A stretch of 64,000 nucleotides of DNA from an uncultured Planctomycetales bacterium (GTDB lineage Bacteria > Omnitrophota > Gorgyraeia > Aquiviventales > Aquiviventaceae), in contig CAYJTP010000001.1 of the NCBI GenBank assembly GCA_964373175.1, positions 41,654 through 105,653 of the forward strand, in the 5' to 3' direction. Positions 1 to 64,000 of this stretch are shown here, piece after piece; positions within the stretch are counted from its first letter, which is position 1; each line of letters begins with the position of its first letter. The notes beneath the pieces are model-generated. The model saw nothing but the letters and a program-made list of their open reading frames with translations, searched no databases and had not been told where the DNA came from. A program made the position numbers and the translations under genes.

Positions 1-179
1 TGAAGGGCGGTCGTACAGGAGGAGGTCGCCACGGCATCCCCCGCTCCCACATAGCGAGCGAAGGCCTCTTCGAACTCCGCCACCCTCGGCCCCTGCGATA
101 CCCAACCGGTTTCAAGGACCTTCACGACCGCCTCGGCTTCAGCAGCCGTCAACGATGGCCTCGTGATAGGGATCCTCAT
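1..179 (-). CDS. DegT/DnrJ/EryC1-family sugar aminotransferase, N-terminal fragment (gene continues beyond window start)
   Basis: Reverse-strand translation from ATG at 179: MRIPITRPSLTAAEAEAVVKVLETGWVSQGPRVAEFEEAFARYVGAGDAVATSSCTTAL, a typical DegT N-terminus. The ATG overlaps the TGA of the upstream epimerase gene (ATGA). No stop before coordinate 1. Confidence 0.6.
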   Translation of the reverse strand, partial: MRIPITRPSLTAAEAEAVVKVLETGWVSQGPRVAEFEEAFARYVGAGDAVATSSCTTAL

Positions 180-1174
180 CGCTGCCGCCCTATGAGCTGT
201 TGTTTGCGCCATTCGATGAGCTCTTGCAGCCCCTCCCGCAGTGGGACCTCAGCCCTGAAACCCAACAGCTGTTCAGCTTTCTCCGTGCTTCCGACCCGAT
301 GCTGGACGAAGGTCTGGCCCTGCGGTCGATGCTCAGGCAGGAGCAAGGACCCAGTCAGGTCCAGGAGCTCCCGCACCAGTTCGTTGAGGGTGGTGTGAAC
401 CCCCATGCCGATATTGAACGCCTCATCGGTGGCAGAAGCTTTGAGCGCCATCACGTTAGCCCGGGCCGCATCCCCCACGAAGATGAAGTCGTAGGACTGG
501 GAGCCATCCCCGTAGATGAGGGGGGGCTGTCCCTCGTCGATCCGATCCAGCGTCTTCATGATCACGTTCGTATACGCACCGCGATCATCTTGACGAGGCC
601 CATAGACGTTCATGTACCGAAGCGCCACGTATTCCAACCCATAGCGATGGGAAAAGGCTCGGCACATCTGCTCGCCGGCAATCTTCGTCGCCCCATAGAA
701 CGTTCGATTTGCGAACGGATGCTCTTCGGTCATGGGCACCTGGAGGGCATCGCCGTAGACGGAAGCCGAGGAGGAGTAGACCAACCGCTTGACCTTGTTG
801 GCCACGCACGCCTCCAGCACATTGAAGGTGCCCTGAACGTTGACCTCGAACGCCGATCTCGGGTAGTCCTGACAGTGCAACAGCCAGAGCGCTGCCAGAT
901 GCACGACGCAGTCCACATCTCGCATCGCGGCGTTGAGCACATCAGCATGCAGGATGTTGCCACCCAGTTCGTAGATCGTCACGCGAGGATCTCGAAGTGC
1001 GGCTTCGAGATTCTTCAGGTTCCCCCTTGAAAAGTCGTCGTACACGATCACCTGCGCAACCTCCTCTTGTGTGAGGAGGTCGACCACGTGAGAACCGATA
1101 AAACCGGCTCCTCCAATGACGAGAACGCGCTTTCCCTTAAGGTCCATCCGGTTGGAGGTCTTCTCGCTGCTCAC
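176..1174 (-). CDS. NAD-dependent epimerase/dehydratase (SDR family, UDP-sugar 4-epimerase-like)
   Basis: 332 aa. N-terminal [15 protein letters not shown] Rossmann motif; YGATK (YxxxK) catalytic motif; overall UDP-glucose 4-epimerase-like layout. Confidence 0.85.
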   Translation of the reverse strand: MSSEKTSNRMDLKGKRVLVIGGAGFIGSHVVDLLTQEEVAQVIVYDDFSRGNLKNLEAALRDPRVTIYELGGNILHADVLNAAMRDVDCVVHLAALWLLHCQDYPRSAFEVNVQGTFNVLEACVANKVKRLVYSSSASVYGDALQVPMTEEHPFANRTFYGATKIAGEQMCRAFSHRYGLEYVALRYMNVYGPRQDDRGAYTNVIMKTLDRIDEGQPPLIYGDGSQSYDFIFVGDAARANVMALKASATDEAFNIGMGVHTTLNELVRELLDLTGSLLLPEHRPQGQTFVQHRVGSTEKAEQLLGFRAEVPLREGLQELIEWRKQQLIGRQR

Positions 1175-2240
1175 CGTAGGCCCGCCAGCCGAACAGGCCT
1201 GTGGCGGTGACCCTCGAGCGGTCGAGCTGCGCGCGGCTCAGCCAGCTGTCAAGATCCCGGGCATCGTAATAGAAGCGGATGGGTGCCGTGAGGCGATCGA
1301 ACCAGTCCGCCCACACCACCTGAAATGGGTAGCGGCTATACACCTTGAGTCTCGGAAATGCAACCCTTCTGACCAAGGGTCCGAGGAACGGGAGTGTCGA
1401 CGTGACCTGATACGGCACGATAAAGCCTGCCCAGTCTACCGCCGCTGACACAAATGAGATCACCTGTTGAGCTCCCTTGGGTAATCGGGTTGTGACAGTC
1501 CGCGCACACTCCAGCGTGAAGTTCACGACCGGACGACTCTTGCTATAGACCCAGATGAAGACTGAGCCTCCAGGCTTGACCAGCGAGGGCAGGCAGCGGA
1601 ATCCCGCTTCTGGGTCAGGCAGGTGATGGAGGACGCCGATACTATAGGCAAAGTCAAAGCCCCTGTGACGAAACGGCAGCCGATACAGGTTCGCTTGAAC
1701 CAAGTGCACGTTCGGCAAGTGCTGGGTGTTGCGCCTTGCGACATCGATGGCCGCACCGATATCGACGCCGACCATTTCGGCGCCCAGGGTGGCTGCGTTA
1801 TAGATGTGCCGCCCAAACCCACACCCCACGTCGATGCCCACCTTGCCAGGGAAGAACGATTCATCGACTGGCTCGATGTAGTAGAGGAAGTTTTCACGGA
1901 AGTCGGTGACCATCTCGGAGAACAAGGTCCACTGGTACCCAAAACTCTCCCGTGTCTTCTCGATGATCCGAACGAAGCCGTCCCGAGGTTTCTCTGCTGC
2001 CTCAACTGTCCTGTTCCGTCCGAGCCGAACCCCGTACCGATCTCTCAACGATGGCCAGAGGTCAAAGGCGTTCTCCAGCATACGGGGAATGCCGTTGACG
2101 ATCGGGTAGCTCAATCCGCAGCGGCACTCGAGCAGCCCTTCGAGGACTTCGTCTCGCCCTAGTGACTCGACAAAGGGGGTCAGCTCGAGCGTCCCCAAAT
2201 ATCCCGGACAGCGAAGCAGCTCAACGAGTAGACCGCGCAT
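1137..2240 (-). CDS. class I SAM-dependent methyltransferase with N-terminal Trm112-like zinc-ribbon domain
   Basis: 367 aa. N-terminus ...RCPGY...ECRCGLSYPIVNGIPRML resembles a Trm112/DUF343 ribbon. GIDVGCGFGRH is a SAM-binding motif I. Confidence 0.8.
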   Translation of the reverse strand: MRGLLVELLRCPGYLGTLELTPFVESLGRDEVLEGLLECRCGLSYPIVNGIPRMLENAFDLWPSLRDRYGVRLGRNRTVEAAEKPRDGFVRIIEKTRESFGYQWTLFSEMVTDFRENFLYYIEPVDESFFPGKVGIDVGCGFGRHIYNAATLGAEMVGVDIGAAIDVARRNTQHLPNVHLVQANLYRLPFRHRGFDFAYSIGVLHHLPDPEAGFRCLPSLVKPGGSVFIWVYSKSRPVVNFTLECARTVTTRLPKGAQQVISFVSAAVDWAGFIVPYQVTSTLPFLGPLVRRVAFPRLKVYSRYPFQVVWADWFDRLTAPIRFYYDARDLDSWLSRAQLDRSRVTATGLFGWRAYGEQREDLQPDGP

Positions 2241-2254
2241 ACGACCCTCTCAGA

Positions 2255-3322
2255 CTACCTCAACCCCAGCAGGCTTCGCAGCGACGCCTGGTGGTGGGTG
2301 GCCCATACCAGTGGCCCTGTCAGCTTCAGACGCATGAGCACATTGAGCATGACGAAGATGCCATGTTGGACAAACCCAGTTCGGGAGGCTTCGAGTTGTT
2401 GAAGCACCTGCTGAAACTCTTCGGCGCTGAGACGGTAATCCAGAATTTCAAAGAGCGTCTGAGCAGCAGGCCGTTTCGATGCCCTCGAGTCCTGGTTTCT
2501 ACAGTAGAGGGCCAGCTCGTAGGCAAGCGCCCAAAACAGATAGCGATTGACCGAGGACCTCCATCGACTGACCATCTGAGCGTGGGCCGGCCAGCGCGTC
2601 ACGTGGGCATCGCAATAGCGAGAGAGGCACTCCTCATAATCACGGGCCATCGACACGATGGTCCGTGCGCTTTGTGACTGACGAAGCTGCCGACAGCGCC
2701 AGAGCAGCCTGTCCACATGGCCGATCTGCCAGCGTTCGGCAATCTGGAACCACACGACAAAGTCTCCGAACCCGATGGGTCCTTGCTCATCAAACCGAAT
2801 GTCACCGAGAGCCGTGCGCCGGATCATGGCACCCGGAATGCCGATAGAGGATCGTCCAGAGCGCATTGTGCGCTCAATGTACTCCAACCCCGGTGTGACG
2901 GACGGGACGTCGCACTCCCTGACGCCAAGGCACTCCCCCGCGTCGCTGATCAACTCCCAGTCGGAGCACACCACCCCCACCTCGGGATGGTGAGAGAGAA
3001 ACGAGACGTACTCGCTGACGAGTCGAAGACTCCGCTCATCATGGTCGTGGAAGAAACAGATGAACTCCCCATGGCTTTCGTCGATGCAGAAATTATGATT
3101 GCGGTAGAGACCCTGATTGTGAGGATGGCGCACATATCGGATACGCGAATCCGCTAACGCCGCCTGACGGCAGACAGCCTCTGTCTCATCTGCTGAACCA
3201 TTATCACTGATCAGGATCTCGAGCGGAGCGTAGTCCTGGCCTTGGATACTCCTGAGGCCCTCGCGCAGTGCAGAGGCCCGATTGTATGTCGGCACACAGA
3301 TTGAGACGAGGGGCTCGCTCAT
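2255..3322 (-). CDS. glycosyltransferase family 2
   Basis: 355 aa. VSICVPTYNRASALREGLRSIQGQDY...ILISDNGSADET is the classic GT2 (GT-A) N-terminal signature with a DxD-like region. Confidence 0.8.
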   Translation of the reverse strand: MSEPLVSICVPTYNRASALREGLRSIQGQDYAPLEILISDNGSADETEAVCRQAALADSRIRYVRHPHNQGLYRNHNFCIDESHGEFICFFHDHDERSLRLVSEYVSFLSHHPEVGVVCSDWELISDAGECLGVRECDVPSVTPGLEYIERTMRSGRSSIGIPGAMIRRTALGDIRFDEQGPIGFGDFVVWFQIAERWQIGHVDRLLWRCRQLRQSQSARTIVSMARDYEECLSRYCDAHVTRWPAHAQMVSRWRSSVNRYLFWALAYELALYCRNQDSRASKRPAAQTLFEILDYRLSAEEFQQVLQQLEASRTGFVQHGIFVMLNVLMRLKLTGPLVWATHHQASLRSLLGLR

Positions 3323-3332
3323 ACGACCATCG

Positions 3333-4172
3333 CTAGTCCGGAAAGTAAGTCATCACAATCGGCTTCCAGGTGCGGCAGAAGAGGTCTTCGCAGAGGACAT
3401 CTCGAAATCCCCACGCCTCCACGGACAACCATTCCATCACGGGCGAATGGCCAAGCCGTCTCAATGGGGCGTAATAAAACGTATAGTTCAAGAACCCTGC
3501 CGCGAAGAGACACTGGGTGAGCCGCCGCCGTGTCGTCAGCCCCACATGCTGAGGATCATCGGTCCCTGGGGCATGGGAGATGACATAGCGCATTGGATTC
3601 TGCAGCCGAAAGACCGCTCGGAGGCGTTTGTAGAGCAACGAGAGCCTCAGGTAATTCAAGTTTGGCGTCTTGATCACCAAGGGGGCACCGGGCTTGAGGC
3701 ACCTCCGCGCTTCTTTCAGGACCTCCACCTTCACGTCATCGGTCACGTGCTCCATGAAATCGCCGGAAATGGCCCCGTCAAAGAAATGATCGGGAAAATC
3801 CAGATGACGGGCGTCCCCGCAGCGGGCCTCCCCTTGGATGCCGAACCGTTTGAGGTACTCGTTCGCTTTGACGATATGTTGTTCTTCCAGATCTTGGCCG
3901 TACACGATGGCGCCTTGAAGACCACAGTAGACCATCATGGCCCCATCCCCGCATCCAATATCGAGAATCCTCTTGGAGGGACGCGGATCCAGCAGGTGAA
4001 GGGCAACATCCTTGAGCCGCAGGAAATCGACATTCTTCCAACAACGCTGGTGAGACCGATCGCCACCCAGCACATCGGTCTCATTCAGATAGAAGTACCC
4101 TTTGAGCCAACCATCCTGCGGGTACTGATCGCGCACCAGTTGGTTCTGGTCGTGTCCCTTTACCTCAGGCAT
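3333..4172 (-). CDS. class I SAM-dependent methyltransferase
   Basis: 279 aa. ILDIGCGDGAMM motif I, then an acidic motif II (ISGDFMEHV) and LKPGAPLVI motif. Confidence 0.75.
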   Translation of the reverse strand: MPEVKGHDQNQLVRDQYPQDGWLKGYFYLNETDVLGGDRSHQRCWKNVDFLRLKDVALHLLDPRPSKRILDIGCGDGAMMVYCGLQGAIVYGQDLEEQHIVKANEYLKRFGIQGEARCGDARHLDFPDHFFDGAISGDFMEHVTDDVKVEVLKEARRCLKPGAPLVIKTPNLNYLRLSLLYKRLRAVFRLQNPMRYVISHAPGTDDPQHVGLTTRRRLTQCLFAAGFLNYTFYYAPLRRLGHSPVMEWLSVEAWGFRDVLCEDLFCRTWKPIVMTYFPD

Positions 4173-4187
4173 GGTTCTTCTCCTATC

Positions 4188-5396
4188 CTATCCATGGAGC
4201 ATCTCTCGGTAGAGCGCCAAGTACTTCTCAACCCCTTTTTCCAGATCGAAATACCTCTCGGCGACCCGCCGGCAGCGACGCCGCAGCTCTTCTCCTTCTT
4301 GAAGCAGTTGACGTAACTGAGACACGGCCAAACGGTAGGAATCGTGGGACAGGGTCCGAACGACCACCCCTACCCTCTCTCGCTCGATGAGCGTGTCGCA
4401 GTCGCCCACCCCTGCGGTGATCACAATGGGGACGCCACAGGCCAACGACTCTCCCACCTTGGTAGGGCAGGCAGCACGTGCGGAGCTGACAGGCTTCACG
4501 AGACACAAGCTGGCTCTTGCATGCCGGAGTGCCCCAGGGACCTCCTCATGGGGCAGGGAGTGGATTCGATACAATCGGGGATCAACGGGAAACCGCTTCT
4601 GATCTATCCGCCCATCGGTACTATAGGTGAGGAGTTCCCACTCTGCATCCGGAATCTGCTCCTGGACCAGGGAGAAAAAGGAGGACATCGCGTCAAGCGC
4701 ATACCACCCCTCCAACGACCCGATATGCACGAGTTTAAAGCCCTTCCCGTTGTTCTGGGAAAGATCCTCAGCCAGGGTAAATCGATTCAGATTGACACAG
4801 GTGGGGATCGCCACCGTGGGAACCTGGATGCCCCGTTCTGCTAACCGAGCATCGAGGATGTTCTTTCCGGCTTCGGAGAGGATCACGATCCCATCTGCGG
4901 CCTGAAAGAAGCGGCGTTCGCACCACTTCGTTGTCCGATAGAGCATCCCGTTTGTCTTCCACAGTCCTCCTTCAACCCGTTGCTCCGGCCAAAATCCCCG
5001 GAGATCAAACAGAAAGCGCGCCCGAGTCAGGTGTGTGACCCACAAGGCGAGCAGGGCCACCACATAGCCCCTGGCGTGAACAATGTCAGGTCGCCATCGG
5101 CTGCAAATCTTCCTCGTTGCCACAAGTCCCTGAAGCAGATCCCACACCGTTGACATCACGGGGGGTCGCTTGTGGTAGCGAAGGGGCAGCCAATGAATCC
5201 GTTGACTCCTGAGATGGCGGCGACATCTCGAGAGGTCATCGTCAGAGAGGGTCGTCTTTTCAAAGCTGACGACGAATAGCTTGATGCCTCCTCGGGCGAA
5301 CCGCTCCAGGTACGGAACAACCTGAGAACGGCCCAACGGATCGAGCAACCCATCGTATGAAAGGTAGAGACAGCGAACTCCAACGGTCCTGTCCAT
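4188..5396 (-). CDS. glycosyltransferase family 4 (GT-B, retaining)
   Basis: The track ORF (4188..5753) has a low-complexity N-terminal extension. Internal Met MDRTVGVRCLYLSYDGLLDPLGRSQVVPYLE (residue 120, coordinate 5396) coincides with the stop of the upstream gene. The C-terminal half has the GT4 E-x7-E-like region (PTKVGESLACGVPIV). Confidence 0.8.
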   Translation of the reverse strand: MDRTVGVRCLYLSYDGLLDPLGRSQVVPYLERFARGGIKLFVVSFEKTTLSDDDLSRCRRHLRSQRIHWLPLRYHKRPPVMSTVWDLLQGLVATRKICSRWRPDIVHARGYVVALLALWVTHLTRARFLFDLRGFWPEQRVEGGLWKTNGMLYRTTKWCERRFFQAADGIVILSEAGKNILDARLAERGIQVPTVAIPTCVNLNRFTLAEDLSQNNGKGFKLVHIGSLEGWYALDAMSSFFSLVQEQIPDAEWELLTYSTDGRIDQKRFPVDPRLYRIHSLPHEEVPGALRHARASLCLVKPVSSARAACPTKVGESLACGVPIVITAGVGDCDTLIERERVGVVVRTLSHDSYRLAVSQLRQLLQEGEELRRRCRRVAERYFDLEKGVEKYLALYREMLHG

Positions 5397-6853
5397 CAGA
5401 CAGCCTCTCGGGACGGTTCTCGCTGAAGCCCTAAGGCTGTCAGGAAAAGGAGGAGTGGCCACACGGACGCCCGGTGTCGAAAGAGCGTCCCGATGTTTCC
5501 CTCCAGTAGGGCCATTGCACTGCAAAACACGAGAATGATGGTCAGGATCAACTGTTGCCCTGGAGACCCCAAGATCGCCCTGGTAGCTCCTCGGAAGGCG
5601 AAGAACAGGAGTGGATACCAGAGGAGCATTTCCAGGGATCCGAGAAGCTCTGTCGAGGAGCGCGCCATCCACGGAGCGGGCAGGGTGAGCACTCCCACCA
5701 GACCAATCGGCAAGAACATGACCACCTTCACCATCGTATCCAAGCGAACCCATTCAAAAAACGGGGTGCGGGCATCGAGCATCCGGACCCTTCTTGAGTA
5801 TTCGATCCATCCTGCGAGCTTGTTCGGCTCAAGAGCCTGTTCCACGATTGCCCGCTGAAAGACCATCGTGTCCACATCTCGACACAACCGTAATAATGGA
5901 CCAGGAACCTTTCCGGAAGAGATCGAGTAACACGTGAATACCGCTGCCGCGAGGAACACTACCCTCAGCATTCTGATATGAACAACCCCATACAACACGC
6001 AATAGATGAGAAGCGCAGCCAGAAACAACGAACCGATGAAGGGATTGACCTTGGCCAGTACCCATGTCACCCCAAGTCCCGCAGCCCAGGTGATCCCGCG
6101 TCCTCGCCGGAATGGGAAAAGGAAAAGAGCCAGGGCCGTCAGCAGCAACGTGAACGACATCGGTTCTTTGAGATTCTGTGTCGACCAAAGAAAAAGGGAA
6201 GGCCAAAAAGCCGTCAGGAGTCCTGCCGCTCGGGCGGCGCGTTCCCGTAGGTACAGTCGGGCAATCCAGTAGGCCAAGATCCCCGCCCATGAGCCAAAGA
6301 GGCAATTCACGCCGAAGAAGGTCAGGGGGTGATAGCCAAGCCAGTAGGCGACAAGCCCGTTCCAGTAATCAAAGGCCACCCCCGCCGCACCGGACAAGCT
6401 CACAGAACCGAGTGCCTCGGGAGTGGGAAATTCACCCCGCTTCCAATGCTCTGCTAGCCAATAGCCGTTGGCGGCATAGCCGTAACCATCTGCAACGAAA
6501 AAGCCCCCGTTCTGGAACATGCCCATCGGTGTCTCGTACCAGATCCTCGGGCAAACACCATACAAGAGCAGGGCGACGATCACCCTCGTCAACAGCGCGG
6601 TCAGGAAGAGTCGTCGCACCCACTTGCTTTGAACAGGCTCGAGTCGCTGAAGCAACACGAGGGAACACAGCGTCCCTGCCCCTAACGCCACCCAGCCCAT
6701 CCTCAGTGGGGAAGGACTGATCGCCACCAGACACCCCAACAGGCTTAAGCCCAGAAGCCGAACCCCCCCTCGGTGCCGACGCGCAAACGCCAACACCTGG
6801 CTATTCCCCCACTGGCAGCGGAAGAAGCCACCCCCCAGCAGGATGCTACTCAT
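5396..6853 (-). CDS. polytopic inner-membrane protein, O-antigen polymerase/ligase-like or GT-C-like (function uncertain)
   Basis: About 486 aa, highly hydrophobic with at least 10 predicted helices, W/Y/G-rich loops and a large loop (GYGYAANGYWLAEHWKRGE...). The first codon of the track ORF is TTG at 6868; an ATG (MSSILLGGG) at 6853 is preferred. Confidence 0.45.
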   Translation of the reverse strand: MSSILLGGGFFRCQWGNSQVLAFARRHRGGVRLLGLSLLGCLVAISPSPLRMGWVALGAGTLCSLVLLQRLEPVQSKWVRRLFLTALLTRVIVALLLYGVCPRIWYETPMGMFQNGGFFVADGYGYAANGYWLAEHWKRGEFPTPEALGSVSLSGAAGVAFDYWNGLVAYWLGYHPLTFFGVNCLFGSWAGILAYWIARLYLRERAARAAGLLTAFWPSLFLWSTQNLKEPMSFTLLLTALALFLFPFRRGRGITWAAGLGVTWVLAKVNPFIGSLFLAALLIYCVLYGVVHIRMLRVVFLAAAVFTCYSISSGKVPGPLLRLCRDVDTMVFQRAIVEQALEPNKLAGWIEYSRRVRMLDARTPFFEWVRLDTMVKVVMFLPIGLVGVLTLPAPWMARSSTELLGSLEMLLWYPLLFFAFRGATRAILGSPGQQLILTIILVFCSAMALLEGNIGTLFRHRASVWPLLLFLTALGLQREPSREAV

Positions 6854-8480
6854 CGGTTTTCTGGGCAACCCCTTCTTCGATTTCGACCACGGTTCCTTGA
6901 AGCGTATATCGAGAAGAGATGAGGGTCAGTAGGTCTCCGATCCGGATCGCCTCTTTGTCTATCTGCAACTCTGCTGTCACCTGTAATCGATGGAGATCCA
7001 CCCTCCGAACGAGGTAAGGATCGCCGGATCTCTGAACCAACCGATAGACTTCTGCTGGCCCGAGGTCTGTTACCCTCGCAATCCTGCCGATCACCTGGCC
7101 TCCCCCGAACAACAGGTCGTCCGCCTTAACAGCCTTTGCTAGCGGCTCAGGGATTTCCTCCGCAACCAGTTGGACCACCTCCTTCCTCGGCACAGTTGCA
7201 GTTTGCTGTGGCGGGGTTTCGCGGATCTCCAGGACAACCACGTCCAAATCGTACTCATCGCTCCGAAGGGACAATGAACTCCCCACCTTCAGGGGCTCTC
7301 CACTGAAGAAAAGCCAAGTCCCCTTGGAGAAGCAGTGCAGCTTCACCCAGAGTTGTATGGTTGAGCTGGTGGGGCGTACCTGGAGAAACCGCTCGGGATT
7401 CACCTCGATGTCGACGCTGGGCAAAAATGGCACGGGGGGAACGAGGAGAAACTGGACCACCTCACCAACAGGGACCATCCTGGCATCGTAGATCGGATCG
7501 TTGGGAGTGATGAGATTGAGGGCGTCGGGCTCGAACTCAGGTATGCGCACCCGGATGTACCTCCAGGCCGGCTCCGGGGCTACGACCACCGTTTCCGCTG
7601 GCGGGGTTTCGCGGATCTCCAGGATGTCGCCGGAGAAGTCATAGCGCAGACTGCGGAGCATCAGGGAAGCCCCGACCTTGAGGAGCTTGTCGTCGAAAAT
7701 AACATGACCACCGCGCTCCCACCCCACGAGCCTCACCCAAAGCTCCACCTGCGGAACCGAAACCGTGAGGGGAAGTTGGAAAAAGCCCTTTTGCTCAAGG
7801 GGAATCCATGACAGCCGTGGATTCGCGACAGAGATTTTCCCATCGATGACCTGACCGACAACCTCCCCCCGGTGATCATAAATCGCATCGCCTCGGTTAA
7901 AAAAGCCTGCCAAGTCCATGGAGGCAATGTTTCCACGAAGCAGAACAAATGCCTCCCTCGGCAAACCGGGGCGGACCGTCCCGGAGAGACCGTATTGCGC
8001 CGACCGGAAGTCAATCGAGGAACCATTCGTGACAGGTCGCCCCTGGAAGTAAAATTTGCCGTCATCACGAGAGAGCTGCCCATGGAGCCGCAACCGGGTC
8101 ACGACCCGCTTTAAAGGCTTACCCGGCACGATCGGAATGTACTGGATAGAGCTGAAGTCGGCGAGTGCCGTCGACGGCTGAGGCGCAAAGGCCTCCAGGA
8201 TCTCTGCCAGAACCCTCCCTGTGGAATCGTGGTACACATCTCCAACTTGAATCTTGGAACTCACCGTGTCCTCCACCCGATCAAAGACACACGCCACTTC
8301 GATTGCGTCGCTGAGCTCCCATGGTCCACCAGGGTGCTGTGGGGCAGTTAAGATGCGATAGCTTGAAATGGCCACAACCCCCCCGGCAATGAGCAGTCCC
8401 GAGAGCACCAGATCAGCAAGGTTGATTATTCCAAAGAGTCTCCCCTGGTCATCAAGCAGACGTCTCATCGCAACCCTCAA
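6846..8480 (-). CDS. membrane-anchored protein of unknown function with four internal ~130-aa repeats
   Basis: 544 aa. N-terminal TM helix (IINLADLVLSGLLIAGGVVAISSY), then repeated segments such as VELWVRLVGWERGGHVIFDDKLLKVGASLMLRSLRYDFSGDILEIRETPP and IQLWVKLHCFSKGTWLFFSGEPLKVGSSLSLRSDEYDLDVVVLEIRETPP. A near-identical ~34-nt DNA repeat is spaced 390 bp apart. Confidence 0.55.
   Translation of the reverse strand: MRVAMRRLLDDQGRLFGIINLADLVLSGLLIAGGVVAISSYRILTAPQHPGGPWELSDAIEVACVFDRVEDTVSSKIQVGDVYHDSTGRVLAEILEAFAPQPSTALADFSSIQYIPIVPGKPLKRVVTRLRLHGQLSRDDGKFYFQGRPVTNGSSIDFRSAQYGLSGTVRPGLPREAFVLLRGNIASMDLAGFFNRGDAIYDHRGEVVGQVIDGKISVANPRLSWIPLEQKGFFQLPLTVSVPQVELWVRLVGWERGGHVIFDDKLLKVGASLMLRSLRYDFSGDILEIRETPPAETVVVAPEPAWRYIRVRIPEFEPDALNLITPNDPIYDARMVPVGEVVQFLLVPPVPFLPSVDIEVNPERFLQVRPTSSTIQLWVKLHCFSKGTWLFFSGEPLKVGSSLSLRSDEYDLDVVVLEIRETPPQQTATVPRKEVVQLVAEEIPEPLAKAVKADDLLFGGGQVIGRIARVTDLGPAEVYRLVQRSGDPYLVRRVDLHRLQVTAELQIDKEAIRIGDLLTLISSRYTLQGTVVEIEEGVAQKTDE
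7201..7234. repeat. direct repeat copy 1 (intragenic, domain duplication)
   Basis: gtttgctgtggcggggtttcgcggatctccagga recurs near-identically 390 bp downstream at 7591-7624. Confidence 0.6.
7591..7624. repeat. direct repeat copy 2 (intragenic, domain duplication)
   Basis: gtttccgctggcggggtttcgcggatctccagga. The 390 bp spacing equals 130 codons, matching the protein-level repeat. Confidence 0.6.
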
Positions 8481-10426
8481 ACGGATGTAGGGATGGTGTC
8501 TGGTCTTTCCTGTTGGACGCCCTCATGGTGACCATCCATAAAGGTGTGCTGCCACAGTTCAAACATGATCAACGCCCACAAGCGGTACCGGTGATCGTGA
8601 ATGCCCCTCGTATGCTCATCAATGAGCCTCTGGACCGCCGCCGGCCGAAAGATCCCTCGCCGAAGCGCACGGGGATCAAGCAGGATTTCCCGCATCCAAG
8701 GATTCAGCTCCTGTTGAAGCCACCGGCCAAGCGGGATCCCAAATCCCATTTTGGACCTTCTGAGGACCGCGCGCGGTAAGACGCCGCCCATCACCTGGCG
8801 AAGCAAGACCTTTGTGGTCAAGCCGCTGACCTTATAGTGAACCGGCAACCGCGCCGCATATTCCATGAGTCGGTGATCGAGAAACGGGGAGCGCACCTCC
8901 AGCGCATGGACCATGCTCGCGATGTCGACTTTGGCTAACAGGTCCTCAGGGAGGTAGCTGCCGATATCCACGGCCATCAAGCGATCAATCACGGAGGAAC
9001 AGGGCCTCTCCTGATAGAGATCCCGTATGAACTGGTCCGATCGGAATCCGTCTACCAGCGCTCGAAATTCACCGGTATACAGCCCGTTGAGCTCCTCCGG
9101 CATGAAGTAACTGATCCATCGGAGGTAACGAGCCTCGAGGGTGGGGTAGCCGCTCACCGCGTTGAAGAACCGCGCCAAGCGATGCAGTCGATCGGTCGTC
9201 GGACGTGTCGCGCCTTGGGCCCCCATCCGGCTAAACAGCCAGCCAGCGATCCGCTTGGCCGAACGGGGGAGCCGATCGATCTGCAACGACACCGCGGCTC
9301 CCACGTAGCGCGGATACCCTGCGAACGACTCATCTCCTCCGTCGCCGTTTAAGGCGACCGTCACGTGCTGACGAGTCTCCCGCGCGACGTAGAATGTCGG
9401 GAGAGCCGACGAATCCGCGTAGGGATCACCATAGTGACGGACCAACATCGGGACGACCGTGGTGGCGTCTGGCCTGACGATGAATTCGTGATGGTCAGTC
9501 CCAAAGGCCTTGGCGACCAATCGAGCGTACGTGAGTTCGCTGTGCTCCGTTTCCTCAAATCCAATCGAGAAGGTCTTGACCGGCCTGTCAGAGAGCCGTG
9601 CCATCATGGCCACCACGCTGCTGGAATCCAAGCCACCGCTTAAGAAGGCTCCTAACGGGACGTCCGACCTCAATCGAATCCGGACGGCTTCCTCAAAAAA
9701 ACTGAGGAACTCCTCTCCGGCTTCCTGCTGGCCCACAGCTCGTTTCGGCTCATACACGAGGTGCCAATAGCGCTCGACCCTCAGACCCCTGGCATCCACA
9801 ACAACGCGGTGAGCGGGTGGGACCTTGGAGATGCCGCTGAAGATGCTGCGTGGGCTTGGGACATATCCGTACGTCAGGTAGAGATCGACGGCCTGCGGGT
9901 CCAACGGACGTTCCACCTCAGGCCCAGCGAGAAGCGCCTGGAGCTCCGAAGCAAAGAGGAGCCGATGCCCGTTGGCTGAGTACCAGAGGGGCTTCTTGCC
10001 GAGCCTGTCCCGCGCCAGCAGGAGGCGCCGTTCTTTTTCGTCCCACAAGGCAAAGGCGAACATCCCTCGGAAGGACTGGAGGCAGTCGAGGCCATCTTCT
10101 TCGTACTGGTGCACGATCACTTCCGTGTCGCTCTCCGTTGTAAACCGGTGTCCTCTTGACTCCAAGTCGCGTCGCAGCTCCACATAGTTGTAGATCTCCC
10201 CGTTACAGATGACCCAGACAGAACGGTCTTCATTGGCTATCGGCTGCCGGCCCCCTGCGAGATCGATGATGGAAAGCCGCCGGTGACCGAACCCAATCGG
10301 TCCGTTCACGTAGAAGCCGGACCCGTCAGGTCCCCGGTGAGCGAGGCAGCTGGTCATGCGTTCCAGCCCCTCCCGGTCAATAGGTCTCTGCGTGTCGAAC
10401 GAGAGCATTCCTGCAATGCCACACAT
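8477..10426 (-). CDS. asparagine synthase (glutamine-hydrolysing) family amidotransferase (AsnB/WbpS-like)
   Basis: Start placed at MCGIAGMLSFD (Met-Cys N-terminus required for class II glutamine amidotransferases). The track ORF extends 113 codons further upstream and is probably spurious. Synthetase domain carries the PP-loop SGGLDSS. Confidence 0.85.
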   Translation of the reverse strand: MCGIAGMLSFDTQRPIDREGLERMTSCLAHRGPDGSGFYVNGPIGFGHRRLSIIDLAGGRQPIANEDRSVWVICNGEIYNYVELRRDLESRGHRFTTESDTEVIVHQYEEDGLDCLQSFRGMFAFALWDEKERRLLLARDRLGKKPLWYSANGHRLLFASELQALLAGPEVERPLDPQAVDLYLTYGYVPSPRSIFSGISKVPPAHRVVVDARGLRVERYWHLVYEPKRAVGQQEAGEEFLSFFEEAVRIRLRSDVPLGAFLSGGLDSSSVVAMMARLSDRPVKTFSIGFEETEHSELTYARLVAKAFGTDHHEFIVRPDATTVVPMLVRHYGDPYADSSALPTFYVARETRQHVTVALNGDGGDESFAGYPRYVGAAVSLQIDRLPRSAKRIAGWLFSRMGAQGATRPTTDRLHRLARFFNAVSGYPTLEARYLRWISYFMPEELNGLYTGEFRALVDGFRSDQFIRDLYQERPCSSVIDRLMAVDIGSYLPEDLLAKVDIASMVHALEVRSPFLDHRLMEYAARLPVHYKVSGLTTKVLLRQVMGGVLPRAVLRRSKMGFGIPLGRWLQQELNPWMREILLDPRALRRGIFRPAAVQRLIDEHTRGIHDHRYRLWALIMFELWQHTFMDGHHEGVQQERPDTIPTSV

Positions 10427-10434
10427 CGCTGATG

Positions 10435-11703
10435 TCAAGCGGCTACGCGACCTTCCCCTGACAGATGGAACAGCCCTCTGACAGCAAAGATGGAAAGATA
10501 CGGCCACATCGGGATTTGGAACCGGGGTGAGGTGACAAACAAGGCATGCAGGGCCGTCAGATACACGAGAGGGACATACAGGGGCACAAGCTGCCGCCAC
10601 GACCTGCGACACACGTACAGTCCCCAGAAACCGAGCAGGACGATCGAGGAATGGATCAGGAACAGCAGCCCTTTCACGGAAAGCTTTTCCCATTGACGTG
10701 TTCGCCACAAGGTCACACTGGCCTCTTGAAGTCCCACGAAGGTATTCCCGTGACTCGCAAACCATAAGTGGAGAAATCGCCTGCCGACGTTCTTCACGTA
10801 ATGAAACGGGTAGCGTCGCAACTGGCGCAGGGCCTCATGGCGCAGGAGGCGCTGCCGTTCTGATGGAGACACGTCCCGACCTAAGGACTTGAACGGTTCC
10901 CGGGTCATATAGTCCAGCTCGGTTGGGCCGTCCTTGTGGAACGCCAGCCACAGGCTCTTATCGTGCTGGTAGGTGCTGAGAAACACGAACTGTCTCGCGA
11001 CGAGAGAGCTGCGCACGGTCCAGGGAAGAACCGTCAGCACGAACCCGGCGAGCAACGCGACCCCCCAGCGGAGGACTTTTCGCTTTTCGTGCTTCATCAG
11101 GAGCAGGCTCGCCAGAAGAACCAGTGGGAGGTATTGCACCCGTGAACTCACCAGTGCCGTGAATCCCAGAGACACCCCCGTCCAGAAGTACCACCGGCTT
11201 CTCTGCAAGCGGAGTGCAGTGAACAAACTGAGAGAGGCAACCAGCAGGATGAGTGTGAACAGCGTTTCTGTCATCAGCAGCCCGGCATAGGCAATCGTCA
11301 CAGGTACACACGTGATGATCGCCGCCGCGCAAACAGCAACCCGCCGATTATTCATGACGTGATCAGCCAAGCGGTACGTGAGGAGGACGATCACGGCCCA
11401 CATGACAGCCTGGGCAGCACGCGCGGTCATGGGATTCGACCCGGTGACGGCATAGATCGTCCCCAAAAAGATGACGTACAGGGGGAGCCGGTCAATCTCG
11501 TACCCGGACTCCTCCCACCCGGGAAACCCCTGCCCCGAGGCCCAGCGCTGCGCCAACAGGTCATAGGCGCCCGCGTCACTGGCCACAGGCAACTGTGGAA
11601 ACCCCAGGACGTACAGGAGCCGCAGCGCCAGTGCGACTATGAACAGCATCGCTACAGGTCGGATGGAATCCTGTAAGAAATACGACCTCCAATGACCCTT
11701 CAT
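10435..11703 (-). CDS. GT-C fold membrane glycosyltransferase (ArnT/PMT-like, GT39/83-like)
   Basis: 422 aa, about 11 TM helices. First periplasmic loop SDAGAYDLLA resembles the D-E/D motif of ArnT/PMT enzymes. Large soluble region near the C-terminus. Confidence 0.65.
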   Translation of the reverse strand: MKGHWRSYFLQDSIRPVAMLFIVALALRLLYVLGFPQLPVASDAGAYDLLAQRWASGQGFPGWEESGYEIDRLPLYVIFLGTIYAVTGSNPMTARAAQAVMWAVIVLLTYRLADHVMNNRRVAVCAAAIITCVPVTIAYAGLLMTETLFTLILLVASLSLFTALRLQRSRWYFWTGVSLGFTALVSSRVQYLPLVLLASLLLMKHEKRKVLRWGVALLAGFVLTVLPWTVRSSLVARQFVFLSTYQHDKSLWLAFHKDGPTELDYMTREPFKSLGRDVSPSERQRLLRHEALRQLRRYPFHYVKNVGRRFLHLWFASHGNTFVGLQEASVTLWRTRQWEKLSVKGLLFLIHSSIVLLGFWGLYVCRRSWRQLVPLYVPLVYLTALHALFVTSPRFQIPMWPYLSIFAVRGLFHLSGEGRVAA

Positions 11704-11725
11704 GGCGAGAACCCAAGGATCTCCA

Positions 11726-12628
11726 TCAGATCCGATCCAACGGCGAGAGCGAAAGGCCTTTCAGCGAGTTAGGCCGGAACGTCTCATCAAATACCTTGAC
11801 CATCGTTAACCGATCCTCTTGCAGAAGCGTCGTCCCCTCCTGTGGATCCGCTGGGCATACCCATTCTTTTGCATTCAAGATCAGCCCAAGTGCATTCAGG
11901 CATGGGCGCCGTCGTTCAGGCGGCTCAACGACGATTTCAAGAATCTGGGAATGATCGCCCACGACGGCATACCCGACGGCCTGATCCTTGTGCGTGAAGA
12001 GATAGGAACGCACGAGGCCAAAGTGCATATGCCACGACACCCTTGCAAGTGATAGGAAGTCTTCCTTTGTCCTCCAGAGGAATTGCTCCCCCTGTTGTGC
12101 CAACTGGAAAAGCCTTTCTCCATCTGAAATGGGGATTGCCGATACATCCTCCATCGGCTCAGAACACAGCACCCTCTGGGTTGGAAACAGGTTCTCCGGA
12201 TGCCATCCTCTTTTCGCATACAGGGCCTGTTTCGAAGCCCATAACAATCCAATACCGATCTGCTCTCGCACCGCGAGCCGATCGAACTCCGCCAACAGTT
12301 GGCGTGCGACTCCCATGCCCCGATAGCTCTCTTGCGTGGCAACAAAACCAACCAGGCCGAGTCTGAACCCCGGAGGATGAACCAATCGAACAACGAGCGT
12401 ACCAACTACAGCGTCCCCCTCATTCAACACCAAACAGAAATTCCGTTCATCAGGAGAGAACGCCAGCGGGAACATCTGGCGGAGATCGCCTGTCCTGCCC
12501 TTTTTGATCACGAAGATGTCCTGCAAGAAACGCACCACAGGATCCGGAATGGTCCCCTGGCAAACCTGAACGGTACGGGGAAACCCCAGATCGGTTGTGA
12601 GGCCACGATTCTCCATCCCGTTTTCCAC
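11726..12628 (-). CDS. GNAT-family N-acetyltransferase
   Basis: 300 aa. VATQESYRGMGVARQLL matches the acetyl-CoA-binding motif A (Q/RxxGxG/A) of GNATs. Confidence 0.65.
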   Translation of the reverse strand: MENGMENRGLTTDLGFPRTVQVCQGTIPDPVVRFLQDIFVIKKGRTGDLRQMFPLAFSPDERNFCLVLNEGDAVVGTLVVRLVHPPGFRLGLVGFVATQESYRGMGVARQLLAEFDRLAVREQIGIGLLWASKQALYAKRGWHPENLFPTQRVLCSEPMEDVSAIPISDGERLFQLAQQGEQFLWRTKEDFLSLARVSWHMHFGLVRSYLFTHKDQAVGYAVVGDHSQILEIVVEPPERRRPCLNALGLILNAKEWVCPADPQEGTTLLQEDRLTMVKVFDETFRPNSLKGLSLSPLDRI

Positions 12629-12639
12629 GCGTGCGAGAA

Positions 12640-14082
12640 CTATTTGCCTGCAAAACGTAAGTACATGAAATCACACATCTGCTGGAACCACAGGGTTCCA
12701 TTCCAGTGAGGATTCGTGTGCTGCGTAGCCAGAAAGTCAGCGAGCTTGAACGCAAGGAGCACATTGTCGTCCATGCTGTTATTGAGGAACAGGCCATGTC
12801 TCCCGACACTGAGGAAACTGTCCAACCGGTGGAGGACCTCTAGCACCGGAAACAAATTGTCCTCAAAGTGCATGTCATACACAGGGTAGACGTATTCCAC
12901 CCGACGCGTGAAAAATCCCTCAATAATCGAGAGGTCCTCAATCAGGTTGGCCCGACGCACATCCGCCAATACAATCTCGTACAGCTCTCGCTCCGAGGCC
13001 TCCCACACGGCATCGCCCTTGGTACAGGTCAACTCAAAGAGCAGCACCGTCTTGCCGTCGGGCAGCATCTCCTTGCTGACATTTTTCTGCTCGGAGATCC
13101 GGTTACAGCGGTAGAACTCATCCAGGAGGTAACACCAGTGATAATCGGTAATTCTCTCTCGGTTGAGAACAAGGTAACAAAATCGAAGACTCCGATACCT
13201 AAGACGGCTGGCCAGCTGTTGGACTTCTTGGTCAAGCGGTGGATCAAACAACCGAACGATCAACGGCAAGGGTAGTGTCGAGATGACGCCGCTACACTCT
13301 ACATTTCGTTCCTTGCCTTGAATGGAAGCGCAGACCCCCTCAATCCGATTCCCGCTCCGAACGATCCGGTGAACGGGAGCCTGAAGGTGTATCTGACCGC
13401 CGGACGCCAGAATGCTTTGCGCCATTCGCTCGTACAGCAGGCCGATCCCGCCACGGGGATACAGATACTTGTTAAAATAGACCACCGGATCTACCTTGAT
13501 CCCGAAGGTACGTAGGAGAAGTTCTGTGAGGTTGAGTTTTGCTACGCGCTGCGCCTGGCACGAGGAAATCTGACAGGTCGGCAGACCCCACACCCGCTGC
13601 GAATATATGCCGAAGCAAAGGTCGTAAAGCGTGCGACCTAAATTCTTGACGCCCCATTCCTCAAAGGAAGAGTCCTTGGTCGGCGGTTGAACCCGCAGGG
13701 TTGCATTGGCCCTCAGATAGTCCCAAAGGATCCGTATCGCTAACCAAGGTTGAATACCGGTTAACAACTCCGTGATCTTGAGGGGGTAGGTAAAGTACTT
13801 CTTTCCAAGCAGGATACGCGCGCCGCGCTTGAGTATCCTTGGGTTCTCCCCAAAAAACGGCATCAGCTCACGGATAATACGGTGGCTTTCTTCCGTCCCC
13901 CGGAGATGAAAGGTGTGTGGTCCATAATCGAGCCGGTACCCATTGACCGTGATCGTCTTCCCTAACCCGCCCACCGAGTCATCCTTGTCAAAGACCACGA
14001 CCTCCTTCCCGAGCTGAGACAAGCGCCACGCCGTGGTGAGACCAGCCGGTCCCGCTCCTAGAATCGCGATGGGTTTCCTCAG
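12640..14082 (-). CDS. FAD/NAD(P)-binding oxidoreductase (amine-oxidase / UDP-galactopyranose-mutase superfamily); start codon uncertain
   Basis: The reading frame stays open upstream of the first canonical start (TTG at 14022) and encodes RKPIAILGAGPAGLTTAWRL, a GxGxxG dinucleotide-binding fold. An in-frame TGA lies at 14119-14121. No ATG/GTG/TTG occurs between that stop and the Rossmann motif; candidates are CTG at 14082 (GAGGAG 7 nt upstream) or ATC/ATT. Confidence 0.65.
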   Translation of the reverse strand: MRKPIAILGAGPAGLTTAWRLSQLGKEVVVFDKDDSVGGLGKTITVNGYRLDYGPHTFHLRGTEESHRIIRELMPFFGENPRILKRGARILLGKKYFTYPLKITELLTGIQPWLAIRILWDYLRANATLRVQPPTKDSSFEEWGVKNLGRTLYDLCFGIYSQRVWGLPTCQISSCQAQRVAKLNLTELLLRTFGIKVDPVVYFNKYLYPRGGIGLLYERMAQSILASGGQIHLQAPVHRIVRSGNRIEGVCASIQGKERNVECSGVISTLPLPLIVRLFDPPLDQEVQQLASRLRYRSLRFCYLVLNRERITDYHWCYLLDEFYRCNRISEQKNVSKEMLPDGKTVLLFELTCTKGDAVWEASERELYEIVLADVRRANLIEDLSIIEGFFTRRVEYVYPVYDMHFEDNLFPVLEVLHRLDSFLSVGRHGLFLNNSMDDNVLLAFKLADFLATQHTNPHWNGTLWFQQMCDFMYLRFAGK

Positions 14083-14101
14083 TTCTTCTCTCCTCGTCTC
14101 G

Positions 14102-15262
14102 CTACCAGCCCTGCCGAATCACCTGAACGATAAACTTGGCCTCTTCCGGTGTCACCCACGACCCACAAGGGATGGAAATGTAGTGGCTGGTGAAAGCATC
14201 GACGCCGGGCAACACGGTACGAAATTTCCGAAACACCTCGTACTGATCGTTGCGAACGTGCACAACCGAGGTCGCGATTCCATCCTTGCGCAGGTGCTGC
14301 ACAAAGGCCTCTCGATCGTCGACAAGCATGGTGAAGATCCAAAAGGCTGATGTGCCGTCCTGCAGCCGTTTGAGATGGCGCAGTTTCGGCAGCCCCTGCA
14401 GATGTTCCAAGTAGACGGACGCGTTTCTTCGATGCGCGCTCAGGATCTGATCGATGTACTTGAGCTGTTCAATGCCAATGGCAGCGGCGACGTTGTTCAT
14501 GTGAAACTTATATCCGTACTCCTCGACGTTGTAGTCCCAGAACAGCTCCTGTCGCCGCGCATCCCGGTCGATCCCGAACCACCGCAATTTCTTCCCACGC
14601 ACATAGTCCTTCTCCTCCCGACAGAACACGGCTCCTCCGTCGATCGTGGTGATGTGCTTGATCGCCTGGAATGAGAAGCAGACAAAGTCCGAGTGCGTGC
14701 CGATCTTCGCTCCCTTGTACTGGGCGCCAAACGCATGAGCCGCATCTTCAATCACCTTGAGCCCGGAGGACCGGGCGAGCGCATTGATCTCGTCAATGGT
14801 GGCTGGATCGCCCGCCCAATGCACATAGAGGATCGCCTTGGTCTTCTTGGTGATGTTGCGTTCAATTGAACGGATGTCGATGTTCCCTGTGTCCGGGTCG
14901 ATATCCGCCCAACGAATGGTTCCGCCTGCTGCCAGCACGGGCGAGTTTGTGGCCACACACGTCATGGGAGAAGAGATCACCTCATCCCCAGGACCTACTC
15001 CTGCCAGCCGCAGCGATAGTTGAATGGCGCTGGTGCCCGAGTTGAGCGCTAAGACATACGGATTCCCAATGTAGGCGGCAAGCTGGTGCTCGAATTCTCG
15101 AACTTGCTCGCCCTCGGTGACATAGCCGCTAAAGAGCACTTGGGTCAGTGGTGCGAGAACGCCCTCGGGCATGAAGACCTTGAAGAGCGGAATGGGGGAC
15201 CTCGTTTCAGGAGGCGGCTTCTGCGCGTCGATGGCGAGATGGGCGTGAGCGCGGTTCGTCAT
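14102..15262 (-). CDS. DegT/DnrJ/EryC1/StrS-family PLP-dependent sugar aminotransferase
   Basis: IPLFKVFMPEGV..., EFEHQLAAYIGNPYVLALNSGTSAIQLSL, and the PLP-lysine region FSFQAIKHITT. Start set at the ATG overlapping the upstream TGA (TGATG); the track ORF starts 16 codons earlier. Confidence 0.85.
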   Translation of the reverse strand: MTNRAHAHLAIDAQKPPPETRSPIPLFKVFMPEGVLAPLTQVLFSGYVTEGEQVREFEHQLAAYIGNPYVLALNSGTSAIQLSLRLAGVGPGDEVISSPMTCVATNSPVLAAGGTIRWADIDPDTGNIDIRSIERNITKKTKAILYVHWAGDPATIDEINALARSSGLKVIEDAAHAFGAQYKGAKIGTHSDFVCFSFQAIKHITTIDGGAVFCREEKDYVRGKKLRWFGIDRDARRQELFWDYNVEEYGYKFHMNNVAAAIGIEQLKYIDQILSAHRRNASVYLEHLQGLPKLRHLKRLQDGTSAFWIFTMLVDDREAFVQHLRKDGIATSVVHVRNDQYEVFRKFRTVLPGVDAFTSHYISIPCGSWVTPEEAKFIVQVIRQGW

Positions 15263-15927
15263 CAGGGAGTCCTCCGCTTTTCCAAGACCATCACGTAATA
15301 CATGTTCCACCAGAACGAGAGCTTGCGAAACGGTAGTGGGTAGGCCTCGACCACGTTAAAATCTGCCGCCAAGCGGTGCATGAGGCGTGGTGTAGTGAAG
15401 GTCACATGATCGGGATAGCGGGGCGGCCATTTCAGCAGGAGCATCCGTCCCAACGTCATAGTCAGATCATTCGGCACAAGGAGCATCACCCGCCCCCCAG
15501 CTTTCAACACTCGATGCGCCTCGTTCAGGACCACATCGGGCCTCTGGACATGTTCCAGCACCGCGATGAGCAGGACCACATCGACAGAGTTACCCTGAAA
15601 GGGCATCGCGTAGAGGTCGGCGCAGATCACCTTGCCGTGAGGGTTCTCAAACTTTTTCAGCCGTGTCCAGGAGACATCGAGTTGAATCGGGCGGATGTCG
15701 CTCCCTCGGAAGAAGAACCCTTCGCCGCATGCGCCTTCCACAATGATCTCCGCTGGGAACTGTCTGAGATGGTGCATGGTCTCGCGGACACAGAGACGGT
15801 AGAACCATCCGACAACACCTACGCATTGCTGATCATGGCCGTGAGCCTGAGCCACTTCTTCGTGGAGCAGGCGCTCCTGGAGCTGTTCCGCTGACTCCGA
15901 CGCGACTAAAGATGTGTTCACGCTCAT
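15262..15927 (-). CDS. class I SAM-dependent methyltransferase (Methyltransf_11-like)
   Basis: Start at MSVNTSL (ATGA overlap with upstream stop). VVLLIAVLEHVQRPDVVLNEAHRVLKAGGRVML is a typical motif II/III region. Confidence 0.75.
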   Translation of the reverse strand: MSVNTSLVASESAEQLQERLLHEEVAQAHGHDQQCVGVVGWFYRLCVRETMHHLRQFPAEIIVEGACGEGFFFRGSDIRPIQLDVSWTRLKKFENPHGKVICADLYAMPFQGNSVDVVLLIAVLEHVQRPDVVLNEAHRVLKAGGRVMLLVPNDLTMTLGRMLLLKWPPRYPDHVTFTTPRLMHRLAADFNVVEAYPLPFRKLSFWWNMYYVMVLEKRRTP

Positions 15928-16124
15928 GACATGAATTCGTAAAAATGGTTCTCGTGCATCTGGAAGGCGTCGAACAGGTCCCTGCCACACTGCTGCGTGG
16001 CGCCCATCCCGCCCACGAACGGTGCACGCTCCAGGATGACGACGGCCTGCTCCCCTTCAAGCAAATCGCGGGCCGCCGCCAGGCCGCAGGAACCCGCCCC
16101 CCGGATGACCACAGGCTTATTCAT
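15924..16124 (-). pseudogene. 66-aa N-terminal fragment of an FAD-dependent oxidoreductase (probable gene remnant)
   Basis: MNKPVVIRGAGSCGLAAARDLLEGEQAVVILERAPFVGGMGATQQ has a GxGxxG fold and a 'VGG' motif like CDS 12640..14082, but terminates after 66 aa. It overlaps the next genes at both ends. Confidence 0.4.
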
Positions 16125-17310
16125 GGCTGTCAAACCCCTTGCCGGCCCGCAGATAGACAGACAGTCCCGTTCGCCATCGCGTTCGGTGCTGGCTATGGAC
16201 CTGCCGGTAAAGAGCTCCCAGTCGGCGAGCGGTCTCATCCGCATGAAAGTGCTCACGCACCCTCGCTCGACCCGCCTGGCCCAAGGCCTCACATCGAGAG
16301 GGGTCCTTCAACAGCGTGGCAATGGCCTGAGCCAACGCCTGTGCAGAGCCCGGCTCTGTTAAGAGACCCGTGACACCATCTGCAATGACTTCCGGCATGG
16401 GGCCGAGTCGAAACGCCACGCAAGGTTTTCCCGCTGCCATCGCCTCCAACAGCACGAGTGGCAGCCCTTCGCTCAGAGACGGAAAGATGAACAGATCACT
16501 AAGGGCTAGCAGTTCCGGGATATCGCGACGAGTCCCAAGAAATCGGACGTGGGTTTGAAGACCCAGCGCCTCGGTTTGGCGTTCTAATTCCTGGCGGCAG
16601 CATCCGTTCCCAACGATGAGCCAATACAGCTTGGACAGACTCCCCTGGAGAAGGGTGAGCGTCTGAAGGACGAACCGGTGCCCTTTGGGCGGATCCAGCC
16701 TGCCGATGGTGATCAAGATCTTCGACCCCTCCGGAAGGCAGAGCTCTTCCTTCAGCCGACGGACCCGCTCCGAGCCGACGGTCTCAAACAGTTGCGGATC
16801 GATCGCGTTCGGAATCACAGAGCAACGCTCCTCAGGAATCCGAAACCGCCGAACCACGGATTGCTTCACAAAGTCGGAGACCGCCACAAAGTGGGCTACG
16901 CAGGTCCGAGCGGTCAGACGATCGATCCATTCCCGTTTCCCTGAACGTAGGTAAGGATCCGGGCTTTCGTACGCCGAACCCTGGACTGTCGAAATGACTG
17001 GGATTCCCATCGCCCTTGCGACAACGCGGCCATAGCAGTCGGCGCCAAACAACTGGGTGTGCATCGCATCAGGTCGGATCTGACGAATAAGATTACGGAG
17101 TCTCGGAATCGCGTTGACATCCAACAATCCGCGAAGCCCCAACCCGATGACTGGAATGCCATTCTTGAGAAACAGGTCGGCCATCGAGGTATCGGAAAAC
17201 AGATGCACTACCGTGTGGCAACAGTCGTGGTTCAATCGGACAACGTCATTCAAGAGGCGCCGTTCGGCACCACCGATCCCGAGGCTGTCGATCAGGTGGA
17301 GGATCCGCAT
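16117..17310 (-). CDS. glycosyltransferase family 4 (GT-B)
   Basis: Start at MRILHLIDSLGIGGAERR (ATGA overlap with upstream stop). C-terminal FIFPSLSEGLPLVLLEAMAAGKPCVA is the GT4 signature. The track ORF has a 90-aa low-complexity extension. Confidence 0.8.
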   Translation of the reverse strand: MRILHLIDSLGIGGAERRLLNDVVRLNHDCCHTVVHLFSDTSMADLFLKNGIPVIGLGLRGLLDVNAIPRLRNLIRQIRPDAMHTQLFGADCYGRVVARAMGIPVISTVQGSAYESPDPYLRSGKREWIDRLTARTCVAHFVAVSDFVKQSVVRRFRIPEERCSVIPNAIDPQLFETVGSERVRRLKEELCLPEGSKILITIGRLDPPKGHRFVLQTLTLLQGSLSKLYWLIVGNGCCRQELERQTEALGLQTHVRFLGTRRDIPELLALSDLFIFPSLSEGLPLVLLEAMAAGKPCVAFRLGPMPEVIADGVTGLLTEPGSAQALAQAIATLLKDPSRCEALGQAGRARVREHFHADETARRLGALYRQVHSQHRTRWRTGLSVYLRAGKGFDSHE

Positions 17311-19397
17311 CAGGGAAGCCACTTCGGCGGGTGGTGATGAAACCGCATGAGGGCCTCCAGACTCAGGTCCAGCCAGCGGAACGACCGCAGGGATCTCCGG
17401 ATGAAGTACAGGAACGCCAACCACCGAACCCACTCCGGGTCCACGCCGATAGTCTTCGCGTAGGTTCGGCATGAAGCCGAAACCCTCTTGCGCCAGTCCG
17501 GCTGCTCCAACCGAAGGACGTTTTGCCACACGTTCCCCCCTGTACGGACTTGGACGGCGTTCAGCCACAGATGGAACCAATCCAAGAACGGCAGTTCCCT
17601 CCGGTCGGATTCTTCCCAGTCAACGATCCCGCAGCGCTGCCCATCCCAAAGAAGATTGCAGGGATGGTAATCGCCATGCTGGCACACCGCAAACAATGGG
17701 CTCGTCGGAAGACCTTGGAGCTCCTGATCGAGGTTGGCGAGGACGCGGTAGACGTCCCGGTACGGCCATGTATAACGGGCCGGTTCGAGCCTCTCTTGAA
17801 GCTGAAGAGCTGCTCCCAACAGTTTGGCTCTGACAACGGATGGGCTCAACGGCACACGCGTCGCCGCATGGAACGCCCGGAGCCATTCCTGCGCGGCTTC
17901 CAAGGCACCATCAAGCTCACCACCCTGGAGATGTTCCACCGGAATACCCGCCATCTTTCGGTACACGAACACAGCCGTCTCGCCATGCACGATGGAATCC
18001 ACAGGGACGGGGAGTGGGCGGGAGAGTGGAGGAGGAAGTTCCTGACGCAATTGTTGTACGATCTCAAACTCACGACCTGCTCGGATCCGGTCCTCCGAGA
18101 CCGTCACCCATTTCAGGACGAATGACTGCCCACTCGATGTTGTCTCCCCTAGCCAGCGCATGGCCCCCTCGAGATTCGGAAGTGGGCGGAAGGAAACAGA
18201 CAGATGAGTGGGTTTGGACTGACCGCACCACGCCTCCCAGCGACCGCTCACGACTTCCTTGAGATGCTCCACGTCGTGTCCATGGGGATTCGCGAGCTCC
18301 TGGGGCTTGTGGACTAGCCAACTGGTGTGAGGGATGAGCCAATCCAGTAGTCCCCAGCTGGCCATCTGGATCTTGACCAGGGTCTTGAGGTTCCATGGCT
18401 TTCCCTGGTCCAGCTGACCCAGCCGAGTGGCGAATATCCCACGCTGGTCGGCCGGGATGAGTTCACGGATGTCGTGGTAGGAGGGGCGCGGCCAGAAGAG
18501 CCGGGGCTCTTGGAATCCCGCCTGTGCGAGGAGCCGACGATACCCCCATGTGGAGTGCGTGACGGTCCGATACGGTTTTCCCGTCCGCCACCTGGAATAG
18601 AGTGTCGCCACCCGGTAGGGCAGCACAGAGATATACCGAAGCTTTGTGTGAGGATCCGGTGCCCCTCGAAAGGCGTCAACGCTGAACCGATTCTCGATGC
18701 CTAAATACAGCCAGCCGCCTGGCCGCAAGATCCGTTGTGCTTCGCGCAACATGGCTAGCTGTTTCTCACGCGGATGCCCGTGACTCGCCAGAGGAACCCA
18801 CTCCAACACCCCATTCATGATCACCAGGTCAAAGGAATTCGACGTGAAGGGAAGCAGCCGTTCGTTTCCCCCACACAAGACCTTCACCTGCGCCTCGAGT
18901 CCCTGTTGGCGAATACGCAACGCCGTAAAGAGCGCTCGCTCAAAGGAAAGATCCATGCTCACGACGTGGGCGCCCCTCTGGGCCCACGCGGTCGTCAGCG
19001 TCCCGCAGCCACAGCCCAGATCGAGAACCCTCCATGGCTGCGGCAGCGGAGGCAGGTGGATGGCCCAGGCGATCCGCGTCGGATTCACCAACAGCTTATA
19101 GAGACCGGGACGATTCCACTCTCTGGCCAGCCGTTCTGCCTCTTCCAACCATCGCTCACTCCGGAGCGCCTCGAGCAGCTTCTGGGTCTCTTCCCGACCC
19201 AGCCGTTCCCAAAAGATCGGCGAGCGTGTGAGGATTGGGATGCCCTCCCGCACAGGCCACTCCAACCGGCACCGAGCGCATCGCAGAGCATCTTCCTGCT
19301 GAACCTCCGCTCCACAATTCGGACACGTGAGGTCTTGCTCTCCGCCGCCACGCGTGGCCGATCCTGCAAGAGGCTTGGCGAGCTCGATACCTGCCAC
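17310..19397 (-). CDS. tridomain protein: Trm112-like zinc ribbon + class I SAM methyltransferase + protein-kinase/APH-like kinase domain (WbdD-like O-polysaccharide chain terminator candidate)
   Basis: 695 aa. CPNCG...CARCRLEWPVREGIPIL ribbon; VLDLGCGCGTLT motif I; C-terminal HGDYHPCNLLWD (HGDxxxxN catalytic loop) and DWE (DFG-like) as in eukaryotic-like/aminoglycoside kinases. This is the same domain order as E. coli O9a WbdD. Confidence 0.7.
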   Translation of the reverse strand: MAGIELAKPLAGSATRGGGEQDLTCPNCGAEVQQEDALRCARCRLEWPVREGIPILTRSPIFWERLGREETQKLLEALRSERWLEEAERLAREWNRPGLYKLLVNPTRIAWAIHLPPLPQPWRVLDLGCGCGTLTTAWAQRGAHVVSMDLSFERALFTALRIRQQGLEAQVKVLCGGNERLLPFTSNSFDLVIMNGVLEWVPLASHGHPREKQLAMLREAQRILRPGGWLYLGIENRFSVDAFRGAPDPHTKLRYISVLPYRVATLYSRWRTGKPYRTVTHSTWGYRRLLAQAGFQEPRLFWPRPSYHDIRELIPADQRGIFATRLGQLDQGKPWNLKTLVKIQMASWGLLDWLIPHTSWLVHKPQELANPHGHDVEHLKEVVSGRWEAWCGQSKPTHLSVSFRPLPNLEGAMRWLGETTSSGQSFVLKWVTVSEDRIRAGREFEIVQQLRQELPPPLSRPLPVPVDSIVHGETAVFVYRKMAGIPVEHLQGGELDGALEAAQEWLRAFHAATRVPLSPSVVRAKLLGAALQLQERLEPARYTWPYRDVYRVLANLDQELQGLPTSPLFAVCQHGDYHPCNLLWDGQRCGIVDWEESDRRELPFLDWFHLWLNAVQVRTGGNVWQNVLRLEQPDWRKRVSASCRTYAKTIGVDPEWVRWLAFLYFIRRSLRSFRWLDLSLEALMRFHHHPPKWLP

Positions 19398-19398
19398 C

Positions 19399-20679
19399 TT
19401 AGCTTCCTCCTGCCAGCCGTCTGGCTAACTGCGCGAGGCGCTGATGCGCTAAGCCGTCGCAAGGACCACACACGAACCTGACCAAGCGTCTGCGCTCCTC
19501 TTCCAAATACCGAGGATTCTCTAAGAAGCGATTGATACCGGCAATGAGACTCTCTTCATCCTGGGCGACCCAGGTTGCCCCGGTGTCCCGCACGACCCGA
19601 AAATGGCGCTGCCAGTGATCGTGGTGGATGTTGCGCTCAAACACCTCCGGATGCGCCCCATCGAACGCCACGTTGACCACCGGCGTATCGACCAAGCACG
19701 CTTCCAAGGTGATCGTCGAAGCGATGTTGACCACGACCGCGCTGTGACGAAGGAGATTCGCGATGTGGGTACTTTCCTCAAGCGTGGGATCCCATCCGAG
19801 GACACGGGAAACCCGATGAAACCGGTCAAAACGAAGGTCCGGGATCGATTCGAACTGCTCGTATTGGAAGCTCTGGAGCGGATGGGGCCGACAGAGAAAT
19901 TGGGGATTCCCCACGAATCGTTTCTGACGAACCGCCTGCGCGATCCGCTCAATGAAAAACCCACTGTCGATCTGAGGCATTCCCGTCGCAAGCGTCACCA
20001 CAGGACGGGAAGGATCCAGTTGCAACCTGTGAAGGAACTCCTCCCTTGGGAGGAAGGTGGAGGGAGAAGCATACACATCAAACTGGAGCGCGCCGATCAC
20101 CTCCACCTGTTCGGGGACGTAGTGGTACCGCTGGATGGCTTGCTCCTTCATGATGTCATTCCACACCGCAAGGACATCCGGCCGCTCCAACATCAAGCCT
20201 TTCATCCCGGTGAGGTTGTCCCAACTGTGGACCGCGTAAAGCGTCTGCACCCCGGCTGCCCTCGCTTCCCGAATTAACGGCACGTCGCGTGTCGTCGAGA
20301 ACCCAACGGAAGCCACCACCAACAGGTCTGGCCTGAGCGCGGCGAGGACTTGTCGATAGTGCGCCGGCCGAAACGTGCGGTACGCGGTGTGGTGCATCTG
20401 CATCGCTGCCAGGAAGAGGCCCCGATGAGGCAGGCTCATCTGACAGACCTTCCACAGCGCACGCTCCCAGAGAGCCCGGCCAATCGGCTCGTCGATCAAG
20501 GGAAAGAATGAGACGCGGCCATCCCATCGAAACTCATTCACAAAGTGGGGATCCTCCGCACCGGGACTAAAGATGGCCAGGTGCGTGAGGGGATCAGTCA
20601 ACAGGGCCCTCGGGAATCCGCTGCGTAAGAGAAACCGCGCATAGCGTCCCAACGAGACAGAGAGCGCGATCGTCGACAT
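19399..20679 (-). CDS. surface-carbohydrate/capsule biosynthesis protein, putative GT-B-fold glycosyl- or phospho-transferase
   Basis: About 426 aa, soluble. C-terminal ASTITLEACLVDTPVVNVAFDG resembles GT-B nucleotide-sugar-binding segments of capsule/teichoic-acid-type transferases. The track ORF begins at GTG 20706; ATG at 20679 is preferred. Family assignment is tentative. Confidence 0.5.
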   Translation of the reverse strand: MSTIALSVSLGRYARFLLRSGFPRALLTDPLTHLAIFSPGAEDPHFVNEFRWDGRVSFFPLIDEPIGRALWERALWKVCQMSLPHRGLFLAAMQMHHTAYRTFRPAHYRQVLAALRPDLLVVASVGFSTTRDVPLIREARAAGVQTLYAVHSWDNLTGMKGLMLERPDVLAVWNDIMKEQAIQRYHYVPEQVEVIGALQFDVYASPSTFLPREEFLHRLQLDPSRPVVTLATGMPQIDSGFFIERIAQAVRQKRFVGNPQFLCRPHPLQSFQYEQFESIPDLRFDRFHRVSRVLGWDPTLEESTHIANLLRHSAVVVNIASTITLEACLVDTPVVNVAFDGAHPEVFERNIHHDHWQRHFRVVRDTGATWVAQDEESLIAGINRFLENPRYLEEERRRLVRFVCGPCDGLAHQRLAQLARRLAGGS

Positions 20680-20681
20680 CC

Positions 20682-21611
20682 CTACACACCGTTTGTCCGG
20701 ATCCACCAGTTCTTCATAGTCGCCAGTGGGGTTTTCACGGTATTGATCAGGAACCGCCTCCGAACTTGGCCCCCCGCCTTCTCATACGGCACCTGTTCCA
20801 GGTGAGTGAAGCGCCGCTCAGTCTTTTGGGCTAGAAAGCGCAGTTGCACGACATAGCGCTTCCGAATCTGCCAAAACCGAACGACGCGAAACCCACTCAC
20901 GTGTAACAGCAGCCTCGCTGTGCCCTCCCCATACATGAAGGGATGGTCAATTTGGGCATCGACCTTCAGGAACGAGGAGGCGCGAACGACATCCGGGACG
21001 TCCACATAGAGGAACCCGCCAGGTTTCACGAGCCGGTAGACACTGCGCAGCGTCCCCACAGGCTGAACCACATGATTCAAGGTCCGTGCCAGAATCACCA
21101 GATCAAAGGTTTCGGAGTCGAACTCCGATCCGTCGAACGCCTGTTGGAGCACCGGGATCCCCAACGCCCTCGCCCTTCCACAGGCCACTTCATTCGGTTC
21201 CACCCCAACCACCTGGACCCCGCAGGTCTCCCGCAGGAGCGCGAGAAGCCCACCTTGGTCACACCCGATCTCCAGGACCTTGGAATGGGGGGCAAACTGA
21301 GCGATTTCTTTGAGCCCCTGATCGACGAGCCACTGACCGAACGCTCGCTGCGCGGCTACTCGCTCTTCCCCGTTGTCGATCGTCTCGGTCAACAGTCGGT
21401 AATCATGTTGGTAAAATCGGCTATATCCCTCCGTGGACCACATCGGGTTGAAAAACAGCAACCCACACCGTCTGCAGAGGACAATCTGGATCGGGAAGCC
21501 GTACTTTTCATCGGTCGGCAGCCCTTTCAATCGGTCGGAGCCACAGAGCGTACAGACCCGAGATTGCAGGAAGAGACGGTACCGATCAAAGAGGGTCTGC
21601 GCGAATTCCAT
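20682..21611 (-). CDS. SAM-dependent methyltransferase with N-terminal Cys4 zinc-binding domain (Methyltransf_13-like; sugar C-/O-methyltransferase-like)
   Basis: 309 aa. CTLCGS...CRRCGLLFFNP zinc ribbon; VLEIGCDQGGLL motif I. Confidence 0.75.
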   Translation of the reverse strand: MEFAQTLFDRYRLFLQSRVCTLCGSDRLKGLPTDEKYGFPIQIVLCRRCGLLFFNPMWSTEGYSRFYQHDYRLLTETIDNGEERVAAQRAFGQWLVDQGLKEIAQFAPHSKVLEIGCDQGGLLALLRETCGVQVVGVEPNEVACGRARALGIPVLQQAFDGSEFDSETFDLVILARTLNHVVQPVGTLRSVYRLVKPGGFLYVDVPDVVRASSFLKVDAQIDHPFMYGEGTARLLLHVSGFRVVRFWQIRKRYVVQLRFLAQKTERRFTHLEQVPYEKAGGQVRRRFLINTVKTPLATMKNWWIRTNGV

Positions 21612-21613
21612 GC

Positions 21614-22510
21614 TCAGACGTAGCCCGGACTGACGGGCGACTTGACCCTGCGCAGCTTCGTGAGGATTGGGCGCTCCCGCTCATAGACCACCTTGTTTCC
21701 ATCTCCAAGGATAACAGGAACTGCCCGGACATACTTGACCAAGAGCTCTAACCCATGGGGCTCAAGGCTTGCCGCCTGGTCCGAGCCCCACATGGCTCGA
21801 TTGAGCGTGATGTGACGCTCGACCATGCAGGCTCCCAGGAGGGTCGCAACCACCGAGGGCATGACGCCGGTCTCATGCCCGCTGTATCCGATCGGACACT
21901 GAGGAACGCGCTCCTTCAGTCGGGCGATGAGGCTGAGATTCAACTCGTCATCTTCAGCAGGATACGTGGAGGTACAATGGAGAATCACGAGGTCCTGTCG
22001 GCCCAACACCTCCACGGCGTGCTCAATCTCCTCCATCGTGCTCATGCCGGTGGAAAGAATCACTGGTTTTCCCTTCGAGCGAGTATGGCGCAAGAGGTGG
22101 TCATCGGTGAGGGAGGCAGAAGCAATCTTGTAGCCAGGAGGATTGAATCGATCGATGAAATCAACGGATAGCTCATCCCAACATGAGGCGTACCAGAGGA
22201 TCCCTTGTTGTCTGCACGTCCGAACGATCTCGTCGTACTCCTCCTCGTCCAATTCCAGTCCACGTTTGAGGTCCCCGTTCGTCGGCCCAAACGGGTTCTC
22301 CCGAGGTCGGCTCAATTCCGCCGGGGTGTAGACGACGTCCACGGTTCTCTTTTGGAACTTGACCGCATCTGCCCCCGCGCGGACGGCCACATCGATGAGC
22401 TGTTTCGCTAGCTCGATGTCCCCGTTGTGATTAATCCCAATTTCCGCTGTGATGAAGCAGGGGTGTCCTTCCCCTACCTGACGACCACCGATGGACACCA
22501 CGCCACCCAT
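21614..22510 (-). CDS. N-acetylneuraminate-synthase (NeuB) family aldolase without C-terminal SAF domain
   Basis: 298 aa. CFITAEIGINHNGDIELAKQLID...DAVKFQ...IGYSGHETG are NeuB/PseI/LegI hallmarks. It ends before the SAF (antifreeze-like) domain. Confidence 0.8.
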   Translation of the reverse strand: MGGVVSIGGRQVGEGHPCFITAEIGINHNGDIELAKQLIDVAVRAGADAVKFQKRTVDVVYTPAELSRPRENPFGPTNGDLKRGLELDEEEYDEIVRTCRQQGILWYASCWDELSVDFIDRFNPPGYKIASASLTDDHLLRHTRSKGKPVILSTGMSTMEEIEHAVEVLGRQDLVILHCTSTYPAEDDELNLSLIARLKERVPQCPIGYSGHETGVMPSVVATLLGACMVERHITLNRAMWGSDQAASLEPHGLELLVKYVRAVPVILGDGNKVVYERERPILTKLRRVKSPVSPGYV

Positions 22511-22530
22511 GAACGCGCTTCTCCTTTTTT

Positions 22531-23382
22531 CTACCAGCAGGTTAACCCACCATCCACGATCACATTGGCTCCTGTCATGTAGGATGACGCATCAGAAACG
22601 AGGAACAGGACCGCCCCTTTGTACTCATCCCGATGCGCCATCCTTCCCAGTGGAACTCGATGGGAGTACTGTCGCACGAAACGAGACTCGTGCCCGTCAA
22701 ATACCCCGCCTGGCGAGAGGGCATTCACCCGGATTCCTTGCGTTGCCCAGTAGGTCGCCAGGTAACGGGTAAATTGAATGACACCCGCTTTCGTTGTGGC
22801 ATACGCAATGGGGGTGTTAAACGGCTGCCCCGTAGAGGGGTTTTTGACCCCCCGATAGATGCGGTGGTCAGGCGCCACCACCCCGGCCGTGGAGGCCACG
22901 TTGAGAAGGACCCCGCGGCGCTGCTTCAGCATGATCTTCCCGACCGCCTGGGTGCAAAGAAACAACCCGGTCAAATTGACTTCCAGGGCCTGTCTCCACA
23001 GCGCAGCGGGGTACTCCTCGAACGGAGCAAAGTAGGAGCGCGCCGTCCCCGCCCCTTGCTTCACGGTCATGGCCGCGTTGTTGATCAGGATATCCACCCG
23101 GCCACATATGTTGACCACCTGACGAACCATCTTGGCCACCTGATCCGGCTTGGTGATGTCTGTCCGGACTCCGAAGACCTCGGTGCCAAACTGGCCTTTG
23201 AGCGCGATCGTAGCCTCATGGATCGCCGCAGCGTCCTGATCGACCAACACCGACACTCCGCCGGCTTCGGCGATTGCCTCTGCGTGCTTGCGGCCAAGCA
23301 TCCCTGCCCCACCGGTGATCACCGCGACGCGTCCGGTCAAATCGAACAGCTCATGCACACTTCTCGACTTATCCCGCATCAC
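22531..23382 (-). CDS. SDR-family short-chain dehydrogenase/reductase
   Basis: VAVITGGAGMLG (TGxxxGxG), NNAA, YATTKAG (YxxxK). Confidence 0.85.
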   Translation of the reverse strand: MMRDKSRSVHELFDLTGRVAVITGGAGMLGRKHAEAIAEAGGVSVLVDQDAAAIHEATIALKGQFGTEVFGVRTDITKPDQVAKMVRQVVNICGRVDILINNAAMTVKQGAGTARSYFAPFEEYPAALWRQALEVNLTGLFLCTQAVGKIMLKQRRGVLLNVASTAGVVAPDHRIYRGVKNPSTGQPFNTPIAYATTKAGVIQFTRYLATYWATQGIRVNALSPGGVFDGHESRFVRQYSHRVPLGRMAHRDEYKGAVLFLVSDASSYMTGANVIVDGGLTCW

Positions 23383-24472
23383 AGGTCACTGCTTCACCGG
23401 TCAGCATTGAGCGCTTCACCGCCAGGGCGACCTTCAAACTTTGAAGCCCATCCCAGAGACTGACCTTGGGACTGGCCTGGCCTGTCAGACAGGCCAAGAA
23501 ATGCTTCCATTCAGACAGGAACAGGTGGTTCCGTTCAAGCCCATCGAACCGATACACGTGAGGTGCCTTGGAGCCGGCGTTCCACATCTGAACCGTCTGA
23601 CGGTCATCATCCCAGGCCATCTTTCCCTCGGATCCTACGACGAGACACGATCTCACCGGCGGCTGCTGCAGATAGTCCATATGGACGTGGACAGGAAGCA
23701 GCCGTCCGTCTTCGAGGGGAAAGGACAGCAATGCGGATACCGTATCTTCGGCGTCGACCTCGAGGCGTCCTGACCTGCCTCCGATGGCAAAGACCCGCCG
23801 TGGCGCGCCAAACAACCAGCACGCCATATCAAATTCATGGATCTGAGTTAACACGGCTCCTCCCCCGAGCTCAGCCCTCGCGGCGTAGCTCGTTCGGTAG
23901 TCCTCGTAAGGGTGCCATTGCGGCAGGTACTCCCCGATCTCCAACCGGGCCTCAAGGGGGGCCCCGACCGCCTGCTCTCGAAGCAACCGATGGAGCAGTT
24001 CAAGTCCGGGGTGGAAACGAAACTGGTAGCCCATCAATACCACGAGTTGCTTCTCCTCCACCAGCTGAAGCAGCCGATCCACCCCCTCCAAGGAATGTGA
24101 GAGGGGCTTCTCGATGAGCAGATGACATCCGGCCTGAGCACAGGCAAGAGCCACCGGGATGTGCAGCGCGGTGGGATTGGCGATGACCGCCACTTCCGGT
24201 TTTTGCGCAAGGGCTTCTTCAAGATCTCGGAAGGAGGTCACTCGATAGGCCGCTTCCAGAGAACGGCTTGGATCGATGGCCATCTCCTCGGTCAACACCG
24301 CTTGGGATCCTCGAACTCGATAGGCCAGAATTTCCACATCGGAACCTAAGAGCGCTCGGATGTTTCTAAGATGCCGCTGCCCGACCCCGCCAAGTCCCAC
24401 TATCAGGACTTTTCGGGGAATCACCGCTGGAGACACGCGACGTTCCCTGGTGAGGGTTGTCTGGTTGATCAT
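23369..24472 (-). CDS. Gfo/Idh/MocA-family NAD(P)-dependent oxidoreductase
   Basis: VLIVGLGGVGQRHLRN N-terminal Rossmann fold; EKPLS motif; C-terminal alpha/beta domain. ATGA overlap with the downstream gene. Confidence 0.85.
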   Translation of the reverse strand: MINQTTLTRERRVSPAVIPRKVLIVGLGGVGQRHLRNIRALLGSDVEILAYRVRGSQAVLTEEMAIDPSRSLEAAYRVTSFRDLEEALAQKPEVAVIANPTALHIPVALACAQAGCHLLIEKPLSHSLEGVDRLLQLVEEKQLVVLMGYQFRFHPGLELLHRLLREQAVGAPLEARLEIGEYLPQWHPYEDYRTSYAARAELGGGAVLTQIHEFDMACWLFGAPRRVFAIGGRSGRLEVDAEDTVSALLSFPLEDGRLLPVHVHMDYLQQPPVRSCLVVGSEGKMAWDDDRQTVQMWNAGSKAPHVYRFDGLERNHLFLSEWKHFLACLTGQASPKVSLWDGLQSLKVALAVKRSMLTGEAVTCDAG

Positions 24473-25218
24473 GCGGGATGCCGCTGAACCATCGGCTGCG
24501 GCAGGACCTTGCCCTCGTTACGAGCTTTCATGAGGCGCTCCGCCACGTGAAGCGATTCCTCGTAGTCAATCTCCACACACGGCTCCTGAATCCGAAAGGG
24601 CAGAACCCGGGGGCCTGTCATCGAATTCAATTTCAGAATCGTCTGTGATCGTATGACGTCGACGTATCCGTTCTGCCAGAACATCTCGGGGAGCATCTGA
24701 CGTGGCTGGTTGTAAGGCTCCGGAACCCCGTCGAGCTCAAGCAGGGGCTTCAGATACCTGTCAACGATCCTCCACATCTTGTACGGAGTCTGAACCGGCC
24801 ACGAAACGGATCGAAGAGCGGTCGCCTCCTGATGCGCCTCCAGGGCGTCGATCGCCGCAGCGATCGTCTCGACGTTCCTGACCGGACAGGTGGGGCGAAG
24901 GTGAACCACGAGATCCGGTTCGTATCCCTGCTGCTCTTTGAGCCACCTCATCGCGTGCTGAAACACAGGCAGATCCGGTGTCCGGTCCTGGGCCAGCTCC
25001 GCAGGTCTGAGGAACGGGACCTCCGCTCCTCCCGCTAACGCGACCTGGGCAATTTCCGGATCATCGGTTGAAACCACGGTCCTCGTGATGTACCCGCACG
25101 CCAGGGCGTCTTGGATCGTGTAAACGATCAGAGGTTTTCCATACACAGACCGAAGATTTTTTCGCGGAATTCCCTTCGATCCGCCACGGGCCGGAATGAG
25201 CGCTAGGATCTCAGACAT
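24469..25218 (-). CDS. acylneuraminate cytidylyltransferase family (CMP-nonulosonic acid synthetase, NeuA/PseF-like)
   Basis: Start at ATG MSEILALIPARGGSKGIPRKNL...GKPLIVYTI...VPFLRP. The track ORF starts at an upstream GTG. Confidence 0.8.
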   Translation of the reverse strand: MSEILALIPARGGSKGIPRKNLRSVYGKPLIVYTIQDALACGYITRTVVSTDDPEIAQVALAGGAEVPFLRPAELAQDRTPDLPVFQHAMRWLKEQQGYEPDLVVHLRPTCPVRNVETIAAAIDALEAHQEATALRSVSWPVQTPYKMWRIVDRYLKPLLELDGVPEPYNQPRQMLPEMFWQNGYVDVIRSQTILKLNSMTGPRVLPFRIQEPCVEIDYEESLHVAERLMKARNEGKVLPQPMVQRHPA

Positions 25219-26036
25219 GTCAGGTGTTCTCGGATGAAGGACAGGTGACGCCACGCTGCCCGGATCGGATCGTTTCCCGGAGGGGTCTCCAGGATTAACG
25301 GACCCTGATATCCGACGTCTTGCAATGCCGCGAAGCAGGCTGGAAAATCGACCGCCCCGGATCCCAGCTCCACATTCGGTCCACCCAACGGCCGATCCTT
25401 GATATGGACACCGCCAATGAGGGGGCCCAGGAGTCGGATGTCAGCCGGGATGTCAAATCCTAACGCCGCGGCGTTGCCCACGTCATAGTAGGCCTTCACC
25501 AGTGGATGATCAGCCTGCCGAATCACGTCAAGGATCTGCCACGCCGGCTGATCCATCTCCAGCGCGAACTCCACTTCGGCGGCTTCAGCTTCGGGCAGGG
25601 CTTCTCGCAGGCACGCGAGGAAGGCTGACCTGTCGTCTGCCGTCTGCAGCGCCGCGTCCTCCAGGATCGGAATCCCAATGCGCTTCGCACCGACAGACTG
25701 GGCCGCCTGGATCAGGTCGTGAAGCAGGTGCAGACGCTGGGTGCGTGCGTTGGGCTGCCCACGAAAGAAGGGCTGGGTCTTGAAGACGTCGGCGCAGATC
25801 GAGGAGAGGGGCAGACCATCCCGACGCGCCAATGCCTTCAGCCTGTTTCTCCCCTCGTGAGACAGCAACGGGTTCGATGCGACGTCCTCTGCTGTCACCA
25901 AGAGCTCGAACGCCGTAAACCCAATCTCCGTCGCCCACGCAAACTCCTGTTCCCATGTCTGCACCGGGAAGATCTGAAGCCGACCGTCCATCGATCGCGA
26001 CAGACGTCCCTGGAGGATTCCAATGCGGTTCGTCAT
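25203..26036 (-). CDS. sugar-phosphate isomerase/epimerase (xylose-isomerase-like TIM barrel)
   Basis: 277 aa. TIM-barrel AP-endonuclease-2/xylose-isomerase-like pattern (GFTAFELL..., HIKD..., ILETP). Confidence 0.65.
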   Translation of the reverse strand: MTNRIGILQGRLSRSMDGRLQIFPVQTWEQEFAWATEIGFTAFELLVTAEDVASNPLLSHEGRNRLKALARRDGLPLSSICADVFKTQPFFRGQPNARTQRLHLLHDLIQAAQSVGAKRIGIPILEDAALQTADDRSAFLACLREALPEAEAAEVEFALEMDQPAWQILDVIRQADHPLVKAYYDVGNAAALGFDIPADIRLLGPLIGGVHIKDRPLGGPNVELGSGAVDFPACFAALQDVGYQGPLILETPPGNDPIRAAWRHLSFIREHLTCLRS

Positions 26037-27487
26037 GTCTCAGTGCGCGCTGGGACCAGGGTGACTGACCGACCATGCAAGGGGATCACATAGTCGCGCC
26101 GCGCTCGAGCCAACTGCACCTCGACCCTCCTCCGGAAGTTGGCTCCTGCCTCGTTCAGTTCACCAACAATGGCGTCGCTCACCTGGCGCACGGTCTGATC
26201 ATCAAAGTATTTGTCCGTGGTTTCCCATTTCCCATCGGGAACGATCCGCCATCGATGGAACGACCAATCTCGATGTACGCCGAGTTGCATCCGTACCCGT
26301 GCCAGGACGTTCGAGGAACGCGTCGACCTGGGCCACTGCACACCATAGGCCAATGCTTTGCATCGCTGCAGTCGAACCCTCTGACCGTCTCGGCCGTTGA
26401 GCGATGCCAAGATGCACGCGGCGACTCGGTCATGAGCACGACCATCGACCCGATAGAACCAATCTTGAATCACGTCGGTGAGGCGCTGTCGAATGTGCGT
26501 GGGAACCTCAAAGCCACCTCGCAAGATCTCCCTCAGGTTCCCCTTCAGCTCCTCCTCTGAACCACACGGAATGCTGACCGCCTCGACCGAGGGGATCTTC
26601 ACCGCATCAGGCATCCATGCTGGCGACAGGGTTGGCACACCGACCATGCCGGCTTCCACCCCTGTGGTACAGTTCTTCTGAATGAGGGCTTTGGACCGGA
26701 GGATCCAACCTTCCACCGTTCCTGACTTCACTAAGTGCAAGTTCGGCAGAGGCTCCAGCAGTTCCTGATACCTGTCAGTGCGTTCAAATGGATGAGGTCG
26801 ATAGACAAACGTCGCCGTGGGGAATTCCCGGGCCAGGCCGTTCGACAACGCGGTCAAGCCTCTCATCAACTGCCGCTCGCGCTGCTGAACGCCCAACAGT
26901 TCCTGCTGATCCTGCCCAAACCACTTGACGGTTGCCGCGACAACGCTTTCCGGAGTGAGCGCGATCGGGTTGGCAAGCGGAAAGTTTCCATTGATGAGCA
27001 CCAGGGGCTGTCCGTATCGCTCGACATACCCGGACGCTTCCAGAGCTGCCCGACGCCATGGCTCCACATAGAAATCCGATCGGGGCGTCCCGGTGAGCCT
27101 GACCTGTCGTGACGAATACCTGCCGCTGCGAAGGACGTAGTCGGCCAACAGCAGCCCCCAGCTACAGAAAAACTCCGCCTGGTCTCGCAACGTCTGGTCG
27201 TCACCCATCGCCTCGGCATACATCTCGATGCTCGGGAGCACCCCTCCCTCTTTGTCCAAGACACCAAACGGAATGCCCGCTGACACGAGGGCCCGGACAA
27301 AGGGTTCGTTCGTTTTATGCATCTGATTCACCAGCACAAAGTCTGGGGCCAAGGCGGGGATTTCGCTCCATCGCAGGTTGTATGGGACGAGATGTGACAC
27401 GATCCCTTCTTGGCACAGCCGATGGGCCACCAACACTGCGCTGGGGATGTCCCGGTAGGGACTATCCACGATTAACGCGACCCGCAT
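26033..27487 (-). CDS. surface-carbohydrate biosynthesis protein, putative GT-B-fold (CMP-sugar-dependent?) transferase
   Basis: 484 aa, soluble. Same tentative family as 19399..20679 (paired hydrophobic beta-alpha segments, TGVEAGMVGVPTL). Assignment is tentative. Confidence 0.5.
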   Translation of the reverse strand: MRVALIVDSPYRDIPSAVLVAHRLCQEGIVSHLVPYNLRWSEIPALAPDFVLVNQMHKTNEPFVRALVSAGIPFGVLDKEGGVLPSIEMYAEAMGDDQTLRDQAEFFCSWGLLLADYVLRSGRYSSRQVRLTGTPRSDFYVEPWRRAALEASGYVERYGQPLVLINGNFPLANPIALTPESVVAATVKWFGQDQQELLGVQQRERQLMRGLTALSNGLAREFPTATFVYRPHPFERTDRYQELLEPLPNLHLVKSGTVEGWILRSKALIQKNCTTGVEAGMVGVPTLSPAWMPDAVKIPSVEAVSIPCGSEEELKGNLREILRGGFEVPTHIRQRLTDVIQDWFYRVDGRAHDRVAACILASLNGRDGQRVRLQRCKALAYGVQWPRSTRSSNVLARVRMQLGVHRDWSFHRWRIVPDGKWETTDKYFDDQTVRQVSDAIVGELNEAGANFRRRVEVQLARARRDYVIPLHGRSVTLVPARTET

Positions 27488-29010
27488 CCTCGGAATCCTT
27501 CCTCGGCCACCCGCAGGGCTCCTCGTCCGTCGACCAGCTGCTGTCCTGTCGAGGACATGTGGTCCTGTAATTGTTCATCGTCTCGCAAGCGGTTCACCAA
27601 ACGCGACACACGGGACAGCAGCCTTGGATCCCCTGCCCGGCCGGCGAACTGAACGGCTCCGAGACCAGCCAGGGCCTTCAGTTGTGCTCGTTGATTCTCG
27701 GCCACCTCAATAGCGATCGTTGGACATCCGACACAGGCCAGCTCATAGAGCGATTGCCCTCCCGCGGTAATCGCCACATCGGCCTGCACCATGTAGTCAA
27801 CCAGTTGCGTGGGGCTCTCCACGACACACACGGGACGCCTGAGTCGCTTGACCAGCGATCTGATCCGTTCTGGGTTTTTGAAAAACGGCCCAAGGATCGC
27901 GGTCACGCTGAACTCGCCTTTTAATTCCTCTAAGAGACCCAGCAACCCTGGCATCAGGTGATGGGGATCCGAACCACCCCCGAGCATCACCAACACCTCC
28001 TGCACTCTTGGGCGTGGTCTCCGTCTGGGAGGACTCCAAAATTCCGGACGAAGCAGGGCGTACGCTGGACCCAACAGGAACCGCGTGTCTCCCGATGAGG
28101 AACGGTAGGACAGGTTGCGCGCATGGGCACCGGGGCTGACGACCAGCTGACAGGGAAACGGAAAACGGCCCAGATCGTCAATGGCCATGACGAACAAGCC
28201 GGCCGCTCGCAAACGAAGGAGGTACTCTGCGTCCACATGGTAGGAATCCACCACGACCCCTTCGCACCGACACCGGGCGGAGATCGCCAGCGTGTGTAAC
28301 AGGTCGGACGGTCCACCTCGTTCGATACCATTCATGCGCTCACTCTGAAAACCAAGGCCGGACAGGTGCCTCTCCACACCAGGGTCCCCATCGGACAGGA
28401 AGCAGGAACTGAGCCCCTTTTTGAATGCGAAGGCCTTTGCCAACGCACAGCAGCGCTGGAAATGGCCCAGCCCGCTCTTCGCGCTCGCGTCCACACGGAA
28501 CAGCATCTGTCGTGGTTCCTGTTGGCGATCCCGGTACACGAACTCCAGCACCTCCCCTTCAGCAGATCGCCGCGTGAGAGCCAACACGAACCCAACCCGC
28601 TCAAATGCCTTTCGAGAGGCGTCGTTACCCGCTTTGACCAGCGCCACAACCCGCTCGATCCGATCCCACTTCAGTGCCAACTGGCATACGCGGCGGATGG
28701 CGCTCACCCCATACCCCTGTCCTCGTTCGGCAGAATCCACGCTGAGGTGAATGAAGACGTCAGGAATCTTTGCCTCCAGCCGAACATACCCGATGGGGGT
28801 CTTTGATTCATTGAGGATGACGAACAGCGTCACCGTGGGATCGCGCAGGACCCGGTGGTACCAGTTCTTGTGGAGCGGATACTCAATGGGTGTCATGTCG
28901 AAGGAGGCCCGGCGCGTCTCCGGTTCGTTCCTCCACTCCCAGATACGCCGGCAATCCTCCGGTGTCCCTCGCCGCAGTGTGACCGTCGGCGATCCCGCCA
29001 CCTCACGCAA
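27472..29010 (-). CDS. bifunctional PseH-like GNAT N-acetyltransferase / PseG-like UDP-2,4-diacetamido-2,4,6-trideoxyhexose hydrolase (MurG-like GT-B)
   Basis: N-terminal GNAT (TPEDCRRIWEWRNEPE..., VALVKAGNDASRKAFERVGF). C-terminal MurG/PseG-like domain (LVMLGGGSDPHH..., ITAGGQSLYELACVGCPTIAI). The track ORF starts at GTG 29058; TTG at 29010 is preceded by AGGAGG with a 6-nt spacer and sits 2 nt after the upstream stop. Confidence 0.7.
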   Translation of the reverse strand: MREVAGSPTVTLRRGTPEDCRRIWEWRNEPETRRASFDMTPIEYPLHKNWYHRVLRDPTVTLFVILNESKTPIGYVRLEAKIPDVFIHLSVDSAERGQGYGVSAIRRVCQLALKWDRIERVVALVKAGNDASRKAFERVGFVLALTRRSAEGEVLEFVYRDRQQEPRQMLFRVDASAKSGLGHFQRCCALAKAFAFKKGLSSCFLSDGDPGVERHLSGLGFQSERMNGIERGGPSDLLHTLAISARCRCEGVVVDSYHVDAEYLLRLRAAGLFVMAIDDLGRFPFPCQLVVSPGAHARNLSYRSSSGDTRFLLGPAYALLRPEFWSPPRRRPRPRVQEVLVMLGGGSDPHHLMPGLLGLLEELKGEFSVTAILGPFFKNPERIRSLVKRLRRPVCVVESPTQLVDYMVQADVAITAGGQSLYELACVGCPTIAIEVAENQRAQLKALAGLGAVQFAGRAGDPRLLSRVSRLVNRLRDDEQLQDHMSSTGQQLVDGRGALRVAEEGFRGCGSR

Positions 29011-30061
29011 CGTCACCCTCCTGCAGCGCTGATTCAGCCGCAATGGCTCGCCGCACACGCCTGCCGAGCAGCTCGTCGAAGCGCTCCGGCTTCACTCCTC
29101 CATCCAAATTCCCACACCGCAGGACCGCGATGTTGTCGCGGGTCAAGACCTCTCCCGAGATGAGCTGCCGAACCGCGAAGATACTCCGGCGCGCAAACTT
29201 CCTCAACTCCGCCTCAACGGCCTGGACCGTCTTTTCACCGGATCCCAAGGCTCGTTCTCCTTCGCGGATCTTCTGAACCATCTGGTGCAATTCATGGGGC
29301 TCAAGCGCAAACGAGTGATCCGGCCCAGGCAGTGCGTTGCTTAAGGTGAAATGCTTTTCGATGAGGTCCGCCCCTAAGGCGACGGCGGACAAGGGCCCAA
29401 CAACCGGATCGCGCGAGTGGTCTGAGAATCCCACGGGGACACCAAATGCGGCTTTCATGCTCGCAACCGCCCGGAGATTCAGAGACTCCAGGGGTGCAGG
29501 ATACGCCGCCGTACAGTGCATCAAGATCAGGTCGCCGTTTCCGGTCCGTCGGAATTCCTCAACCGTGTTGGACACCTCCTCCAAGTTCGCGGCGCCCGTG
29601 GAGATGATCACCGGCTTGCCCTTCTTCGCTATATGTCGCACGAGGGGAATGTGGGTCATCTCATAGGAGGCAATCTTGAAGGCGACCACGTAGGGGTGAA
29701 GACGATCTGCCGTCTCTTCGTCGAACACAGAAGCAAGGAAGAGGATGTCTTTTTCCCGACAGTAGGCCGACAGCTCCGGCAACCATTCATAGGGCATCTG
29801 CATCTCGGCGATGATGTCATAGATGGAACGAGGATCCTTCAGGTACTCGCTGTGGCCCGCCCCTTTTGGATAGAGCGTCTCCGCACGGAACAGTTGGAAC
29901 TTCACGGCATCGGCGTTGGCAGAGGCCGCCACATCGATGAGTCGCTTGGCCTGCTGAAGACTGCCGTTATGGTTGCTGCCCGCCTCCGCGATGATGCAAC
30001 AAGGCTGCCCGTCGCCGATCCATCGACTGCCAATCCGCACCTTGGAAACCCCTGGTGTCAT
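29003..30061 (-). CDS. pseI: pseudaminic acid synthase / N-acetylneuraminate synthase family with C-terminal SAF domain (PseI-like)
   Basis: 352 aa. CCIIAEAGSNHNGSLQQAKRLID...DAVKFQ...GFSDHS plus a C-terminal SAF domain. Adjacent to the PseH/G fusion. Confidence 0.8.
   Translation of the reverse strand: MTPGVSKVRIGSRWIGDGQPCCIIAEAGSNHNGSLQQAKRLIDVAASANADAVKFQLFRAETLYPKGAGHSEYLKDPRSIYDIIAEMQMPYEWLPELSAYCREKDILFLASVFDEETADRLHPYVVAFKIASYEMTHIPLVRHIAKKGKPVIISTGAANLEEVSNTVEEFRRTGNGDLILMHCTAAYPAPLESLNLRAVASMKAAFGVPVGFSDHSRDPVVGPLSAVALGADLIEKHFTLSNALPGPDHSFALEPHELHQMVQKIREGERALGSGEKTVQAVEAELRKFARRSIFAVRQLISGEVLTRDNIAVLRCGNLDGGVKPERFDELLGRRVRRAIAAESALQEGDVA
29017..29022 (-). promoter_or_regulatory. 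Shine-Dalgarno AGGAGG for the TTG start of the PseH/PseG fusion
   Basis: Perfect AGGAGG 6 nt upstream of the in-frame TTG at 29010. Confidence 0.4.
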
Positions 30062-30095
30062 TGTGCTGCCTGCATGCCTGCTGCCAAATCGCCTC

Positions 30096-32093
30096 TTACG
30101 GTTCCCGGAATACCGGCTGCACCGGTTCTCCTTGCAACCGACTTCTCACATCGTCCGATCGAATAGCCGTGGCCAGAACCTGCAGGGCTTCCCGATACGC
30201 GCGAAGCGTCTGCTCGACATCCGCGTCGCTGTGGCTGTACGAGATATTCTGGCCTCCAGAAAACAGGATTCCCCTCTTGACGCATTCTTGTTGGAACAAA
30301 CTTTTGAGCGCCAGAGACTGTCTTTCCCTGTCGTCTGTGAAGACGATCACGGTGCGAGGCGGCAGACCGATGCACTCGGTGGTACGCTCTAAGCCCAACG
30401 CTCGTGCCAGCGCGTTGTATCCGTCCTTCAGCTTCCGTCCCTGGTTCCACAGGTGCTGGATCACGTCTTTCTCCCGAATCTCCGTAATCGTCGCCATGGC
30501 CGCAGCAAGGGACAGCGTCTCTCCTCCAAAGGTACATGAGAAGAAGACCTCGTCGAACAGCTTCATGATCTCTGCCCGACCAACCACAGCCGCCAGAGGA
30601 TAGCCGTTGGCCATGGCTTTACCAAGGCAGGTCAGATCTGGGATAACCCCAAGGAGCTCTTGCGCCCCACCTACGGCCAGACGAAACCCAGTGATCACCT
30701 CGTCAAAGATCAACACGGCACCCTCGCGGTGGGCCAGCTCCCGGACCTGTTGCAAGAAGCCCTCGAGGGGCTCCACCACGCCGACGGGCTCCATGATGAC
30801 GGCTGCCACTTGGCCAGGATGCTCGGCGAAGATGCGCTTCAAGCTGTCAAGGTTGTTGTACTCAAACGGGATCGTGAGTTCCCGGACCACCTTTGGTACA
30901 CCGTTGTTCCGACTTGTCGTGCCGATGTACCAATCCTGCCAGCCGTGGTACCCGCAGCAGGTGATCAGATCGCGTCCGGTGTAGGCACGCGCCACCCTCA
31001 CCGCTCCGGCCGTCGCGTCGGATCCGTTCTTGGCAAAGCGGACCATCTGCGCAGACGGAATGATGCGGGTGAGCATCTCGGCCAGCTCCACTTCCAAGGG
31101 ATGAGGCAAGGTGAAGGTCGTCCCGTCTTCGAGCTGACGCAGCACCGCCTTCGTGACCGACGGATAGTTGTGACCGAGAATCACTGGCCCCAGGGCCATC
31201 GGGTAATCAATGTACTCGTTCCCGTCGACGTCCCACACACGACACCCCTGGCCACGCTTCAAGAACACAGGAGATGCTCCTTGGATAAACTGCGTGGGGC
31301 CTTTGCTGAACGTCTGCGAACACGAGGGGATCAAAACGCTCGCCTTTTTCTTGAGTTCAAGGGAACGAGCGAGCCTGCGACGGTTGATCTGGGCAAGAGC
31401 GGGTTCTCGTTCCAGAAGCTGAAGGATCTCTTTGAAACCAAAGGAGAGCCCGTTCGAACTGAGTCTCGCATAGACCGAGCGGACAAACTCCAGATCAGAC
31501 GGTTCATCCACTGCCCAATGGAGATTCAGCGGGGAGAGATCGACCTCATGTTCGACATTGCGGGTGCGAAAGCGACCCGACGTGCGGAGGTACGGTGTGA
31601 CATGCTCCCGTTCCGCAGATGACCGGGCCTCCTGGTGGGCCCTCTCTAGGGCCTGAAAACTGAAGACCTCCACATCGAGACCATCGGGATAAGTATAGCG
31701 GAGCGTGTTGGTGACATAGTCGTAGCCTCCCTCACGGTACGCAGCCACAACCCGATCCAACACCTCTGGGTCGATCAGCGGACAATCCGCTGTGATGCGG
31801 GCGACCACATCGGCCTTAACCTGCTTGGCCACCTCGTACGTGCGACCCAGGACATCGTGTTCGCTACCCCGAAGACATCGAATCCCGTCCTTCCGGCAGA
31901 ACTCGACAATGGCGTCATCGATGGGCTCTGTCGAGGTCGCGACCACCACCTCGTCCACCTGCCGAGCTTGGCGGACCTGACCGACCACCCGCTTGAGCAG
32001 TGGCATTCCAGCGACGTCCATGAGGACCTTCCCGGGTAACCGGGTTGAGCCCATTCGCGCCTGGATCACGGCCACCACCCGCTCCTCCTTCAT
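30096..32093 (-). CDS. fusion of SpsF/NeuA-like cytidylyltransferase and class-III (glutamate-1-semialdehyde aminomutase-like) PLP aminotransferase
   Basis: 665 aa. N-terminus VAVIQARMGSTRLPGKVL (SpsF/CMP-sugar synthetase-like). C-terminus HNYPSV..., FDEVITGFRLAVGGAQ..., LTCLGKAMANGYPL (class III aminotransferase with PLP lysine). Confidence 0.75.
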   Translation of the reverse strand: MKEERVVAVIQARMGSTRLPGKVLMDVAGMPLLKRVVGQVRQARQVDEVVVATSTEPIDDAIVEFCRKDGIRCLRGSEHDVLGRTYEVAKQVKADVVARITADCPLIDPEVLDRVVAAYREGGYDYVTNTLRYTYPDGLDVEVFSFQALERAHQEARSSAEREHVTPYLRTSGRFRTRNVEHEVDLSPLNLHWAVDEPSDLEFVRSVYARLSSNGLSFGFKEILQLLEREPALAQINRRRLARSLELKKKASVLIPSCSQTFSKGPTQFIQGASPVFLKRGQGCRVWDVDGNEYIDYPMALGPVILGHNYPSVTKAVLRQLEDGTTFTLPHPLEVELAEMLTRIIPSAQMVRFAKNGSDATAGAVRVARAYTGRDLITCCGYHGWQDWYIGTTSRNNGVPKVVRELTIPFEYNNLDSLKRIFAEHPGQVAAVIMEPVGVVEPLEGFLQQVRELAHREGAVLIFDEVITGFRLAVGGAQELLGVIPDLTCLGKAMANGYPLAAVVGRAEIMKLFDEVFFSCTFGGETLSLAAAMATITEIREKDVIQHLWNQGRKLKDGYNALARALGLERTTECIGLPPRTVIVFTDDRERQSLALKSLFQQECVKRGILFSGGQNISYSHSDADVEQTLRAYREALQVLATAIRSDDVRSRLQGEPVQPVFREP

Positions 32094-33445
32094 CGGGGTT
32101 CCTCCACCGCAGGGTGGATCTCGGAACCGACTCTCCCGCAGTGATGATCGATAAAATCCACCAGGCCCTTGTCGCGAAACCGTTCGAGGTACGCAAGGAC
32201 CTTCTCATACGGCAGGCCGTGCTTCTGAGCGATATCAAGGACCGTCATGCGGCCGTCAAAATACCGTGGCAGACAATCCATCAGGTAGTTCCACTGTCGT
32301 TGCTCCATCTCCACCTCTGGCCGGATGGAAGGATCGGCCGTCGGGATGTACAGGTCATACTTCGGGTGACTCAGGGCCACCAAACCATCGAATTTTCGAT
32401 GCAGCCGGCTATTGGTTTCCAGGATTCTGACCAAGTCAAGCACCACGTCGACAGCCTCCTCCAAACGATGTTCCGAGATAATGCGGTCCGTATCATGGCT
32501 TGAGTGATACTCCGGAAAGGGAAAGCGAGAGAGCGAAATCGTGGGAATCTCGTACCCCGGCGCTTCCCACACGGTCTCATCGTTGCCGACGATCTTCCGA
32601 AACCGGTCAGCAAAGAAGTCAGGGTGCCGATGCCGCAGCACCTGATGCATCGCCCGGTCCAGCTCAGAGGCCCCTGTAAACGACTCTTGGAGGGCGAATC
32701 GATTGTCATTACCGAGGCACTCCAGAAAGACGGCTCCCCTGAAATGCGCCAATTCGGCCTTGGTCCGAGGCGCCAGATAGAAGACGGTCCCATGATGCTC
32801 TGGGGCAATGATGAGGCGATAGCTGTAGCGCCGCTCCGACTGGCTCTTCAGGTGTTTCATGACCTCCACACCAACGACGACCCCGGAGATGTCATCGTTG
32901 GCCTGACCCGCATGGCAATTGTGGGCGTTCAGGACGATGGTGTCCTGCGTATCTCCGGGAAGCAGGTAATCGCAGACCTTCATCGTGCCGGCCTCGTGGA
33001 CCGTCTCGAGGATCACCTCATACGTTCCTGGCTCCAGCTGATTGGACAAGGTCTGCGGCACAGAGAATCCCCAATCCTTCTGACCAACTTTGTAGTACAG
33101 GTCGCAATGATAGACCAGGGCGTCTGGCCATGTCGGATGGAAGAAGAGGTGCCGTTTCAACTCTTCTCGATCCACCGTGCCCTGAAACGGTTGTGAGTAG
33201 CCGATGACCCCAAGCGGATGCGCGAGGCCGTCATACACCACCCGACCGTGGCGACGGATCTCGGCGCGTCGGACTTCCCATTTCCACGGAATGACCCAGC
33301 CGTTATGTTCCTGACCAGACGCGTACGCATGGACCGTGAAGGGTAGCTCTTCACAGAGCAGTTCTGTACATCGGTCCAGGCCGCTGGAGACCGGAGCCAA
33401 CCGGAGAGGGTACAACGTTCGTAAGAGGTTCAGCATACCTGCCAT
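32090..33445 (-). CDS. DUF4910 / M28-aminopeptidase-like domain protein with C-terminal winged helix
   Basis: 451 aa. Central region with His/Asp/Glu-rich metal-site-like segments (AHNCHAGQANDDISGVVVG..., IAPEHHG). Architecture resembles aminopeptidase-like-domain proteins found in glycan loci. Tentative. Confidence 0.5.
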   Translation of the reverse strand: MAGMLNLLRTLYPLRLAPVSSGLDRCTELLCEELPFTVHAYASGQEHNGWVIPWKWEVRRAEIRRHGRVVYDGLAHPLGVIGYSQPFQGTVDREELKRHLFFHPTWPDALVYHCDLYYKVGQKDWGFSVPQTLSNQLEPGTYEVILETVHEAGTMKVCDYLLPGDTQDTIVLNAHNCHAGQANDDISGVVVGVEVMKHLKSQSERRYSYRLIIAPEHHGTVFYLAPRTKAELAHFRGAVFLECLGNDNRFALQESFTGASELDRAMHQVLRHRHPDFFADRFRKIVGNDETVWEAPGYEIPTISLSRFPFPEYHSSHDTDRIISEHRLEEAVDVVLDLVRILETNSRLHRKFDGLVALSHPKYDLYIPTADPSIRPEVEMEQRQWNYLMDCLPRYFDGRMTVLDIAQKHGLPYEKVLAYLERFRDKGLVDFIDHHCGRVGSEIHPAVEEPR

Positions 33446-33450
33446 GAGGG

Positions 33451-34032
33451 TTAGGACGTGTCCTCGGGTCGAACCAATCCAAACAACACCTCGTCCACGT
33501 AGGGGCCGTTACAGGCATACTGCTGAGGCCGAAGCCCCTCTTGGATGAACTGGGCCTTTCGGAGCGCCTTGGCGGACCCGATGTTGGTGGCGTAGCAGCC
33601 TGCGGTCACCTTGTGGAGCCCCAGCTCACGGAAGGCGTACTCAGTCACGAGCCGAATCGCCTCCGTGGCGTACCCCTGCCCCCACGCCGATTTCTCGCCG
33701 ATCAGGAAGCCCAGGTCCGCCGTCCGGTGAGCCCAGTTGATCGGCCCCAATTTAATATTGCCGATGTGCCGATCCCCCGCCTTCAGGATGATGGCCAGGA
33801 ACAGATAGTCAGGGTTTCGCGTGATCTGGGTCACGTAGTCCTCCAACGAAGCTCGGGTGTGCTGGACAAAGCGGCATTCCAGGTATTGGGTCACCTCTTG
33901 ATCATTCATCCAGCGGCAATACGCCTCCGTCACATCAGCAGTCTGTATTGGTCGAAGAGAGATCCGCTTGCCTGCAAGGAGCGGCCGGTGAACGGCAACG
34001 GTCCCGCTCGGGTCGTTGGCGATCGTGGTCAT
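33451..34032 (-). CDS. GNAT-family N-acetyltransferase (RimL-like)
   Basis: 193 aa. HIGNIKLGPINWAHRTADLGFLIGEKSAWGQGYATEA is the RimL-like acyl-CoA-binding core. Confidence 0.75.
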   Translation of the reverse strand: MTTIANDPSGTVAVHRPLLAGKRISLRPIQTADVTEAYCRWMNDQEVTQYLECRFVQHTRASLEDYVTQITRNPDYLFLAIILKAGDRHIGNIKLGPINWAHRTADLGFLIGEKSAWGQGYATEAIRLVTEYAFRELGLHKVTAGCYATNIGSAKALRKAQFIQEGLRPQQYACNGPYVDEVLFGLVRPEDTS

Positions 34033-35063
34033 CCCGCCCCCACCGTCTTCAGGCGCAGCCCCCTCGCATCGTAGCCAGCCCTGTCCATCATGGCGGCTTC
34101 CACATACCGGCGCGGTGTGTAAAACCGCTGCCCAAGCCGCAGCTGGCTGACGAGATTCTCTCCCGCGTCGTTCAACACCGTTTTGATCACGAGGGTCCCG
34201 TCGTGGGTGGCCACTGAGACACCCTCTGGCCCCTTGCGATAGATGAGCCCAGCCTGGAATGGATGGAATGGCCCATCGTCAGCATGGGCCGTGCAGCCCT
34301 TCAGTCGAACCCGCTTGCCGTTCAAGAACGTCGCCGCACCTGCATACGGATTATCGAACGCGCAGAGGAAGGCTTCGAGATCCTTCGTCCCCCATGCCCA
34401 ATCGGCGTATCCGTGATGGGCGGTCGACAGACGAGGAAAGTAGCTGCTCGTCGCCTCGTCCAGGCGCACCCGCCTGAAGGTCGTGCCTTCACGGACTTGC
34501 TGGAGGAATTCCTCGAGAAACTGTTGGCCCTCCTCGAGGACGATCGCGACGTCATCGGCTGGAATCCTTGCGGACTCAGGAAGGACATACTCCTGGGCCT
34601 TAATCACGTCGCCAACGTCAAGTTCTTCCTCGATCAGCTGGATGTAACAGCCCCACTGTCGGTCCCGGCGCATGATCCGCCAGGAGTGGTGCGCCCCGCC
34701 CCGGTAACGCGGCAAGGGGATGGGATGAACGTTGACGAACCGCTCTGCCAACAACTCCAGGAGTGGTTTCTTAAACACCCACGCTGGACCCATCGCCACC
34801 CCCAGGGTCGTTGGATGGATGTGTCGCGGAACCCGTTCATCGTCGTTGATCTCCTCCGAGCTGAAGCAGGGCAGATCCGCACGACGAAGCGCCTCTGCCA
34901 AGGTCAGTCCCTCTGCTGTCACAGGCTCCTCAGCGTGTCGCGGAGCGGTAAAAATGGTGGCGGCAAATCCCAGGGACTCAAGCTTGGGCGCTATTCGGGC
35001 AAGCAGCGCTCCACCCCCAATGATGAGGAGATGGTCGATCGGACCAAAACAGATCGTTGGCAT
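34029..35063 (-). CDS. formyltransferase family (Fmt/ArnA-N-terminal-like sugar N-formyltransferase candidate)
   Basis: 344 aa. Formyl_trans_N-like core (FVNVHPIPLPRYRGGAHHSW, with the SLLP-equivalent catalytic region) plus a C-terminal domain. Confidence 0.7.
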   Translation of the reverse strand: MPTICFGPIDHLLIIGGGALLARIAPKLESLGFAATIFTAPRHAEEPVTAEGLTLAEALRRADLPCFSSEEINDDERVPRHIHPTTLGVAMGPAWVFKKPLLELLAERFVNVHPIPLPRYRGGAHHSWRIMRRDRQWGCYIQLIEEELDVGDVIKAQEYVLPESARIPADDVAIVLEEGQQFLEEFLQQVREGTTFRRVRLDEATSSYFPRLSTAHHGYADWAWGTKDLEAFLCAFDNPYAGAATFLNGKRVRLKGCTAHADDGPFHPFQAGLIYRKGPEGVSVATHDGTLVIKTVLNDAGENLVSQLRLGQRFYTPRRYVEAAMMDRAGYDARGLRLKTVGAG

Positions 35064-35069
35064 GAGACG

Positions 35070-35900
35070 CTAGGAGACCCGAACGTTGAGTCCCGCCTGT
35101 TTCATGTAGGCCCTGGCTTTAATGACGCTCTGGTCCGTAAAGTGGAAAATGGAGGCCGCCGCAACGGCGGAGGCTCCTCCGAGCGTCACCGCTTCCACGA
35201 GATGCTGGAGCGTTCCTGCCCCACCAGCCACAATGACCGGGCAGTCCACGGCATCGGCGACGGCTCGAATCAGCCTTAGGTCATAGCCCAATCCGGTTCC
35301 GTCCCGATCGATGGACGTCAAAAAGATCTCCCCTGCCCCTGCCTCGAGCGCAGTCCGAGTCCAGCAGACCGGTTCGAGACCTGTCGGCTCCTTGCCCCCC
35401 TGTATGAACACCTCGTAACGATCCGGCACAACCTGCTTCGCATCGATGGCCACGACCACACTTTGGCTGCCGAAACGGACCGCGCAGTCCCCGATCAGCT
35501 TGGGGTTTAAGACGGCCGCCGTGTTGATGGCAACTTTATCCGCTCCTGCCTCAAGCAACCTTCGAGCATCCTCAACCGTTCTCACGCCGCCGCCAACGGT
35601 CAGCGGCATGAAGCAGGCCTCGGCCGCCTTCGCAACGACTTCGAGAAGGGTGGAACGATTTTCCTGGGTCGCTGTAATGTCCAGGAATACCAACTCATCG
35701 GCCCCTTGCGCGTCGTAGACCTTTGCAGCGGTGACTGGGTGCCCCACGTCCCGAAAATTATCGAACCGGATGCCCTTGACGCAGCGACCGTTCGACACGA
35801 GCAATGTCGGAATGAGGCGAATCTTCAGCGGGCACACGCACTCCGCCGTCGACCCTTCGACGCGGGCCACGGCCTCCCCGGCCCGCCTGGAGAACAGCAT
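35070..35900 (-). CDS. HisF-like imidazole-glycerol-phosphate-synthase cyclase subunit homolog (WbuY-like)
   Basis: [22 protein letters not shown]...DELVFLDI...AINTAAV matches HisF. Start uncertain: ATG at 35900 chosen, GTG at 35840 or ATG at 35996 possible. The track ORF (to 36086) carries a Pro/Arg-rich extension. Confidence 0.7.
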
Positions 35901-36004
35901 GCCGGGGCGGGCTGGCCGTGGGCCCTTGCTCAGGATGTCACCCCGAATGGGCGAAGAACAGGTGCCACCCCGCATTGGCGGGGTGGGGCTCCACATCTGG
36001 AGTG

Positions 36005-36646
36005 CTAAGTCGGCCATGTGACAAAGTTGCGCAGAAGTTTCAGACCCGCCATCTGGCTTTTCTCTGGATGGAATTGCACAGCCCACAGATTCCGGTCATG
36101 GAGGGCGACAGCGACCGGTCCACCATAGTTGCAGGTTGCGATCACGAACTCCGGGCGGTCACTCACAAAGTGATAACTGTGTGCGAAGTACAGGACCGGT
36201 TCCGGGCCTAAACCCTGAAAGAGCCAACTCTCGGTTGTGGGGTAGACCGTATTCCATCCCATATGCGGGACACGCAACTGTCGGCTGTTATTCAACGGTC
36301 TAACCCGGCCGGGGAGCCAGCGGAGCCCCTCATGAAAGCCGTGTTCGTATCCCTCATGGGCAAGGATCTGCATGCCCAGGCAGATTCCAAGAAACGGTTT
36401 TCCCTTTTGTCGAACCTCCTCATCCAGGACATCAATCCACCCCCCAGACTTCAAGTTCTTCATGCATTCCCCAAACGCCCCGACCCCGGGTAGCACAATC
36501 CGATCGGCTGCTTCGAGATCCTCAGGCCGGTCCATCACGGTGACCTGCGCACCCACGGTCTCCAAGGCCTTTGCGACAGAACGGAGGTTCCCGGTCCCGG
36601 CATTAATGACCGCCACACTGACCCTGGAAGATGAGCGGGGATTCAT
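36005..36646 (-). CDS. HisH-like class-I glutamine amidotransferase subunit homolog (WbuX-like)
   Basis: [14 protein letters not shown], catalytic GICLGMQ (Cys), and HFHPEKS (His/Glu). Start at the ATG overlapping the upstream TGA (ATGA). Confidence 0.8.
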
Positions 36647-37803
36647 TCGCGCGGCTGAGTCCGATCCCAAAGCGGTTGGTCCCAAAGAGCCGTTCCCCGC
36701 TCCGCGTTGGATGGATCGTGCTGGTAGGGGGCGACCGCATGGCCTAAGGCGATCTTCATGAACTCCTCTTCCGTAATCCCGACGGCCTTTAAGAAAAGAT
36801 CGAGGCTGGCCGGACGTTTGCCGTCGTACGCCGCCTCAAGCCGGAGCGCTTCCTCCCGTGAGGTCATCTTCCCTTCCCGCAGGTCTTTACTCACCAGATG
36901 GGCCGTCCGTCCAAACCCGCGCTTGATGAACTTCAGATAATCCCGCACCCCCTGCATGAAGCACTCGATCTTTTCATACCCGTATTCCGGCGGGACCCCC
37001 TCCACCTGTTCTTCCTTCCATCCAAGCTCTCGTTTGATGATCTCAGCTTGCGCCTTGGTCTCCCAGGGGATGTAGCTCCCCAAACAGATGGAGCGGTAAT
37101 TCAGCGCTCGTAATTCCTCGATCGGCGGGTACGCAAAGGGCTCCAGGTCCCGCATCGTGATCCCTTTCCCCAGCATCCCCAGCATATCCTCGGCGGTGAT
37201 TCCCAGGTTGACGAACCGGTTAAAGCGACGCTCGTCTACTTCTTCCTCTTCCTGATACGTGTAGTAGCTCGTATACTCAGCGCTGGGCTCTCCCCAGATG
37301 ACCAAGGGGACTTTGAACTTCACCGCAATGTGCATCGGATAGGCGAAGATCCCGGTATGGCAGTGCCAGCAGAAGTCCCCCTTGCGGATCAGCGCCTCCA
37401 GCATGAGCCGTCGGACAACCTGCCAGTTTGGACGAAACTTCAAGTAGTCGACCCCCAACGTCTTCATGGTCCGCTCAGTATTCGCCAGCACGGTTGGACG
37501 CATAAAGCCGTGATCGAAGGTGACCACCAGCGGCTTGAGATGGTAGCGCACCACCACGGTGTAGAGGGTAAACGTGCTGTCCTTGCCACCAGAAAACGGC
37601 ACAAGACAGTCATAAGGGTGCTTGTCGCGGTAGTGATCGAGGATCGCGATCAGCTCCTTCTCCTTCTGCTGCCAATCGATGTGCTTCTGTTTGTACTCAA
37701 TCTGGCGGCAGACGTTGCAAACGCCCTCCCCATCAAACACGATCGTCTCCTGGGTTTCCGGCAGCACACAACGGCTGCACCGTTTGAGCTCGGTCATCGG
37801 CAT
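36643..37803 (-). CDS. N-acetyl sugar amidotransferase, PP-loop ATP pyrophosphatase family (PseA/WbuZ-like)
   Basis: 386 aa. N-terminal Cys4 (CSRCVLP...CNVC), then PP-loop LVPFSGGKDST. This family pairs with HisH/HisF-like proteins for acetamidino-sugar formation. Confidence 0.8.
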   Translation of the reverse strand: MPMTELKRCSRCVLPETQETIVFDGEGVCNVCRQIEYKQKHIDWQQKEKELIAILDHYRDKHPYDCLVPFSGGKDSTFTLYTVVVRYHLKPLVVTFDHGFMRPTVLANTERTMKTLGVDYLKFRPNWQVVRRLMLEALIRKGDFCWHCHTGIFAYPMHIAVKFKVPLVIWGEPSAEYTSYYTYQEEEEVDERRFNRFVNLGITAEDMLGMLGKGITMRDLEPFAYPPIEELRALNYRSICLGSYIPWETKAQAEIIKRELGWKEEQVEGVPPEYGYEKIECFMQGVRDYLKFIKRGFGRTAHLVSKDLREGKMTSREEALRLEAAYDGKRPASLDLFLKAVGITEEEFMKIALGHAVAPYQHDPSNAERGTALWDQPLWDRTQPRE

Positions 37804-38834
37804 ACCTCAGATGGAGCCACGCTGGGAACAGCTCCGGCTGCGCAGGCCACTTCCCGGCCAAGACGGGCTGACGCGTGGGCCGCGACGACCACTTCAAGGA
37901 CCCGAAGGGCGTCCTCTCCAGACACGCGGGGGACGGCTTCTCCCTTGAGACAGCTCAGGAATTCCTTGAGCTCCTCCAGATACAGCACGTTTGGATCGAG
38001 AGGGGTCGGGATCGTCTCCCAGCAGCGCGTGTCGGCCCGGTACCATCGCAGGCCCTCCAGATAGTCCCAGATGAGCGTGCCCTCTGTGCCGATGACTTTG
38101 CAGGTCCGCGTGTAGGCCCGTTGGGCGCAGTCCAGGTGGAGGCTCGCGCGCCAGCCATTGCTCAACGACAGCCAGAGCAGCGCAAGATCCTCCGCATCCA
38201 TTTGTAAATCGCTCAGATGTGCGGTCAGCGCGGTGACCGTTTCCACCTCGCCCGCAAGCCAGCGCACATAATCAATTTCATGGGAGGCGTCGAGCAGTAT
38301 GCCCCCTCCCAATGCCGCGTGAGCCGTATAACTTTCCTCGTAGTGTTGAGCGGGACGCCAGTCAGGAAGGTACTGGCCGAACTCGGCCTGGATGAACAAC
38401 ACGCGACCCACCCGGCCTTCATCGACCCAAGCCTTGAGGCGCTGGAGACCAGGATGGAACCGGAGCTGATACCCGACCTGAATCACCCGAGAACTCAGGC
38501 GGGCCATGGCGCACAGATCGGCCACGCCCTCGAGCGTGTGAGAGATCGGCTTTTCAATGAACACGTGAGCCCCATGCTGGATGGCTTGCCGAGCAGGCTC
38601 CACGTGAAGAGCAGGAGGCGTGCAAATCAACACCCCTTGGGGCAGACGATCGAACCCCTCCGCGATGCTGCAACAAGGCACGACGCCCAACTCACGAACC
38701 ACCCCGTTGAGCCGATCCGGCAGAGGATCATAGGCAAACAATTCCTTGATCCCTAAGGTCCGGAGGTTGAGAAGATGTCGCCGGCCGATGGAGCCGCATC
38801 CTAAGACGAAGAGTCGTGGGGGGCTATTGACCAT
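37794..38834 (-). CDS. Gfo/Idh/MocA-family oxidoreductase
   Basis: RLFVLGCGSIGRRHL N-terminus, EKPIS motif. Start ATG at 38834 (alternative at 38840). The track ORF is longer. Confidence 0.8.
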   Translation of the reverse strand: MVNSPPRLFVLGCGSIGRRHLLNLRTLGIKELFAYDPLPDRLNGVVRELGVVPCCSIAEGFDRLPQGVLICTPPALHVEPARQAIQHGAHVFIEKPISHTLEGVADLCAMARLSSRVIQVGYQLRFHPGLQRLKAWVDEGRVGRVLFIQAEFGQYLPDWRPAQHYEESYTAHAALGGGILLDASHEIDYVRWLAGEVETVTALTAHLSDLQMDAEDLALLWLSLSNGWRASLHLDCAQRAYTRTCKVIGTEGTLIWDYLEGLRWYRADTRCWETIPTPLDPNVLYLEELKEFLSCLKGEAVPRVSGEDALRVLEVVVAAHASARLGREVACAAGAVPSVAPSEVCR

Positions 38835-40023
38835 ACGCATCCAGCACCTTGGTGACCGCTTCGATGCAATCTTCCACGTCCGCATCAGTCATGCTGTGAA
38901 ACAGCGGCAAGCTGATCAGGCGACGATAGGCCTCCTCGGCCACGGGGTATTCCCCTCCTCGGTAACCAAACCGGTGCCGATAGTACGGGTGCAGATGGAC
39001 CGGGATGTAGTGGACATTGACCCCCAGGCCTTCGGCCCGCAGCGCTTTGAAGATCTCCGCCCTCTCCACGTGCAGCTTCGACAAGTCCAGTTGAACAGGG
39101 TACAGATGCCACGCCGGTGTGGCATCGGGTCGCACCACCGGTGGCATCACCCCTCCCAGGTCCTTGAAGACCCTGGTATAGCGCATCGCAATCTGCTGAC
39201 GGCGCTCCAGATTTCGATCAAGCCGCTTGAGTTGGGATAACCCCAGCGCACATCCGATATCTGAGAGGCGATAGTTATACCCCAACGCGACCATCTCATA
39301 GTACCAGTCACCGCCCGCTTCACGCTCGTGGACGTCGTGCTCGATCCCCTGGTTGCGGAAGATGCGCAGTTGACGGGCAAATTCCGCGTTGTCCGTCGTC
39401 ACCATGCCCCCCTCTCCCGTCGTGATATGCTTCACGGGATGAAAACTGAAGACGGTCATATGGCTGACCGACCCGACCCGGCGACCTCGAAGCTCTGCGC
39501 CCAGCGCATGACAGGCATCCTCAATCACGACCAGTCCCTGTCGTTCGGCCAACGCGACGAGCGCATCGAGATCGGCCGGATGCCCCGCGTAGTCCACCGG
39601 GAGGATGGCTTTTGTCCTGGCTGTGACCGCCTGCGCGACACGGTTCGGATCAAGGTTCAACGTATCGGGGCAGACGTCGCAGAACACGGGCAACGCCCCT
39701 TGGTACAACAGGGCATTGGCCGTCGCGCAGAACGTCAGCGGGGTGGTCACCCCTTCATCCCCAGGCCCCAACCCAGCCGCAAAGACCGCTCCATGAAGCG
39801 CGGCAGTGCCGGAAGAGAAGGCCACAGCGTAACGACTCCCGACACGAGCCGCGAGGGCCGCTTCGAACTGCTCGACGACCGGACCGGTCGTCAACCAGTC
39901 CGACCGCAGGACTTCCAGGACCCCCTGGAGATCCTCCTCGAGCACCTCATGGTGCCCATACGGCAACCGTCTCTGGCGGACCGGTTGTCCCCCGTCGACC
40001 GCCAAGGTAGGTAGCGCCTTCAT
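38824..40023 (-). CDS. pseC: DegT-family aminotransferase (PseC-like UDP-4-amino-4,6-dideoxy-N-acetyl-beta-L-altrosamine transaminase)
   Basis: VLEEDLQGVLEVLRSDWLTTGP..., and FSFHPVKHITTGEGG (PLP lysine). Immediately downstream of the PseB-like gene. ATG at 40023; the preceding GTG at 40026 is used by the track. Confidence 0.8.
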   Translation of the reverse strand: MKALPTLAVDGGQPVRQRRLPYGHHEVLEEDLQGVLEVLRSDWLTTGPVVEQFEAALAARVGSRYAVAFSSGTAALHGAVFAAGLGPGDEGVTTPLTFCATANALLYQGALPVFCDVCPDTLNLDPNRVAQAVTARTKAILPVDYAGHPADLDALVALAERQGLVVIEDACHALGAELRGRRVGSVSHMTVFSFHPVKHITTGEGGMVTTDNAEFARQLRIFRNQGIEHDVHEREAGGDWYYEMVALGYNYRLSDIGCALGLSQLKRLDRNLERRQQIAMRYTRVFKDLGGVMPPVVRPDATPAWHLYPVQLDLSKLHVERAEIFKALRAEGLGVNVHYIPVHLHPYYRHRFGYRGGEYPVAEEAYRRLISLPLFHSMTDADVEDCIEAVTKVLDAYGQ

Positions 40024-40033
40024 CACCGGGGAC

Positions 40034-41014
40034 TCACCTCGAAAACTGCCCGATCATCTGATGCAACCGCTCCCCGCTCAGCCAATCCGTATTGGTGTTG
40101 CTAGCGTAGCGGGTGCCGGGCTTCATCGGCCGGCCTCCCGACCAGCTCTGTCCGTCCCACCAAGGATGAGCGGGCTGGATGATGTACATATCATCAAATT
40201 CGAGGGCCTGGGCGACTTCGTCCTCGGAAATGAGCACCTCATGGAGTTTCTCTCCTGGCCGGATGCCAATGAGCTCCACTTGAGCGTCCGGTGCAATGGC
40301 TTTCGCTAGGTCCATGATCGCCATGCTGGGAATTTTTGGCACAAACACCTCCCCGCCCTGCATCTGCTGGACACAGCGAATCACAAAGTGTACCCCTTGC
40401 TCGAGCGTGATCCAAAAGCGTGTCATCCGAGAGTCGGTAATCGGCAGCCGGCCGTTCTCGCGTTTGCCCAGGAACAGGGGGATCACGCTGCCCCGGCTGC
40501 CCACGACATTGCCATAGCGCACACAACTAAAACGCGGGCCCTCCGCACCGGAGTACGCATTGCTGTGAATACAGAGCTTCTCCGCACACAGTTTTGTCGC
40601 GCCATACAGGTTGACCGGATTGACCGCTTTATCAGAGCTGACCAGCATGACCCTCTTGACCCCCTGATCGATCGCGGCCTCCACGACGTTCCGCGAGCCC
40701 ATCACATTGGTCATGATCGCTTCGATGGGATTGTACTCACAGGTTGGGATCTGCTTTAAGGCTGCGGCATGCACGACGATCTCGACACCGTTGAAGGCCC
40801 GTTCCAGTCGTTCCCGGTCCCTGACATCCCCGATGAAATACCGAAGACAGGGATGGTCAAAGCCGGATTGCCGCATCTCATGCTGTTTGAGCTCATCCCG
40901 ACTGAAGACGATGAGTTTCTTGGGCTGATAATCCCGCAGGACGACTTCTACGAATTTCCGCCCAAACGATCCAGTGCCACCTGTGACGAGAATCGTTCGA
41001 CCGTTAAGCTCCAT
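40034..41014 (-). CDS. pseB: UDP-N-acetylglucosamine 4,6-dehydratase (inverting), PseB/FlaA1/CapD-like
   Basis: NGRTILVTGGTGSFGRKFVE..., YGATKLCAEKL. Short SDR-like protein of the Polysacc_synt_2 type. ATG at 41014 gives the typical 7-residue lead-in before ILVTGG; ATG at 41035 is also possible. Confidence 0.85.
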   Translation of the reverse strand: MELNGRTILVTGGTGSFGRKFVEVVLRDYQPKKLIVFSRDELKQHEMRQSGFDHPCLRYFIGDVRDRERLERAFNGVEIVVHAAALKQIPTCEYNPIEAIMTNVMGSRNVVEAAIDQGVKRVMLVSSDKAVNPVNLYGATKLCAEKLCIHSNAYSGAEGPRFSCVRYGNVVGSRGSVIPLFLGKRENGRLPITDSRMTRFWITLEQGVHFVIRCVQQMQGGEVFVPKIPSMAIMDLAKAIAPDAQVELIGIRPGEKLHEVLISEDEVAQALEFDDMYIIQPAHPWWDGQSWSGGRPMKPGTRYASNTNTDWLSGERLHQMIGQFSR

Positions 41015-42323
41015 TGGACGCTCGGCTCCCTCCATCGTTTGGAATCAGTTGGACGGCCACCCTTCTGCCATCGGGATAGACCCACTCGTAAGGAACGAAG
41101 AAGGGTGCGGCGCTCCGGGCCTTGATATCCGCCTGTTCACCCCTCAAACCAAAATCGGCCAGGGGGCCCACGACATGAAATGCTGCGACCTCTTGCGATT
41201 CGAGCAAGGTACGCTTGCTGTTCGCCTGCCGAACACACATCTTCACCGTGTAGAATTGGGGGAGCAGGGGAACAGCGCGGAAACGACAACCGATCACGTC
41301 GTCCCCCTCCATGGCATTCAGAAGCTGTCCATCGAGAGTCATGTTCGCAGCAAAGATTTCACCGAATCCGCTGTTAATCGAGATCCAGACGTAGGGTTTC
41401 TCCACCCTCTGCCGCGCAAAGATGTGCACGGCAATATCGATGTCGTCTCCCGGATGAAAGATCGTCGTTGGCTGACCCTTCGCGTTCCTCAACACGACCC
41501 GCCTCACTTGGATGACTCCCAGGCCTTGGGTCGCGAGTGAACCTTCGGTGACAGCGGAAAGATACGCCGCCACCGTCTCCTCCGGGGAGCCGACGTCCCG
41601 CAGTTGTCCGCCATCCAGCCAGATCGTCCGATCACAGAGACTCTCGATGGCCCCCATGTTGTGGCTGACGAAGAGGACGGTCCGACCCTCGCTGGCGACG
41701 TTGCCCATCCTTCCCAGACACTTCTTCTGGAACGCCGCGTCTCCTACAGCCAGCACTTCATCAACCAAGAGGATCTCCGGCTCCAAGTGGGCGGCGACCG
41801 CGAAAGCCAGTCGCACGTACATGCCGCTCGAGTAATGCTTCACCGGGGTATCCAGGAACCTCTCCACCTCGGAAAAGGCGACAATCGCATCGAATTTGCG
41901 CGTGATCTCCGCTGTTCTCATCCCCAAGATGGCGCCGTTCAAGAACACGTTCTCCCGACCCGTCAATTCTGGGTGGAACCCAGTCCCCACCTCCAACAAC
42001 GACCCCACTCGCCCCCGGACCGCTGCGAATCCCTCCGTGGGTTCTGTGATGCGGGAGAGGAGTTTCAGCAACGTGGTCTTGCCTGCTCCGTTGCGGCCGA
42101 TCACCCCCATCACCTCGCCCGGCCTGACCTCGAAGGAGACATCCTTCAGGGCCCAGATCATCCCACTGTCCGAGGCTCGGGAACAGGAAGGCGATCTTCT
42201 CAAGCGTCGAAAGGGAGCGTTCCAGGCCTCCGTCAAGGTGTCTCGAAGCGTGCGGTAGCGCTCCGGCTGACCGATGCGGTAGCGCTTGCTGAGATTCTTG
42301 ACGTCGATGGCGACATGGGTCAT
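41004..42323 (-). CDS. wzt: ABC transporter ATP-binding protein Wzt (O-polysaccharide/teichoic-type exporter) with C-terminal carbohydrate-binding-like extension
   Basis: 439 aa. Walker A GRNGAGKTT, signature YSSGMYVRLAF, Walker B LLVDE, then a ~180-aa extra C-terminal beta-rich domain. Confidence 0.85.
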   Translation of the reverse strand: MTHVAIDVKNLSKRYRIGQPERYRTLRDTLTEAWNAPFRRLRRSPSCSRASDSGMIWALKDVSFEVRPGEVMGVIGRNGAGKTTLLKLLSRITEPTEGFAAVRGRVGSLLEVGTGFHPELTGRENVFLNGAILGMRTAEITRKFDAIVAFSEVERFLDTPVKHYSSGMYVRLAFAVAAHLEPEILLVDEVLAVGDAAFQKKCLGRMGNVASEGRTVLFVSHNMGAIESLCDRTIWLDGGQLRDVGSPEETVAAYLSAVTEGSLATQGLGVIQVRRVVLRNAKGQPTTIFHPGDDIDIAVHIFARQRVEKPYVWISINSGFGEIFAANMTLDGQLLNAMEGDDVIGCRFRAVPLLPQFYTVKMCVRQANSKRTLLESQEVAAFHVVGPLADFGLRGEQADIKARSAAPFFVPYEWVYPDGRRVAVQLIPNDGGSRASNGA

Positions 42324-42326
42324 GGC

Positions 42327-43214
42327 CTACACCACATCAGCAAACGTCTTCTCCATGCGACGAAAGTACACGACCCCACCTGCGAGGAGCACGGCCACCG
42401 CGAACGCCGATACGAGAACCAGTGGTCCAGGGCTTCCCGTCTTGCCCAGCAGGGCCCAACGAAATCCTTCCACGACACCGGCCATCGGATTCAGCCCATA
42501 CAGAATGCGCCAGGATTCCGGAACGAGACTGCTTGGATACGCGATCGGCGTGGCAAACAGCCAGACCTGGGCCAGAAACGGAATCGTATAGCGGACGTCC
42601 CGGTACTTCACATTCATCGCCGACAGCCAGAGACCCACGGAGAGAGCCGTGGCAATGGCCAATCCGATGAACAGGGGCGTCAACCAGATCGCCGCTGTAG
42701 GAACGATCCCGTAATAGAGCATCATGCCGATCAAGACCACGAAGGCAACGCCAAAATCCACCAACCCGGCCAGAACCGCAGCGAGGGGGATGATCAGGCG
42801 CGGAAAATAGATCTTCTTGATCAGGTGTTGGTTGGCGATCAGGCTGTTTCCCGACTCCGTGAGCGCATGGGCAAAGAGCTGCCACGGGACCAGGGCCGCG
42901 TACGCGAAAATCGGGTACGGGATTCCATCAGATGGCACCTTGGCCAATCGACCAAAAAAGATGCTGAAGACGACCATCGTGAGAAACGGCTGCAGGATGG
43001 CCCACGCCGCTCCGAGCGCCGTCTGTTTATAGCGCACCTTGATATCCCGCCAGATCAGGAAATACAACAACTCGCGGTATTCCCAGAGCTCCTTCAGCTG
43101 GAGGGAGACGAAGCCCTTGGTCGGCTGAATCACCACGACGGGGACCGGCACCGATGGCACGGAAAGGAGATCCGCCTCCGGCAACGGGTGTGCAATGTCC
43201 GTGATGTGGGACAT
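42327..43214 (-). CDS. wzm: ABC-2 type transporter permease Wzm
   Basis: 295 aa, 6 TM helices, ABC2_membrane pattern (LWEYRELLYFLIWRDIKVRYKQTALG). Confidence 0.85.
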   Translation of the reverse strand: MSHITDIAHPLPEADLLSVPSVPVPVVVIQPTKGFVSLQLKELWEYRELLYFLIWRDIKVRYKQTALGAAWAILQPFLTMVVFSIFFGRLAKVPSDGIPYPIFAYAALVPWQLFAHALTESGNSLIANQHLIKKIYFPRLIIPLAAVLAGLVDFGVAFVVLIGMMLYYGIVPTAAIWLTPLFIGLAIATALSVGLWLSAMNVKYRDVRYTIPFLAQVWLFATPIAYPSSLVPESWRILYGLNPMAGVVEGFRWALLGKTGSPGPLVLVSAFAVAVLLAGGVVYFRRMEKTFADVV

Positions 43215-44078
43215 CTACCGTGGTGGGCTCTTCGACCGCCGATTCGATCCAAGGGGCAACAGCGGTTTCTCGTCTACTCGGTTCAGACGATACCGTATGG
43301 CCTGGCTCACATACTGCCGAAACCGAATATACCACTGCTTCAGGTCAGCAGGAGCGCGATCCCCGTAGTTCAGCTGTTGGACGGAAGGCTGGGTGTGATC
43401 GATTCCCACCCCTCCTTCCGTGGTCACGGTATAGAGCAGCGACATCATGGCGCTGCCATCACAGCGTCCGAAACAGGCGTACATGGTGGGGGAGGCTACC
43501 CCAAGCAGGCGATCCTCTAGAGCCAGCCAATAGGTCCCAAACGGGGCGATCTCTGCGCGACCGGCCTGGACCACGTGACCTCGAGGGTCGAAGATTTCAT
43601 ACTGATAAGACGCCACGCGCGCATAGTCGTTCTTCGTACTGATATTCATCAGGACGAGACCGCAGGATTGGACGGTCGAATCGACAAAGTGTACGGAAAA
43701 GCCGTGGTAGCGATGGGGTCTCCCTGAATGGTTGATCGAGGAGGGAGGGGTATACACCACATGGGTAAATCCCCCGCCTCTGAGATAGTAGTGATACCGG
43801 TCTTTCTTGTAGGGCCGGTCGCTCAGGAGGATGGTTTCAACCAAGCCCTTCTGTCCGTCTCTGATGGAGGGTTGCAAGAACGCGTGATCCAGTTCAATGG
43901 AGGCAACACCCTGGAGAGGCTCCCCGTCATTCCACACGTGTTCCTTGAAGACCCGACCCTGCTCATCACGAGCCCGAAGAAGGACCATGTATCGCTGCCC
44001 TTCATCACACCGCAAGACGGTTCTCATCCCCTCATGGATCTGGAAGTTGAATGGGAGCCAATCCTTGGAAATTTCCAT
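43215..44078 (-). CDS. hypothetical protein, no recognisable family
   Basis: 287 aa, soluble, no motifs recognised. Tightly coupled (1-nt gap) to wzm. Confidence 0.5.
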   Translation of the reverse strand: MEISKDWLPFNFQIHEGMRTVLRCDEGQRYMVLLRARDEQGRVFKEHVWNDGEPLQGVASIELDHAFLQPSIRDGQKGLVETILLSDRPYKKDRYHYYLRGGGFTHVVYTPPSSINHSGRPHRYHGFSVHFVDSTVQSCGLVLMNISTKNDYARVASYQYEIFDPRGHVVQAGRAEIAPFGTYWLALEDRLLGVASPTMYACFGRCDGSAMMSLLYTVTTEGGVGIDHTQPSVQQLNYGDRAPADLKQWYIRFRQYVSQAIRYRLNRVDEKPLLPLGSNRRSKSPPR

Positions 44079-44080
44079 CC

Positions 44081-44881
44081 TTAGAGGTGGTGGAGATTAA
44101 AATCGTCTGTCGTCTGGGTCAGGAGCCACCCTTTCCCCTTCGGACCTCGGACGAAGTACAGGTAGCGCGACGACGTCTTGAATTCCACCTCAAACAGCTC
44201 GCCCAGGTCGACCCAGAGACTGGGAACGAACGCGACGTCTTGGGTCACGTACCTCCATGGGGCTGACCCTTCTTTCAGGCCGAACGTATAGGTCAACCGT
44301 GTTGGCCTGTGCCGGTACGCATCCCAAGGGGCACACACGATGGCGGTCACGCGCGCTCCGTCCTTGGGCACCCAAAAGATCCGTTCCCGCGCATAGTTAT
44401 TGCGCGAGGCACTGGAGTGCACACAATCAAGCGTCCGCCGGATACGCCTGCTCTGATAACATGCGTAAAAGATGGGTGCCAGCCGGTGATGGTCCACGCA
44501 AAAACCTGCTGGATACCCCTCACGCTCCGTCCAGGCAAAACACACACCGCGGAGATCCGACTTGTTCAGCAGGGGTTCGAGCGACAGGCACTGGCTCTGA
44601 TGGTAGGGGAGGCGGACCCGAATCAGGTGGGCCGAACCCTTATCGAGGACCATGGCGTGAAACAGCATGGGTTCCCGAAATGTCTCATCGCAGACTGCAT
44701 GGCAGTAGGTGCATAACAGATGGGTGTCAAACCCATCGGCACACAACACGGGGAGACAGGAGCTGCCTCGGGCCACGTACCGACTCACCGCCCCAAAGAG
44801 ATCGCTTCCCAGTGATTCGACCTGGATTCGATCCGCGTCGTTGAGCTCCGTTGATCGCTGCATCGAGATGGTGGTCATCTT
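44081..44881 (-). CDS. hypothetical protein (Cys/His-rich), no recognisable family
   Basis: Start at MTTISMQRS, 1 nt after the upstream stop. Contains CxxC pairs (LLCTYCHAVCDETF). The track ORF extends 46 codons further. Confidence 0.45.
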   Translation of the reverse strand, partial: KMTTISMQRSTELNDADRIQVESLGSDLFGAVSRYVARGSSCLPVLCADGFDTHLLCTYCHAVCDETFREPMLFHAMVLDKGSAHLIRVRLPYHQSQCLSLEPLLNKSDLRGVCFAWTEREGYPAGFCVDHHRLAPIFYACYQSRRIRRTLDCVHSSASRNNYARERIFWVPKDGARVTAIVCAPWDAYRHRPTRLTYTFGLKEGSAPWRYVTQDVAFVPSLWVDLGELFEVEFKTSSRYLYFVRGPKGKGWLLTQTTDDFNLHHL

Positions 44882-45840
44882 TTCACGGCACCTCTGCTGA
44901 ACGCTTTTGCCCACGCGACACACGCCTTCGCGCGTTGGGGCCCGAGAACCCAATCGAGGCTCCTTCGTGCCCTGTGCTTCAACGTCGAACTGTAGAAATA
45001 GGTGATCTGATACCTCCAAAAAACCAGCCGCAGAGCTCTGGCTTTGGCCACAGCATGGTTCGAGCCCTGCAGGTTCAGTGCAGGTCTTTCGACCGGAGGG
45101 GCGGCCTTCGCCAACACCCGTAAGCCTCTTCCTTCATCCCCCACAACACAAGAAGAAAATCCAACCTGTCCCAGCAGGGACAAAAACGATGGGCGTGTGA
45201 AGAGCCGTAAATGCTGGGCCCCGAGGAACTCGCCCAGGTGGTGGCGAGGCTTCCAGGCATTGGGGACTTCAAGATACAACCGTCCGTCCGGTCTCAAGAG
45301 AGTCTTCACCCGCGTCAGAAAGGCGCAGGGGTCAGAGACATGCTCCAACACCCGCAAGGCGGCCACCAGATCAAATCTCCCTGGAGGCAGGGACGCCTCC
45401 TCGAAAGTCCCTCGCCGGATATCCAACCCGTACGCCCGTTGCCCAAACCGGGCAAAGGCGGAGGGCTCGATGCCGCACGTCTCCCATCCCAGCCGATGAA
45501 ATCTCAACAGGAAGGAACCCTCGGAGCAACCAATGTCCAGCACCCTCCCCCTCTGCCTGAGATGGGGAGCCGCCCAGTGAAAATCTTCCTCGGCCTGACG
45601 CCCCTTCCACCACAGGTGCTCCTCACTTGGGGTGTCTTCCGCCCGCAACGTTTCGTAGAGTCGTGTTAACTCCCCAGGCTCCAGTTGCGGCCGAGAGTAC
45701 ACCAATCCGCAGGTCTGACACATCACCTTCACTACGCGGGCCCGTTCCAGCCCCAATCGCTGGAGGTACGCATCCCGGCGCAGCACGTAGACCGGCACCG
45801 CCGCCCAGGAACCACACACAAGACACGGGACGTCCTTCAT
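44875..45840 (-). CDS. SAM-dependent methyltransferase with N-terminal Cys4 zinc-binding domain (Methyltransf_13-like)
   Basis: CLVCGS...CQTCGLVYSRP ribbon; VLDIGCSEGSFLL motif I. Start at the ATG in an ATGA overlap. Confidence 0.75.
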   Translation of the reverse strand: MKDVPCLVCGSWAAVPVYVLRRDAYLQRLGLERARVVKVMCQTCGLVYSRPQLEPGELTRLYETLRAEDTPSEEHLWWKGRQAEEDFHWAAPHLRQRGRVLDIGCSEGSFLLRFHRLGWETCGIEPSAFARFGQRAYGLDIRRGTFEEASLPPGRFDLVAALRVLEHVSDPCAFLTRVKTLLRPDGRLYLEVPNAWKPRHHLGEFLGAQHLRLFTRPSFLSLLGQVGFSSCVVGDEGRGLRVLAKAAPPVERPALNLQGSNHAVAKARALRLVFWRYQITYFYSSTLKHRARRSLDWVLGPQRAKACVAWAKAFSRGAVKR

Positions 45841-46541
45841 CGGCTGTATTCTCCTGAGCCACACAATTGTAGGAGAGCCTGCGCGAGCCTCAATCCATCC
45901 TCGTCATGGAGATCGACCTGGCTACTCACATCCCGGACTGGAACTAACCCGATTCGATCTCCAAGCCGTCTACCAGATCGAACGATGTCGGCTCGAATGG
46001 CGGTCGCCATCCCCGCCAACTCCTTATAGGTAGGTTGCACCTGATGACGCGTATGATCTCCCTCCTCAGGGTGGAGCTGCTCGAGGCTGTTTTCCGAAAA
46101 CCGCCAGAAGCGATGGCGCTCCTCCCGAGCGGCAAAGACCGTATCCAATCCTTCTGTCTGAAGCACCTCGACGACATCGTCGATCAGCCCTGGTGGCCGG
46201 ATCGGATGCGTCACCTCGAGCAAGACCACAATATCCACCGGGTAAGAGTCCTCTTGCTCGAGCCACTGGAGGCAATGTTGGAGGACCTGAATCATCGGCA
46301 CCCCTGCAGCCGCGAGGTGGGGTGGTCGGAAAAAGGGGACCTCCGTCCCGTAACCCCTGGCCACCTCCGCGACCACGGCGCTATCCGTAGAGACGAGAAT
46401 CCGGTCCAGACATGTCGCCTGACGTGCGGCCTCAATCGTGTAGGTGAGCACCGGTTTTCCACACAGCAGGGACTCTGGTGTCATCTGGGCCTCCGGGTCA
46501 CTGCCCCGGAGCGGGATGATCGCTACCGTGTTCAGATGCAT
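45837..46541 (-). CDS. NeuA-family cytidylyltransferase (CMP-ulosonic acid synthetase-like), divergent
   Basis: VAIIPLRGS...GKPVLTYTIEAARQ...ILVSTDS...EVPFFRP follows the CMP-NeuAc synthetase pattern but lacks the GSKG loop. Confidence 0.65.
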   Translation of the reverse strand: MHLNTVAIIPLRGSDPEAQMTPESLLCGKPVLTYTIEAARQATCLDRILVSTDSAVVAEVARGYGTEVPFFRPPHLAAAGVPMIQVLQHCLQWLEQEDSYPVDIVVLLEVTHPIRPPGLIDDVVEVLQTEGLDTVFAAREERHRFWRFSENSLEQLHPEEGDHTRHQVQPTYKELAGMATAIRADIVRSGRRLGDRIGLVPVRDVSSQVDLHDEDGLRLAQALLQLCGSGEYSR

Positions 46542-47920
46542 GATCGCCCTTCCAGCCATCGTGCGAGAAATGCCAGCGTGCGATCAACCGCCCCGCTCTC
46601 CTGTTGGATCAGGCGAGCCCCGGCAGTCCGAATCGCCTGAAGTGGAGCGTGGCCGGTCAGAACGTCAACCGCTCGGCTCGCCAGAGTCATGGGTGAATCC
46701 ACCTCAAGCCCTGGCCAAGCCTCCAACAACTGCGTAGTGGCGGTTCGCCAAAGATTCATATGGGGGCCAAAGAGGGGTGGCACCCCGTGCGCTAATGGCT
46801 CTAGGGGGTTATGGCCCCCTCTCCGTTCATTGATTGGGACAAGACTGGACCCAATAACGGCCACATCGGCCGCACCATAGATCGTCCGGAGCTCCCCAAA
46901 CGTATCCACTACTAACGCGTCGTACCGCCCCAACTCTGGCGTAGGATGTTGGGCCACCGCGGTTCGCGTCATGACCCTGAAGCCATGTTCCCTGACCCGT
47001 CCCACCATTGCGGGAACGTCGTGAAGCCAGCGTGGCGCGATGATCAACCGGCTGCTCGGAAGGCTCGCCCGGATCAGGCTGAAGGCCTCAAGCATGGTTC
47101 CAATTTCTCCTGGAGGCAGGCTCCCAGCAATCATGACGCGATCCTCTTCTCGAAGGCCGAGGCTACCCCGAAGCGCTTGACGCTCCGCTGGAGAGAGTTG
47201 GAGATGGCTCAGATCCCCTTCCAATTTCCCTGTGACGGCCAACCGATCGGTCGGCACCCCCAGCGAACGAAAGGCGTCGTAATCGGCTTCGCTTTGGACC
47301 GCGATGGCATCGAGCGTGCGGTGGACGCCCAAGGCGAGCGAACGTCGCAAACACGGGTTCGCCACGTGCACATTCCGAGTAAGCACGGCGTTCACCAGCA
47401 CCGTTGTCACCCCTCGCCGCTTCGCATGCTTGAGGAGCGTTGGGAAATAGGCATTCGCCACAAACACCAACGCCTTAGGATTCAACCGGCGGACCACGCG
47501 CGAGACTGGAAGTGAGGTATCCCAAGGTGGGAATGCCACCCGCCCTGGACCATACCACTGGCGGAGCAGCCCGTGTGCATCGTACGAATCGGTGGAGAAA
47601 TAACACGGGTCTCCTCCCGCTTCCAATTGGCGAATCAGGGACTGCGCCATGATCACCTCACCGCCAGAATTCATATGGATCCACAGCGGTTTGGTCCCAT
47701 CATACTGTTCGAGCTCTGCCGGCAACCACCCCCACTGATCCCAAAACCGACGGACCATCAGATCGTGCACAGCGCGACGAGGGTGCAGCAGCACGCGCTT
47801 CGTCAAGGTAATTGGGAAATACGCATACGCCAATGCTGCATAGGGCATCTGATAGCGAGCCCACGTGGTCCAGCGCTCCTGGGCGCTGCGGAACTCACCG
47901 GTCGAGGGATTCCCCATCAC
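46532..47920 (-). CDS. 3-deoxy-D-manno-octulosonic-acid transferase-like glycosyltransferase (GT30, KdtA/WaaA family)
   Basis: 462 aa. N-terminal LWIHMNSGGEV (WaaA HxxSxGE-like) and a C-terminal GT-B domain (VVDTFGELRTIYGAADVAVIGSSL). Confidence 0.7.
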   Translation of the reverse strand: MMGNPSTGEFRSAQERWTTWARYQMPYAALAYAYFPITLTKRVLLHPRRAVHDLMVRRFWDQWGWLPAELEQYDGTKPLWIHMNSGGEVIMAQSLIRQLEAGGDPCYFSTDSYDAHGLLRQWYGPGRVAFPPWDTSLPVSRVVRRLNPKALVFVANAYFPTLLKHAKRRGVTTVLVNAVLTRNVHVANPCLRRSLALGVHRTLDAIAVQSEADYDAFRSLGVPTDRLAVTGKLEGDLSHLQLSPAERQALRGSLGLREEDRVMIAGSLPPGEIGTMLEAFSLIRASLPSSRLIIAPRWLHDVPAMVGRVREHGFRVMTRTAVAQHPTPELGRYDALVVDTFGELRTIYGAADVAVIGSSLVPINERRGGHNPLEPLAHGVPPLFGPHMNLWRTATTQLLEAWPGLEVDSPMTLASRAVDVLTGHAPLQAIRTAGARLIQQESGAVDRTLAFLARWLEGRSCI

Positions 47921-49698
47921 GTCCGCAAGATGTATTCGACCAACCGGAACGGAAAGTCATCCTTCACGTGCAGGAGTTCAAGCCTAGCCCGTTCAAACAT
48001 CGATAACCAGCGCGCCGTCGTGGTTGGCAAGCCCTGCCACGTCAGGGGATGGATGATGTACTGGTAAAACAGCGGATGGATGCGGTCCGGAAACGGCAGT
48101 GCCTTAACCTCTTCATCCGACAGGCGGTTGAATTCCCCGACAAAGATATACCGCCCGGGGAACTGCCGCTTGAGCCCCGCAAAGAGCTGGACGACCGGCT
48201 CTTCGCCATCTCGCAGGAACTCATGGAAGGACATGATGCCGTTGAAGGCACCAACCTCCTTGACCTCGCTGGCAAACGTCTCTGGTCGGGTGAAATCGCC
48301 CTTGACCAGCCGAATGCGGTCAGTCAATCCGGCCTCTGCTACACGGCGCCGGGCCTCCTCAAGCGCCTCCTCTGAGATGTCGATCCCGATACCCCGAAGA
48401 GCCGGATCCAACCGACAGAAGGCAATGAGCGTTTCGCCAGATCCGCAGCCGAGATCAGCGAACGTCCGCACACCCCGCTTGGTCAGCTCTGACACGACCC
48501 AGGGATAGTTTGATTTGCCCGTGTAGTAACTGCCGCGGGCCAGCCAATCCCCTCGGCGGACGAAACCCACGCCGTAGCGCTTTTCCTCGCGTAGTGCGGG
48601 CACGAGTTCGTAGAGCAGACACGCATAGGCGCCGACCGCTCCAAAGGACATGGCCAGCACGGGATCGGTGAAGAGCCACTCGCCGCGGTCGGTGAGGGCA
48701 AATCGGTCCCCTTCTTTCTGCAGCACGCGGTCGGCAAAGGCGAGGAAGTGCAGCACGCCATCCAAGAGGTACGTGTTGAGTCCACATTCCGCGGCCAATT
48801 CTTTGACGGTCTTGGGACCGCTGCGGCGCAGCACCTCGAAGACACCGGTCTCGTGGAGAGCAAACAGGATAAAGGCCCTTGCGTACCCATTCCGAATGTT
48901 CTGAGACCACGTTTTCACATCGTCCCCAAGCCAACCCTCTTTCAGATCAGTGCCGCCGGCGCCATTGCCAGACAGTAGCGGGGCAGCGGGTGCCTCCGGA
49001 TAACGCAACAGCTGTTCCGCCAGCCAGAAATCCAAGGGGGTATGGATATCGATTGACGTGCGAAAATCATTCGTTTCCACAATGTCCACGCGCGAGCCCA
49101 CACGCTGGCCTGCTCGGATGAGCGACGCTCTGGTGGCGCAGGCCACGCCGGTATCCTCCCGGTAGAGGTACGCCTTGCGGCTCTGCCGGGAGGTATAGGT
49201 CGCTAATTCTGGCGCAAGCCGCTGGAAACCTTCCGGCGTCCGATGCCAGTAGTTTTTGTGCGTCTTGTACCCTGAGAAGACGGTTTCCAACTCGGGATGA
49301 GCCGCAAGCCGATGGACGCACTCCCGGATTATGTCCGGCGTCCGGAACAGGTCCGTCGTCTGCAGGTACACGACGATGTCAAACGTGATTCCCCGCAGTT
49401 GTTCGTACGTGACGAGGGCGTGCTGGAGCATGGGCTCGGCAGGTACAGAGTCCTCAGCGAGCTCGCGCGGACGAAGAAACGGGACCTCAGCTCCAGCGTC
49501 GCGGGCGATGCGGGCGACACGCTCATCCTCGGTGCTCACGAGCACGACATCGCACACCCCGGAGACCTTCGCGTGCTCGATGGTATGGACTAGGAGGGGT
49601 TTGCCGCCGATCGGCAGCAGGTTCTTACCCGGCAAGCCCTTTGAACCGGCCCGTGCCCCGATGATCGCGATTGTCCTTGGCAGCGCGGCTGGCATCAC
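47917..49698 (-). CDS. fusion: NeuA-family cytidylyltransferase + class I SAM O-methyltransferase (with dimerisation/wHTH-like linker)
   Basis: 593 aa. IAIIGARAGSKGLPGKNLLPIGGKPLLVHTIEHA...VPFLRP (CMP-sugar synthetase). C-terminal FADLGCGSGETL motif I, preceded by a winged-helix-like segment as in plant-type O-MTs. Confidence 0.75.
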   Translation of the reverse strand: MMPAALPRTIAIIGARAGSKGLPGKNLLPIGGKPLLVHTIEHAKVSGVCDVVLVSTEDERVARIARDAGAEVPFLRPRELAEDSVPAEPMLQHALVTYEQLRGITFDIVVYLQTTDLFRTPDIIRECVHRLAAHPELETVFSGYKTHKNYWHRTPEGFQRLAPELATYTSRQSRKAYLYREDTGVACATRASLIRAGQRVGSRVDIVETNDFRTSIDIHTPLDFWLAEQLLRYPEAPAAPLLSGNGAGGTDLKEGWLGDDVKTWSQNIRNGYARAFILFALHETGVFEVLRRSGPKTVKELAAECGLNTYLLDGVLHFLAFADRVLQKEGDRFALTDRGEWLFTDPVLAMSFGAVGAYACLLYELVPALREEKRYGVGFVRRGDWLARGSYYTGKSNYPWVVSELTKRGVRTFADLGCGSGETLIAFCRLDPALRGIGIDISEEALEEARRRVAEAGLTDRIRLVKGDFTRPETFASEVKEVGAFNGIMSFHEFLRDGEEPVVQLFAGLKRQFPGRYIFVGEFNRLSDEEVKALPFPDRIHPLFYQYIIHPLTWQGLPTTTARWLSMFERARLELLHVKDDFPFRLVEYILRT

Positions 49699-51356
49699 CC
49701 CTCCAGGGAACTCACGGACGCAGCGGTGGGGACGTGGGGTCGCTCATGGATAAGCTCGATGACGCGCGCCACACGCTGTGCCCGCCGCTCGTCACGGCCT
49801 TGGTGGATCCCGTGATAGTGGTACACGCTGGCGAGCGGCGTGTACACGATCTGGTGGCCCTCCGCCAGCACCTTCTTTGCCCAATCTCGATCTTCAACAC
49901 CGTTGAGCTGCTCGTCGAACGGGATTCGTTGCCACACGGCCTTGCAGATCATCGAGTTCGCGTTATGGAAGAAGTAGTCCTGCCCATGTTGCATGCGCCG
50001 CTCTGCTCCAAATGTCGTCCATAAGTCCCGTTTATCAAAATGACTCGTATCGGGCATCGGCTCTTGTCGGCCATAGGCAGCCGCCACAAATGGGAGTCGG
50101 CCATAGCCCGTCGCCCGTTCGCATGCGAAGCCCTCGAGCCACCGGTCGTGGACCGGGATGCAGTGGGCCGACAGGTTGACCACCCATGGGCAGTGCGCGG
50201 CGTCAATGCCCCGATTGAGGGCGCGGCCGAAACTGAACTCATCATCACGCATGGTGAGGACGCGGCACTCGAACTGGCGCGCGACCTCTACCGACTCATC
50301 CGACGAGTCGTTGTCCACGACGATGATCTCCTTCGGCGGCCGCTGCTGGTTGAGGAGGGCCCACAGCGAGCGACGCAGCCATCCGGCTTCGTTCTTGGTC
50401 CGAATGACCACGGAAATCTCCAGTGGCAACCCCGAACTCCTCACAGTCCACGGAACCACCATCCCGAAGGTCATGGGCTCGCCGGGCTCGCGGTCATACA
50501 GCAACTGCGCGCCCTCCAGGCGAGCCGTCATGGCAGGCGTGAAGCCTTTCAGCTTAGGCACCATCTCAACGTCGCTCGAGGCCAAACGACTGCCGGCTCG
50601 TAGGGACCGTCGGGCAACTAGGCTTGGCGCAAACGCCAGCGGCGATTCGCCCTGGGGAACCGCAGCCAGCTGTGCTGCTCCTTGCTGAAACGTGGAAACC
50701 AGCGACTCGTGTTCCCGCACGTAGGTGACCAGCCGCGCGAACTCATGTGGATAGAGGCTTCCCTGGTGCTCAGGTCCTCCAAGGCTTCGGTTCAAGGTCA
50801 ATCCCTTCAAAATCGTCTCGGCTCCGGCCAATGCCCCGTTCAGGGCTCGCCACGGCTCTGGAAACTCATCAGAATAGCCCACGCCCCATCCGAGCTCACG
50901 AACCTGTTGTCTGAGTCTGAACCACTCCGACAGCCGCTCGCCGCGGTTCATGACGATGACGACCAGATGGACTAACCGCTCGTCAACCGGCCCCAGGTCG
51001 AGGTCAACTGTAGCATTGTTGTCGATGAGCAGCAGCATCGGCTTCTGGCAGGTTCGAAGCGCCAGGAGGGACTGGAAGCCCTGAAGGTCTCTGGGACGGA
51101 GGAGATAGCCTGCCGCATCACGGAGTAGCGGCTGATGCAGATCGTCGGAGCTCGAGATTTCGAGGTAGGGATCAAGGTCACAGGCCCTCGCGCTCTGGCA
51201 TAGCTGCTGTGCCACATGGTTCGAAACCCATGGTCGCCGTGGGATGACCACACCAGAAACCTTGCACTCCACAGCCCACTCGATGAGTCGTAGTCCTCGT
51301 TCAGGCGCCTGCTGCTCAATCATCAGTTCAGCGAGGAGTTGCCGCGGTGTGCTCAT
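49695..51356 (-). CDS. fusion: degenerate NeuB-like (TIM-barrel) domain + GT2 glycosyltransferase
   Basis: C-terminal ISVVIRTKNEAGWLRRSLWALLNQQ...IIVVDNDSSDES is GT2. The N-terminal ~300 aa has NeuB-like spacing (GWGVGYSDEF versus NeuB IGYSDHT) but lacks the His. Start at the ATG in an ATGA overlap (MSTPRQL). Confidence 0.6.
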   Translation of the reverse strand: MSTPRQLLAELMIEQQAPERGLRLIEWAVECKVSGVVIPRRPWVSNHVAQQLCQSARACDLDPYLEISSSDDLHQPLLRDAAGYLLRPRDLQGFQSLLALRTCQKPMLLLIDNNATVDLDLGPVDERLVHLVVIVMNRGERLSEWFRLRQQVRELGWGVGYSDEFPEPWRALNGALAGAETILKGLTLNRSLGGPEHQGSLYPHEFARLVTYVREHESLVSTFQQGAAQLAAVPQGESPLAFAPSLVARRSLRAGSRLASSDVEMVPKLKGFTPAMTARLEGAQLLYDREPGEPMTFGMVVPWTVRSSGLPLEISVVIRTKNEAGWLRRSLWALLNQQRPPKEIIVVDNDSSDESVEVARQFECRVLTMRDDEFSFGRALNRGIDAAHCPWVVNLSAHCIPVHDRWLEGFACERATGYGRLPFVAAAYGRQEPMPDTSHFDKRDLWTTFGAERRMQHGQDYFFHNANSMICKAVWQRIPFDEQLNGVEDRDWAKKVLAEGHQIVYTPLASVYHYHGIHQGRDERRAQRVARVIELIHERPHVPTAASVSSLEG

Positions 51357-52483
51357 CGATCCCACTCGGTCGCCATCGCACAGAGCACCCGTTCGTGCGT
51401 GGTGGAATGATCCAGGCCTAACTGACGAAGCCATGGCCGGCAGACGAAACGCGTGAAGGCCTCAGCGGCCTGCGCGAGGTTCATCATCCGCCCGTTCAAC
51501 GTCGGATGCCCGCTCCATCGGGCATGGCGGAGGAACACCGTCTCCAAGGGACTGTAGATGATGTCGTAGCAGACAGTGGTACGAGGCAACCGACTGCAGC
51601 TCACCAGCGAGACCTCCTGATTACGCTGGATGTCTCCGACGGACTTCCAATACCAGTCCTCACGGAACACATCCTCTGCTCCCGGGGTGCCAGCAAGGAC
51701 TTCAGGATGGGCCGGCCCAAGCGCGGAATATGGCTCCAAGCAAGTCCACCGACCGTCCCGCAACTTTCGGATACCCCCCTGTCCCTTTACCGTCGCGTTG
51801 ATGACCAGATCCACTTGAGGCAGGTGGTGGACGATCATTCCTTCATCGATTGCGGTCAACCGTCCGGACCGCGTCCCTGCTAGACGCTCCACTAGATGCT
51901 GCGCCTGGGGTTGCGTTCGATTCGCAATGATCAGCTCGCCCTGCAGCATCTGGTCCCAGAGATAGAAGGCCAGCGCTTGAGCCGCACCCCCTGCTCCCAG
52001 TAACAGCACACGCGCACGGGAGAGATCTGAGAAGAGGGGCTGGCTGCCGCCAGCAGCCGGCGAAGTCAAGGCGCGCAGCCCGCCCAGCCCATCGGTGTTG
52101 TAGCCTACAAGCCGCCCATCTGCTCCCCGGGCGATGACGTTGACGGCGCCGATACGTTCAGCCAGTAGGTCGAGCTCGTCCAGCAAAGGGATCACGGCCA
52201 CCTTGTAGGGCACTGTCACGCTGCCGCCCAAGAAGGCGTCACTGCACCGCAGTAGCTGGATGACCTGAGACAACTGATCCTGCGAGACGTCGAAGGGAAC
52301 GTAGACCGCTTCAAGGCCAAGCGCGGCAAATGCCGCGTTCCATAGGCGTGGGCTCTTCGCATACGTCGAGGGCGTATCGCCCAGGATCGCGGCGATGCGC
52401 TTGCCCTGCAGTGCCGCCACGTCAAGCGGGTTGGTCACCAGCCGCTGGAGTTCCTCAAGCCACGTGTCCTGGGTGGTCGTCAT
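51353..52483 (-). CDS. shikimate 5-dehydrogenase (AroE) family oxidoreductase homolog
   Basis: 376 aa. N-terminal substrate-binding pattern (GDTPSTYAKSPRLWNAAF, NVTVPYK) and the glycine-rich NAD(P) site VLLLGAGGAAQA. Confidence 0.7.
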   Translation of the reverse strand: MTTTQDTWLEELQRLVTNPLDVAALQGKRIAAILGDTPSTYAKSPRLWNAAFAALGLEAVYVPFDVSQDQLSQVIQLLRCSDAFLGGSVTVPYKVAVIPLLDELDLLAERIGAVNVIARGADGRLVGYNTDGLGGLRALTSPAAGGSQPLFSDLSRARVLLLGAGGAAQALAFYLWDQMLQGELIIANRTQPQAQHLVERLAGTRSGRLTAIDEGMIVHHLPQVDLVINATVKGQGGIRKLRDGRWTCLEPYSALGPAHPEVLAGTPGAEDVFREDWYWKSVGDIQRNQEVSLVSCSRLPRTTVCYDIIYSPLETVFLRHARWSGHPTLNGRMMNLAQAAEAFTRFVCRPWLRQLGLDHSTTHERVLCAMATEWDR

Positions 52484-53325
52484 GCAACCCTCACCAGCCC
52501 AGCCGTCAGCCTCCGTCCAACAGCGGGAGCCATCGTTTCGAGCTGCTGCATGAGCTGCCCAAACGCCCCGTAGTCTAACGCCTGCAGGGGATCCACGGCT
52601 GCCTGCTCCGGTGTTGGATGGACGTCAATCAAGATCCCATCGGCACCAATCGCCAGGGCCGCGCGCGCCACGGGGGCGACATACGGCCGTCGAAACGTTG
52701 CGTGACTCGGATCAACCAAGATGGGGAGGTGCGTGTACTCTTGCGCCGCGGGAACCACCTGGAGGTCCACGATGAAGCGCGACGTAGGCGCATGGGTATG
52801 AGGCGCGACGATGCCGCGCTCGCACAAAACAACCTGTGAATTGCCGCCAGCGAGGAGATACTCAGCGGCCCCGAGCCAGTCGCGCAAGCTGGCTCCAAAG
52901 TGGCGCTTGAGGAGAACGGGTTTGCCTATTTTCGAAACGGCTTCAAGGAGCGGAACGTTCTGCATGTTGCGCGAGCCGATCTGCAGCATGTCGGCATAGG
53001 TGGCCACCACTTCCACCACCCGCACATCCATCACTTCCGTGACGACCGGTAACCCTGCGGCGTCCCCGGCTTCGCGCAGGTACCGCAGGCCTTCTTCACG
53101 CAATTCAAACATTGTGGTGTTCCGATACGGAAATGTGAGCGGCTTGAACGCCCCGCCACGCAACATCTGCGCCCCAAGCTCCTTGACGCGGTGGGCAATC
53201 TCACGGATCTGCGCGCGACTCTCGACCACACAAGGGCCAGCAATCACCGTGAAGGTCTCAGCGCCTATCGCGTGACCGCCAACCGTCACGATCGTCTTGT
53301 GGGTTGGGGTTCGCCGGGCTGCCAA
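52480..53325 (-). CDS. DAHP-synthase-I-beta / Kdo8P-synthase family aldolase, divergent active-site motif; start uncertain
   Basis: KTIVTVGGHAIGAETFTVIAGPCVVES...LRGGAFKPLTFPY (canonical KPRTSPY)...PILVDPSH. The track ORF (to 53517) would overlap the upstream gene by 154 nt; TTG at 53325 is provisionally chosen. Confidence 0.6.
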   Translation of the reverse strand: MAARRTPTHKTIVTVGGHAIGAETFTVIAGPCVVESRAQIREIAHRVKELGAQMLRGGAFKPLTFPYRNTTMFELREEGLRYLREAGDAAGLPVVTEVMDVRVVEVVATYADMLQIGSRNMQNVPLLEAVSKIGKPVLLKRHFGASLRDWLGAAEYLLAGGNSQVVLCERGIVAPHTHAPTSRFIVDLQVVPAAQEYTHLPILVDPSHATFRRPYVAPVARAALAIGADGILIDVHPTPEQAAVDPLQALDYGAFGQLMQQLETMAPAVGRRLTAGLVRVA

Positions 53326-53363
53326 GGGAAGGTTGTGCTCTAGGTCACTGGGTGAGATGTCTT

Positions 53364-54416
53364 TCAGTCCGCTCCTCCTCCGCTCCTGGCTAGCGCTGGC
53401 GAGAGGTTGACCACGCGTCGTTGCGCCGACGACTGGTAAATGGCTTCCATGACCTCGGCCAGCCGCACACCGCTGTCCACGACATTGGCTTCCGGGGTCG
53501 TTCGCGTCTCGACGCATCGCAGGAACGACTCCAGTTCGAGCTTCACCTGATCCACCGGGCCTAGGCTCGGCAGGTTCAGCCGAATACCCCCCTCATTGAC
53601 CAACTGCCATACCCCCTCGCGCAACGCATGGTGCACGCGAAACAACTCTACGGTCCCAGTCTCGACATCCGCTTCGATGGTCGCCTTTGACCCACAGACC
53701 ACGAGCTCTTTGGTGGTCTTGGCGTGTGGAACGACACGGTCGTTCCACCGACCAGGCTGAATATAGCCGGACTCCACGTGAGCAAGCACCCCATTGGGGT
53801 AGGTAAGCAGCACGACTGACAGATCTTCCAACCCACGATTCAAGTGATCGCGGGTCACGGCGAAGACCTCTTCAGGCTCGGCCGCCAGCAACCAGTTGAT
53901 CAAGTCAATGAAGTGGATGGCATCCGTGTGCGTGACGCCCACGTCGGTCCGCGCACGCTTAAATCCCATGAACCGTCCTGAGAAATAGCGGAGGCCGCCC
54001 AGCGTCCCCAGCGCGAGCTGCTGCTTGATCCACTGCGCGATCGGATGGACACGATAGTAGTAGCCGACCTGGACGATCCGGCCGGTCTGCGCAACCAGCT
54101 CGCTGAGTTCCCGCGCCTCGGCCGCCGTCATCGTCATTGGCTTCTCAATGAACGTATCCTTGCCAGCGGTCAGTGCCTCACGGCAGAGCATTCCGTGCGT
54201 ATCTGTCGCCGTCACGATGTCCACCACGTCCACTGTTGGCAACCAGGATCGGAAGTCAACACCAACCCGCTCACGCGGAACCCCACATGCCACAGCCCAC
54301 GTGTGCCGCTTGGGCAACACCTCTGCGACCCACAACGACTCTCGGTAGCCAAGCTCAAGCCACGCCTTCAGGTGGACCTGGCCGAAGCCGCCTAACCCAA
54401 TCTGGAGCACGTTCAT
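53364..54416 (-). CDS. Gfo/Idh/MocA-family oxidoreductase
   Basis: MNVLQIGLGGFGQVHL, EKPMT motif, 350 aa. Confidence 0.8.
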   Translation of the reverse strand: MNVLQIGLGGFGQVHLKAWLELGYRESLWVAEVLPKRHTWAVACGVPRERVGVDFRSWLPTVDVVDIVTATDTHGMLCREALTAGKDTFIEKPMTMTAAEARELSELVAQTGRIVQVGYYYRVHPIAQWIKQQLALGTLGGLRYFSGRFMGFKRARTDVGVTHTDAIHFIDLINWLLAAEPEEVFAVTRDHLNRGLEDLSVVLLTYPNGVLAHVESGYIQPGRWNDRVVPHAKTTKELVVCGSKATIEADVETGTVELFRVHHALREGVWQLVNEGGIRLNLPSLGPVDQVKLELESFLRCVETRTTPEANVVDSGVRLAEVMEAIYQSSAQRRVVNLSPALARSGGGAD

Positions 54417-54502
54417 CTGGTGTTCTTCAACCGCTCCTTACTACACGGTACGTCACGACAGGGAGGAATCACGTGCTGCAGGAGCTGGCTAAGAGAGCCA
54501 CT

Positions 54503-55162
54503 TCAAAGAATCGCGCTCGCTGGCTTAGATGAAGAGGCGGCTTGCTTTCGCACGATTTCTTTGACCTCTTGGCCAGTCTGCTCGAAACGCCGGCCACAGC
54601 GTGCACAGCGTCCAGTGGCATGGGAGACTACCGGTGTAAACGGAAGCCGCTGCCCACACACGCACATCCATCCCTGAAGTCTCGCCGGGTTACCGTACAT
54701 CAGTGCAAACGCCGGCACATCGTGCGTGACCACCGCACCGGCTCCGATGAATGCCTGCTCCTCAATCGTCAGGCCGCAGACGATCGTCGCATTCGCGCCA
54801 ATGCTCGCTCCGCGCCGGACACGTGTTGGTATGTATCCCGTCGCCGGGTCCTTGGGGAACGCTGAGCGGGGATCCTTCACATTGGTAAAGACAGCCGAAG
54901 GACCGCAGAAGACGTCGTCCTCCAGGGTCACCCCCGCGTAGATCGACACGTTATTCTCGATCTTCACCCGGTTGCCAATACTGACCCCCTTACCGATCAA
55001 CACGTTTTGCCCTAGCCGGCAGTCACGACCGATGCGCGCACCGCCCATCACGTGCGAAAAATGCCACACGTGCGTCCCTGGTCCGATCACCGCGCCAAGA
55101 TCCACCACGGCCGTGGGATGAATCATAACCGCCTGCTTGGCAGATTTCAGAGCCTGACCCAT
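54503..55162 (-). CDS. wbpD: hexapeptide-repeat (left-handed beta-helix) sugar N-acetyltransferase, WbpD/PglD-like, with C-terminal zinc ribbon
   Basis: Repeated [LIV]G..x..x hexapeptides (IGRDCRLGQNVLIGKGVSIGNRVKIENNVSI). C-terminal CVCG...CARCG. Confidence 0.75.
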   Translation of the reverse strand: MGQALKSAKQAVMIHPTAVVDLGAVIGPGTHVWHFSHVMGGARIGRDCRLGQNVLIGKGVSIGNRVKIENNVSIYAGVTLEDDVFCGPSAVFTNVKDPRSAFPKDPATGYIPTRVRRGASIGANATIVCGLTIEEQAFIGAGAVVTHDVPAFALMYGNPARLQGWMCVCGQRLPFTPVVSHATGRCARCGRRFEQTGQEVKEIVRKQAASSSKPASAIL

Positions 55163-56214
55163 GCGCCTCCACGATCCATCGACTGCTGGGCCGCATCCAG
55201 CACCCGCAGCACCCGCAAGCCGCCCTCACCGTCGCTGAGCGGTTGCTTCCCTTGGCGGACACACTCCAAGAAGTGTTCACACTCAAGCTTCAGCGGCTCA
55301 GTCAAGTCGATGCGGGGAATCCGGATGTCACCGCTGCGCAGCGTGATCCACCAGTCACCGTACGAATCATAATCACGCATCGCCCCCTTATCGTAGATGC
55401 GCAGCTTCTCGGTCGGCTCCATGTCATCGAACGTCACCATCTTCTGGCTGCCTACCACGGTCACCTTGCGAATCTTGTGCGGATCGAGCCAACTCAGGTG
55501 GATGTGGGCGAGTGGCTCGTCTGAAAACTTCAGCGTCACGAAGACGACGTCCTCAACCTTCTCCTGGACGTAGCACGCGCCGTGCGCCGCGACAGCAACG
55601 GGCAGTTCCCCGAGCAGATCGAGAATCATCGAGACATCGTGAGAGCCAAGGCTCCACAGCACATTCTCATCTCTACGGATCTGCCCGAGGTTGAGCCGCT
55701 GCGTATAGATGTAGTGCACCGTCCCGAGCTCACCAGATTCCACCAAGCGCTTGAGCGCTAGAAAGGCGGGGTGGTATCGCAAGAGATGGCCAACCATCAG
55801 GCACCGGCATTGCACTTTGGCCAACTTGATACACTGCTCTGCATCAGCCAACAGGAGCGCAACGGGTTTTTCGATGAACACATGCTTGCCCGCCTCGAGT
55901 GCCTGCAGGCCAAACTGAGCATGGGTCACCGCTGGGGTCGCAATCACCACCGCCTCGATCGATTCGTCTGAAAAAATGGGGGCGGTGGTCTTGACATACC
56001 GAACCTTAGGAAATGCGCGCCGCATGGCGTCCAGCCGTTCGTCCAGGATGTCGCAGCAATAGACGAGTTCGGACCCGGGTAATTGGTGAAACTCCCGCAC
56101 GAGATTCTTGCCCCAGTCCCCACACCCAATCACCGCCAGGCGTACAGGCGCTGTTGTCTCGGCGCGATCTGCAGATCTGCGTGTGGTTCTTGGGGCGGCC
56201 GCACGCACAGTCAT
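55147..56214 (-). CDS. wbpB: Gfo/Idh/MocA oxidoreductase, WbpB-like UDP-N-acetylglucosaminuronate 3-dehydrogenase candidate
   Basis: [20 protein letters not shown] motif. Adjacent to the LbH acetyltransferase, as in WbpB-WbpD pairs. Start at the ATG in an ATGA overlap. Confidence 0.75.
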
Positions 56215-57167
56215 CGGACCACCGACGCAAGGGACTGGGCGAACCAGGCAATGCTGCGCTGGAGGCCGTCCGACAACGTGGTCTTCGGCTCCCACCCTTT
56301 GAGCGTTCTCCTGGCCACACTGATGTCAGGGCGACGCTGCTTCGGATCGTCCTGCGGGAGTGACCGGAATTCAATCCGGCTCTTGCTCTTCGTTCCCTGA
56401 ACGTGCTTGAGAATGGTTTCTGCGAGACGGAGGATGGTCCACTCCTCGGGGTTGCCAAGGTTCACTGGGTCGGGGTGTGAGATGGTCATAAGCTGGGTGA
56501 TGCCTTCGATCAAATCATCAATGTAGCAGAAGCTGCGGGTCTGGCTCCCGTCGCCAAAGACGGTCAGGGGCTCCCCGCGCAAAGCCTGCGTGATGAAGGT
56601 GGGGATGGCGCGGCCGTCGTCCATCCTCATCCGGGGTCCAAACGAATTGAAGATGCGAGCGATCCGTGTCTCGACGCCATGTTCGCGGTGATAGGCCATC
56701 GTGAGGGCTTCCGCGAACCGTTTGGCCTCATCGTAGACGCCGCGAGGCCCGACTGGGTTGACGTGGCCCCAGTAGGATTCGGGCTGGGGATGGACCTGCG
56801 GATCGCCGTAGACCTCCGAAGTTGACGCCAAGAGGAACTTGGCCTGCTTGGCCTTGGCGATCCCCAGGGCATTAAGGGTTCCAAGGGAGCCGACCTTGAG
56901 GGTTTGGATCGGGTACTTGAGGTAATCGTGTGGACTGGCGGGCGAGGCGAAGTGCAGGACGTAGTCGACAGGACCATCCGGCTCGTACGGTTTGCTGACG
57001 TCGTGTTGCACAAACGCGAATCGGGCGTGGGTCTTGAGGTTGGCGACGTTGTCCATCTTTCCCGTGATCAGGTTGTCCACGCAGAGCACCTCATGGCCGC
57101 CTTCGATCAGCCGGTCGCACAGGTGCGAGCCGATGAACCCTGCCCCGCCGGTGACGAGGATTCTCAT
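56211..57167 (-). CDS. UDP-glucuronate decarboxylase (UDP-xylose synthase) / extended-SDR NDP-sugar dehydratase family
   Basis: [29 protein letters not shown] (YxxxK), UXS/ArnA-C-terminal-like length and pattern. Confidence 0.8.
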
Positions 57168-57418
57168 GAAGCCAGCGGTCCTCCTTCAGCGGCTTCGAGG
57201 AACGGCTGCTCTAGCGTCACCGTGAAGTCCAGGAACCGATGCAGGAGCTTGATGCCCCGATGCTTGTTCGAGGTGCGCTTGATGAAGCCTTTGCGTTCCA
57301 GGGCGTTGAGGCGGTCGACGGCGGATTTGTACGAGGCGATCTGGCAGTTGGCTTGGATCTCGCGGATAAAGGGGGCGCGCTGGTTCTGCGCCAGATAGCG
57401 CTGGATATACTCCAGCAC
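57164..57418 (-). CDS. small LexA-N-terminal-domain-like winged-helix DNA-binding protein (putative transcriptional regulator)
   Basis: 84 aa. [45 protein letters not shown] closely follows the LexA DNA-binding-domain consensus (..PPSIREIA..LGL.S.S.V..HL.ALE.KGYI.R). No peptidase domain. Confidence 0.55.
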
Positions 57419-57506
57419 GGCCTGTTGTTTACTGGTAAGTTTGGTCAGTCCAGGGCCTTAAGCAGAGTAAAAATTACTATCAACCGGTGAGCAATTATTA
57501 ACATAC
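57419..57506 (-). promoter_or_regulatory. AT-rich intergenic region upstream of the LexA-like gene with inverted repeat AGTAA-N3-TTACT; candidate internal promoter/operator
   Basis: The only AT-rich stretch in the cluster. Minus-strand reading contains TTGATA and TA-rich hexamers compatible with a sigma70-like promoter. Confidence 0.35.
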
Positions 57507-58655
57507 TTAGGGAACCTTGTCAAACGCTTTCTGGGCCTTCGGGGCCCCCAGAATCTGCTGGATGTCCTCCACCACACGACGCAACTGGGCACTCGAAAGT
57601 TCTGGATAGAGGGGAAGCGCCAGGACCTCGGCAGCTGCGCGTTCGGCCACAGGGTATCGCTCTGGCCGGCTGCCCAGAAAGGCGAGGGCTGGCTGGTGTG
57701 GGAGGATAAGTGGATAGACCACCTGGACACCGATACCTTCCTGGGTTAACCCTTCGTAGAGCCTCTCCCGTTGGGAGCACCGGATCACATACAATGAAAA
57801 CACGTGCCAGCACTCAGGGCGTTCCTCTGGCAGGGTGAGCCACTCGGTTAAGCCAGTGCTGGTGAACAGCGCCCGATACGTCTGAGCATGTTGCCGCCTG
57901 GCACGGGTCCATGCCTCGAGGTGGGGGAGCTTCGCCCGCAAGATCGCTGCCTGGAGTTCATCTAAGCGACTGTTCTTCCCCGGCAGGACGTGCACGTACT
58001 TCTCTCGACTGCCATGGACCCGAAGCAGACGAAGGCGCTCGGCGAGGTCGGCATCGTGAGTCACGACCAGTCCCCCGTCACCGTACGCCCCAAGAGGCTT
58101 GCTCGGATAAAAGCTGAAGCAGCCAGCACGGCCAAACGACCCCACAGGCACACCGCGATACCGCGCGCCGAGCGCCTGGGCACAGTCCTCAATCACCGCA
58201 AGATGGTGCCGTGTGGCGAATTCCATGAGGGGGGCCATGTCGCATGGGTGGCCATACAGGTGGACGGGGAGCACAGCCTTGGTTCGAGGGGTCAGCTGGG
58301 CTTCCAGGTGAGAAGGGTCGAGCGTAAAGGTCAGCGGATCAATGTCCACAAAGACCGGGATAGCCCCCATGGTGACAATCGCTTCCGCCGTGGCAAAAAA
58401 CGAAAACGCACTCGTGATCACCTCATCGTTGGGACCGATCCCACAAGCCCGCAAGGACAGCTCCAGCGCATCGGTCCCTGAGGCAACGGCAACGGCGTGC
58501 GTGGTGCCACAGTAGGCAGCCAGTTCCTGCTCGAGCGCTTCGACTTCGGGTCCAAGGATGAACTGTCCCTTGGCGAACACGCGCTGAATTGCCGCATCGA
58601 TCGCAGGTTTGAGGCTGGCGTACTGCGCCTTCAAGTCCACTAAGGGAATCTTCAT
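57507..58655 (-). CDS. wbpE: DegT-family aminotransferase (WbpE-like UDP-2-acetamido-2-deoxy-3-oxo-glucuronate aminotransferase candidate)
   Basis: MKIPLVDLKAQY... and FSFYPSKPLGAYGDGG (PLP lysine), 382 aa. Confidence 0.8.
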   Translation of the reverse strand: MKIPLVDLKAQYASLKPAIDAAIQRVFAKGQFILGPEVEALEQELAAYCGTTHAVAVASGTDALELSLRACGIGPNDEVITSAFSFFATAEAIVTMGAIPVFVDIDPLTFTLDPSHLEAQLTPRTKAVLPVHLYGHPCDMAPLMEFATRHHLAVIEDCAQALGARYRGVPVGSFGRAGCFSFYPSKPLGAYGDGGLVVTHDADLAERLRLLRVHGSREKYVHVLPGKNSRLDELQAAILRAKLPHLEAWTRARRQHAQTYRALFTSTGLTEWLTLPEERPECWHVFSLYVIRCSQRERLYEGLTQEGIGVQVVYPLILPHQPALAFLGSRPERYPVAERAAAEVLALPLYPELSSAQLRRVVEDIQQILGAPKAQKAFDKVP

Positions 58656-58676
58656 CGTATGGGGGTCCGAGGAGGA

Positions 58677-59630
58677 TCAGCGGCTTGCGGTGCGAGCGTA
58701 GCCGTTTTGAAACCACGCCACCGTATGCGCCAAGCCTTCAGCAAACCGAACGGTTGGCTGCCACTTCAGGTGCTGAGCAGCTTTGGAAATATCCGCGAGG
58801 GTTCGACGCACATCTCCAGGACGCGGCGGGGTAAATTGTGGCGAGATCGACAGCCCCAGGACCGTATTGAGCTGAGCAAGCAGATCTAAGACCGAGTAGC
58901 TTTCTCCGCAGCCGACATTGAAGACTTCCCCACTCACGCCTGGCGCGGTGGCGGCTCGAATGGTCACCTCGACGACATTCTCAATATACGTGAAGTCACG
59001 CGATTGCAGCCCATCCCCATGCACCGGTGGCGATTCGTGTCGCAGTAAGCACGTGATGAACTTCGGCACCACCACCGCATACTCGTTCTCCAGACTTTGC
59101 CGCGGACCAAACACATTGAAATAGCGCAAGGCGACCGTCTCCAGTCCGAAGCTGCGGGCAAAGAGTTGGCAGTAGTGCTCTGCGCTCAGTTTGGACATCG
59201 CATAGGGGGAAACCGGCGCCACCGGTTGCACTTCTCGTAGGGGGACGCGGTCCGTCTCGCCATACACGGAACTGGACGATGCAAACACGACCCGTTTCAC
59301 CTTCGCCGCGACAGCCGCCGCCAGGAGATTCACGGTTCCCAGCACATTGACCTCGGTGTAGCCGCAGGGATCCTCCATCGATTTGGGCACGCTGCGCCAG
59401 GCAGCCTCGTGGATCACATAGTCGATGTCTTTCACAGCTCGTCGGACAGCCTGTCGGTCACGGATATCCCCGCTGATGAGTTCGAGGCGGGTCTGGACAC
59501 TCGCGAGGTTGTCCGATCGGCCGGTGGAGAGATCATCCAGAACCCGGACCGCGTGTCCCTCGCGGACGAGCCGCTCGACAATGTGAGACCCAATGAATCC
59601 GGCACCGCCGGTGACCAGATACCGGGCCAT
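58677..59630 (-). CDS. NAD-dependent epimerase/dehydratase (UDP-sugar 4-epimerase-like, WbpP-type)
   Basis: [30 protein letters not shown] (YxxxK). Confidence 0.85.
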   Translation of the reverse strand: MARYLVTGGAGFIGSHIVERLVREGHAVRVLDDLSTGRSDNLASVQTRLELISGDIRDRQAVRRAVKDIDYVIHEAAWRSVPKSMEDPCGYTEVNVLGTVNLLAAAVAAKVKRVVFASSSSVYGETDRVPLREVQPVAPVSPYAMSKLSAEHYCQLFARSFGLETVALRYFNVFGPRQSLENEYAVVVPKFITCLLRHESPPVHGDGLQSRDFTYIENVVEVTIRAATAPGVSGEVFNVGCGESYSVLDLLAQLNTVLGLSISPQFTPPRPGDVRRTLADISKAAQHLKWQPTVRFAEGLAHTVAWFQNGYARTASR

Positions 59631-59653
59631 GCTAGCGAAGGCCTGGGACTGTG

Positions 59654-61021
59654 TTAGAGTGTCGTGACATGAGGCGCGGCGCTACGTCCCCGACCGTACT
59701 GGTTGCGGGTGTCCACAATCACTGGGGCGTGGCGCAGCACAAGGTCATAATCGACATTTGAATGGTTCGTCAGCACCACCACACAATCAGTCTGTTTGAG
59801 CAGGCTGGCCTCCAAGGGCATGGAGCGGACCATACGACCATTGAGCTGGACGGTGGGCACGTAGGGATCATGATACCGCACCTCAGCCCCACGCCGCTGC
59901 AGTTCCTGGGCCACCTCAAACGTGGGAGAGTCGCGGGTATCGTTGACGTCTTTCTTGTACGCCAGCCCAAGCAGGAGGATCCGCGAGCCGTTGAGCGATT
60001 TGCGATGGTCATTGAGCGCAGCCGCGACTTTTTCCACAACGTGGTGCGGCATGTACCGATTGGTCTGATCCGCCAGCTCGATAAACCGCGCTTCAAACCC
60101 GTGAAGCCGAGCTTTCCAGGCGAGGTACATCGGATCCGAGGGGATGCAATGTCCGCCGATCCCGGGACCTGGATAAAAGCCCATGAACCCAAACGGCTTG
60201 GTCTTCGCGGCCTCGATGACCTCCCAGACGTCGAGTCCGAGCTTGTCACACATCAGGGTAATCTCGTTGACTAAGCCGATGTTGACCGCTCGAAAGGTGT
60301 TCTCCAGCAGCTTCACCATCTCGGCGACCTTGGTGGAGGAGACCGGGACAACGCGCGTGACGACCTGGCGGTAGAGCAACTGGGCGACTTTCAAGCACGT
60401 GGGTGTGACCCCGCCGATGACCTTGGGGATCGTCCGGGTCGTAAACTGGGCATTGCCCGGATCAATCCGTTCCGGCGAGAAGGCGAGGCAAAAGTCGCGG
60501 CCGACTGTGAATCCTCGCGCCTCCAGCATCGGGAGGATCACCTCATCGGTCGTTCCAGGATAGGTCGTGCTCTCAAGGACGATCAACTGGCCAGGGCGGA
60601 GGGCGTTAGCAATCTCTTGTGCGGCTGAGAGGATATAGGAGATATCCGGCTCGCGGGTTTTTCGTAACGGGGTCGGCACACAGATGATGATCGCATCCAG
60701 GTCAGCCAACTGGGTAAAGGTCGCTGTCGCCGCGAGCCGTTTCGAGCGGACCAACTGGGTGAGTTTCCCGCTGGCAACATCCGCAATGTAGGAGCGACCG
60801 GCGTTCACCTGCGTGACACGGTTGAGGTCCAGATCGATACCCGTGACACGAAACCCTTCGGTGGCAAACTCGACGGCCAAGGGCAATCCCACATAGCCCA
60901 AGCCGATGACGCCAATCCGCGCGGTCTTCGTGCGCAGCCGCTGCTCCAGTTGCTTAAGGCTGGTAGGCTGGTGGGAAGATGCCGACGAATGTTTAGCAGT
61001 GCGAAGGCGCGCCGGGCTCAT
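59654..61021 (-). CDS. wbpA: UDP-N-acetyl-D-glucosamine/mannosamine 6-dehydrogenase (WbpA/WecC family)
   Basis: IGVIGLGYVGLPLAVEFA...; nucleotide-sugar dehydrogenase three-domain layout with catalytic Cys region (GGHCIPSDP). Confidence 0.8.
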   Translation of the reverse strand: MSPARLRTAKHSSASSHQPTSLKQLEQRLRTKTARIGVIGLGYVGLPLAVEFATEGFRVTGIDLDLNRVTQVNAGRSYIADVASGKLTQLVRSKRLAATATFTQLADLDAIIICVPTPLRKTREPDISYILSAAQEIANALRPGQLIVLESTTYPGTTDEVILPMLEARGFTVGRDFCLAFSPERIDPGNAQFTTRTIPKVIGGVTPTCLKVAQLLYRQVVTRVVPVSSTKVAEMVKLLENTFRAVNIGLVNEITLMCDKLGLDVWEVIEAAKTKPFGFMGFYPGPGIGGHCIPSDPMYLAWKARLHGFEARFIELADQTNRYMPHHVVEKVAAALNDHRKSLNGSRILLLGLAYKKDVNDTRDSPTFEVAQELQRRGAEVRYHDPYVPTVQLNGRMVRSMPLEASLLKQTDCVVVLTNHSNVDYDLVLRHAPVIVDTRNQYGRGRSAAPHVTTL

Positions 61022-62322
61022 TCCACCATAGGCCCCCGACCCACACCGACATAGCGAAATCCCAGGCGCCGCAAGGCGGCTGGATCGTAGAGATTGCGCC
61101 CATCCGCCACGAACGGCTGCCGCATCAGCTTCTTGATCCGGTTGAAATCGAGTCCCTTGAATTCATCCCATTCAGTGACAATTGCCAGACAATCCGCGCC
61201 GCACGCCGCATCATAGACATCCTTGCAGAACGTCACGCCCTGAAACACCCCATCGGCATGCGGCATGGCCTTGGGGTCGAACACCCGAACCTGCGCCCCT
61301 TCTTGCTGGAGCATGCGGATGATGTCAATGGCAGGGGCTTCGCGCAGATCATCCGTGTTGGGCTTAAACGCCAGGCCGAGCACCCCGATCGTCTTGTTGT
61401 TCAAATTCCAGAGGCTTTTGGCAATCTGTTTCACAAAGAGTTCCCGTTGCTCCTGGTTCACATGGGCAACGGCTTTCAAGATGGGCATCTCGACGCCAAG
61501 TTTTTCCGCGATGCGGATAAAGGCGGAGACATCCTTGGGAAAACAGTAGCCCCCATAGCCCACGCCGGCATCCAAGAACGCCCGGCCGATCCGTTTGTCC
61601 AGCCCCATGCCTTCAGTGACCTTAACGACATCAGCCCCGACCCGATCGCAGAGCTGCGCAATCGCATTGATGTACGAGACTTTCATGGCCAGAAATGAGT
61701 TGGAGGCGTGCTTGATCAGTTCGGCGCTCTTGATATCGGTGATGACCAAGGGGGCCTGCAACGGTTTGTAGAGTTTCACCAACGTATCTTTCGCCCGCTT
61801 GGTTTCCACCCCCAGGACGACACGGTCCGGATGTAGGAAGTCCTGGATCGCGGATCCCTCCCGCAGGAATTCGGGATTCGAGGCCACATCGAAGGCGACC
61901 CCGCGGTGGGCCGCCACACGCATCGTGCGCTTGATCCACTCCCCTGTTTCCACCGGAACCGTGCTTTTCTCGACGATCAACCGATACGAACGTATGGCAT
62001 GGGCGATCTCGCGACAGACGTTTTCCACCGCGGACAGATCGGCCTCCCCATTGGGGCGAGCCGGGGTGCCGACACAAATAAATATGACCAGACTCTGCTC
62101 AGCCGCCTCCTTGATGGAGGAGACCAATCGAAGTCGCTTCTCACTCAAGCCCCGGTGGACGAGCTCCTCCAGCCCGGGCTCGTAAAACGGGACCTGCCCT
62201 TTCTTGAGGAGGGTGAGCTTCTTCTGGTCATGATCCACCATGACCACTTGATTGCCCAAATCGGCAAAACAGGCTCCCGTCACCAATCCCACATGACCGG
62301 CGCCCACAATGCTAATATCCAT
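61018..62322 (-). CDS. ugd: UDP-glucose 6-dehydrogenase
   Basis: MDISIVGAGHVGLVTGACFADLGNQV...; catalytic GYGGYCFPKD. Confidence 0.85.
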   Translation of the reverse strand: MDISIVGAGHVGLVTGACFADLGNQVVMVDHDQKKLTLLKKGQVPFYEPGLEELVHRGLSEKRLRLVSSIKEAAEQSLVIFICVGTPARPNGEADLSAVENVCREIAHAIRSYRLIVEKSTVPVETGEWIKRTMRVAAHRGVAFDVASNPEFLREGSAIQDFLHPDRVVLGVETKRAKDTLVKLYKPLQAPLVITDIKSAELIKHASNSFLAMKVSYINAIAQLCDRVGADVVKVTEGMGLDKRIGRAFLDAGVGYGGYCFPKDVSAFIRIAEKLGVEMPILKAVAHVNQEQRELFVKQIAKSLWNLNNKTIGVLGLAFKPNTDDLREAPAIDIIRMLQQEGAQVRVFDPKAMPHADGVFQGVTFCKDVYDAACGADCLAIVTEWDEFKGLDFNRIKKLMRQPFVADGRNLYDPAALRRLGFRYVGVGRGPMVE

Positions 62323-62344
62323 GACGACTCACCACAGGGTTCAG

Positions 62345-62385
62345 GAAGGAAGCAGGATCCCTACCGTCTTGCAGAAGTGTTTATT
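62345..62385 (-). promoter_or_regulatory. candidate sigma70-type promoter for the glycan operon (TTGTGG-N18-TATAAT)
   Basis: Minus-strand TATAAT at 62352-62357 with a TTG-containing -35 box about 18 nt upstream, within the 105-nt gap between lptD and ugd. It is the only good -10 hexamer seen between genes. Confidence 0.35.
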
Positions 62386-62427
62386 ATAATGCAGCGTCCA
62401 CGAACCCACAAGGCCATTTCCCTGCTG

Positions 62428-64000
62428 TTAGCGCTTGGCCACCGGTGAGAAGGGGCTGCTCTGCGAACCAATCTTGGGTTGGTGGTACGATTCCGCCAGT
62501 CGGATGGGAAGCTCTGGATAGGCCTTCAAGGTCAGCGTAAAGTAGAGCTCTTCCCCGTATTCCCGATCGACGTGATAGACGGCCTCCGCCACCCAGTCAT
62601 GGAGGTCGCGCGTCAGCGTGTACTGGGTTTCTCGCAGATTGTGAAACCGCTTCGAGCTTCCGGCCACTTCCTTCCAGGTGTAGCGGTGAAACATCCCAAT
62701 CTGCCACTTCTCGCTCAACCGCCAATCGAATTCCGCGACCGTTTCGGTCTTATCGTTGTAGGAATAGCGATGGCCGAGGCCGAGGTACCATTGGCCTTTC
62801 GGCAGCGAGAGCGCAACAGCCCCTTCAGCGTGAGGCCCAACCTTGAACGCGCGTCGTGGGGGAGGCGCTTGGATGCCCGGAACCTGCTGGGCCTGGGACG
62901 GTTGCTGGCCTCCTCCCACCATCACGAGATCGAGATTCCATGCTGTCACCCGCTCGTCCCGCACCCCTTTGGGGAAATGGCTGGGGTAGGACCAATTGGT
63001 TTCGAGGCGCATCCACGGCCACGGGTAAAGCTCCAGCTTAAACGACCAATCCCCCACCCGCCCGCCCTGTTTGTTCCCGATTCCGCGAAAGGTGTAGGGG
63101 AGCGACGTCAAGAACCTGGCGAGGTCGACGCTCCGGGGGTTGCCTGACGCGTCGGGGCGTTTCGTCTGCAGCTTGTTCTCGATGCCAAAGGAGAGTTGGT
63201 TCGTAGGAGCCGAGGCGGCGGCAAAACTCAACAGATCGTTCGGGACGGTCGGTGGATGGATGTAGCTATAACCCACCGTGGGGGTGAGGACATGGCGCAG
63301 TTGATGGATATTCAGGCCAAGCCAATTCGTCAAGACCGGAACAATGCGGAACAGCTTGAGGCTCGCATCAGCCCCCGTCGAGAACTGCCCGCTGACGACA
63401 TCCCGCTTCCCCTGAGGTCGCTCAGAGCCCCCCTGCTTGTCTTTGGTGTAATAGGCCTGTTGGATATTGACCCTTGGGGTCACCAGAATCGGCCGAAAGA
63501 GGTTTAAGGCGTAACTGAACCCTTGTGACCACGTCGCCTTGACGACATCCGTGTCGGCATCCGAATGGGCCGTTCTGGTCTGGAGATTGGCAACGCTCGC
63601 CCCTGAGCTCGTGTACAGATTGGTCTCGCCGATTCGTTGTGACACGACATTAATCGACGCCTCTGGAAACGCTTCCGTCCCTCCCTGGAACCGGTTGACC
63701 CGCTTCTTGGCCAGGAGGCTTAAGGTGAAATGGGGGTCGTTGGTGACCATGGAGATGAAGCTCTCCGGGGTATCGTCGGCCACATATTCCTCTCGGAATA
63801 AGAGGTCTTTTCGAAAATTCGCATCGCTGAACTTCTGGAAATCGGTCACCACAGTTGTATCAGGGAGGATCGGCCAGTTGTGGCGCACCAGGACACGATA
63901 GCGCTTCAACGCGGCACCCTTCGGCAACTGCGCTTTAGGATCTGAGACGGTAAAATTGCGATTATCGAAGTACACCTTGACGATGCCTTTCCCGAAGTTG
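62428..64000 (-). CDS. lptD: LPS-assembly protein LptD (OstA family), C-terminal beta-barrel portion; gene continues beyond window end
   Basis: 515+ aa of beta-strand-rich sequence with alternating aromatic residues and a C-terminal F/Y-rich end typical of OMP barrels. OstA_C-like motifs; no start found within the window. Confidence 0.7.
   Translation of the reverse strand, partial: NFGKGIVKVYFDNRNFTVSDPKAQLPKGAALKRYRVLVRHNWPILPDTTVVTDFQKFSDANFRKDLLFREEYVADDTPESFISMVTNDPHFTLSLLAKKRVNRFQGGTEAFPEASINVVSQRIGETNLYTSSGASVANLQTRTAHSDADTDVVKATWSQGFSYALNLFRPILVTPRVNIQQAYYTKDKQGGSERPQGKRDVVSGQFSTGADASLKLFRIVPVLTNWLGLNIHQLRHVLTPTVGYSYIHPPTVPNDLLSFAAASAPTNQLSFGIENKLQTKRPDASGNPRSVDLARFLTSLPYTFRGIGNKQGGRVGDWSFKLELYPWPWMRLETNWSYPSHFPKGVRDERVTAWNLDLVMVGGGQQPSQAQQVPGIQAPPPRRAFKVGPHAEGAVALSLPKGQWYLGLGHRYSYNDKTETVAEFDWRLSEKWQIGMFHRYTWKEVAGSSKRFHNLRETQYTLTRDLHDWVAEAVYHVDREYGEELYFTLTLKAYPELPIRLAESYHQPKIGSQSSPFSPVAKR

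Follow-up and report, generated by a model that had tools for sequence, protein, structure and literature searches.

A long one-strand gene run, most likely from an Omnitrophota bacterium, probably covers the greater part of a composite locus for making and exporting a cell-surface glycan

Gene organization of the window

The open reading frame (ORF) analysis of the 64-kb window, which is the whole stretch of DNA analyzed here, showed that all long, high-GC3 ORFs tiling it lie on the minus strand, which is the strand of every feature described below. The gene model consists of 57 genes, which are g1, g2 to g55, and two small genes (57164–57448 and 15924–16124) absent from the ORF lists. It agrees with the independent calls on public contigs bearing identical proteins for g11–g22, g37–g39, and g47–g55. 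About 99% of the sequence between positions 176 and 62322 is coding, which bears out the claim of an earlier note on this DNA that about 57 consecutive minus-strand genes leave almost no intergenic DNA; g1 (62428–63975), an LptD_2-like gene, lies outside the run from 1 to 62322 described there. More than half of the junctions (32 of 56) are overlaps, comprising 15 of four bases (14 ATGA and one CTGA), five of one base (TGATG), and 12 longer ones of 8–16 nt. The spacers measure 0–25 nt at 20 junctions, 26–60 nt at two (58 and 34 nt), and more than 60 nt at two (105 and 86 nt). The "more than 20" ATGA/TGATG-type overlaps reported before are a borderline count, as the strict start–stop overlaps, four-base and one-base together, number 20, and reach 21 only if the ATGA at 176–179, shared with a gene that the window start truncates, is counted. 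Probable CTG starts were assigned to three genes, which are g10 (53367), g45 (14082), and the small gene at 57164–57448.

Sugar-precursor modules

The glycan-pathway assignments were upheld by the Pfam and NCBIfam searches, which revealed several nucleotide-sugar modules. In the UDP-sugar module g2–g9 (53364–62322; Pfam and NCBIfam), the encoded proteins are UDP-glucose 6-dehydrogenase (Ugd, g2), a second NDP-sugar dehydrogenase of the WbpA/TviB/WecC type (g3), a TviC/GalE-like epimerase (g4), a DegT aminotransferase (g5), a probable UDP-glucuronate decarboxylase-type SDR (g6), a WbpB-like 3-dehydrogenase (g7), a hexapeptide N-acetyltransferase (g8), and a GFO oxidoreductase (g9).

The genes g21–g32 (27472–41014; NCBIfam and Pfam) form a nonulosonic acid module of the pseudaminic-acid type that includes acetamidino and acyl modification. 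Its products are PseB, PseC, a GFO oxidoreductase, the WbuX amidotransferase, HisH, HisF/WbuZ, a formyltransferase-like protein, a GNAT protein, a DUF4910/M28-like protein, a fusion of a cytidylyltransferase with a class-III aminotransferase, a NeuB-family synthase, and a GNAT-PseG fusion. The NCBIfam scores exceeded the cut-offs for PseB (489 vs. 408), PseC (466 vs. 423), WbuX (350 vs. 203), HisH (222 vs. 105), HisF (303 vs. 295), and PseG (164 vs. 154). The exact nonulosonic acids are not fixed, because the candidates for PseH, PseI, and PseF scored under the NCBIfam equivalog cut-offs. The adjoining genes g33–g38 (21614–27487; Pfam) comprise g33, whose product is a surface-carbohydrate protein that carries a BFO_1060-type glycosyltransferase domain (TIGR04396, 244 over 125) and is a candidate nonulosonic-acid transferase, and a second nonulosonic-acid module, g34–g38, with a TIM-barrel isomerase-like protein, a cytidylyltransferase, a GFO oxidoreductase, an SDR, and a short NeuB.

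Probable aromatic amino-acid genes within the run

The view that every gene of the run serves the glycan pathway probably fails for g10 and g11 (51353–53367), which encode a DAHP synthase and a 376-aa shikimate-dehydrogenase-like protein. The CTG start of g10 forms the CTGA overlap with the g9 stop, and the N terminus of its product reads LKDISP, where homologs have MKDISP. This protein scored over the NCBIfam cut-offs for DAHP synthases (NF006421, 349 over 335; TIGR01361, 312 over 268), and it shares 68%–84% identity with ordinary DAHP synthases from members of Nitrospirota, Acidobacteria, and Omnitrophota. In other phyla the g11 family is found after prkA-DUF444-spoVR, in non-glycan contexts, and Omnitrophota genomes have been reported to make their own aromatic amino acids (10.64898/2026.06.07.730766). 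These observations suggest that g10 and g11, which lie inside the glycan run, probably belong to aromatic amino-acid metabolism. They argue against a role of the pair in the glycan pathway itself, in which the two proteins would provide a seven-carbon 3-deoxy-ulosonic acid, to be activated by the adjacent cytidylyltransferases and transferred by the GT30 enzyme. Such a role, which we consider highly improbable, would be consistent with the conservation of the g10–g15 block, with its overlapping junctions, inside the glycan loci of two relatives, L086 (55%–81% identity) and L087, and with the presence in another Omnitrophota MAG of a dehydroquinate-synthase/Fe-ADH-like gene ahead of a GT30 and cytidylyltransferase pair.

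Assembly, export, and capping genes

According to the Pfam and NCBIfam profile searches, g12–g16 (44875–51356) encode a NeuB-C-terminal-like domain fused to GT2 (g12), a cytidylyltransferase–methyltransferase fusion (g13), a WaaA-like GT30 transferase (g14; E = 8e-18 to WaaA 2xci), a cytidylyltransferase (g15), and a methyltransferase (g16). The next two genes, g17 and g18 (43215–44878), are directly upstream of the exporter genes and are conserved in L087 at 91%–93%, and their products had zero family matches in the Pfam and NCBIfam searches. The ABC exporter that had been proposed was confirmed as a Wzm/Wzt pair (41004–43214), consisting of the ABC-2 permease Wzm (g19; ABC2_membrane) and the ATPase Wzt (g20; ABC_tran and Wzt_C). 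The g20 protein matches the Wzt structures of the Aquifex aeolicus O-antigen transporter (8dku and 7k2t) with E = 3.5e-67 over residues 55–364, with the carbohydrate-binding domain included.

Farther along the run, g39–g41 (17310–21611) encode a methyltransferase, a protein with a BFO_1060-like glycosyltransferase domain, and a methyltransferase-kinase, respectively. The last, a 695-aa protein made up of a Zn-ribbon, a SAM methyltransferase, and an APH-type kinase, is a candidate glycan-capping or chain-terminating enzyme. Its kinase HGD..N..D motif is invariant or nearly so across 31 family members, its AlphaFold model has a pLDDT of 85, and among its PDB matches only the WbdD entries align over both domains. 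Hence, the chain-terminator candidate named in the earlier note shares the WbdD domain order, but the likeness is one of architecture only, as no sequence-level match to WbdD was detected and the WbdD coiled coil is absent from g41.

The late genes g42–g55 (176–17310) were assigned by profile searches, and the calls agree with those in the locus L088. They encode two GT4 and one GT2 glycosyltransferases, four methyltransferases, a DegT aminotransferase, a GNAT protein, a flavin amine-oxidase-like protein (g45), two GT-C/PMT_2-like membrane proteins (g47 and, weakly, g50), an AsnB-type amidotransferase, a DUF4330 protein, and an epimerase/dehydratase. The apparent gap between g42 and g43 is filled by a 66-codon ORF (15924–16124), with an 8-nt overlap between its ATG and the g42 stop and a second overlap between its TGA and the g43 ATG. 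It contains a Rossmann GxGxxG N-terminal segment only, no family was found for it in the Pfam search, and it is probably a flavoprotein remnant. At the window start lies the beginning of one more gene for a DegT-family aminotransferase (1–179), with its ATG (177–179) overlapping the g55 stop. In L088 the same gene encodes 397 aa and is followed by a methyltransferase gene and another gene, all on the same strand. The locus runs beyond position 1, and its length is at least 65 kb.

Conservation and mosaicism among relatives

The head of the locus, with the LptD_2-like gene, Ugd, and the next genes, is conserved across the Omnitrophota phylum. The LptD_2-like gene adjoins the locus start in all close relatives, and the order g1-g2-g3-g4-(g5)-g6 is kept in many Omnitrophota MAG loci with identities of 61%–75%. 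Judged by these best hits to MAGs, the source bacterium most likely belongs to the Omnitrophota. The g34–g41 block is also syntenic in Omnitrophica MAG GCA_002787095.1. The comparison with L087 showed 97% identity over 44897–54430 and 89% over 54503–57168, and beyond these stretches the content differs, with an extra TylF gene. Judged by these alignments, the locus is a mosaic between close relatives.

Promoter-like sites and transcript structure

A promoter-like site, P1 (TTGTGG-17-TATAAT, 62383–62411), was read from the sequence in the 105-nt spacer between g1 and g2. It falls short of the scanner rule of at least four of six matches in the −35 hexamer, and hence was not listed by the scan. 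The promoter candidate noted earlier at 62345–62385 is real as a motif, and its position is conserved, with TTGC..-16/17-TATAAT or TATACT at the same relative place upstream of Ugd in L003, L006, L076, and L009. The AT-rich internal region 57419–57506 is also real, but it had been misread, as it contains a second site, P2 (TTGACA-18-AATAAT, 57494–57523), ahead of a hidden regulator gene. P2 matches at 11 of 12 positions, has its −35 hexamer within the last codons of g5, and is the top sigma-70-like site in three 20-kb scans together covering 4001–64000.

The hidden gene (57164–57448) has about 94 codons and ends in a TGA that overlaps the g6 ATG. Its product is a winged-helix DNA-binding domain of the LexA type that stands alone, and it matches Pfam LexA_DNA_bind with E = 4e-17 over profile positions 2–65 of 65 and the LexA DNA-binding domain 1lea with E = 3e-6. 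Orthologs are present upstream of the g6 homolog in L086, L087, L009, and L024, each with a P2-type site (TTGAC[AGT]-N-TAA[C/T]AT) upstream. These data suggest that the locus has at least two promoters, not one, both being sequence motifs with conservation as their support; the statement that only one good promoter is visible does not agree with this.

A reading of the full 62 kb as a single polycistronic operon, with a sole promoter at about 62.35–62.39 kb and expression ratios fixed by translational coupling, would fit the high proportion of overlapping junctions and the scarcity of spacers longer than 60 nt, as well as the conserved position of P1. Terminator-like sites were also not in excess over shuffles in the same three scans (4001–64000), and there is no terminator between g5 and P2, so that P1 transcripts may read through P2. 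However, the strongest sigma-70-like site is internal and kept with the regulator gene in four other loci, and cassettes within the run are exchanged between close relatives. Moreover, co-orientation and overlaps say little about transcript structure, because they are also found in unrelated flanking genes and related contigs. Four non-glycan upstream genes are also co-directional, with one pair overlapping by 4 nt, and when 20 loci of related Omnitrophota were compared, most of them had about 90% or more of the ORFs on either side of the Ugd gene on one strand. Co-orientation is a property of the whole genome region and not of the glycan genes specifically. Hence, the single-operon reading is weak, and we regard it as very unlikely.

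Proposed pathway and the acceptor

We consider it likely that the window holds most of a composite locus for the biosynthesis and export of a cell-surface glycan that is O-antigen-like, capped, and Wzm/Wzt-exported. As suggested by the protein families, the cytoplasmic enzymes would produce UDP-glucuronate, probably UDP-xylose, a 2,3-diacetamido uronic acid of the WbpA/B/E/D type, a CMP-pseudaminic-acid derivative with acetamidino or other N-acyl groups, and a second CMP-nonulosonic acid. At the inner side of the membrane, the GT2, GT4, GT30, and BFO_1060-type transferases would then build, on a lipid carrier, a polymer with heavy methylation. The chain would probably be capped by g41 and exported by the ABC transporter, with the capped end recognized by the carbohydrate-binding domain of Wzt. 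Expression could start from the conserved promoter-like site before g2 and from the second, stronger, conserved one before the LexA-type gene and g6. Because no initiating phosphoglycosyl transferase (WecA/WbaP type), WaaL ligase, Wzx, or Wzy was found within the window, the use of a lipid carrier is inferred, as is the final acceptor, which is probably lipid A-core and would make the polymer O-antigen-like.

Alternatively, the glycan could be attached to proteins (S-layer, pilin, or general O-glycosylation), with g47 and g50 as the transferases. The lack of WaaL in the window is in line with this explanation, as are the two PMT_2-type GT-C proteins and the BFO_1060-type domains of g33 and g40, which belong to a family named for a protein O-glycosylation gene of Tannerella forsythia. 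Pseudaminic acid is also a common protein glycan. On the other hand, lipid A is modified by PMT_2/ArnT-like enzymes as well, and the LptD_2-like outer-membrane protein gene at the locus start in all close relatives, the WaaA-like g14, and the O-antigen-type carbohydrate-binding domain of Wzt argue against a protein acceptor, which we find unlikely. An O-antigen-like polymer on lipid A-core is the explanation that we prefer.

Comparison with known systems

The locus shares with the ABC-dependent O-antigen systems of E. coli O9a/O8, Klebsiella O-types, and Aquifex aeolicus the Wzm and Wzt proteins, with the carbohydrate-binding domain at the C terminus of Wzt; a methyltransferase-kinase encoded within the locus, its domains in the WbdD order; and glycosyltransferase and sugar-precursor genes on one strand. 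It differs in being about five to 10 times longer, in having two nonulosonic-acid pathways, and in the window containing no visible WaaL or initiating transferase. Compared to WbdD, g41 has an N-terminal Zn-ribbon, and it is without the coiled-coil ruler and without detectable sequence similarity.

The nonulosonic-acid genes resemble the known sets for acetamidino-modified pseudaminic or legionaminic acid, namely the pse/ptm genes of Campylobacter and the WbuX/Y/Z-type O-antigen sets of Legionella and Pseudomonas, with which PseB, PseC, PseG, a NeuB-family synthase, cytidylyltransferases, and the WbuX, HisH, and HisF amidotransferase trio are shared; a ptm-like set (SDR, GFO oxidoreductase, cytidylyltransferase, and NeuB) is shared with Campylobacter. 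In contrast to these model systems, where the GNAT-PseG and cytidylyltransferase–class-III aminotransferase fusions are atypical, the module described here is in an exporter-dependent polymer locus and not in a flagellin glycosylation island, and its sugars are predicted from the genes.

The genes of the Leptospira rfb locus are almost all on one strand. This is also a very large LPS locus, encoding 88 proteins in L. interrogans serovar Lai (PMC10958091), and it shares conserved ends, a variable, cassette-like interior, and a small transcription regulator with the locus described here. It differs in the type and place of this regulator, which is a MarR protein at the locus start there and a LexA-type DNA-binding domain within the locus here, and in using a Wzy-dependent route, with dTDP-rhamnose genes (PMC10958091), instead of a Wzm/Wzt exporter. 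Within the phylum, population-variable polysaccharide cassettes (e.g., of 25 kb) and LPS/capsule glycosyltransferases have been reported in a preprint among the hypervariable loci of complete Omnitrophota genomes (10.64898/2026.06.07.730766). Cassette exchange of this kind was also seen between the window and L087, while the present locus is more than twice the 25-kb length and has a phylum-conserved head. Hence, the notion of a locus far larger and more composite than typical O-antigen or capsule clusters is correct in that it is much longer than common loci, but its size has a precedent in Leptospira rfb, and the locus is ordinary in kind and unusually long (>62 kb and about 57 genes on one strand).

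Gene organization and origin of the locus

The locus is of the ABC-transporter-dependent type for surface polysaccharides and contains nonulosonic-acid modules; each of its parts falls into a known family. The minus strand carries every long ORF tiling the window, the GC content is 0.54-0.62, and the GC skew is negative in all 2-kb blocks except one. Three sources went into the gene model: analysis of the junctions, alignments of protein families, and the public gene calls for contigs L088, L090, and L091, which encode identical proteins. These calls match the model at g11-g22, g37-g39, and g47-g55. The 57 genes in the window are g1, which encodes an LptD_2-like outer-membrane protein (62428-63975) and lies outside the stretch that the earlier note described, g2-g55, numbered toward lower coordinates, and two small genes in apparent gaps (57164-57448 and 15924-16124). 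About 99% of the region 176-62322 is coding. The classification of 56 junctions yielded 15 four-base overlaps (14 ATGA and one CTGA), five one-base overlaps (TGATG), 12 overlaps of 8-16 nt, 20 spacers of 0-25 nt, two spacers of 26-60 nt (58 and 34 nt), and two longer than 60 nt (105 and 86 nt). The window edge truncates one more DegT gene, whose ATG (177-179) overlaps the g55 stop; counting it brings the strict overlaps to 21, and the earlier note was essentially right in counting about 57 genes and more than 20 such overlaps. Contig L088 shows what comes after g55: the DegT gene, a further methyltransferase gene, and one more gene, all on the same strand. Because these co-directional genes extend past the window start, the locus is at least about 65 kb long.

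The smaller of the two short genes (15924-16124, minus strand) is a 66-codon ORF consisting solely of a Rossmann GxGxxG N-terminal segment, coupled on both sides by an 8-nt overlap with the g42 stop and an ATGA junction with g43. It is probably a flavoprotein gene remnant left by cassette exchange. A search for tRNA genes and long repeats as island or IS markers found none in the window beyond one 34-nt direct repeat internal to g49, which encodes a DUF4330 protein. The two copies (7201-7234 and 7591-7624) are 91% identical at a spacing of 390 nt, which suggests an internal domain duplication. Rfam at gathering thresholds gave zero RNA families in the whole window.

Identical proteins were found solely on short metagenome contigs; sequencing runs that contain them are ERR3478686, ERR4904390, and ERR4904392. 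The closest genomes by the UDP-glucose 6-dehydrogenase (Ugd) encoded by g2 are Candidatus Omnitrophota MAGs, with a top identity of 69%, and the gene order LptD_2-like gene, Ugd, second dehydrogenase, epimerase, (aminotransferase), epimerase is repeated in many of these MAG loci. In the closest loci (L003, L006, and L076) g1 is 61-65% and g3 70-75% identical. The top named homologs of g41 and g10 are likewise from "Candidatus Omnitrophica." Taken together, the best matches and the synteny point to Omnitrophota as the probable source of this DNA.

Sugar-precursor modules

Gene functions were assigned by Pfam and NCBIfam, and the families support the earlier description of several sugar-precursor modules plus an ABC exporter. 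The UDP-sugar module g2-g9 encodes UDP-glucose dehydrogenase, a second NDP-sugar dehydrogenase (WbpA/TviB/WecC-like), a TviC/GalE-like epimerase, a DegT aminotransferase, an SDR (g6), a WbpB-like 3-dehydrogenase, a hexapeptide acetyltransferase, and a GFO oxidoreductase; as judged by these families, the set resembles a route to UDP-2,3-diacetamido uronic acids. The SDR shows 55-66% identity across many phyla with Ugd as its usual neighbor, and owing to this wide conservation beside Ugd it is probably a UDP-glucuronate decarboxylase.

The pseudaminic-acid-type module g21-g32 comprises PseB, PseC, PseG, a NeuB-family synthase, GNATs, a cytidylyltransferase fused to a class-III aminotransferase, a formyltransferase-like protein, and WbuX, HisH, and HisF. 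PseB (g21), PseC (g22), and PseG (the C-terminal part of g32) score 489.5, 466.4, and 163.8 against NCBIfam equivalog cut-offs of 407.75, 423.5, and 153.55, respectively. The folds expected for PseH, PseI, and PseF are present, at scores below the subfamily cut-offs: the GNATs g28 and g32-N reach 31.5 bits with the PseH model (cut-off 93), g31 reaches 302.9 with PseI (340) and 344.8 with NeuB (399.65), and g35 reaches 137.7 with PseF (205.7). A trio of WbuX, HisH, and HisF makes acetamidino groups, and all three genes of this WbuX/WbuY/WbuZ type are adjacent here. WbuX (g24) scores 349.8 against a cut-off of 203.2 and HisH (g25) 221.8 against 105.4, and g26 scores 303.3 against the HisF cut-off of 294.55 and 291.5, slightly under the cut-off, against 299.7 for WbuZ.

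A second, ptm-like nonulosonic-acid set (g34-g38) encodes a TIM-barrel protein, a cytidylyltransferase, a GFO oxidoreductase, an SDR, and a short NeuB. This short NeuB (g38, 21614-22510, minus strand; 298 aa) covers just positions 1-272 of the NeuB model (329 positions), and the N-terminal part of g12 (49695-51356, minus strand) matches the NeuB C-terminal portion absent from g38 (model positions 193-317) and is fused to a GT2 domain.

Export and glycosyl transfer

The permease g19 (ABC2_membrane, 67.6 bits; cut-off 26.9) lies next to the ATPase g20 (ABC_tran, 76.7 bits), and the NCBIfam matches to Wzm/KpsM (g19) and Wzt/TagH (g20) fall under the equivalog cut-offs. In g20 a Wzt_C carbohydrate-binding domain was detected at 37 bits (cut-off 30.4); such a C-terminal domain of Wzt implies a capped chain end. 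Residues 55-364 of g20 align to residues 34-350 of the 404-residue chain of Aquifex aeolicus Wzt (8dku; E=3.5e-67), and this match to a solved O-antigen transporter extends through the carbohydrate-binding domain. Directly upstream of the exporter genes, adjacent proteins of 265 and 287 aa (43215-44878, minus strand) are 91-93% conserved in L087, a contig from a different sample, and had no Pfam or NCBIfam match.

The g12-g16 block encodes the NeuB-C-terminal-like domain plus GT2 protein, a cytidylyltransferase-methyltransferase fusion, a WaaA-like GT30 that matches 2xci (E=8e-18), a second cytidylyltransferase, and a methyltransferase. Both g33 and g40 contain a BFO_1060-type glycosyltransferase domain, with g33 above the cut-off of TIGR04396 ("surface carbohydrate biosynthesis protein"), and they are candidate nonulosonic-acid transferases. 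The late genes g42-g55 encode two GT4, one GT2, four methyltransferases, a DegT protein, a flavin amine-oxidase-like protein, a GNAT, two GT-C/PMT_2-like membrane proteins, an AsnB-type amidotransferase, the DUF4330 protein, and an epimerase. The families Wzy_C, Bac_transf, and Glycos_transf_4, with which WaaL and a WecA/WbaP-type initiating transferase were sought, matched none of the 57 window products, and neither an initiating phosphoglycosyl transferase nor WaaL, Wzx, or Wzy was found among them. We infer the lipid-carrier step and the final acceptor of the glycan, and the genes for WaaL and the initiating transferase may lie elsewhere in the genome.

g41 resembles WbdD in architecture

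In E. coli O9a, WbdD first phosphorylates the end of the chain and then adds a methyl group to it (PMC3482155). The 695-aa g41 product carries a Pfam methyltransferase domain (residues 116-295) followed by an APH domain (419-598) in one polypeptide, and the members of its family have 650-730 aa with an N-terminal Zn-ribbon, a SAM methyltransferase, and an APH-type kinase. Across 31 homologs, the kinase HGD..N..D motif shows no variation at G575 and conservation of 90% or more at H574, D576, N581, and D593. Membership of g41 in the WbdD family by sequence was not supported by a phmmer search of PDB sequences, which returned no WbdD at E<=0.001 and only generic methyltransferases, leaving the architecture alone in common. 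An AlphaFold model of g41 (31 sequences) had a mean pLDDT of 85, and in a Foldseek search with this model both domains were aligned by WbdD entries alone (4azt, 4azs, 4ax8, 4uw0, and 4azw), over 580-646 columns with E ~4e-9, identity of 12-14%, and TM of 0.2-0.3. Past the kinase domain the model lacks a long coiled coil, and the chain ends at residue 695 within packed helices. The g41 product has an N-terminal Zn-ribbon in place of the C-terminal coiled-coil "ruler" and membrane anchor of WbdD. Because of the shared architecture and the capped end implied by the Wzt carbohydrate-binding domain, g41 plausibly works like WbdD. The proposal of a chain-terminator candidate keeps the support of the architecture and the kinase motif. 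In Nitrosococcus, a member of the g41 family lies in a polysaccharide locus with Wzm/Wzt absent within 10 kb, which argues that the family is not bound to this exporter type.

A DAHP synthase gene and a shikimate-dehydrogenase-like gene among the glycan genes

The product of g10 is above the curated DAHP synthase cut-offs and shows 68-84% identity to its DAHP synthase counterparts in Omnitrophota, Nitrospirota, and Acidobacteria. Its assignment as KdsA (Kdo-8-P synthase) was rejected, with DAHP synthase models scoring 312-349 bits versus 100 bits for KDO8PS, and a heptulosonic-acid pathway was judged unlikely from the homologs and their contexts. The g11 product belongs to a shikimate-dehydrogenase-like family of ~370 aa, which in other phyla follows prkA-DUF444-spoVR. 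The pair lies with overlapping junctions amid glycan genes in the window (51353-53367, minus strand), L086 (10001-11988), and L087 (6563-8577), and its neighbors in these relatives are unchanged (GT2, cytidylyltransferase-methyltransferase, GT30, and cytidylyltransferase). In another Omnitrophota MAG (L083/L084), the GT30 and cytidylyltransferase pair is preceded instead by a dehydroquinate-synthase/Fe-ADH-like gene. Omnitrophota are reported to be able to make aromatic amino acids (preprint 10.64898/2026.06.07.730766). Despite their conservation within the locus in L086 and L087, g10 and g11 more likely have a housekeeping role, which would mean that the stretch does not consist of glycan genes only.

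A hidden LexA-type gene and probable CTG start codons

The AT-rich internal region pointed out in the earlier note is real, and the apparent 339-nt gap there encodes a gene. The ~94 codons (57164-57448, minus strand) following P2, an internal promoter-like site at the end of g5, specify a complete DNA-binding domain of the LexA type (PF01726, E=4e-17 along the whole profile; 1lea, E=3e-6), and the TGA overlaps the ATG of g6. The ORF has no C-terminal S24 self-cleaving peptidase/dimerization domain and ends 25-30 residues past the DNA-binding domain; therefore, the protein is not a LexA, but merely a relative of the LexA DNA-binding domain. Orthologs lie directly upstream of the g6-type SDR gene in L086 (7510-7773), L087 (~83-442), L009 (13786-14025), and L024 (12882-13121). 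The gene was overlooked by the ORF listing and by public gene calls, the call on L087 being on the opposite strand. The sequence ATAGTAAT(T/A), a possible -10 region or operator, is found upstream of the gene in the window and in both L086 and L087.

Apparent CTG starts were found in three of the 57 genes, all on the minus strand (57446-57448, 53365-53367, and 14080-14082), and a strong Shine-Dalgarno sequence is present at two of them. The LexA-type gene has no ATG, GTG, or TTG ahead of the domain; its ortholog in L086 has CTG only, and those in L009 and L024 have ATG at the corresponding position. In g45 (14082, flavin amine-oxidase-like) the CTG start restores the GxGxxG motif and is preceded by GAGGAG. 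The g10 start (53367) gives the N terminus LKDISP versus MKDISP in homologs, is preceded by GGAGGAGG, and forms the CTGA overlap with the g9 stop; L087 shares this CTG, and all of its changes in the N-terminal extension are synonymous. The three CTG starts are rated as probable. Such a share is high for bacteria and may be a habit of the lineage.

Promoters and the single-operon question

The earlier note had proposed one promoter and one 62-kb operon. Its promoter candidate, P1 before g2 (TTGTGG-17-TATAAT, 62411..62383), is real as a motif, and its position is kept in L003, L006, L076, and L009. An RfaH/ops (JUMPstart) element in the leader was rejected: GACGGTAG (62361-62368) has seven of the eight ops bases, and one-mismatch matches number 56 in the window versus 48.7 expected. 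The AT-rich region holds the internal site P2 (TTGACA-18-AATAAT, 57523..57494), which agrees at 11 of 12 positions and is the top sigma-70-like site of three 20-kb scans. A TTGAC[AGT]...TAA[C/T]AT-type site precedes the LexA-type gene in each of L086, L087, L009, and L024, and this joint conservation of promoter and regulator gene across divergent loci argues that P2 is a real internal start. Hence, on motif and conservation evidence, at least two promoters, P1 and P2, are likely.

The terminator scan gave counts equal to shuffles in all three 20-kb blocks and is therefore uninformative on unit boundaries. Since no terminator-like site was seen between g5 and P2, transcripts from P1 may read through P2. 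On the upstream side, L001 carries four genes on the same strand (GGDEF, ROK kinase, transaldolase, and the LptD_2-like gene), one pair of which has a 4-nt overlap. In 20 related Omnitrophota loci nearly all ORFs within 10 kb either side of Ugd are on one strand, and in L086 12 of 18 junctions are 4- or 1-nt overlaps. The flanking genes and related loci thus indicate that tight same-strand packing is a trait of these genomes and is not specific to glycan genes. The second conserved promoter, the co-orientation beyond the glycan genes, and the embedded g10 and g11 genes all leave the single-operon proposal without support. A joint reading, which we consider rather improbable, would have two giant transcripts, the second comprising 52 or more genes (at least 57 kb) from the conserved promoter under control of a CTG-initiated stand-alone LexA-type protein, with CTG as a regular start in the lineage. 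If this were true, the LexA-type protein would represent a type of glycan-locus regulator not described before in Omnitrophota.

Mosaic structure of the locus

Comparison with L087 showed 97% nucleotide identity over 44897-54430 and 89% over 54503-57168. Upstream of g6 the content differs (carbamoyltransferase, DUF5989), and in the g16/g17 interval L087 has an extra TylF methyltransferase gene. The 86-nt g8/g9 spacer (54417-54502) sits exactly at the 97%/89% seam, where L087 has just 10 nt (5500-5514), and it is likely a recombination junction. Cassette exchange between the window and L087 is in line with an account of "variable polysaccharide cassettes" in genomes of Omnitrophota.

Comparison with known loci

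The Omnitrophota are bacteria of very small size that have not been cultured and that probably depend on hosts. A literature search for Omnitrophota and pseudaminic acid gave no paper linking both, which suggests that the locus content is new for the phylum. The prediction is that one Omnitrophota lineage devotes ~65 kb to a heavily modified, nonulosonic-acid-containing, methylated surface polymer, which would leave via Wzm/Wzt, and that the locus trades cassettes among close relatives. This makes it a concrete target for metatranscriptomics and glycan analysis. The understanding of such pathways is unchanged. The surprising part of the initial claim, its single promoter and operon, is not supported. 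The earlier note also held the size to be far beyond typical, and the length is indeed unusual, but it is precedented by the rfb locus of Leptospira interrogans. That locus is almost wholly unidirectional. It encodes 88 proteins and has a small regulator gene at its start (PMC10958091).

Follow-up and report, generated by a model that had tools for sequence, protein, structure and literature searches.

The 64,000-nucleotide stretch of DNA analysed here (the window) carries a single co-directional, minus-strand locus for an LPS O-antigen-type surface glycan in an uncultivated diderm bacterium, and within it lie four methyltransferases with N-terminal zinc ribbons that fall into three conserved, uncharacterised families. 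By comparison with known systems, we believe the chances are about even for a model wherein the ribbon of the first enzyme (P1) would serve as an activator, the second (P2) would be a phosphate-methylating candidate cap enzyme, and the last two (P3 and P4) would act on nucleotide-activated sugar acids, a model whose substrates and products we infer from the observed domain content, conservation of ribbon and catalytic motifs, fold similarity and synteny. All four open reading frames lie on the minus strand (as do all features below) at the positions given in the preliminary description, and Pfam places each among the class I SAM methyltransferases.

The setting is a glycan-assembly locus, its content assigned by Pfam and NCBIfam profile searches of the 55 window proteins. 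Export is predicted to depend on a Wzm/Wzt ABC transporter (41004..43214), consisting of Wzm (42327-43214; ABC2_membrane) and an ATPase, Wzt (41004-42323; ABC_tran), whose C-terminal carbohydrate-binding module scores 37.0 bits against Wzt_C, above the cut-off of 30.4, and which is also Wzt/TagH-like in NCBIfam. By its gene content, the locus appears rich in CMP-activated nonulosonic and ulosonic acid pathways, acetamidino derivatives included. A pathway of the pseudaminic/legionaminic type (27472..41035; Pfam, NCBIfam), in which acetamidino and formyl variants are options, comprises genes for PseB-like, PseC-like, GFO, WbuX (349.8 bits, above the NCBIfam cut-off of 203), HisH/HisF-like, formyltransferase, GNAT and DUF4910 proteins, together with a cytidylyltransferase-aminotransferase, NeuB with SAF, and a GNAT fused to a PseG-like domain. 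A sugar-acid module directly upstream of P3 (21614..26036) encodes an AP_endonuc_2-type isomerase, a cytidylyltransferase, a GFO oxidoreductase, an SDR and a short NeuB (Pfam; NeuB/PseI-like in NCBIfam). Directly upstream of P4 (45837..47920) are a cytidylyltransferase (45837-46559; Pfam CTP_transf_3) and a WaaA-like Kdo-transferase homologue (46532-47920; Pfam Glycos_transf_N), with PseF-like and Kdo transferase-like NCBIfam matches below cut-off. Seven SAM-methyltransferase domains are found in the window by Pfam. The preliminary description had counted at least three plain class I methyltransferases besides the four with ribbons; three are indeed present, and two of them, at 3333..4172 (Methyltransf_25/11) and 15262..15990 (Methyltransf_11), lack both ribbon and Cys motif, but the third (47917..49698) is fused to a PseF-like cytidylyltransferase (CTP_transf_3, methyltransferase domains and an O-MT dimerisation domain in Pfam). 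Its methyltransferase part resembles 2-ketoarginine C-methyltransferase and ApyS, the NCBIfam matches to PseF (2.7e-28), ketoArg_3Met (1.4e-27) and ApyS (8e-32) all being sub-cut-off.

P3 (20682..21611, 309 aa) joins a TcaB9-like Cys4 zinc domain (~21438-21569) to a Methyltransf_23 SAM domain, and P4 (44875..45840, 321 aa; Cys4 ribbon ~45697-45828; Methyltransf_23, 81.6 bits) is a second member of the same family. The start proposed for P4, the ATG at 45840, is supported by an AGGAG 10 nt upstream and by the ATGA in which it overlaps the upstream stop codon, and an identical 321-aa product is already on record. The family motif is CxxCG...CxxCG...P, in which four Cys, one Gly and one Pro (C20/C23/C46/C49/G50/P56 in P3) are invariant in an alignment of 20 sequences, P4 included, at 22-56% identity. 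In a Foldseek search with the AlphaFold model of P3 (pLDDT 92.8), the top 18 PDB matches were all NDP-sugar C3-methyltransferases, namely MtmC, KijD1 and TcaB9 (E 9e-20 to 2e-16 over about 330 columns), whereas the best generic methyltransferase reached 7e-12. TcaB9, KijD1 and MtmC/TylC3 (PF08421 + PF13489 + PF08484) likewise carry an N-terminal Cys4 zinc domain and a SAM domain, with a TM of about 0.6 on the query, and the active-site His181 and His225 of TcaB9 align with two conserved histidines (H180 and H223) that P3 and P4 have in common.

The assignment of P3 and P4 to the NDP-sugar C-methyltransferase type in the preliminary description is thus borne out at the level of fold, and it feeds an alternative that we consider unlikely: that all seven methyltransferases decorate sugar residues along the polymer, so that the glycan would be unusually methylated, and that P3 and P4 are true C-methyltransferases that make branched-chain sugars and, for (non)ulosonic acids, perhaps act at C3 beside the 2-keto group. 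The sheer number of methyltransferase domains in one glycan locus, the exclusive match of P3 to C3-methyltransferases, the several 4,6-dehydratase/epimerase-family genes that could supply keto-sugars, and the likeness of the separate methyltransferase domain at 47917-49698 to a keto-acid C-methyltransferase all speak for it. At the same time, Pfam finds in neither P3 nor P4 the C-terminal Rossmann-like Methyltransf_14 domain (PF08484) with which TcaB9-type enzymes bind the dTDP-sugar, and the two proteins are about 100 residues shorter than those enzymes; hhalign of P3 against a true C-methyltransferase aligns the SAM domain and nothing else. (A genuine three-domain C3-methyltransferase is exemplified in locus L008.) P3 scores 14.8 bits against PF08421, far under the cut-off of 31.3, a scan of P4 gives no match, and the equivalent of TcaB9 Glu224 is not conserved in the family. 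The kinase fusion in P2, described below, points instead to phosphate methylation.

Genomic context likewise separates the two groups, since the neighbours of P3 and P4 are CMP-sugar-acid genes and those of TcaB9-type enzymes are dTDP-deoxysugar genes. P3 and P4 each directly follow (non)ulosonic-acid synthase or cytidylyltransferase genes and, given also the missing Methyltransf_14 domain, C-methylation does not follow from their likeness to C-methyltransferases, though it may occur. In our preferred reading, P3 and P4 would methylate nucleotide-activated sugar acids, on N, O or C. The best-known methyltransferase in their genetic position is Legionella ORF8/Campylobacter PtmH, a neuB-adjacent enzyme of a Wzm/Wzt locus that N-methylates the acetimidoyl group of CMP-legionaminic acid (CMP-Leg5Am7Ac), and the window also encodes acetamidino machinery. 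That this known neuB-adjacent enzyme is an N-methyltransferase is a further argument against C-methylation. The LPS locus of L. pneumophila serogroup 1 (poly-legionaminic acid; ORF8 beside ORF9, neuB) and C. jejuni PtmH share with the window a nonulosonic-acid O-antigen setting and a Wzm/Wzt transporter (both Legionella), acetamidino chemistry and a methyltransferase adjoining a NeuB-family synthase. ORF8 and PtmH, which act on the CMP-activated sugar, are likened to P3 and P4 by gene position. The window locus is far larger than the Legionella LPS locus, with several extra sugar pathways and seven methyltransferase domains.

P2 (17310..19397, 695 aa) consists of a Cys4 ribbon (~19227-19337), a methyltransferase domain (~18513-19052) and, overlooked in the preliminary description, a C-terminal APH-type kinase domain (~17328-18200) that scores 54.2 bits against a Pfam cut-off of 23.2. 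Across 30 homologues at about 25% identity, the kinase motifs HGDxxxxN and D-W are conserved together with the four Cys; C25, P26, C28, C40 and C43 are each at least 90% conserved. For the AlphaFold model (pLDDT 86), the sole PDB entries aligned over both catalytic domains were WbdD structures (4azs, 4azt, 4ax8 and 4uw0; 577-657 columns, E 7e-9 to 6e-8). The kinase domain is nearest to those of the APH, choline-kinase and FN3K types, among which several enzymes act on the hydroxyls of sugars as phosphate acceptors, and CgnL is among the top matches of the methyltransferase domain.

By analogy with WbdD and K. pneumoniae O7 ORF6, P2 probably installs a methyl-phosphate: the kinase would phosphorylate a sugar hydroxyl, the methyltransferase would then methylate that phosphate, and the product would be a candidate for the cap that the Wzt module reads at the non-reducing end. 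A terminal cap is required in all Wzt systems with a carbohydrate-binding module studied, and since Wzt here carries such a module, one or more of the methylations may amount to a single cap at the terminus. In E. coli O9a, the methyltransferase-kinase WbdD performs both steps, phosphorylation and then methylation of the chain-end phosphate (PMC3482155), and like P2, WbdD (E. coli O9a/K. pneumoniae O3; PDB 4AZS, 4UW0) places an N-terminal class I methyltransferase before a kinase in one polypeptide, within an O-antigen locus that relies on an ABC transporter and encodes a Wzt with a carbohydrate-binding module. Identity with P2 is, however, 12-13%, and the WbdD kinase is eukaryotic-protein-kinase-like whereas that of P2 is APH/choline-kinase-like; WbdD ends in a coiled-coil ruler of 250 residues, whereas P2 has no coiled coil but carries at its N-terminus a Trm112-like zinc ribbon, a feature absent from WbdD. 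P2 also shares its organisation with the N-terminal module of K. pneumoniae O7 ORF6 as described, a proven methyl-phosphate terminator in which a CgnL-like methyltransferase precedes an APH-like (AmiN-like) kinase (PMC11231755); unlike P2, ORF6 lacks a ribbon and extends further, through a CBM and a coiled coil, to two GT2 polymerase modules. A ruler is present in every characterised terminator; P2 has none, and a crude scan of the whole window revealed no obvious coiled coil.

The P2 family has 141 matches in species-representative genomes, and of 2,354 representatives at E<=1e-30 the best 150 are, with few exceptions, full length, at about 680 aa. The eight-gene NeuB-P3-GT-P2 block is syntenic in the Omnitrophica MAG locus L004 (38-75% identity), where the glycosyltransferase between P3 and P2 (19399..20706), a sub-threshold match to the BFO_1060 family (NF046086, E 1.2e-20; 74 bits, the curated cut-off being 200), has a homologue at the same position with 57% identity. 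In locus L003 a P2 relative lies 4 kb from Wzm/Wzt(Wzt_C), but a Wzt homologue occurs within 10 kb in 3 of 64 loci with full-length relatives, and the window's own Wzt is 22 kb off, so that close coupling to Wzt is not a feature of the family at large. Such rare adjacency would suit a small-molecule enzyme, an ethanolamine/choline-type kinase plus phospho-base N-methyltransferase whose phosphocholine or N-methylated phosphoethanolamine-like head group is later attached to the glycan. The P2 domains are equally near phosphoethanolamine N-methyltransferases and choline/ethanolamine kinases, and a family member in locus L007 lies beside genes for 2-aminoethylphosphonate, a nucleotidyltransferase and a CDP-alcohol phosphatidyltransferase. 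We nonetheless regard a head-group role as improbable: dozens of generic methyltransferase and APH matches are just as good as those, Pfam recognises no LicD-type or CDP-alcohol phosphotransferase and no LicC-type cytidylyltransferase in the window, and APH-family kinases often phosphorylate sugar hydroxyls, as in the O7 terminator.

P1 (1137..2240, 367 aa; Methyltransf_11, 65.5 bits) has a Trm112-like ribbon in residues 1-55 (~2076-2240), which alone score 21.2 bits against Trm112p (PF03966; cut-off 22; full protein 17.3 bits) and match the 59-position NCBIfam model Trm112_arch at E 4.6e-9. The family is large and conserved: relatives at about 60% identity number more than 1,862, and members occur in glycan loci. 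In its motif, CPxC...CxCG...P..IPR, the second zinc Cys (Cys14) is Tyr (codon TAT) solely in the window's copy among 121 members, a 94%-identical relative keeping Cys, so this P1 retains three of the four zinc ligands. The P2 ribbon (C25-P-N-C28...C40-A-R-C43) likewise scores below cut-off against PF03966 (18.7 bits) and has a PDB sequence match to the Trm112-like protein 2kpi. Trm112/UPF0434 (YcaR) and RlmA(I) show the same zinc beta-ribbon type, CPxC...CxxC...P..GIP, and ECOD assigns Trm112p and RlmA_N to the same homologous group; RlmA(I), among the best Foldseek matches of P2, is also a fusion, with the ribbon N-terminal to a class I methyltransferase. As a free protein, Trm112 activates its partner methyltransferases and makes them more stable, and the fused ribbon of P1 would therefore act as a built-in activator or stabiliser of its enzyme. 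Trm112 works in trans on translation-related methyltransferases, whereas the ribbons here are in cis on glycan-locus enzymes; activation of this type has lately been proposed for a bacterial envelope methyltransferase (bioRxiv 10.64898/2026.07.15.738315).

The preliminary description's picture of two ribbon types on four methyltransferases in one locus thus holds by conservation and fold, with P1 one ligand short and, in the PF03966 and PF08421 searches it had proposed, every ribbon score under the curated cut-off. Both types are supported by the NCBIfam Trm112 match, the family alignments and the AlphaFold/Foldseek matches to TcaB9, KijD1 and MtmC, and even distant homologues keep the Cys knuckles, which are therefore not due to chance. 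That the cysteines are incidental, chance CxxC pairs or functionless relics on four ordinary methyltransferases, is hardly credible despite the low Pfam scores and an intact P1 gene minus one ligand: across families at 22-30% identity every Cys is either invariant or at least 90% conserved, the structure models give the ribbon regions a pLDDT of about 87-97, and such a motif occurs in just 4 of 55 window proteins, the one CxxC...CxxC outside the ribbon methyltransferases being that of the WbuX-like amidotransferase (36643-37803).

What, then, of the unusually methylated glycan, with O- and possibly C-methyl branches, that was first proposed? Seven methyltransferase domains in a glycan-assembly locus agree with it, but the nearest precedents of P2, a methyltransferase-kinase fusion, methylate a chain-end phosphate rather than a sugar carbon or hydroxyl, so sugar methylation does not follow for that enzyme, and P3 and P4 lack the sugar-binding domain. 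Heavy O- and C-methylation of the glycan is therefore at most part of the story, alongside a probable methyl-phosphate cap from P2 and the nucleotide-sugar-type methyltransferases P3 and P4.

The four genes at issue, P1 (1137-2240), P2 (17310-19397), P3 (20682-21611) and P4 (44875-45840), all on the minus strand, encode real methyltransferases by Pfam, as the preliminary description had claimed, and the start it placed for P4 is correct. Its statement that further methyltransferases are present was borne out by the three methyltransferase domains that Pfam finds in the window besides P1-P4. The same description recognized zinc ribbons of two types, Trm112-like in P1 and P2 and a Methyltransf_13-like CxxCG...CxxCG domain in P3 and P4, and here the outcome is divided: both types are real by conservation and fold, but the PF03966 and PF08421 assignments it proposed as a check fail, with P1, P2 and P3 scoring under the gathering cut-offs and P4 giving no PF08421 match. 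Because the evidence of conservation and fold contradicts them, we do not count these sub-threshold scores as refutation, and Pfam assignment as the only test was rejected. A CxxC...CxxC motif occurs in only one window protein besides the four, and on these patterns the ribbons are not a chance occurrence. P1-P4 are variants of kinds already described, namely terminators like WbdD and ORF6, methyltransferases like TcaB9 and ribbons like Trm112; the functional model that we propose for the four proteins overall stands, in our judgment, at an even chance of being right.

Throughout the 64-kb window the genes are all encoded on the minus strand, their junctions are short or overlapping, and GC content stays level at ~0.59. 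From Pfam and NCBIfam scans of the ~55 genes, we read the window as one continuous glycan-assembly locus, and related MAG contigs show that it continues past the window. The best relatives come from Omnitrophica MAGs, at 48-56% identity. Read from its 64-kb end towards position 0, the window has LptD first in these scans. After it come two UDP-sugar dehydrogenases, epimerases, a DegT aminotransferase, several GFO oxidoreductases and one hexapeptide acyltransferase, which together resemble a pathway to a sugar of the 2,3-diamino-uronic-acid type. Next come a DAHP synthase (52480-53517; 352.6 bits in NCBIfam, passing the cut-off of 335), a shikimate-dehydrogenase-like gene, a GT2 with a NeuB C-terminal fragment and an SAF domain, a cytidylyltransferase-methyltransferase fusion whose methyltransferase part is keto-acid-C-methyltransferase-like, and a WaaA-like Kdo-transferase homologue followed by a cytidylyltransferase. 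This stretch, from the DAHP synthase through to the second cytidylyltransferase (45837-53517), may serve to make an unusual heptulosonic or ulosonic acid in CMP-activated form; at the equivalent place, the Omnitrophica relative carries genes for a DHQ-synthase-like protein, an SDR, a WaaA-like protein and a cytidylyltransferase.

P4 and two ORFs without assignment (44081-45019 and 43215-44078) lead on to Wzm and Wzt, the latter with a Wzt_C match of 37.0 bits, above the 30.4-bit cut-off. A pseudaminic/legionaminic-type pathway follows, with PseB-like and PseC-like genes, WbuX with HisH/HisF-like genes, a formyltransferase, GNATs, NeuB with SAF, and cytidylyltransferases. The WbuX N-acetyl-sugar amidotransferase (349.8 bits, with an N-terminal CxxC...CxxC motif of its own) and the HisH- and HisF-like genes after it (35070-37803) form the classic acetamidino-sugar trio. 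A 528-aa protein at 27472-29058, which starts with a GNAT domain and matches Glyco_tran_28_C weakly in its C-terminal part, is possibly a PseH-PseG-like fusion. There follow a second sugar-acid module (AP_endonuc_2, cytidylyltransferase, GFO, SDR and a short NeuB), then P3, a match to the BFO_1060 family of glycosyltransferases (E 1.2e-20; 74 bits, under the curated NCBIfam cut-off of 200) and P2; then a GT4, a methyltransferase, DegT, an amine oxidase, a GNAT, PMT_2-type GT-C enzymes, AsnB and DUF4330; and finally a GT4, a methyltransferase, a GT2, P1 and an epimerase. The two ORFs between P4 and Wzm, along with a third at 26033-27487, went unmatched in sequence searches of Pfam, NCBIfam and the PDB, and thus no additional methyltransferase or chain-length ruler can be assigned to them.

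P2 combines a ribbon, a methyltransferase and a kinase. Its ribbon motif, CPNC...CARC...EGIP, scores 18.7 bits against PF03966 (Trm112p), whose gathering threshold is 22 bits, and its sequence matches the Trm112-like protein 2kpi in the PDB; precomputed PF03966 hits are present in many family members. Among 30 homologues of ~25% mean identity, C25, P26, C28, C40 and C43 are at least 90% conserved, and the full zinc-ligand pattern of four cysteines and E-G-I-P is likewise at least 90% conserved. The AlphaFold model (pLDDT 86 overall) has short strands at the ribbon, at ~87-95. Methyltransf_11 covers residues 125-232 and APH residues 419-598 (54.2 bits against a cut-off of 23.2), and the HGDxxxxN and D-W-E kinase motifs are kept across the family; methyltransferase and kinase are joined in one polypeptide with catalytic motifs intact. 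A PDB sequence search with P2 did not find WbdD, which surfaced in the fold search only. There, four WbdD entries alone span both catalytic domains (577-657 columns, E 7e-9 to 6e-8), at 12-13% identity and TM-scores of 0.2-0.3, which indicate that the relative orientation of the domains differs. RlmA(I), a fusion of zinc ribbon and methyltransferase, is also among the top Foldseek matches, and its N-domain and Trm112p belong to one ECOD group. The family has 141 matches in species-representative genomes of many phyla and is nearly all full length at ~680 aa among the best 150 of 2,354 representatives (E<=1e-30).

In Escherichia coli O9a, WbdD, with the domain order methyltransferase, kinase, coiled coil, first phosphorylates a terminal mannose and next puts a methyl group on that phosphate (PMC3482155). 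ORF6 of Klebsiella pneumoniae O7 carries out the same reactions with a CgnL-like methyltransferase and an APH-fold kinase, and wherever a Wzt that bears a carbohydrate-binding module has been studied, it exports capped chains only (PMC11231755). Based on the WbdD fold match, the RlmA(I)/Trm112 ribbon and these two precedents, we propose that P2 probably installs a methyl-phosphate on a glycan, by phosphorylation and then methylation of the phosphate. A Wzt with a carbohydrate-binding module (41004-42323) is encoded in P2's own locus, and the methyl-phosphate is a possible cap for it to read. At the same time, WbdD has a C-terminal coiled-coil ruler, of the kind required of characterised terminators (PMC11231755), whereas P2 is without it and its model ends in kinase C-lobe helices. 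A crude home-made heptad scan, a weak method that leaves the absence provisional, detected no coiled coil in 55 window proteins.

A rival explanation that we keep alive is that P2 is an enzyme of a phospho-base pathway, as the relative found among aminoethylphosphonate genes in one comparison locus (L007, GCA_040961015.1) would suggest. In that locus (1527-9963), the neighbours of the P2-family member are PEP mutase, phosphonopyruvate decarboxylase, an aminotransferase and B12-radical-SAM enzymes, together with a nucleotidyltransferase and a CDP-alcohol phosphatidyltransferase, a gene set that by its annotations is a phosphonate head-group pathway. The idea that P2-family genes are linked to Wzm/Wzt as a rule was rejected, since a Wzt homologue lies within 10 kb in only 3 of 64 loci with full-length P2 relatives, where the common neighbours are GT4, GT2, DegT and AsnB. 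The proposal that P2 terminates chains is therefore retained as locus-specific only; in one of the comparison loci (L003), a P2 relative lies 4 kb from Wzm and a Wzt with Wzt_C. Kinase-less ribbon-methyltransferase relatives are found immediately downstream of Wzm/Wzt in Ca. Methanoperedens (L059) and Thermotalea (L051), at ~5500-11000. These may be methyl-only terminators, by analogy with the E. coli O8-type WbdD.

P3 and P4 share the motif CxxCG...CxxCG...P, in which four cysteines, one glycine and one proline are invariant across 20 family sequences of 22-56% identity; the two proteins themselves are 22% identical. The TcaB9-type character attributed to their zinc domain is upheld by fold and falls short by profile. 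The 18 best Foldseek matches of the P3 model (pLDDT 92.8) in the PDB are MtmC, KijD1 and TcaB9 only (E 8.8e-20 to 2.2e-16; TM-scores on the query of 0.58-0.63), with ~330 columns aligned, N-terminal region included, and the next match is a generic methyltransferase at 7e-12 over ~210 columns; but P3 scores only 14.8 bits against the PF08421 cut-off of 31.3, and P4 does not match. H180 of P3 is invariant in its family and H223 at least 90% conserved, and these are the counterparts of TcaB9 His181 and His225, which together with Glu224 reportedly have active-site roles; their presence does not discriminate C- from O- or N-methylation, and the acid equivalent to Glu224, D222 in P3, is not conserved in the family. 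Enzymes of the TcaB9 type are ~416 aa long, whereas P3 (309 aa) and P4 (321 aa) are ~100 residues shorter and have no Pfam match to PF08484 (Methyltransf_14), the domain said to supply much of the dTDP-sugar site. A genuine three-domain enzyme (PF08421, PF13489 and PF08484; 423 aa) is present in a comparison locus (L008), and hhalign aligns the P3-family profile with it over the SAM domain only.

An Omnitrophica MAG preserves, in synteny and at 38-75% identity, the block AP_endonuc_2, cytidylyltransferase, GFO, SDR, NeuB, P3, glycosyltransferase, P2; P4, for its part, comes after the WaaA-like gene and a cytidylyltransferase. The methyltransferase ORF8 of Legionella pneumophila serogroup 1 adjoins the neuB-family ORF9 near wzm/wzt, and ORF8 and Campylobacter jejuni PtmH N-methylate the acetimidoyl group of CMP-legionaminic acid (PMC3766260, PMC13306086). 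The points of likeness to ORF8 and PtmH compared here are the position next to neuB and the presence of acetamidino genes. On this precedent and given the acetamidino machinery of the window, P3 and P4 probably methylate CMP-activated sugar acids. Genes like P3 and P4 keep company with P2-like genes in several other loci. In a Dehalococcoidia MAG (L066, DUFD01000025.1, ~900-21400), homologues of all four proteins lie within 21 kb, and both ribbon types together with the methyltransferase-kinase thus recur as a combination in a distant phylum.

P1 has a firm Methyltransf_11 match (65.5 bits), and its N-terminus covers 55 of 59 positions of the NCBIfam Trm112_arch profile (E 4.6e-9), while against PF03966 it reaches 21.2 bits with the N-terminus alone and 17.3 bits at full length, both under 22. 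Its family, with more than 1,862 matches at typically ~60% identity, includes many members with a precomputed PF03966 hit, and the ribbon consensus of 121 aligned members is C11-P-x-C14...C39-x-C41-G...P46...I-P-R. Codon 14 of P1 (2199-2201, minus strand) is TAT, making it the sole member of the 121 with tyrosine there; a 94%-identical relative in another assembly has cysteine. Either the strain truly differs at this site or Tyr14 stems from a sequencing error; with it, the ribbon of P1 is Trm112-like but has three of the four zinc ligands, so that the pattern of four cysteines in two knuckles and a P..GIP strand is present only in part. P1 relatives also occur in glycan loci, one in Acidobacteria with DUF4330, glycosyltransferases and an ABC-2 transporter pair, and another with nucleotide-sugar genes. 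As a free Trm112-family protein has been proposed to activate a mycobacterial envelope methyltransferase (bioRxiv 10.64898/2026.07.15.738315), a role of the cis-fused ribbon in P1 as activator or stabiliser is plausible.

Taken together, the unusually methylated glycan envisaged in the preliminary description survives in modified form: many methylations are likely, but at least one is probably on phosphate and two are probably made at the nucleotide-sugar level, and C-methylation is unproven. Two bolder readings strike us as unlikely: that the P2 family is a third, independently assembled and very widespread class of enzymes for methyl-phosphate on glycans, one that needs no coiled-coil ruler, and that the truncated TcaB9-like P3 and P4 methylate CMP-activated nonulosonic or ulosonic acids, with a C-methylated sugar acid as one conceivable product. 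Were the substrates ordinary, the finding would amount to a well-annotated large O-antigen-type locus. To our knowledge, chain termination and export checkpoints of ABC-transporter-dependent glycans are described for a handful of enterobacterial systems, all with coiled-coil rulers, and we know of no C-methylated nonulosonic or ulosonic sugar acid described so far. Clustered at 50% identity, the P2 family falls into hundreds of groups, spread over Verrucomicrobiota, Planctomycetota, Omnitrophota, Acidobacteriota and Chloroflexota as well as candidate phyla and a number of archaea. If it caps glycans with methyl-phosphate and without a ruler, the paradigm would reach many uncultivated phyla and a large unannotated family would gain a function. 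P3 and P4 would represent a short-form branch within the sugar C-methyltransferase fold, one that acts on CMP-sugar acids, a reading that bears on how nonulosonic acids are diversified at bacterial surfaces, and the cis-fused Trm112-like ribbons would offer a simple system for the support that this domain gives to methyltransferases outside translation.

Follow-up and report, generated by a model that had tools for sequence, protein, structure and literature searches.

Gene Organization of the Locus

The gene analysed here was located on the reverse strand of the window, that is, the whole stretch of 64,000 nucleotides that was examined. The initial annotation had placed it between a polytopic membrane protein and an amidotransferase, and this arrangement was borne out, with the former downstream and the latter upstream. 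The genes of the array are as follows.

4188..5396, reverse strand: GT4 glycosyltransferase, 402 aa (Pfam Glyco_trans_4_4, Glyco_transf_4 and Glycos_transf_1)
5396..6853, reverse strand: 485-aa polytopic membrane protein with 8 or more hydrophobic segments and a weak resemblance to GT-C/PMT_2
6846..8468, reverse strand: DUF4330-family gene, 540 aa (from the open reading frame list, Pfam PF14221 and the identical database protein P0001)
8477..10426, reverse strand: glutamine-dependent amidotransferase of the Asn-synthase type, 649 aa (Asn_synthase, E 1.9e-102, plus GATase_7)

The mechanical open reading frame of the DUF4330 gene was 6846..8480 on the reverse strand, giving 544 aa from a TTG at 8480 to the stop TAG at 6846-6848. 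The ATG at 8468 is likely to be the start rather than this TTG, because a GAGG lies upstream of it and the resulting length equals that of P0001 (540 aa). The stop TGA of the amidotransferase overlapped the TTG at 8480, the ATG of the polytopic membrane protein overlapped the DUF4330 stop by 8 nt, and the start of the GT4 gene abutted or overlapped the membrane-protein stop. Two orthologous loci (L082 and L083) preserved this order of AsnB, DUF4330, GT-C-like membrane protein and GT4, with overlapping starts and stops. The amidotransferase, the membrane protein (orthologues 48-61% identical) and the GT4 gene each occupied the same relative position there, and one extra small gene lay between AsnB and DUF4330.

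The best NCBIfam match of the amidotransferase was the XrtA/PEP-CTERM amidotransferase, at 659 bits and below the cutoff of 816.9. The polytopic membrane protein matched Pfam PMT_2 with an E of 0.0053, which was below the cutoff, and its L082 orthologue carried a weak precomputed PMT_2 match. Its assignment as a Wzy_C/O-antigen ligase was rejected, since a Wzy_C-cluster HMM did not match it and the hhalign probability was 0.1. Wzy_C was not detected in the 64-kb window, and the GT-C-like protein stood in that position. The neighbours further included PMT_2 and methyltransferases, and the window cluster contained Wzm/Wzt, a Kdo-transferase-like gene, two NeuB genes and several CMP-transferases. 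Besides the GT4 gene two genes downstream, a strong match to the partner GT4 cluster was located at 16117-17619 (280 bits). The Rfam scan of the window gave no match. The gene sits in a supercluster of the LPS/O-antigen type, both here and in the two orthologous loci.

Family Membership and Domain Architecture

A DUF4330 fold had been among the checks suggested for the protein, and the result was positive. Pfam DUF4330 (PF14221) was matched in three stretches with an E of 1.8e-13 and 51.4 bits against a cutoff of 27.6, and the transmembrane (TM) segment with the first module alone reached 28.4 bits and covered nearly the full profile (positions 2-163 of 167). All 123 of the 123 aligned relatives matched DUF4330. 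The window protein is an ordinary member of a catalogued, uncharacterised family, and the literature searched contained no paper on DUF4330 or PF14221. Word-index homologue searches with the protein or a nine-sequence alignment returned only the protein itself, a search of genome contigs with the window protein alone as the query returned no relative, and phmmer gave no match to PDB sequences. The features of the protein are listed below.

8412..8456, reverse strand: N-terminal motif shared across the family, here LDDQGRLFGIINLAD (consensus of the family IDEKGRLFGKINIID), which continues into the TM helix
8346..8420, reverse strand: single TM helix, aa about 21-45 (hydropathy and AF2 helix)
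7968..8303, reverse strand: beta-barrel module 1, aa 60-171 (module HMM E 8e-26; AF2 pLDDT mostly >90)
7605..7937, reverse strand: beta-barrel module 2, aa 182-292 (module HMM E 4.5e-15)
7215..7565, reverse strand: beta-barrel module 3, aa 306-422 (module HMM E 1.9e-20)
6870..7178, reverse strand: beta-barrel module 4, aa 435-537 (module HMM E 2.5e-10)

The N-termini of the relatives followed the consensus M-x-x-I-D-E-K-G when listed together. The motif (I/L)-D-(D/E)-x-G-(R/K)-(L/I)-F-G-x-(I/V)-N-x-x-D, followed by a single TM segment, was present in the window protein as LLDDQGRLFGIINLAD. It was invariant across a 12-sequence alignment, and D10, G13, N20 and D23 were each at least 90% conserved in the 123 relatives. 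The hydropathy maximum was at aa 15-40 (segment near aa 15-45), and the hydropathy scan of the 540-aa protein revealed no second hydrophobic segment. In the AF2 model, a helix at aa 21-45 (pLDDT 85-96) was followed by four beta-rich domains, and the module HMM built from the DUF4330 family recognised four full-length modules of ~105-120 aa each. The proposed architecture of one N-terminal TM helix and four repeated beta-rich modules was therefore supported by hydropathy, module HMM and AF2 together.

The similarity of the internal repeats (R1-R4) was scored by Smith-Waterman alignment against 300 shuffles. The z value was highest for R2-R3 (24.8), followed by R3-R4 (8.2), R2-R4 (6.4), R1-R3 (5.8) and R1-R2 (5.7), and that of R1-R4 was not significant by the same procedure (z=1.3). 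Each module was 38-43% identical to its positional orthologue, which is about as close as to its paralogue. Comparison of repeat number in orthologues, as had been proposed, revealed variation by whole modules. The syntenic orthologues P0002 (L083) and P0003 (L082) had three and four modules, respectively; module 4 had no counterpart in P0002 and was present in P0003, with 40% identity between the window and P0003 copies. Among the 150 best (representative) relatives, 19 proteins had one module, 55 had two, 51 had three, 18 had four, 6 had five and 1 had seven. The Pfam DUF4330 profile covers the TM segment and one module, whereas the window protein has four, a minority state (18/150).

Origin of the 34-nt Direct Repeat

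A near-identical DNA repeat of about 34 nt at a spacing of 390 bp had been reported for this gene and taken as a sign of recent tandem domain duplication. The repeat was recovered with 31 of 34 positions identical (91%) and a spacing of exactly 390 nt, or 130 codons. We estimate that chance falls far short of explaining such a repeat in a region of 1.9 kb.

7591..7624, no strand assigned: repeat copy A, at the end of module 2, aa 286-297 (ILEIRETPPAE)
7201..7234, no strand assigned: repeat copy B, at the end of module 3, aa 416-427 (VLEIRETPPQQ)

The claim of a matching duplication at the DNA level held within the 34-nt tract only; elsewhere, modules 2 and 3 in the same register were 17-67% identical per 30-nt window. 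The high identity of the tract and its exact spacing in codons would speak for the tract being the remnant of a recent event in which one module was duplicated in tandem, giving rise to the repeat architecture. However, protein identity between the two modules is only 38%, and orthologues that are 40-49% identical overall contain both of them. Moreover, the tails of the two modules differ in the orthologues: those of module 2 read LQLSES, IQISQV and IQLSTA, and those of module 3 read LEIRE, VEIAQ and VEIRE. A recent duplication is scarcely credible and was rejected on the basis of the in-register DNA identity profile and the orthologue tails. Among the orthologues compared, only the window protein bears a module-3-type tail on module 2, and with identical codons; for this reason, the tract is best read, from the sequences, as a probable short patch of gene conversion between two modules, 2 and 3, that arose by duplication long ago. 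The orthologue tails suggest that the module-3 type was the donor.

Predicted Fold and Comparison with MCE Proteins

The AF2 monomer model obtained from a 123-sequence alignment had a pLDDT of 87.2 and a pTM of 0.59, with module 4 covered by about three rows; prediction from the single sequence was useless (pLDDT 33). Foldseek searches of the PDB gave LetB/YebT as the best matches, namely 9n8x_D (E 1.1e-6, prob 0.99), 6v0f_A and 6kz4_A. By both methods used, the best PDB fold matches were MCE proteins (LetB, MlaD, Mce1). The systems compared as MCE were MlaD, PqiB and LetB (YebT) and the mycobacterial Mce1A-F (PF02470). MCE proteins have an N-terminal TM segment and seven-stranded barrels, each domain forms one ring, and seven rings extend over ~220 Å (10.1101/748145); the window protein has the same plan of a TM anchor and tandem barrels. 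The number of domains is 1 in MlaD, 3 in PqiB and 7 in LetB, as compared with 1-7 in the DUF4330 family and 4 in the window protein.

Homology to MCE at the sequence level is not demonstrable. The window protein had no PF02470 match at E<=10, and Pfam MlaD (PF02470) matched 3 of the 123 relatives, with a best E of 0.03; small-barrel families matched the relatives as much or more (PRC 5/123, HAS-barrel 4/123, best E 2.9e-7). When the module profile was aligned with 11 E. coli MCE domains by hhalign, the probability was 3.3%, and it was <=1% against single proteins. These 11 domains were used because the MlaD homologues were too narrow for a useful MCE profile, the search having returned only enterobacterial sequences that were at least 78% identical. 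Weak matches of an MCE-core HMM were enriched on DUF4330 open reading frames, but this enrichment lost weight because the matches were spread over three different registers within the module.

The loops also appeared to differ. Each module of the window protein had a hairpin or loop of 20-25 residues (aa about 98-122, 219-242, 348-373 and 476-495). The pore-lining loop of MCE domains is hydrophobic and lies between beta5 and beta6, whereas the DUF4330 hairpin is long and variable, lies between strands 3 and 4 by our own DSSP count, and is amphipathic rather than markedly hydrophobic by our own reading of the sequences. The genes alongside were different as well: MCE proteins have MlaE/MlaF or PqiA/LetA-type partners, whereas those of DUF4330 belong to glycan assembly. 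No gene of the MlaE/MlaF, PqiA or LetA type was adjacent in the window, L082 or L083. In a published survey, multi-MCE-domain proteins were confined to Proteobacteria and their close relatives (PMC10665443), whereas DUF4330 was found in monoderm Clostridia and archaea.

Glycan-Assembly Context Across the Family

Gene context was counted in 68 independent loci of other genomes (Omnitrophota, Planctomycetia, Nitrospinota, Clostridia and archaea). A Wzy_C (O-antigen ligase/polymerase-like) protein was encoded within five genes in 51 of the 68 loci, a GT4 glycosyltransferase within three genes in 41 loci and within one gene in 21, and a GT1-DUF218 fusion within three genes in 30. Most DUF4330 relatives thus have Wzy_C beside them, whereas the window protein has a GT-C-like membrane partner instead. 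MurJ and polysaccharide pyruvyl transferases were found nearby in the Clostridia loci, in which DUF4330 occurred in single-module forms, and haloarchaeal members adjoined Bac_transf and GT4, or BacA/UppP. The annotated recurrent neighbour clusters contained no Mla, Pqi or Let component. Gene context is the strongest clue to the function of the family.

This context recalls the Wzz/PCP proteins, which are likewise membrane-anchored with a large extracytoplasmic part and occur in surface-glycan clusters near Wzy-type proteins. However, the periplasmic domain of PCPs is mainly alpha-helical and lies between two TM helices, whereas the window protein has one TM helix and an all-beta ectodomain according to hydropathy and AF2. 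Membership in this family was rejected on these features and on the Wzz Pfam domain, which gave no match in the window protein at E<=10. YbbR (CdaR) resembles the window protein in its N-terminal TM segment and about four tandem beta-rich repeats. The YbbR-like fold that had been suggested was not supported: the YbbR Pfam family gave no match at E<=10, on which ground it was rejected, and YbbR was not among the 25 families most matched by the 123 relatives. No YbbR protein appeared among the fold matches listed, and the gene context differed, YbbR/CdaR being accompanied by the diadenylate cyclase CdaA.

Possible Role in Glycan Assembly

The DUF4330 protein is tentatively viewed, with somewhat less than even confidence, as a TM-anchored tandem-barrel accessory of polyprenol-linked glycan assembly, and a ring-stack mechanism is favoured because MCE domains are the nearest structural match of the modules and the body plan is like that of MlaD, PqiB and LetB. 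The protein would be anchored in the cytoplasmic membrane through its one N-terminal helix, with the conserved motif DxxGRLFGxxNxxD on the cytoplasmic side and the four modules strung one after another on the periplasmic (outer) face. Most likely, it would have no enzymatic activity and would serve as an accessory subunit of the apparatus for assembling or transferring a surface glycan linked to polyprenol, which here may be a polymer of the LPS/O-antigen type with nonulosonic acids. Its probable working partner is the polytopic GT-C-like membrane protein, the gene of which overlaps the DUF4330 stop codon; a Wzy_C/O-antigen-ligase-like protein would take its place in the majority of other lineages. 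Module number, which is 4 here and 1-7 across the family, may set the reach from the membrane, and lateral oligomerisation into stacked rings could offer the lipid-linked substrate a platform or a conduit, so that a role in transport or length setting is conceivable.

The modules might instead form a rigid or semi-rigid monomeric stalk without rings, analogous to a chain-length regulator, which places or regulates the polymerase- or ligase-like neighbour and in which module number is a ruler for glycan length or the spacing of envelope layers. The earlier suggestion of a periplasmic scaffold or chain-length determinant would likewise be compatible with the conserved glycan-assembly context. 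Such a stalk shares the context evidence with the ring stack and is supported by the differing module numbers of orthologues in otherwise syntenic loci; with no significant similarity to MCE in sequence, the modules need not form rings. However, the Wzz/PCP features are absent, and the single-module forms of monoderm Clostridia do not favour a ruler. The window cluster also uses a Wzm/Wzt ABC transporter, a pathway in which chain length is usually set in the cytoplasm and not by a periplasmic regulator. A stalk or ruler is rather unlikely.

The fold matches and the shared plan of a TM segment and tandem barrels in 1-7 copies (10.1101/748145) could also denote a true, very divergent MCE subunit for the transport of lipids such as phospholipids, next to which the glycan genes are incidental. 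This is quite improbable given the missing MlaE/MlaF, PqiA or LetA-like neighbours, the surveyed restriction of multi-MCE-domain proteins (PMC10665443) and the recurrence of the glycan context in 51-52 of 68 loci from different phyla, among them monoderms and archaea, which lack an outer membrane. An inverted topology, with the barrels on the cytoplasmic side as membrane docking sites for soluble GT4 glycosyltransferases, is about as improbable. It would suit the position of GT4 among the most frequent immediate neighbours, and the charge bias of the TM flanks was modest, the mean K+R of the relatives being 3.09 for the N-flank as against 2.40 for the C-flank. However, this bias favours N-in, K+R being higher in the N-terminal flank of 76 relatives and in the C-terminal flank of 18. 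Moreover, the closest folds are periplasmic domains, and an IPT/TIG domain, a type that is normally extracytoplasmic in prokaryotes, was inserted directly after the TM segment in four relatives (P0021, P0075, P0123 and P0141).

The gene itself is a modest find, as a further member of a catalogued but unstudied family. Of wider interest is the family picture, in which DUF4330 is conserved beside O-antigen-ligase/polymerase-like and GT-C-like membrane enzymes, varies in length by whole modules, and has modules that most resemble MCE domains, the ring-forming units of lipid tunnels that span the envelope. If the proteins do form rings or stalks and these work with ligases or polymerases, they would represent a missing accessory in the assembly of LPS, secondary cell-wall polymers or archaeal glycans, and the MCE principle that domain number sets reach would extend to glycan pathways, monoderms and archaea. 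In a broader and unlikely form of the ring-stack reading, DUF4330 would be an unrecognised, very divergent branch or analogue of MCE, the stacked rings of which, with a height given by module number, hand on polyprenol-linked glycans or glycolipids together with Wzy_C/WaaL-like or GT-C-like enzymes in diderms, monoderm Clostridia and archaea. To our knowledge, MCE systems have not been described in monoderm Clostridia or archaea. The loci of the monoderm Clostridia were of the secondary cell-wall polymer type, their pyruvyl transferases being CsaB-type and accompanied by MurJ.

Gene Start and Modular Architecture

The minus-strand ORF at 6846..8480 encoded 544 aa when read from its TTG. The ATG at 8468 was the likely start, and it was preferred on sequence grounds because GAGG lies upstream, the resulting N-terminus fits the family consensus, and the product is the 540-aa protein P0001, an entry in a public collection that equals the window protein started at this ATG. 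The initial annotation had described a membrane-anchored protein with four internal repeats, and this description was confirmed. The module HMM, which was iterated over the DUF4330 family, gave four full-length matches (E-values from 8e-26 to 2.5e-10), and only one hydrophobic segment was found, near the N-terminus. In Smith–Waterman comparisons with 300 shuffles, the z value for R2–R3 (the second and third repeats as first compared) was 24.8, whereas that for R1–R4 was 1.3 and those for the remaining pairs were 5.7–8.2. The observation is real, and the window gene product is a four-module DUF4330 protein.

Modules of the window protein (full-length matches to the module HMM)
aa 60-171: module 1
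aa 182-292: module 2
aa 306-422: module 3
aa 435-537: module 4

Origin of the 34-nt Repeat

A near-identical DNA repeat of about 34 nt with a spacing of 390 had been read as a sign of recent tandem domain duplication. The direct repeat was present at 7201-7234 and 7591-7624 (31/34 identical, spacing 390) and included a 26-nt perfect match over the codons for LEIRETPP. The proposed recent duplication was wrong. Compared at DNA level in the 390-nt register, modules 2 and 3 were 17–67% identical per 30-nt window outside the tract and reached 80–83% only in the last ~34 nt. At the protein level, module 2 was only 38% identical to module 3, and the other paralogous pairs were 22–26% identical. According to the module matrices, the window modules were 38–61% identical to their positional orthologues in the proteins P0002, P0003 and P0004; each module is thus about as close to its positional orthologue as modules 2 and 3 are to each other. 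Moreover, modules 2 and 3 were both found in orthologues of just 40–49% overall identity. These orthologue-level identities and the presence of both modules in diverged orthologues indicate that the module 2/3 duplication is old.

The module tails also made a recent duplication the less likely source of the repeat. The module-2 tails of the orthologues (LQLSES, IQISQV, IQLSTA) differed from their module-3 tails (LEIRE, VEIAQ, VEIRE), and among the proteins compared only the window protein carried a module-3-type tail on module 2. A short gene conversion, with module 3 as donor and module 2 as recipient, best accounts for the 34-nt tract. Recent module duplications, as judged from protein sequences, do occur elsewhere in the family: the four-module relatives P0008 and P0009 had nearly identical adjacent modules, with stretches of ~80 identical residues, which indicates that module duplication recurs within the DUF4330 family.

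The DUF4330 Family

The suggested check against DUF4330 (Pfam PF14221) was positive, with a score of 51.4 bits against a cutoff of 27.6, and the TM helix and module 1 together spanned profile positions 2–163 of 167. NCBIfam held no model for the window protein, the PDB sequences included no relative of it, and no mention of DUF4330 or PF14221 was found in the literature searched. The window protein adds a new member to DUF4330, a family that is catalogued but has not been characterised. When 1.84 billion representative proteins were searched exhaustively with phmmer, 209 relatives came out at E<=1e-3, and their lengths clustered near 170, 285, 405 and 535 aa. Among the best 150 of the 209, one module was counted in 19, two in 55, three in 51, four in 18, five in 6 and seven in 1. 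The most conserved part of the family was an N-terminal motif with the consensus (M)KIIDEKGRLFGKINIID, which leads into the TM helix. Two tandem single-module genes stood in place of one multi-module gene at L034, L045, L046, L050, L053, L065, L070, L073 and L081, loci of Oscillospiraceae and other Clostridia; such pairs may represent the multi-module architecture in split form.

Orientation and Predicted Structure

Among 139 relatives with a complete N-terminus, K+R were more frequent in the 15 residues before the TM helix than in the 15 after it in 76 proteins and less frequent in 18. An IPT/TIG Ig-like domain was located directly after the TM helix, before the first DUF4330 module, in P0021, P0075, P0123 and P0141 (aa ~43-120). 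The charge bias and the placement of this domain favour a topology in which the N-terminus would be inside and the modules extracytoplasmic, and the inverted topology is less likely. The AF2 model, built from a 123-sequence alignment of relatives in which few rows covered module 4, had a mean pLDDT of 87.2 and a pTM of 0.59. A TM helix at 21-45 was followed by four beta-barrel domains, each with a short helix after the first strand and a 20-25-residue hairpin or loop at lower confidence.

Comparison with MCE Proteins

MCE proteins have an N-terminal TM helix and tandem seven-stranded barrels, each domain forms one hexameric ring, and the length is proportional to the domain number (10.1101/748145). 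The modelled DUF4330 protein resembled this plan in its own N-terminal TM helix and tandem barrels. MCE membership was not shown by sequence. The hhalign probability of a 391-module profile was <=1% against MlaD, PqiB or LetB and 3.3% when all 11 E. coli MCE domains, delimited in the present analysis, were aligned and used as the target. The Pfam MlaD profile matched 3 of 123 relatives (best E 0.03). With an MCE-core HMM, DUF4330 ORFs took 16 of the 50 top ranks among 3586 ORFs (hypergeometric p=3e-15), but within the module these weak alignments took three different registers, a pattern more consistent with a recurring G-x-x-V-type hairpin motif than with unique homology. In E. coli, letB and the gene for its polytopic partner, letA, overlap. 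Near the gene for the window protein, no partner of the Mla, Pqi or Let type was found. Owing to the failed sequence tests and this lack of a partner, the protein is described as MCE-like in predicted fold and architecture and not as an established MCE member. PRC-barrel matched 5 of the 123 relatives. HAS-barrel, a ring-forming barrel of the HerA/ATP-synthase type, matched 4 of the 123, and its best E of 2.9e-7 may sum several modules.

Gene Context Across the Family

Scanning species-representative genomes with the N-terminal motif located 80 loci in Omnitrophota, Planctomycetia (including one anammox MAG), Nitrospinota, many Clostridia, Methanosarcinales and Halorientalis. Cultivable carriers among them included Flavonifractor and Neofamilia isolates. 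Neighbouring ORFs were called and clustered, and cluster representatives were annotated. A DUF4330 gene was called in 68 loci, and these were the basis of the counts: Wzy_C (O-antigen ligase/polymerase-like) was <=5 genes away in 51, GT4 <=3 genes away in 41, and a GT1-DUF218 fusion <=3 genes away in 30. Omnitrophota and Planctomycetia loci also contained a small membrane protein, an epimerase, a WecA-like/CapD fusion and GT9 heptosyltransferases. MurJ and pyruvyl transferases were further neighbours in the Clostridia, where DUF4330 itself was sometimes present as a tandem pair of single-module genes. Haloarchaeal DUF4330 genes were near Bac_transf and GT4 or directly adjoined BacA/UppP. The common denominator of these annotated contexts is the membrane assembly of polyprenol-linked glycans.

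A membrane protein of ~185 aa directly followed DUF4330 in 16 Omnitrophota/Planctomycetia loci (L002-L014, L018, L020, L028); it had no Pfam match and no counterpart in the window. Haloarchaeal genes with 5-7 modules were followed by an unannotated gene for 274-337 aa (L088 3775-5683; L087 10407-11231), and in one case by BacA/UppP, a polyprenyl-diphosphate phosphatase, after that gene.

The Window Locus and Its Orthologues

Every large ORF of the 64-kb window was on the minus strand, and by their annotations these ORFs form one surface-glycan supercluster, examples of which are listed here.

21614-22510, minus strand, supercluster ORF
29003-30061, minus strand, supercluster ORF
24469-25254, minus strand, supercluster ORF
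30096-32093, minus strand, supercluster ORF
47917-49698, minus strand, supercluster ORF
41004-43214, minus strand, supercluster ORF
46532-47920, minus strand, supercluster ORF

Annotations included glycosyltransferases (GT2, GT4 and PMT_2), many methyltransferases, GNATs and DegT aminotransferases. Two NeuB genes, a Wzm/Wzt ABC transporter, a Kdo-transferase-like gene and several CMP-sugar cytidylyltransferases (four domains or more) were also present. This content suggests a diderm bacterium making a nonulosonic-acid-containing polymer of the LPS/O-antigen type.

The local order was PMT_2, Asn-synthase-type amidotransferase, DUF4330, polytopic membrane protein and GT4, with start and stop codons overlapping or abutting along the run; the reported location between an amidotransferase and a polytopic membrane protein was thus borne out. 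The order recurred around the four-module orthologue P0003 (L082) and the three-module orthologue P0002 (L083), each with one additional small gene separating the amidotransferase from DUF4330 (transglutaminase-like in L083). The amidotransferase recurred in 10 loci (phmmer). The downstream membrane protein was 48–61% identical among the window, L082 and L083 and showed only weak similarity to PMT_2/GT-C (E 0.0053). It was unrelated to the Wzy_C proteins that neighbour other DUF4330 genes.

Proposed Function

The best-supported statement is that the protein would serve a glycan-assembly machine as a modular accessory that is anchored in the membrane and lies outside the cytoplasm, probably partnered here with the co-translated GT-C-like membrane protein and elsewhere with Wzy_C proteins. 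The number of modules would set its reach. By analogy with the MCE proteins, the most specific guess at a mechanism is a platform or conduit of stacked rings; its main rival is a monomeric stalk or ruler. A scaffold role, as suggested at first, is possible. A role in lipid transport unrelated to glycans is less likely than an accessory role in glycan assembly. What merits following up in the DUF4330 protein is its conserved glycan context, together with its MCE-like build.

Additional Observations in the Window

Two neighbouring mechanical ORFs were overlong, with long N-terminal extensions running into upstream genes: the amidotransferase (8477-10765, 762 aa; probable start 10426, MCGIAG) and GT4 (4188-5753, 521 aa; probable start 5396, MDRTVG). 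Four sizeable glycan-cluster ORFs had no Pfam match (26033-27487, 36643-37803, 44081-45019 and 19399-20706); in NCBIfam the last was matched only weakly and below threshold, by a BFO_1060-family glycosyltransferase domain. At 51353-53517, in the middle of the glycan cluster, a DAHP-synthase-I/KdsA-like gene adjoined a shikimate-dehydrogenase-like gene, an unusual pairing for sugar-acid synthesis.
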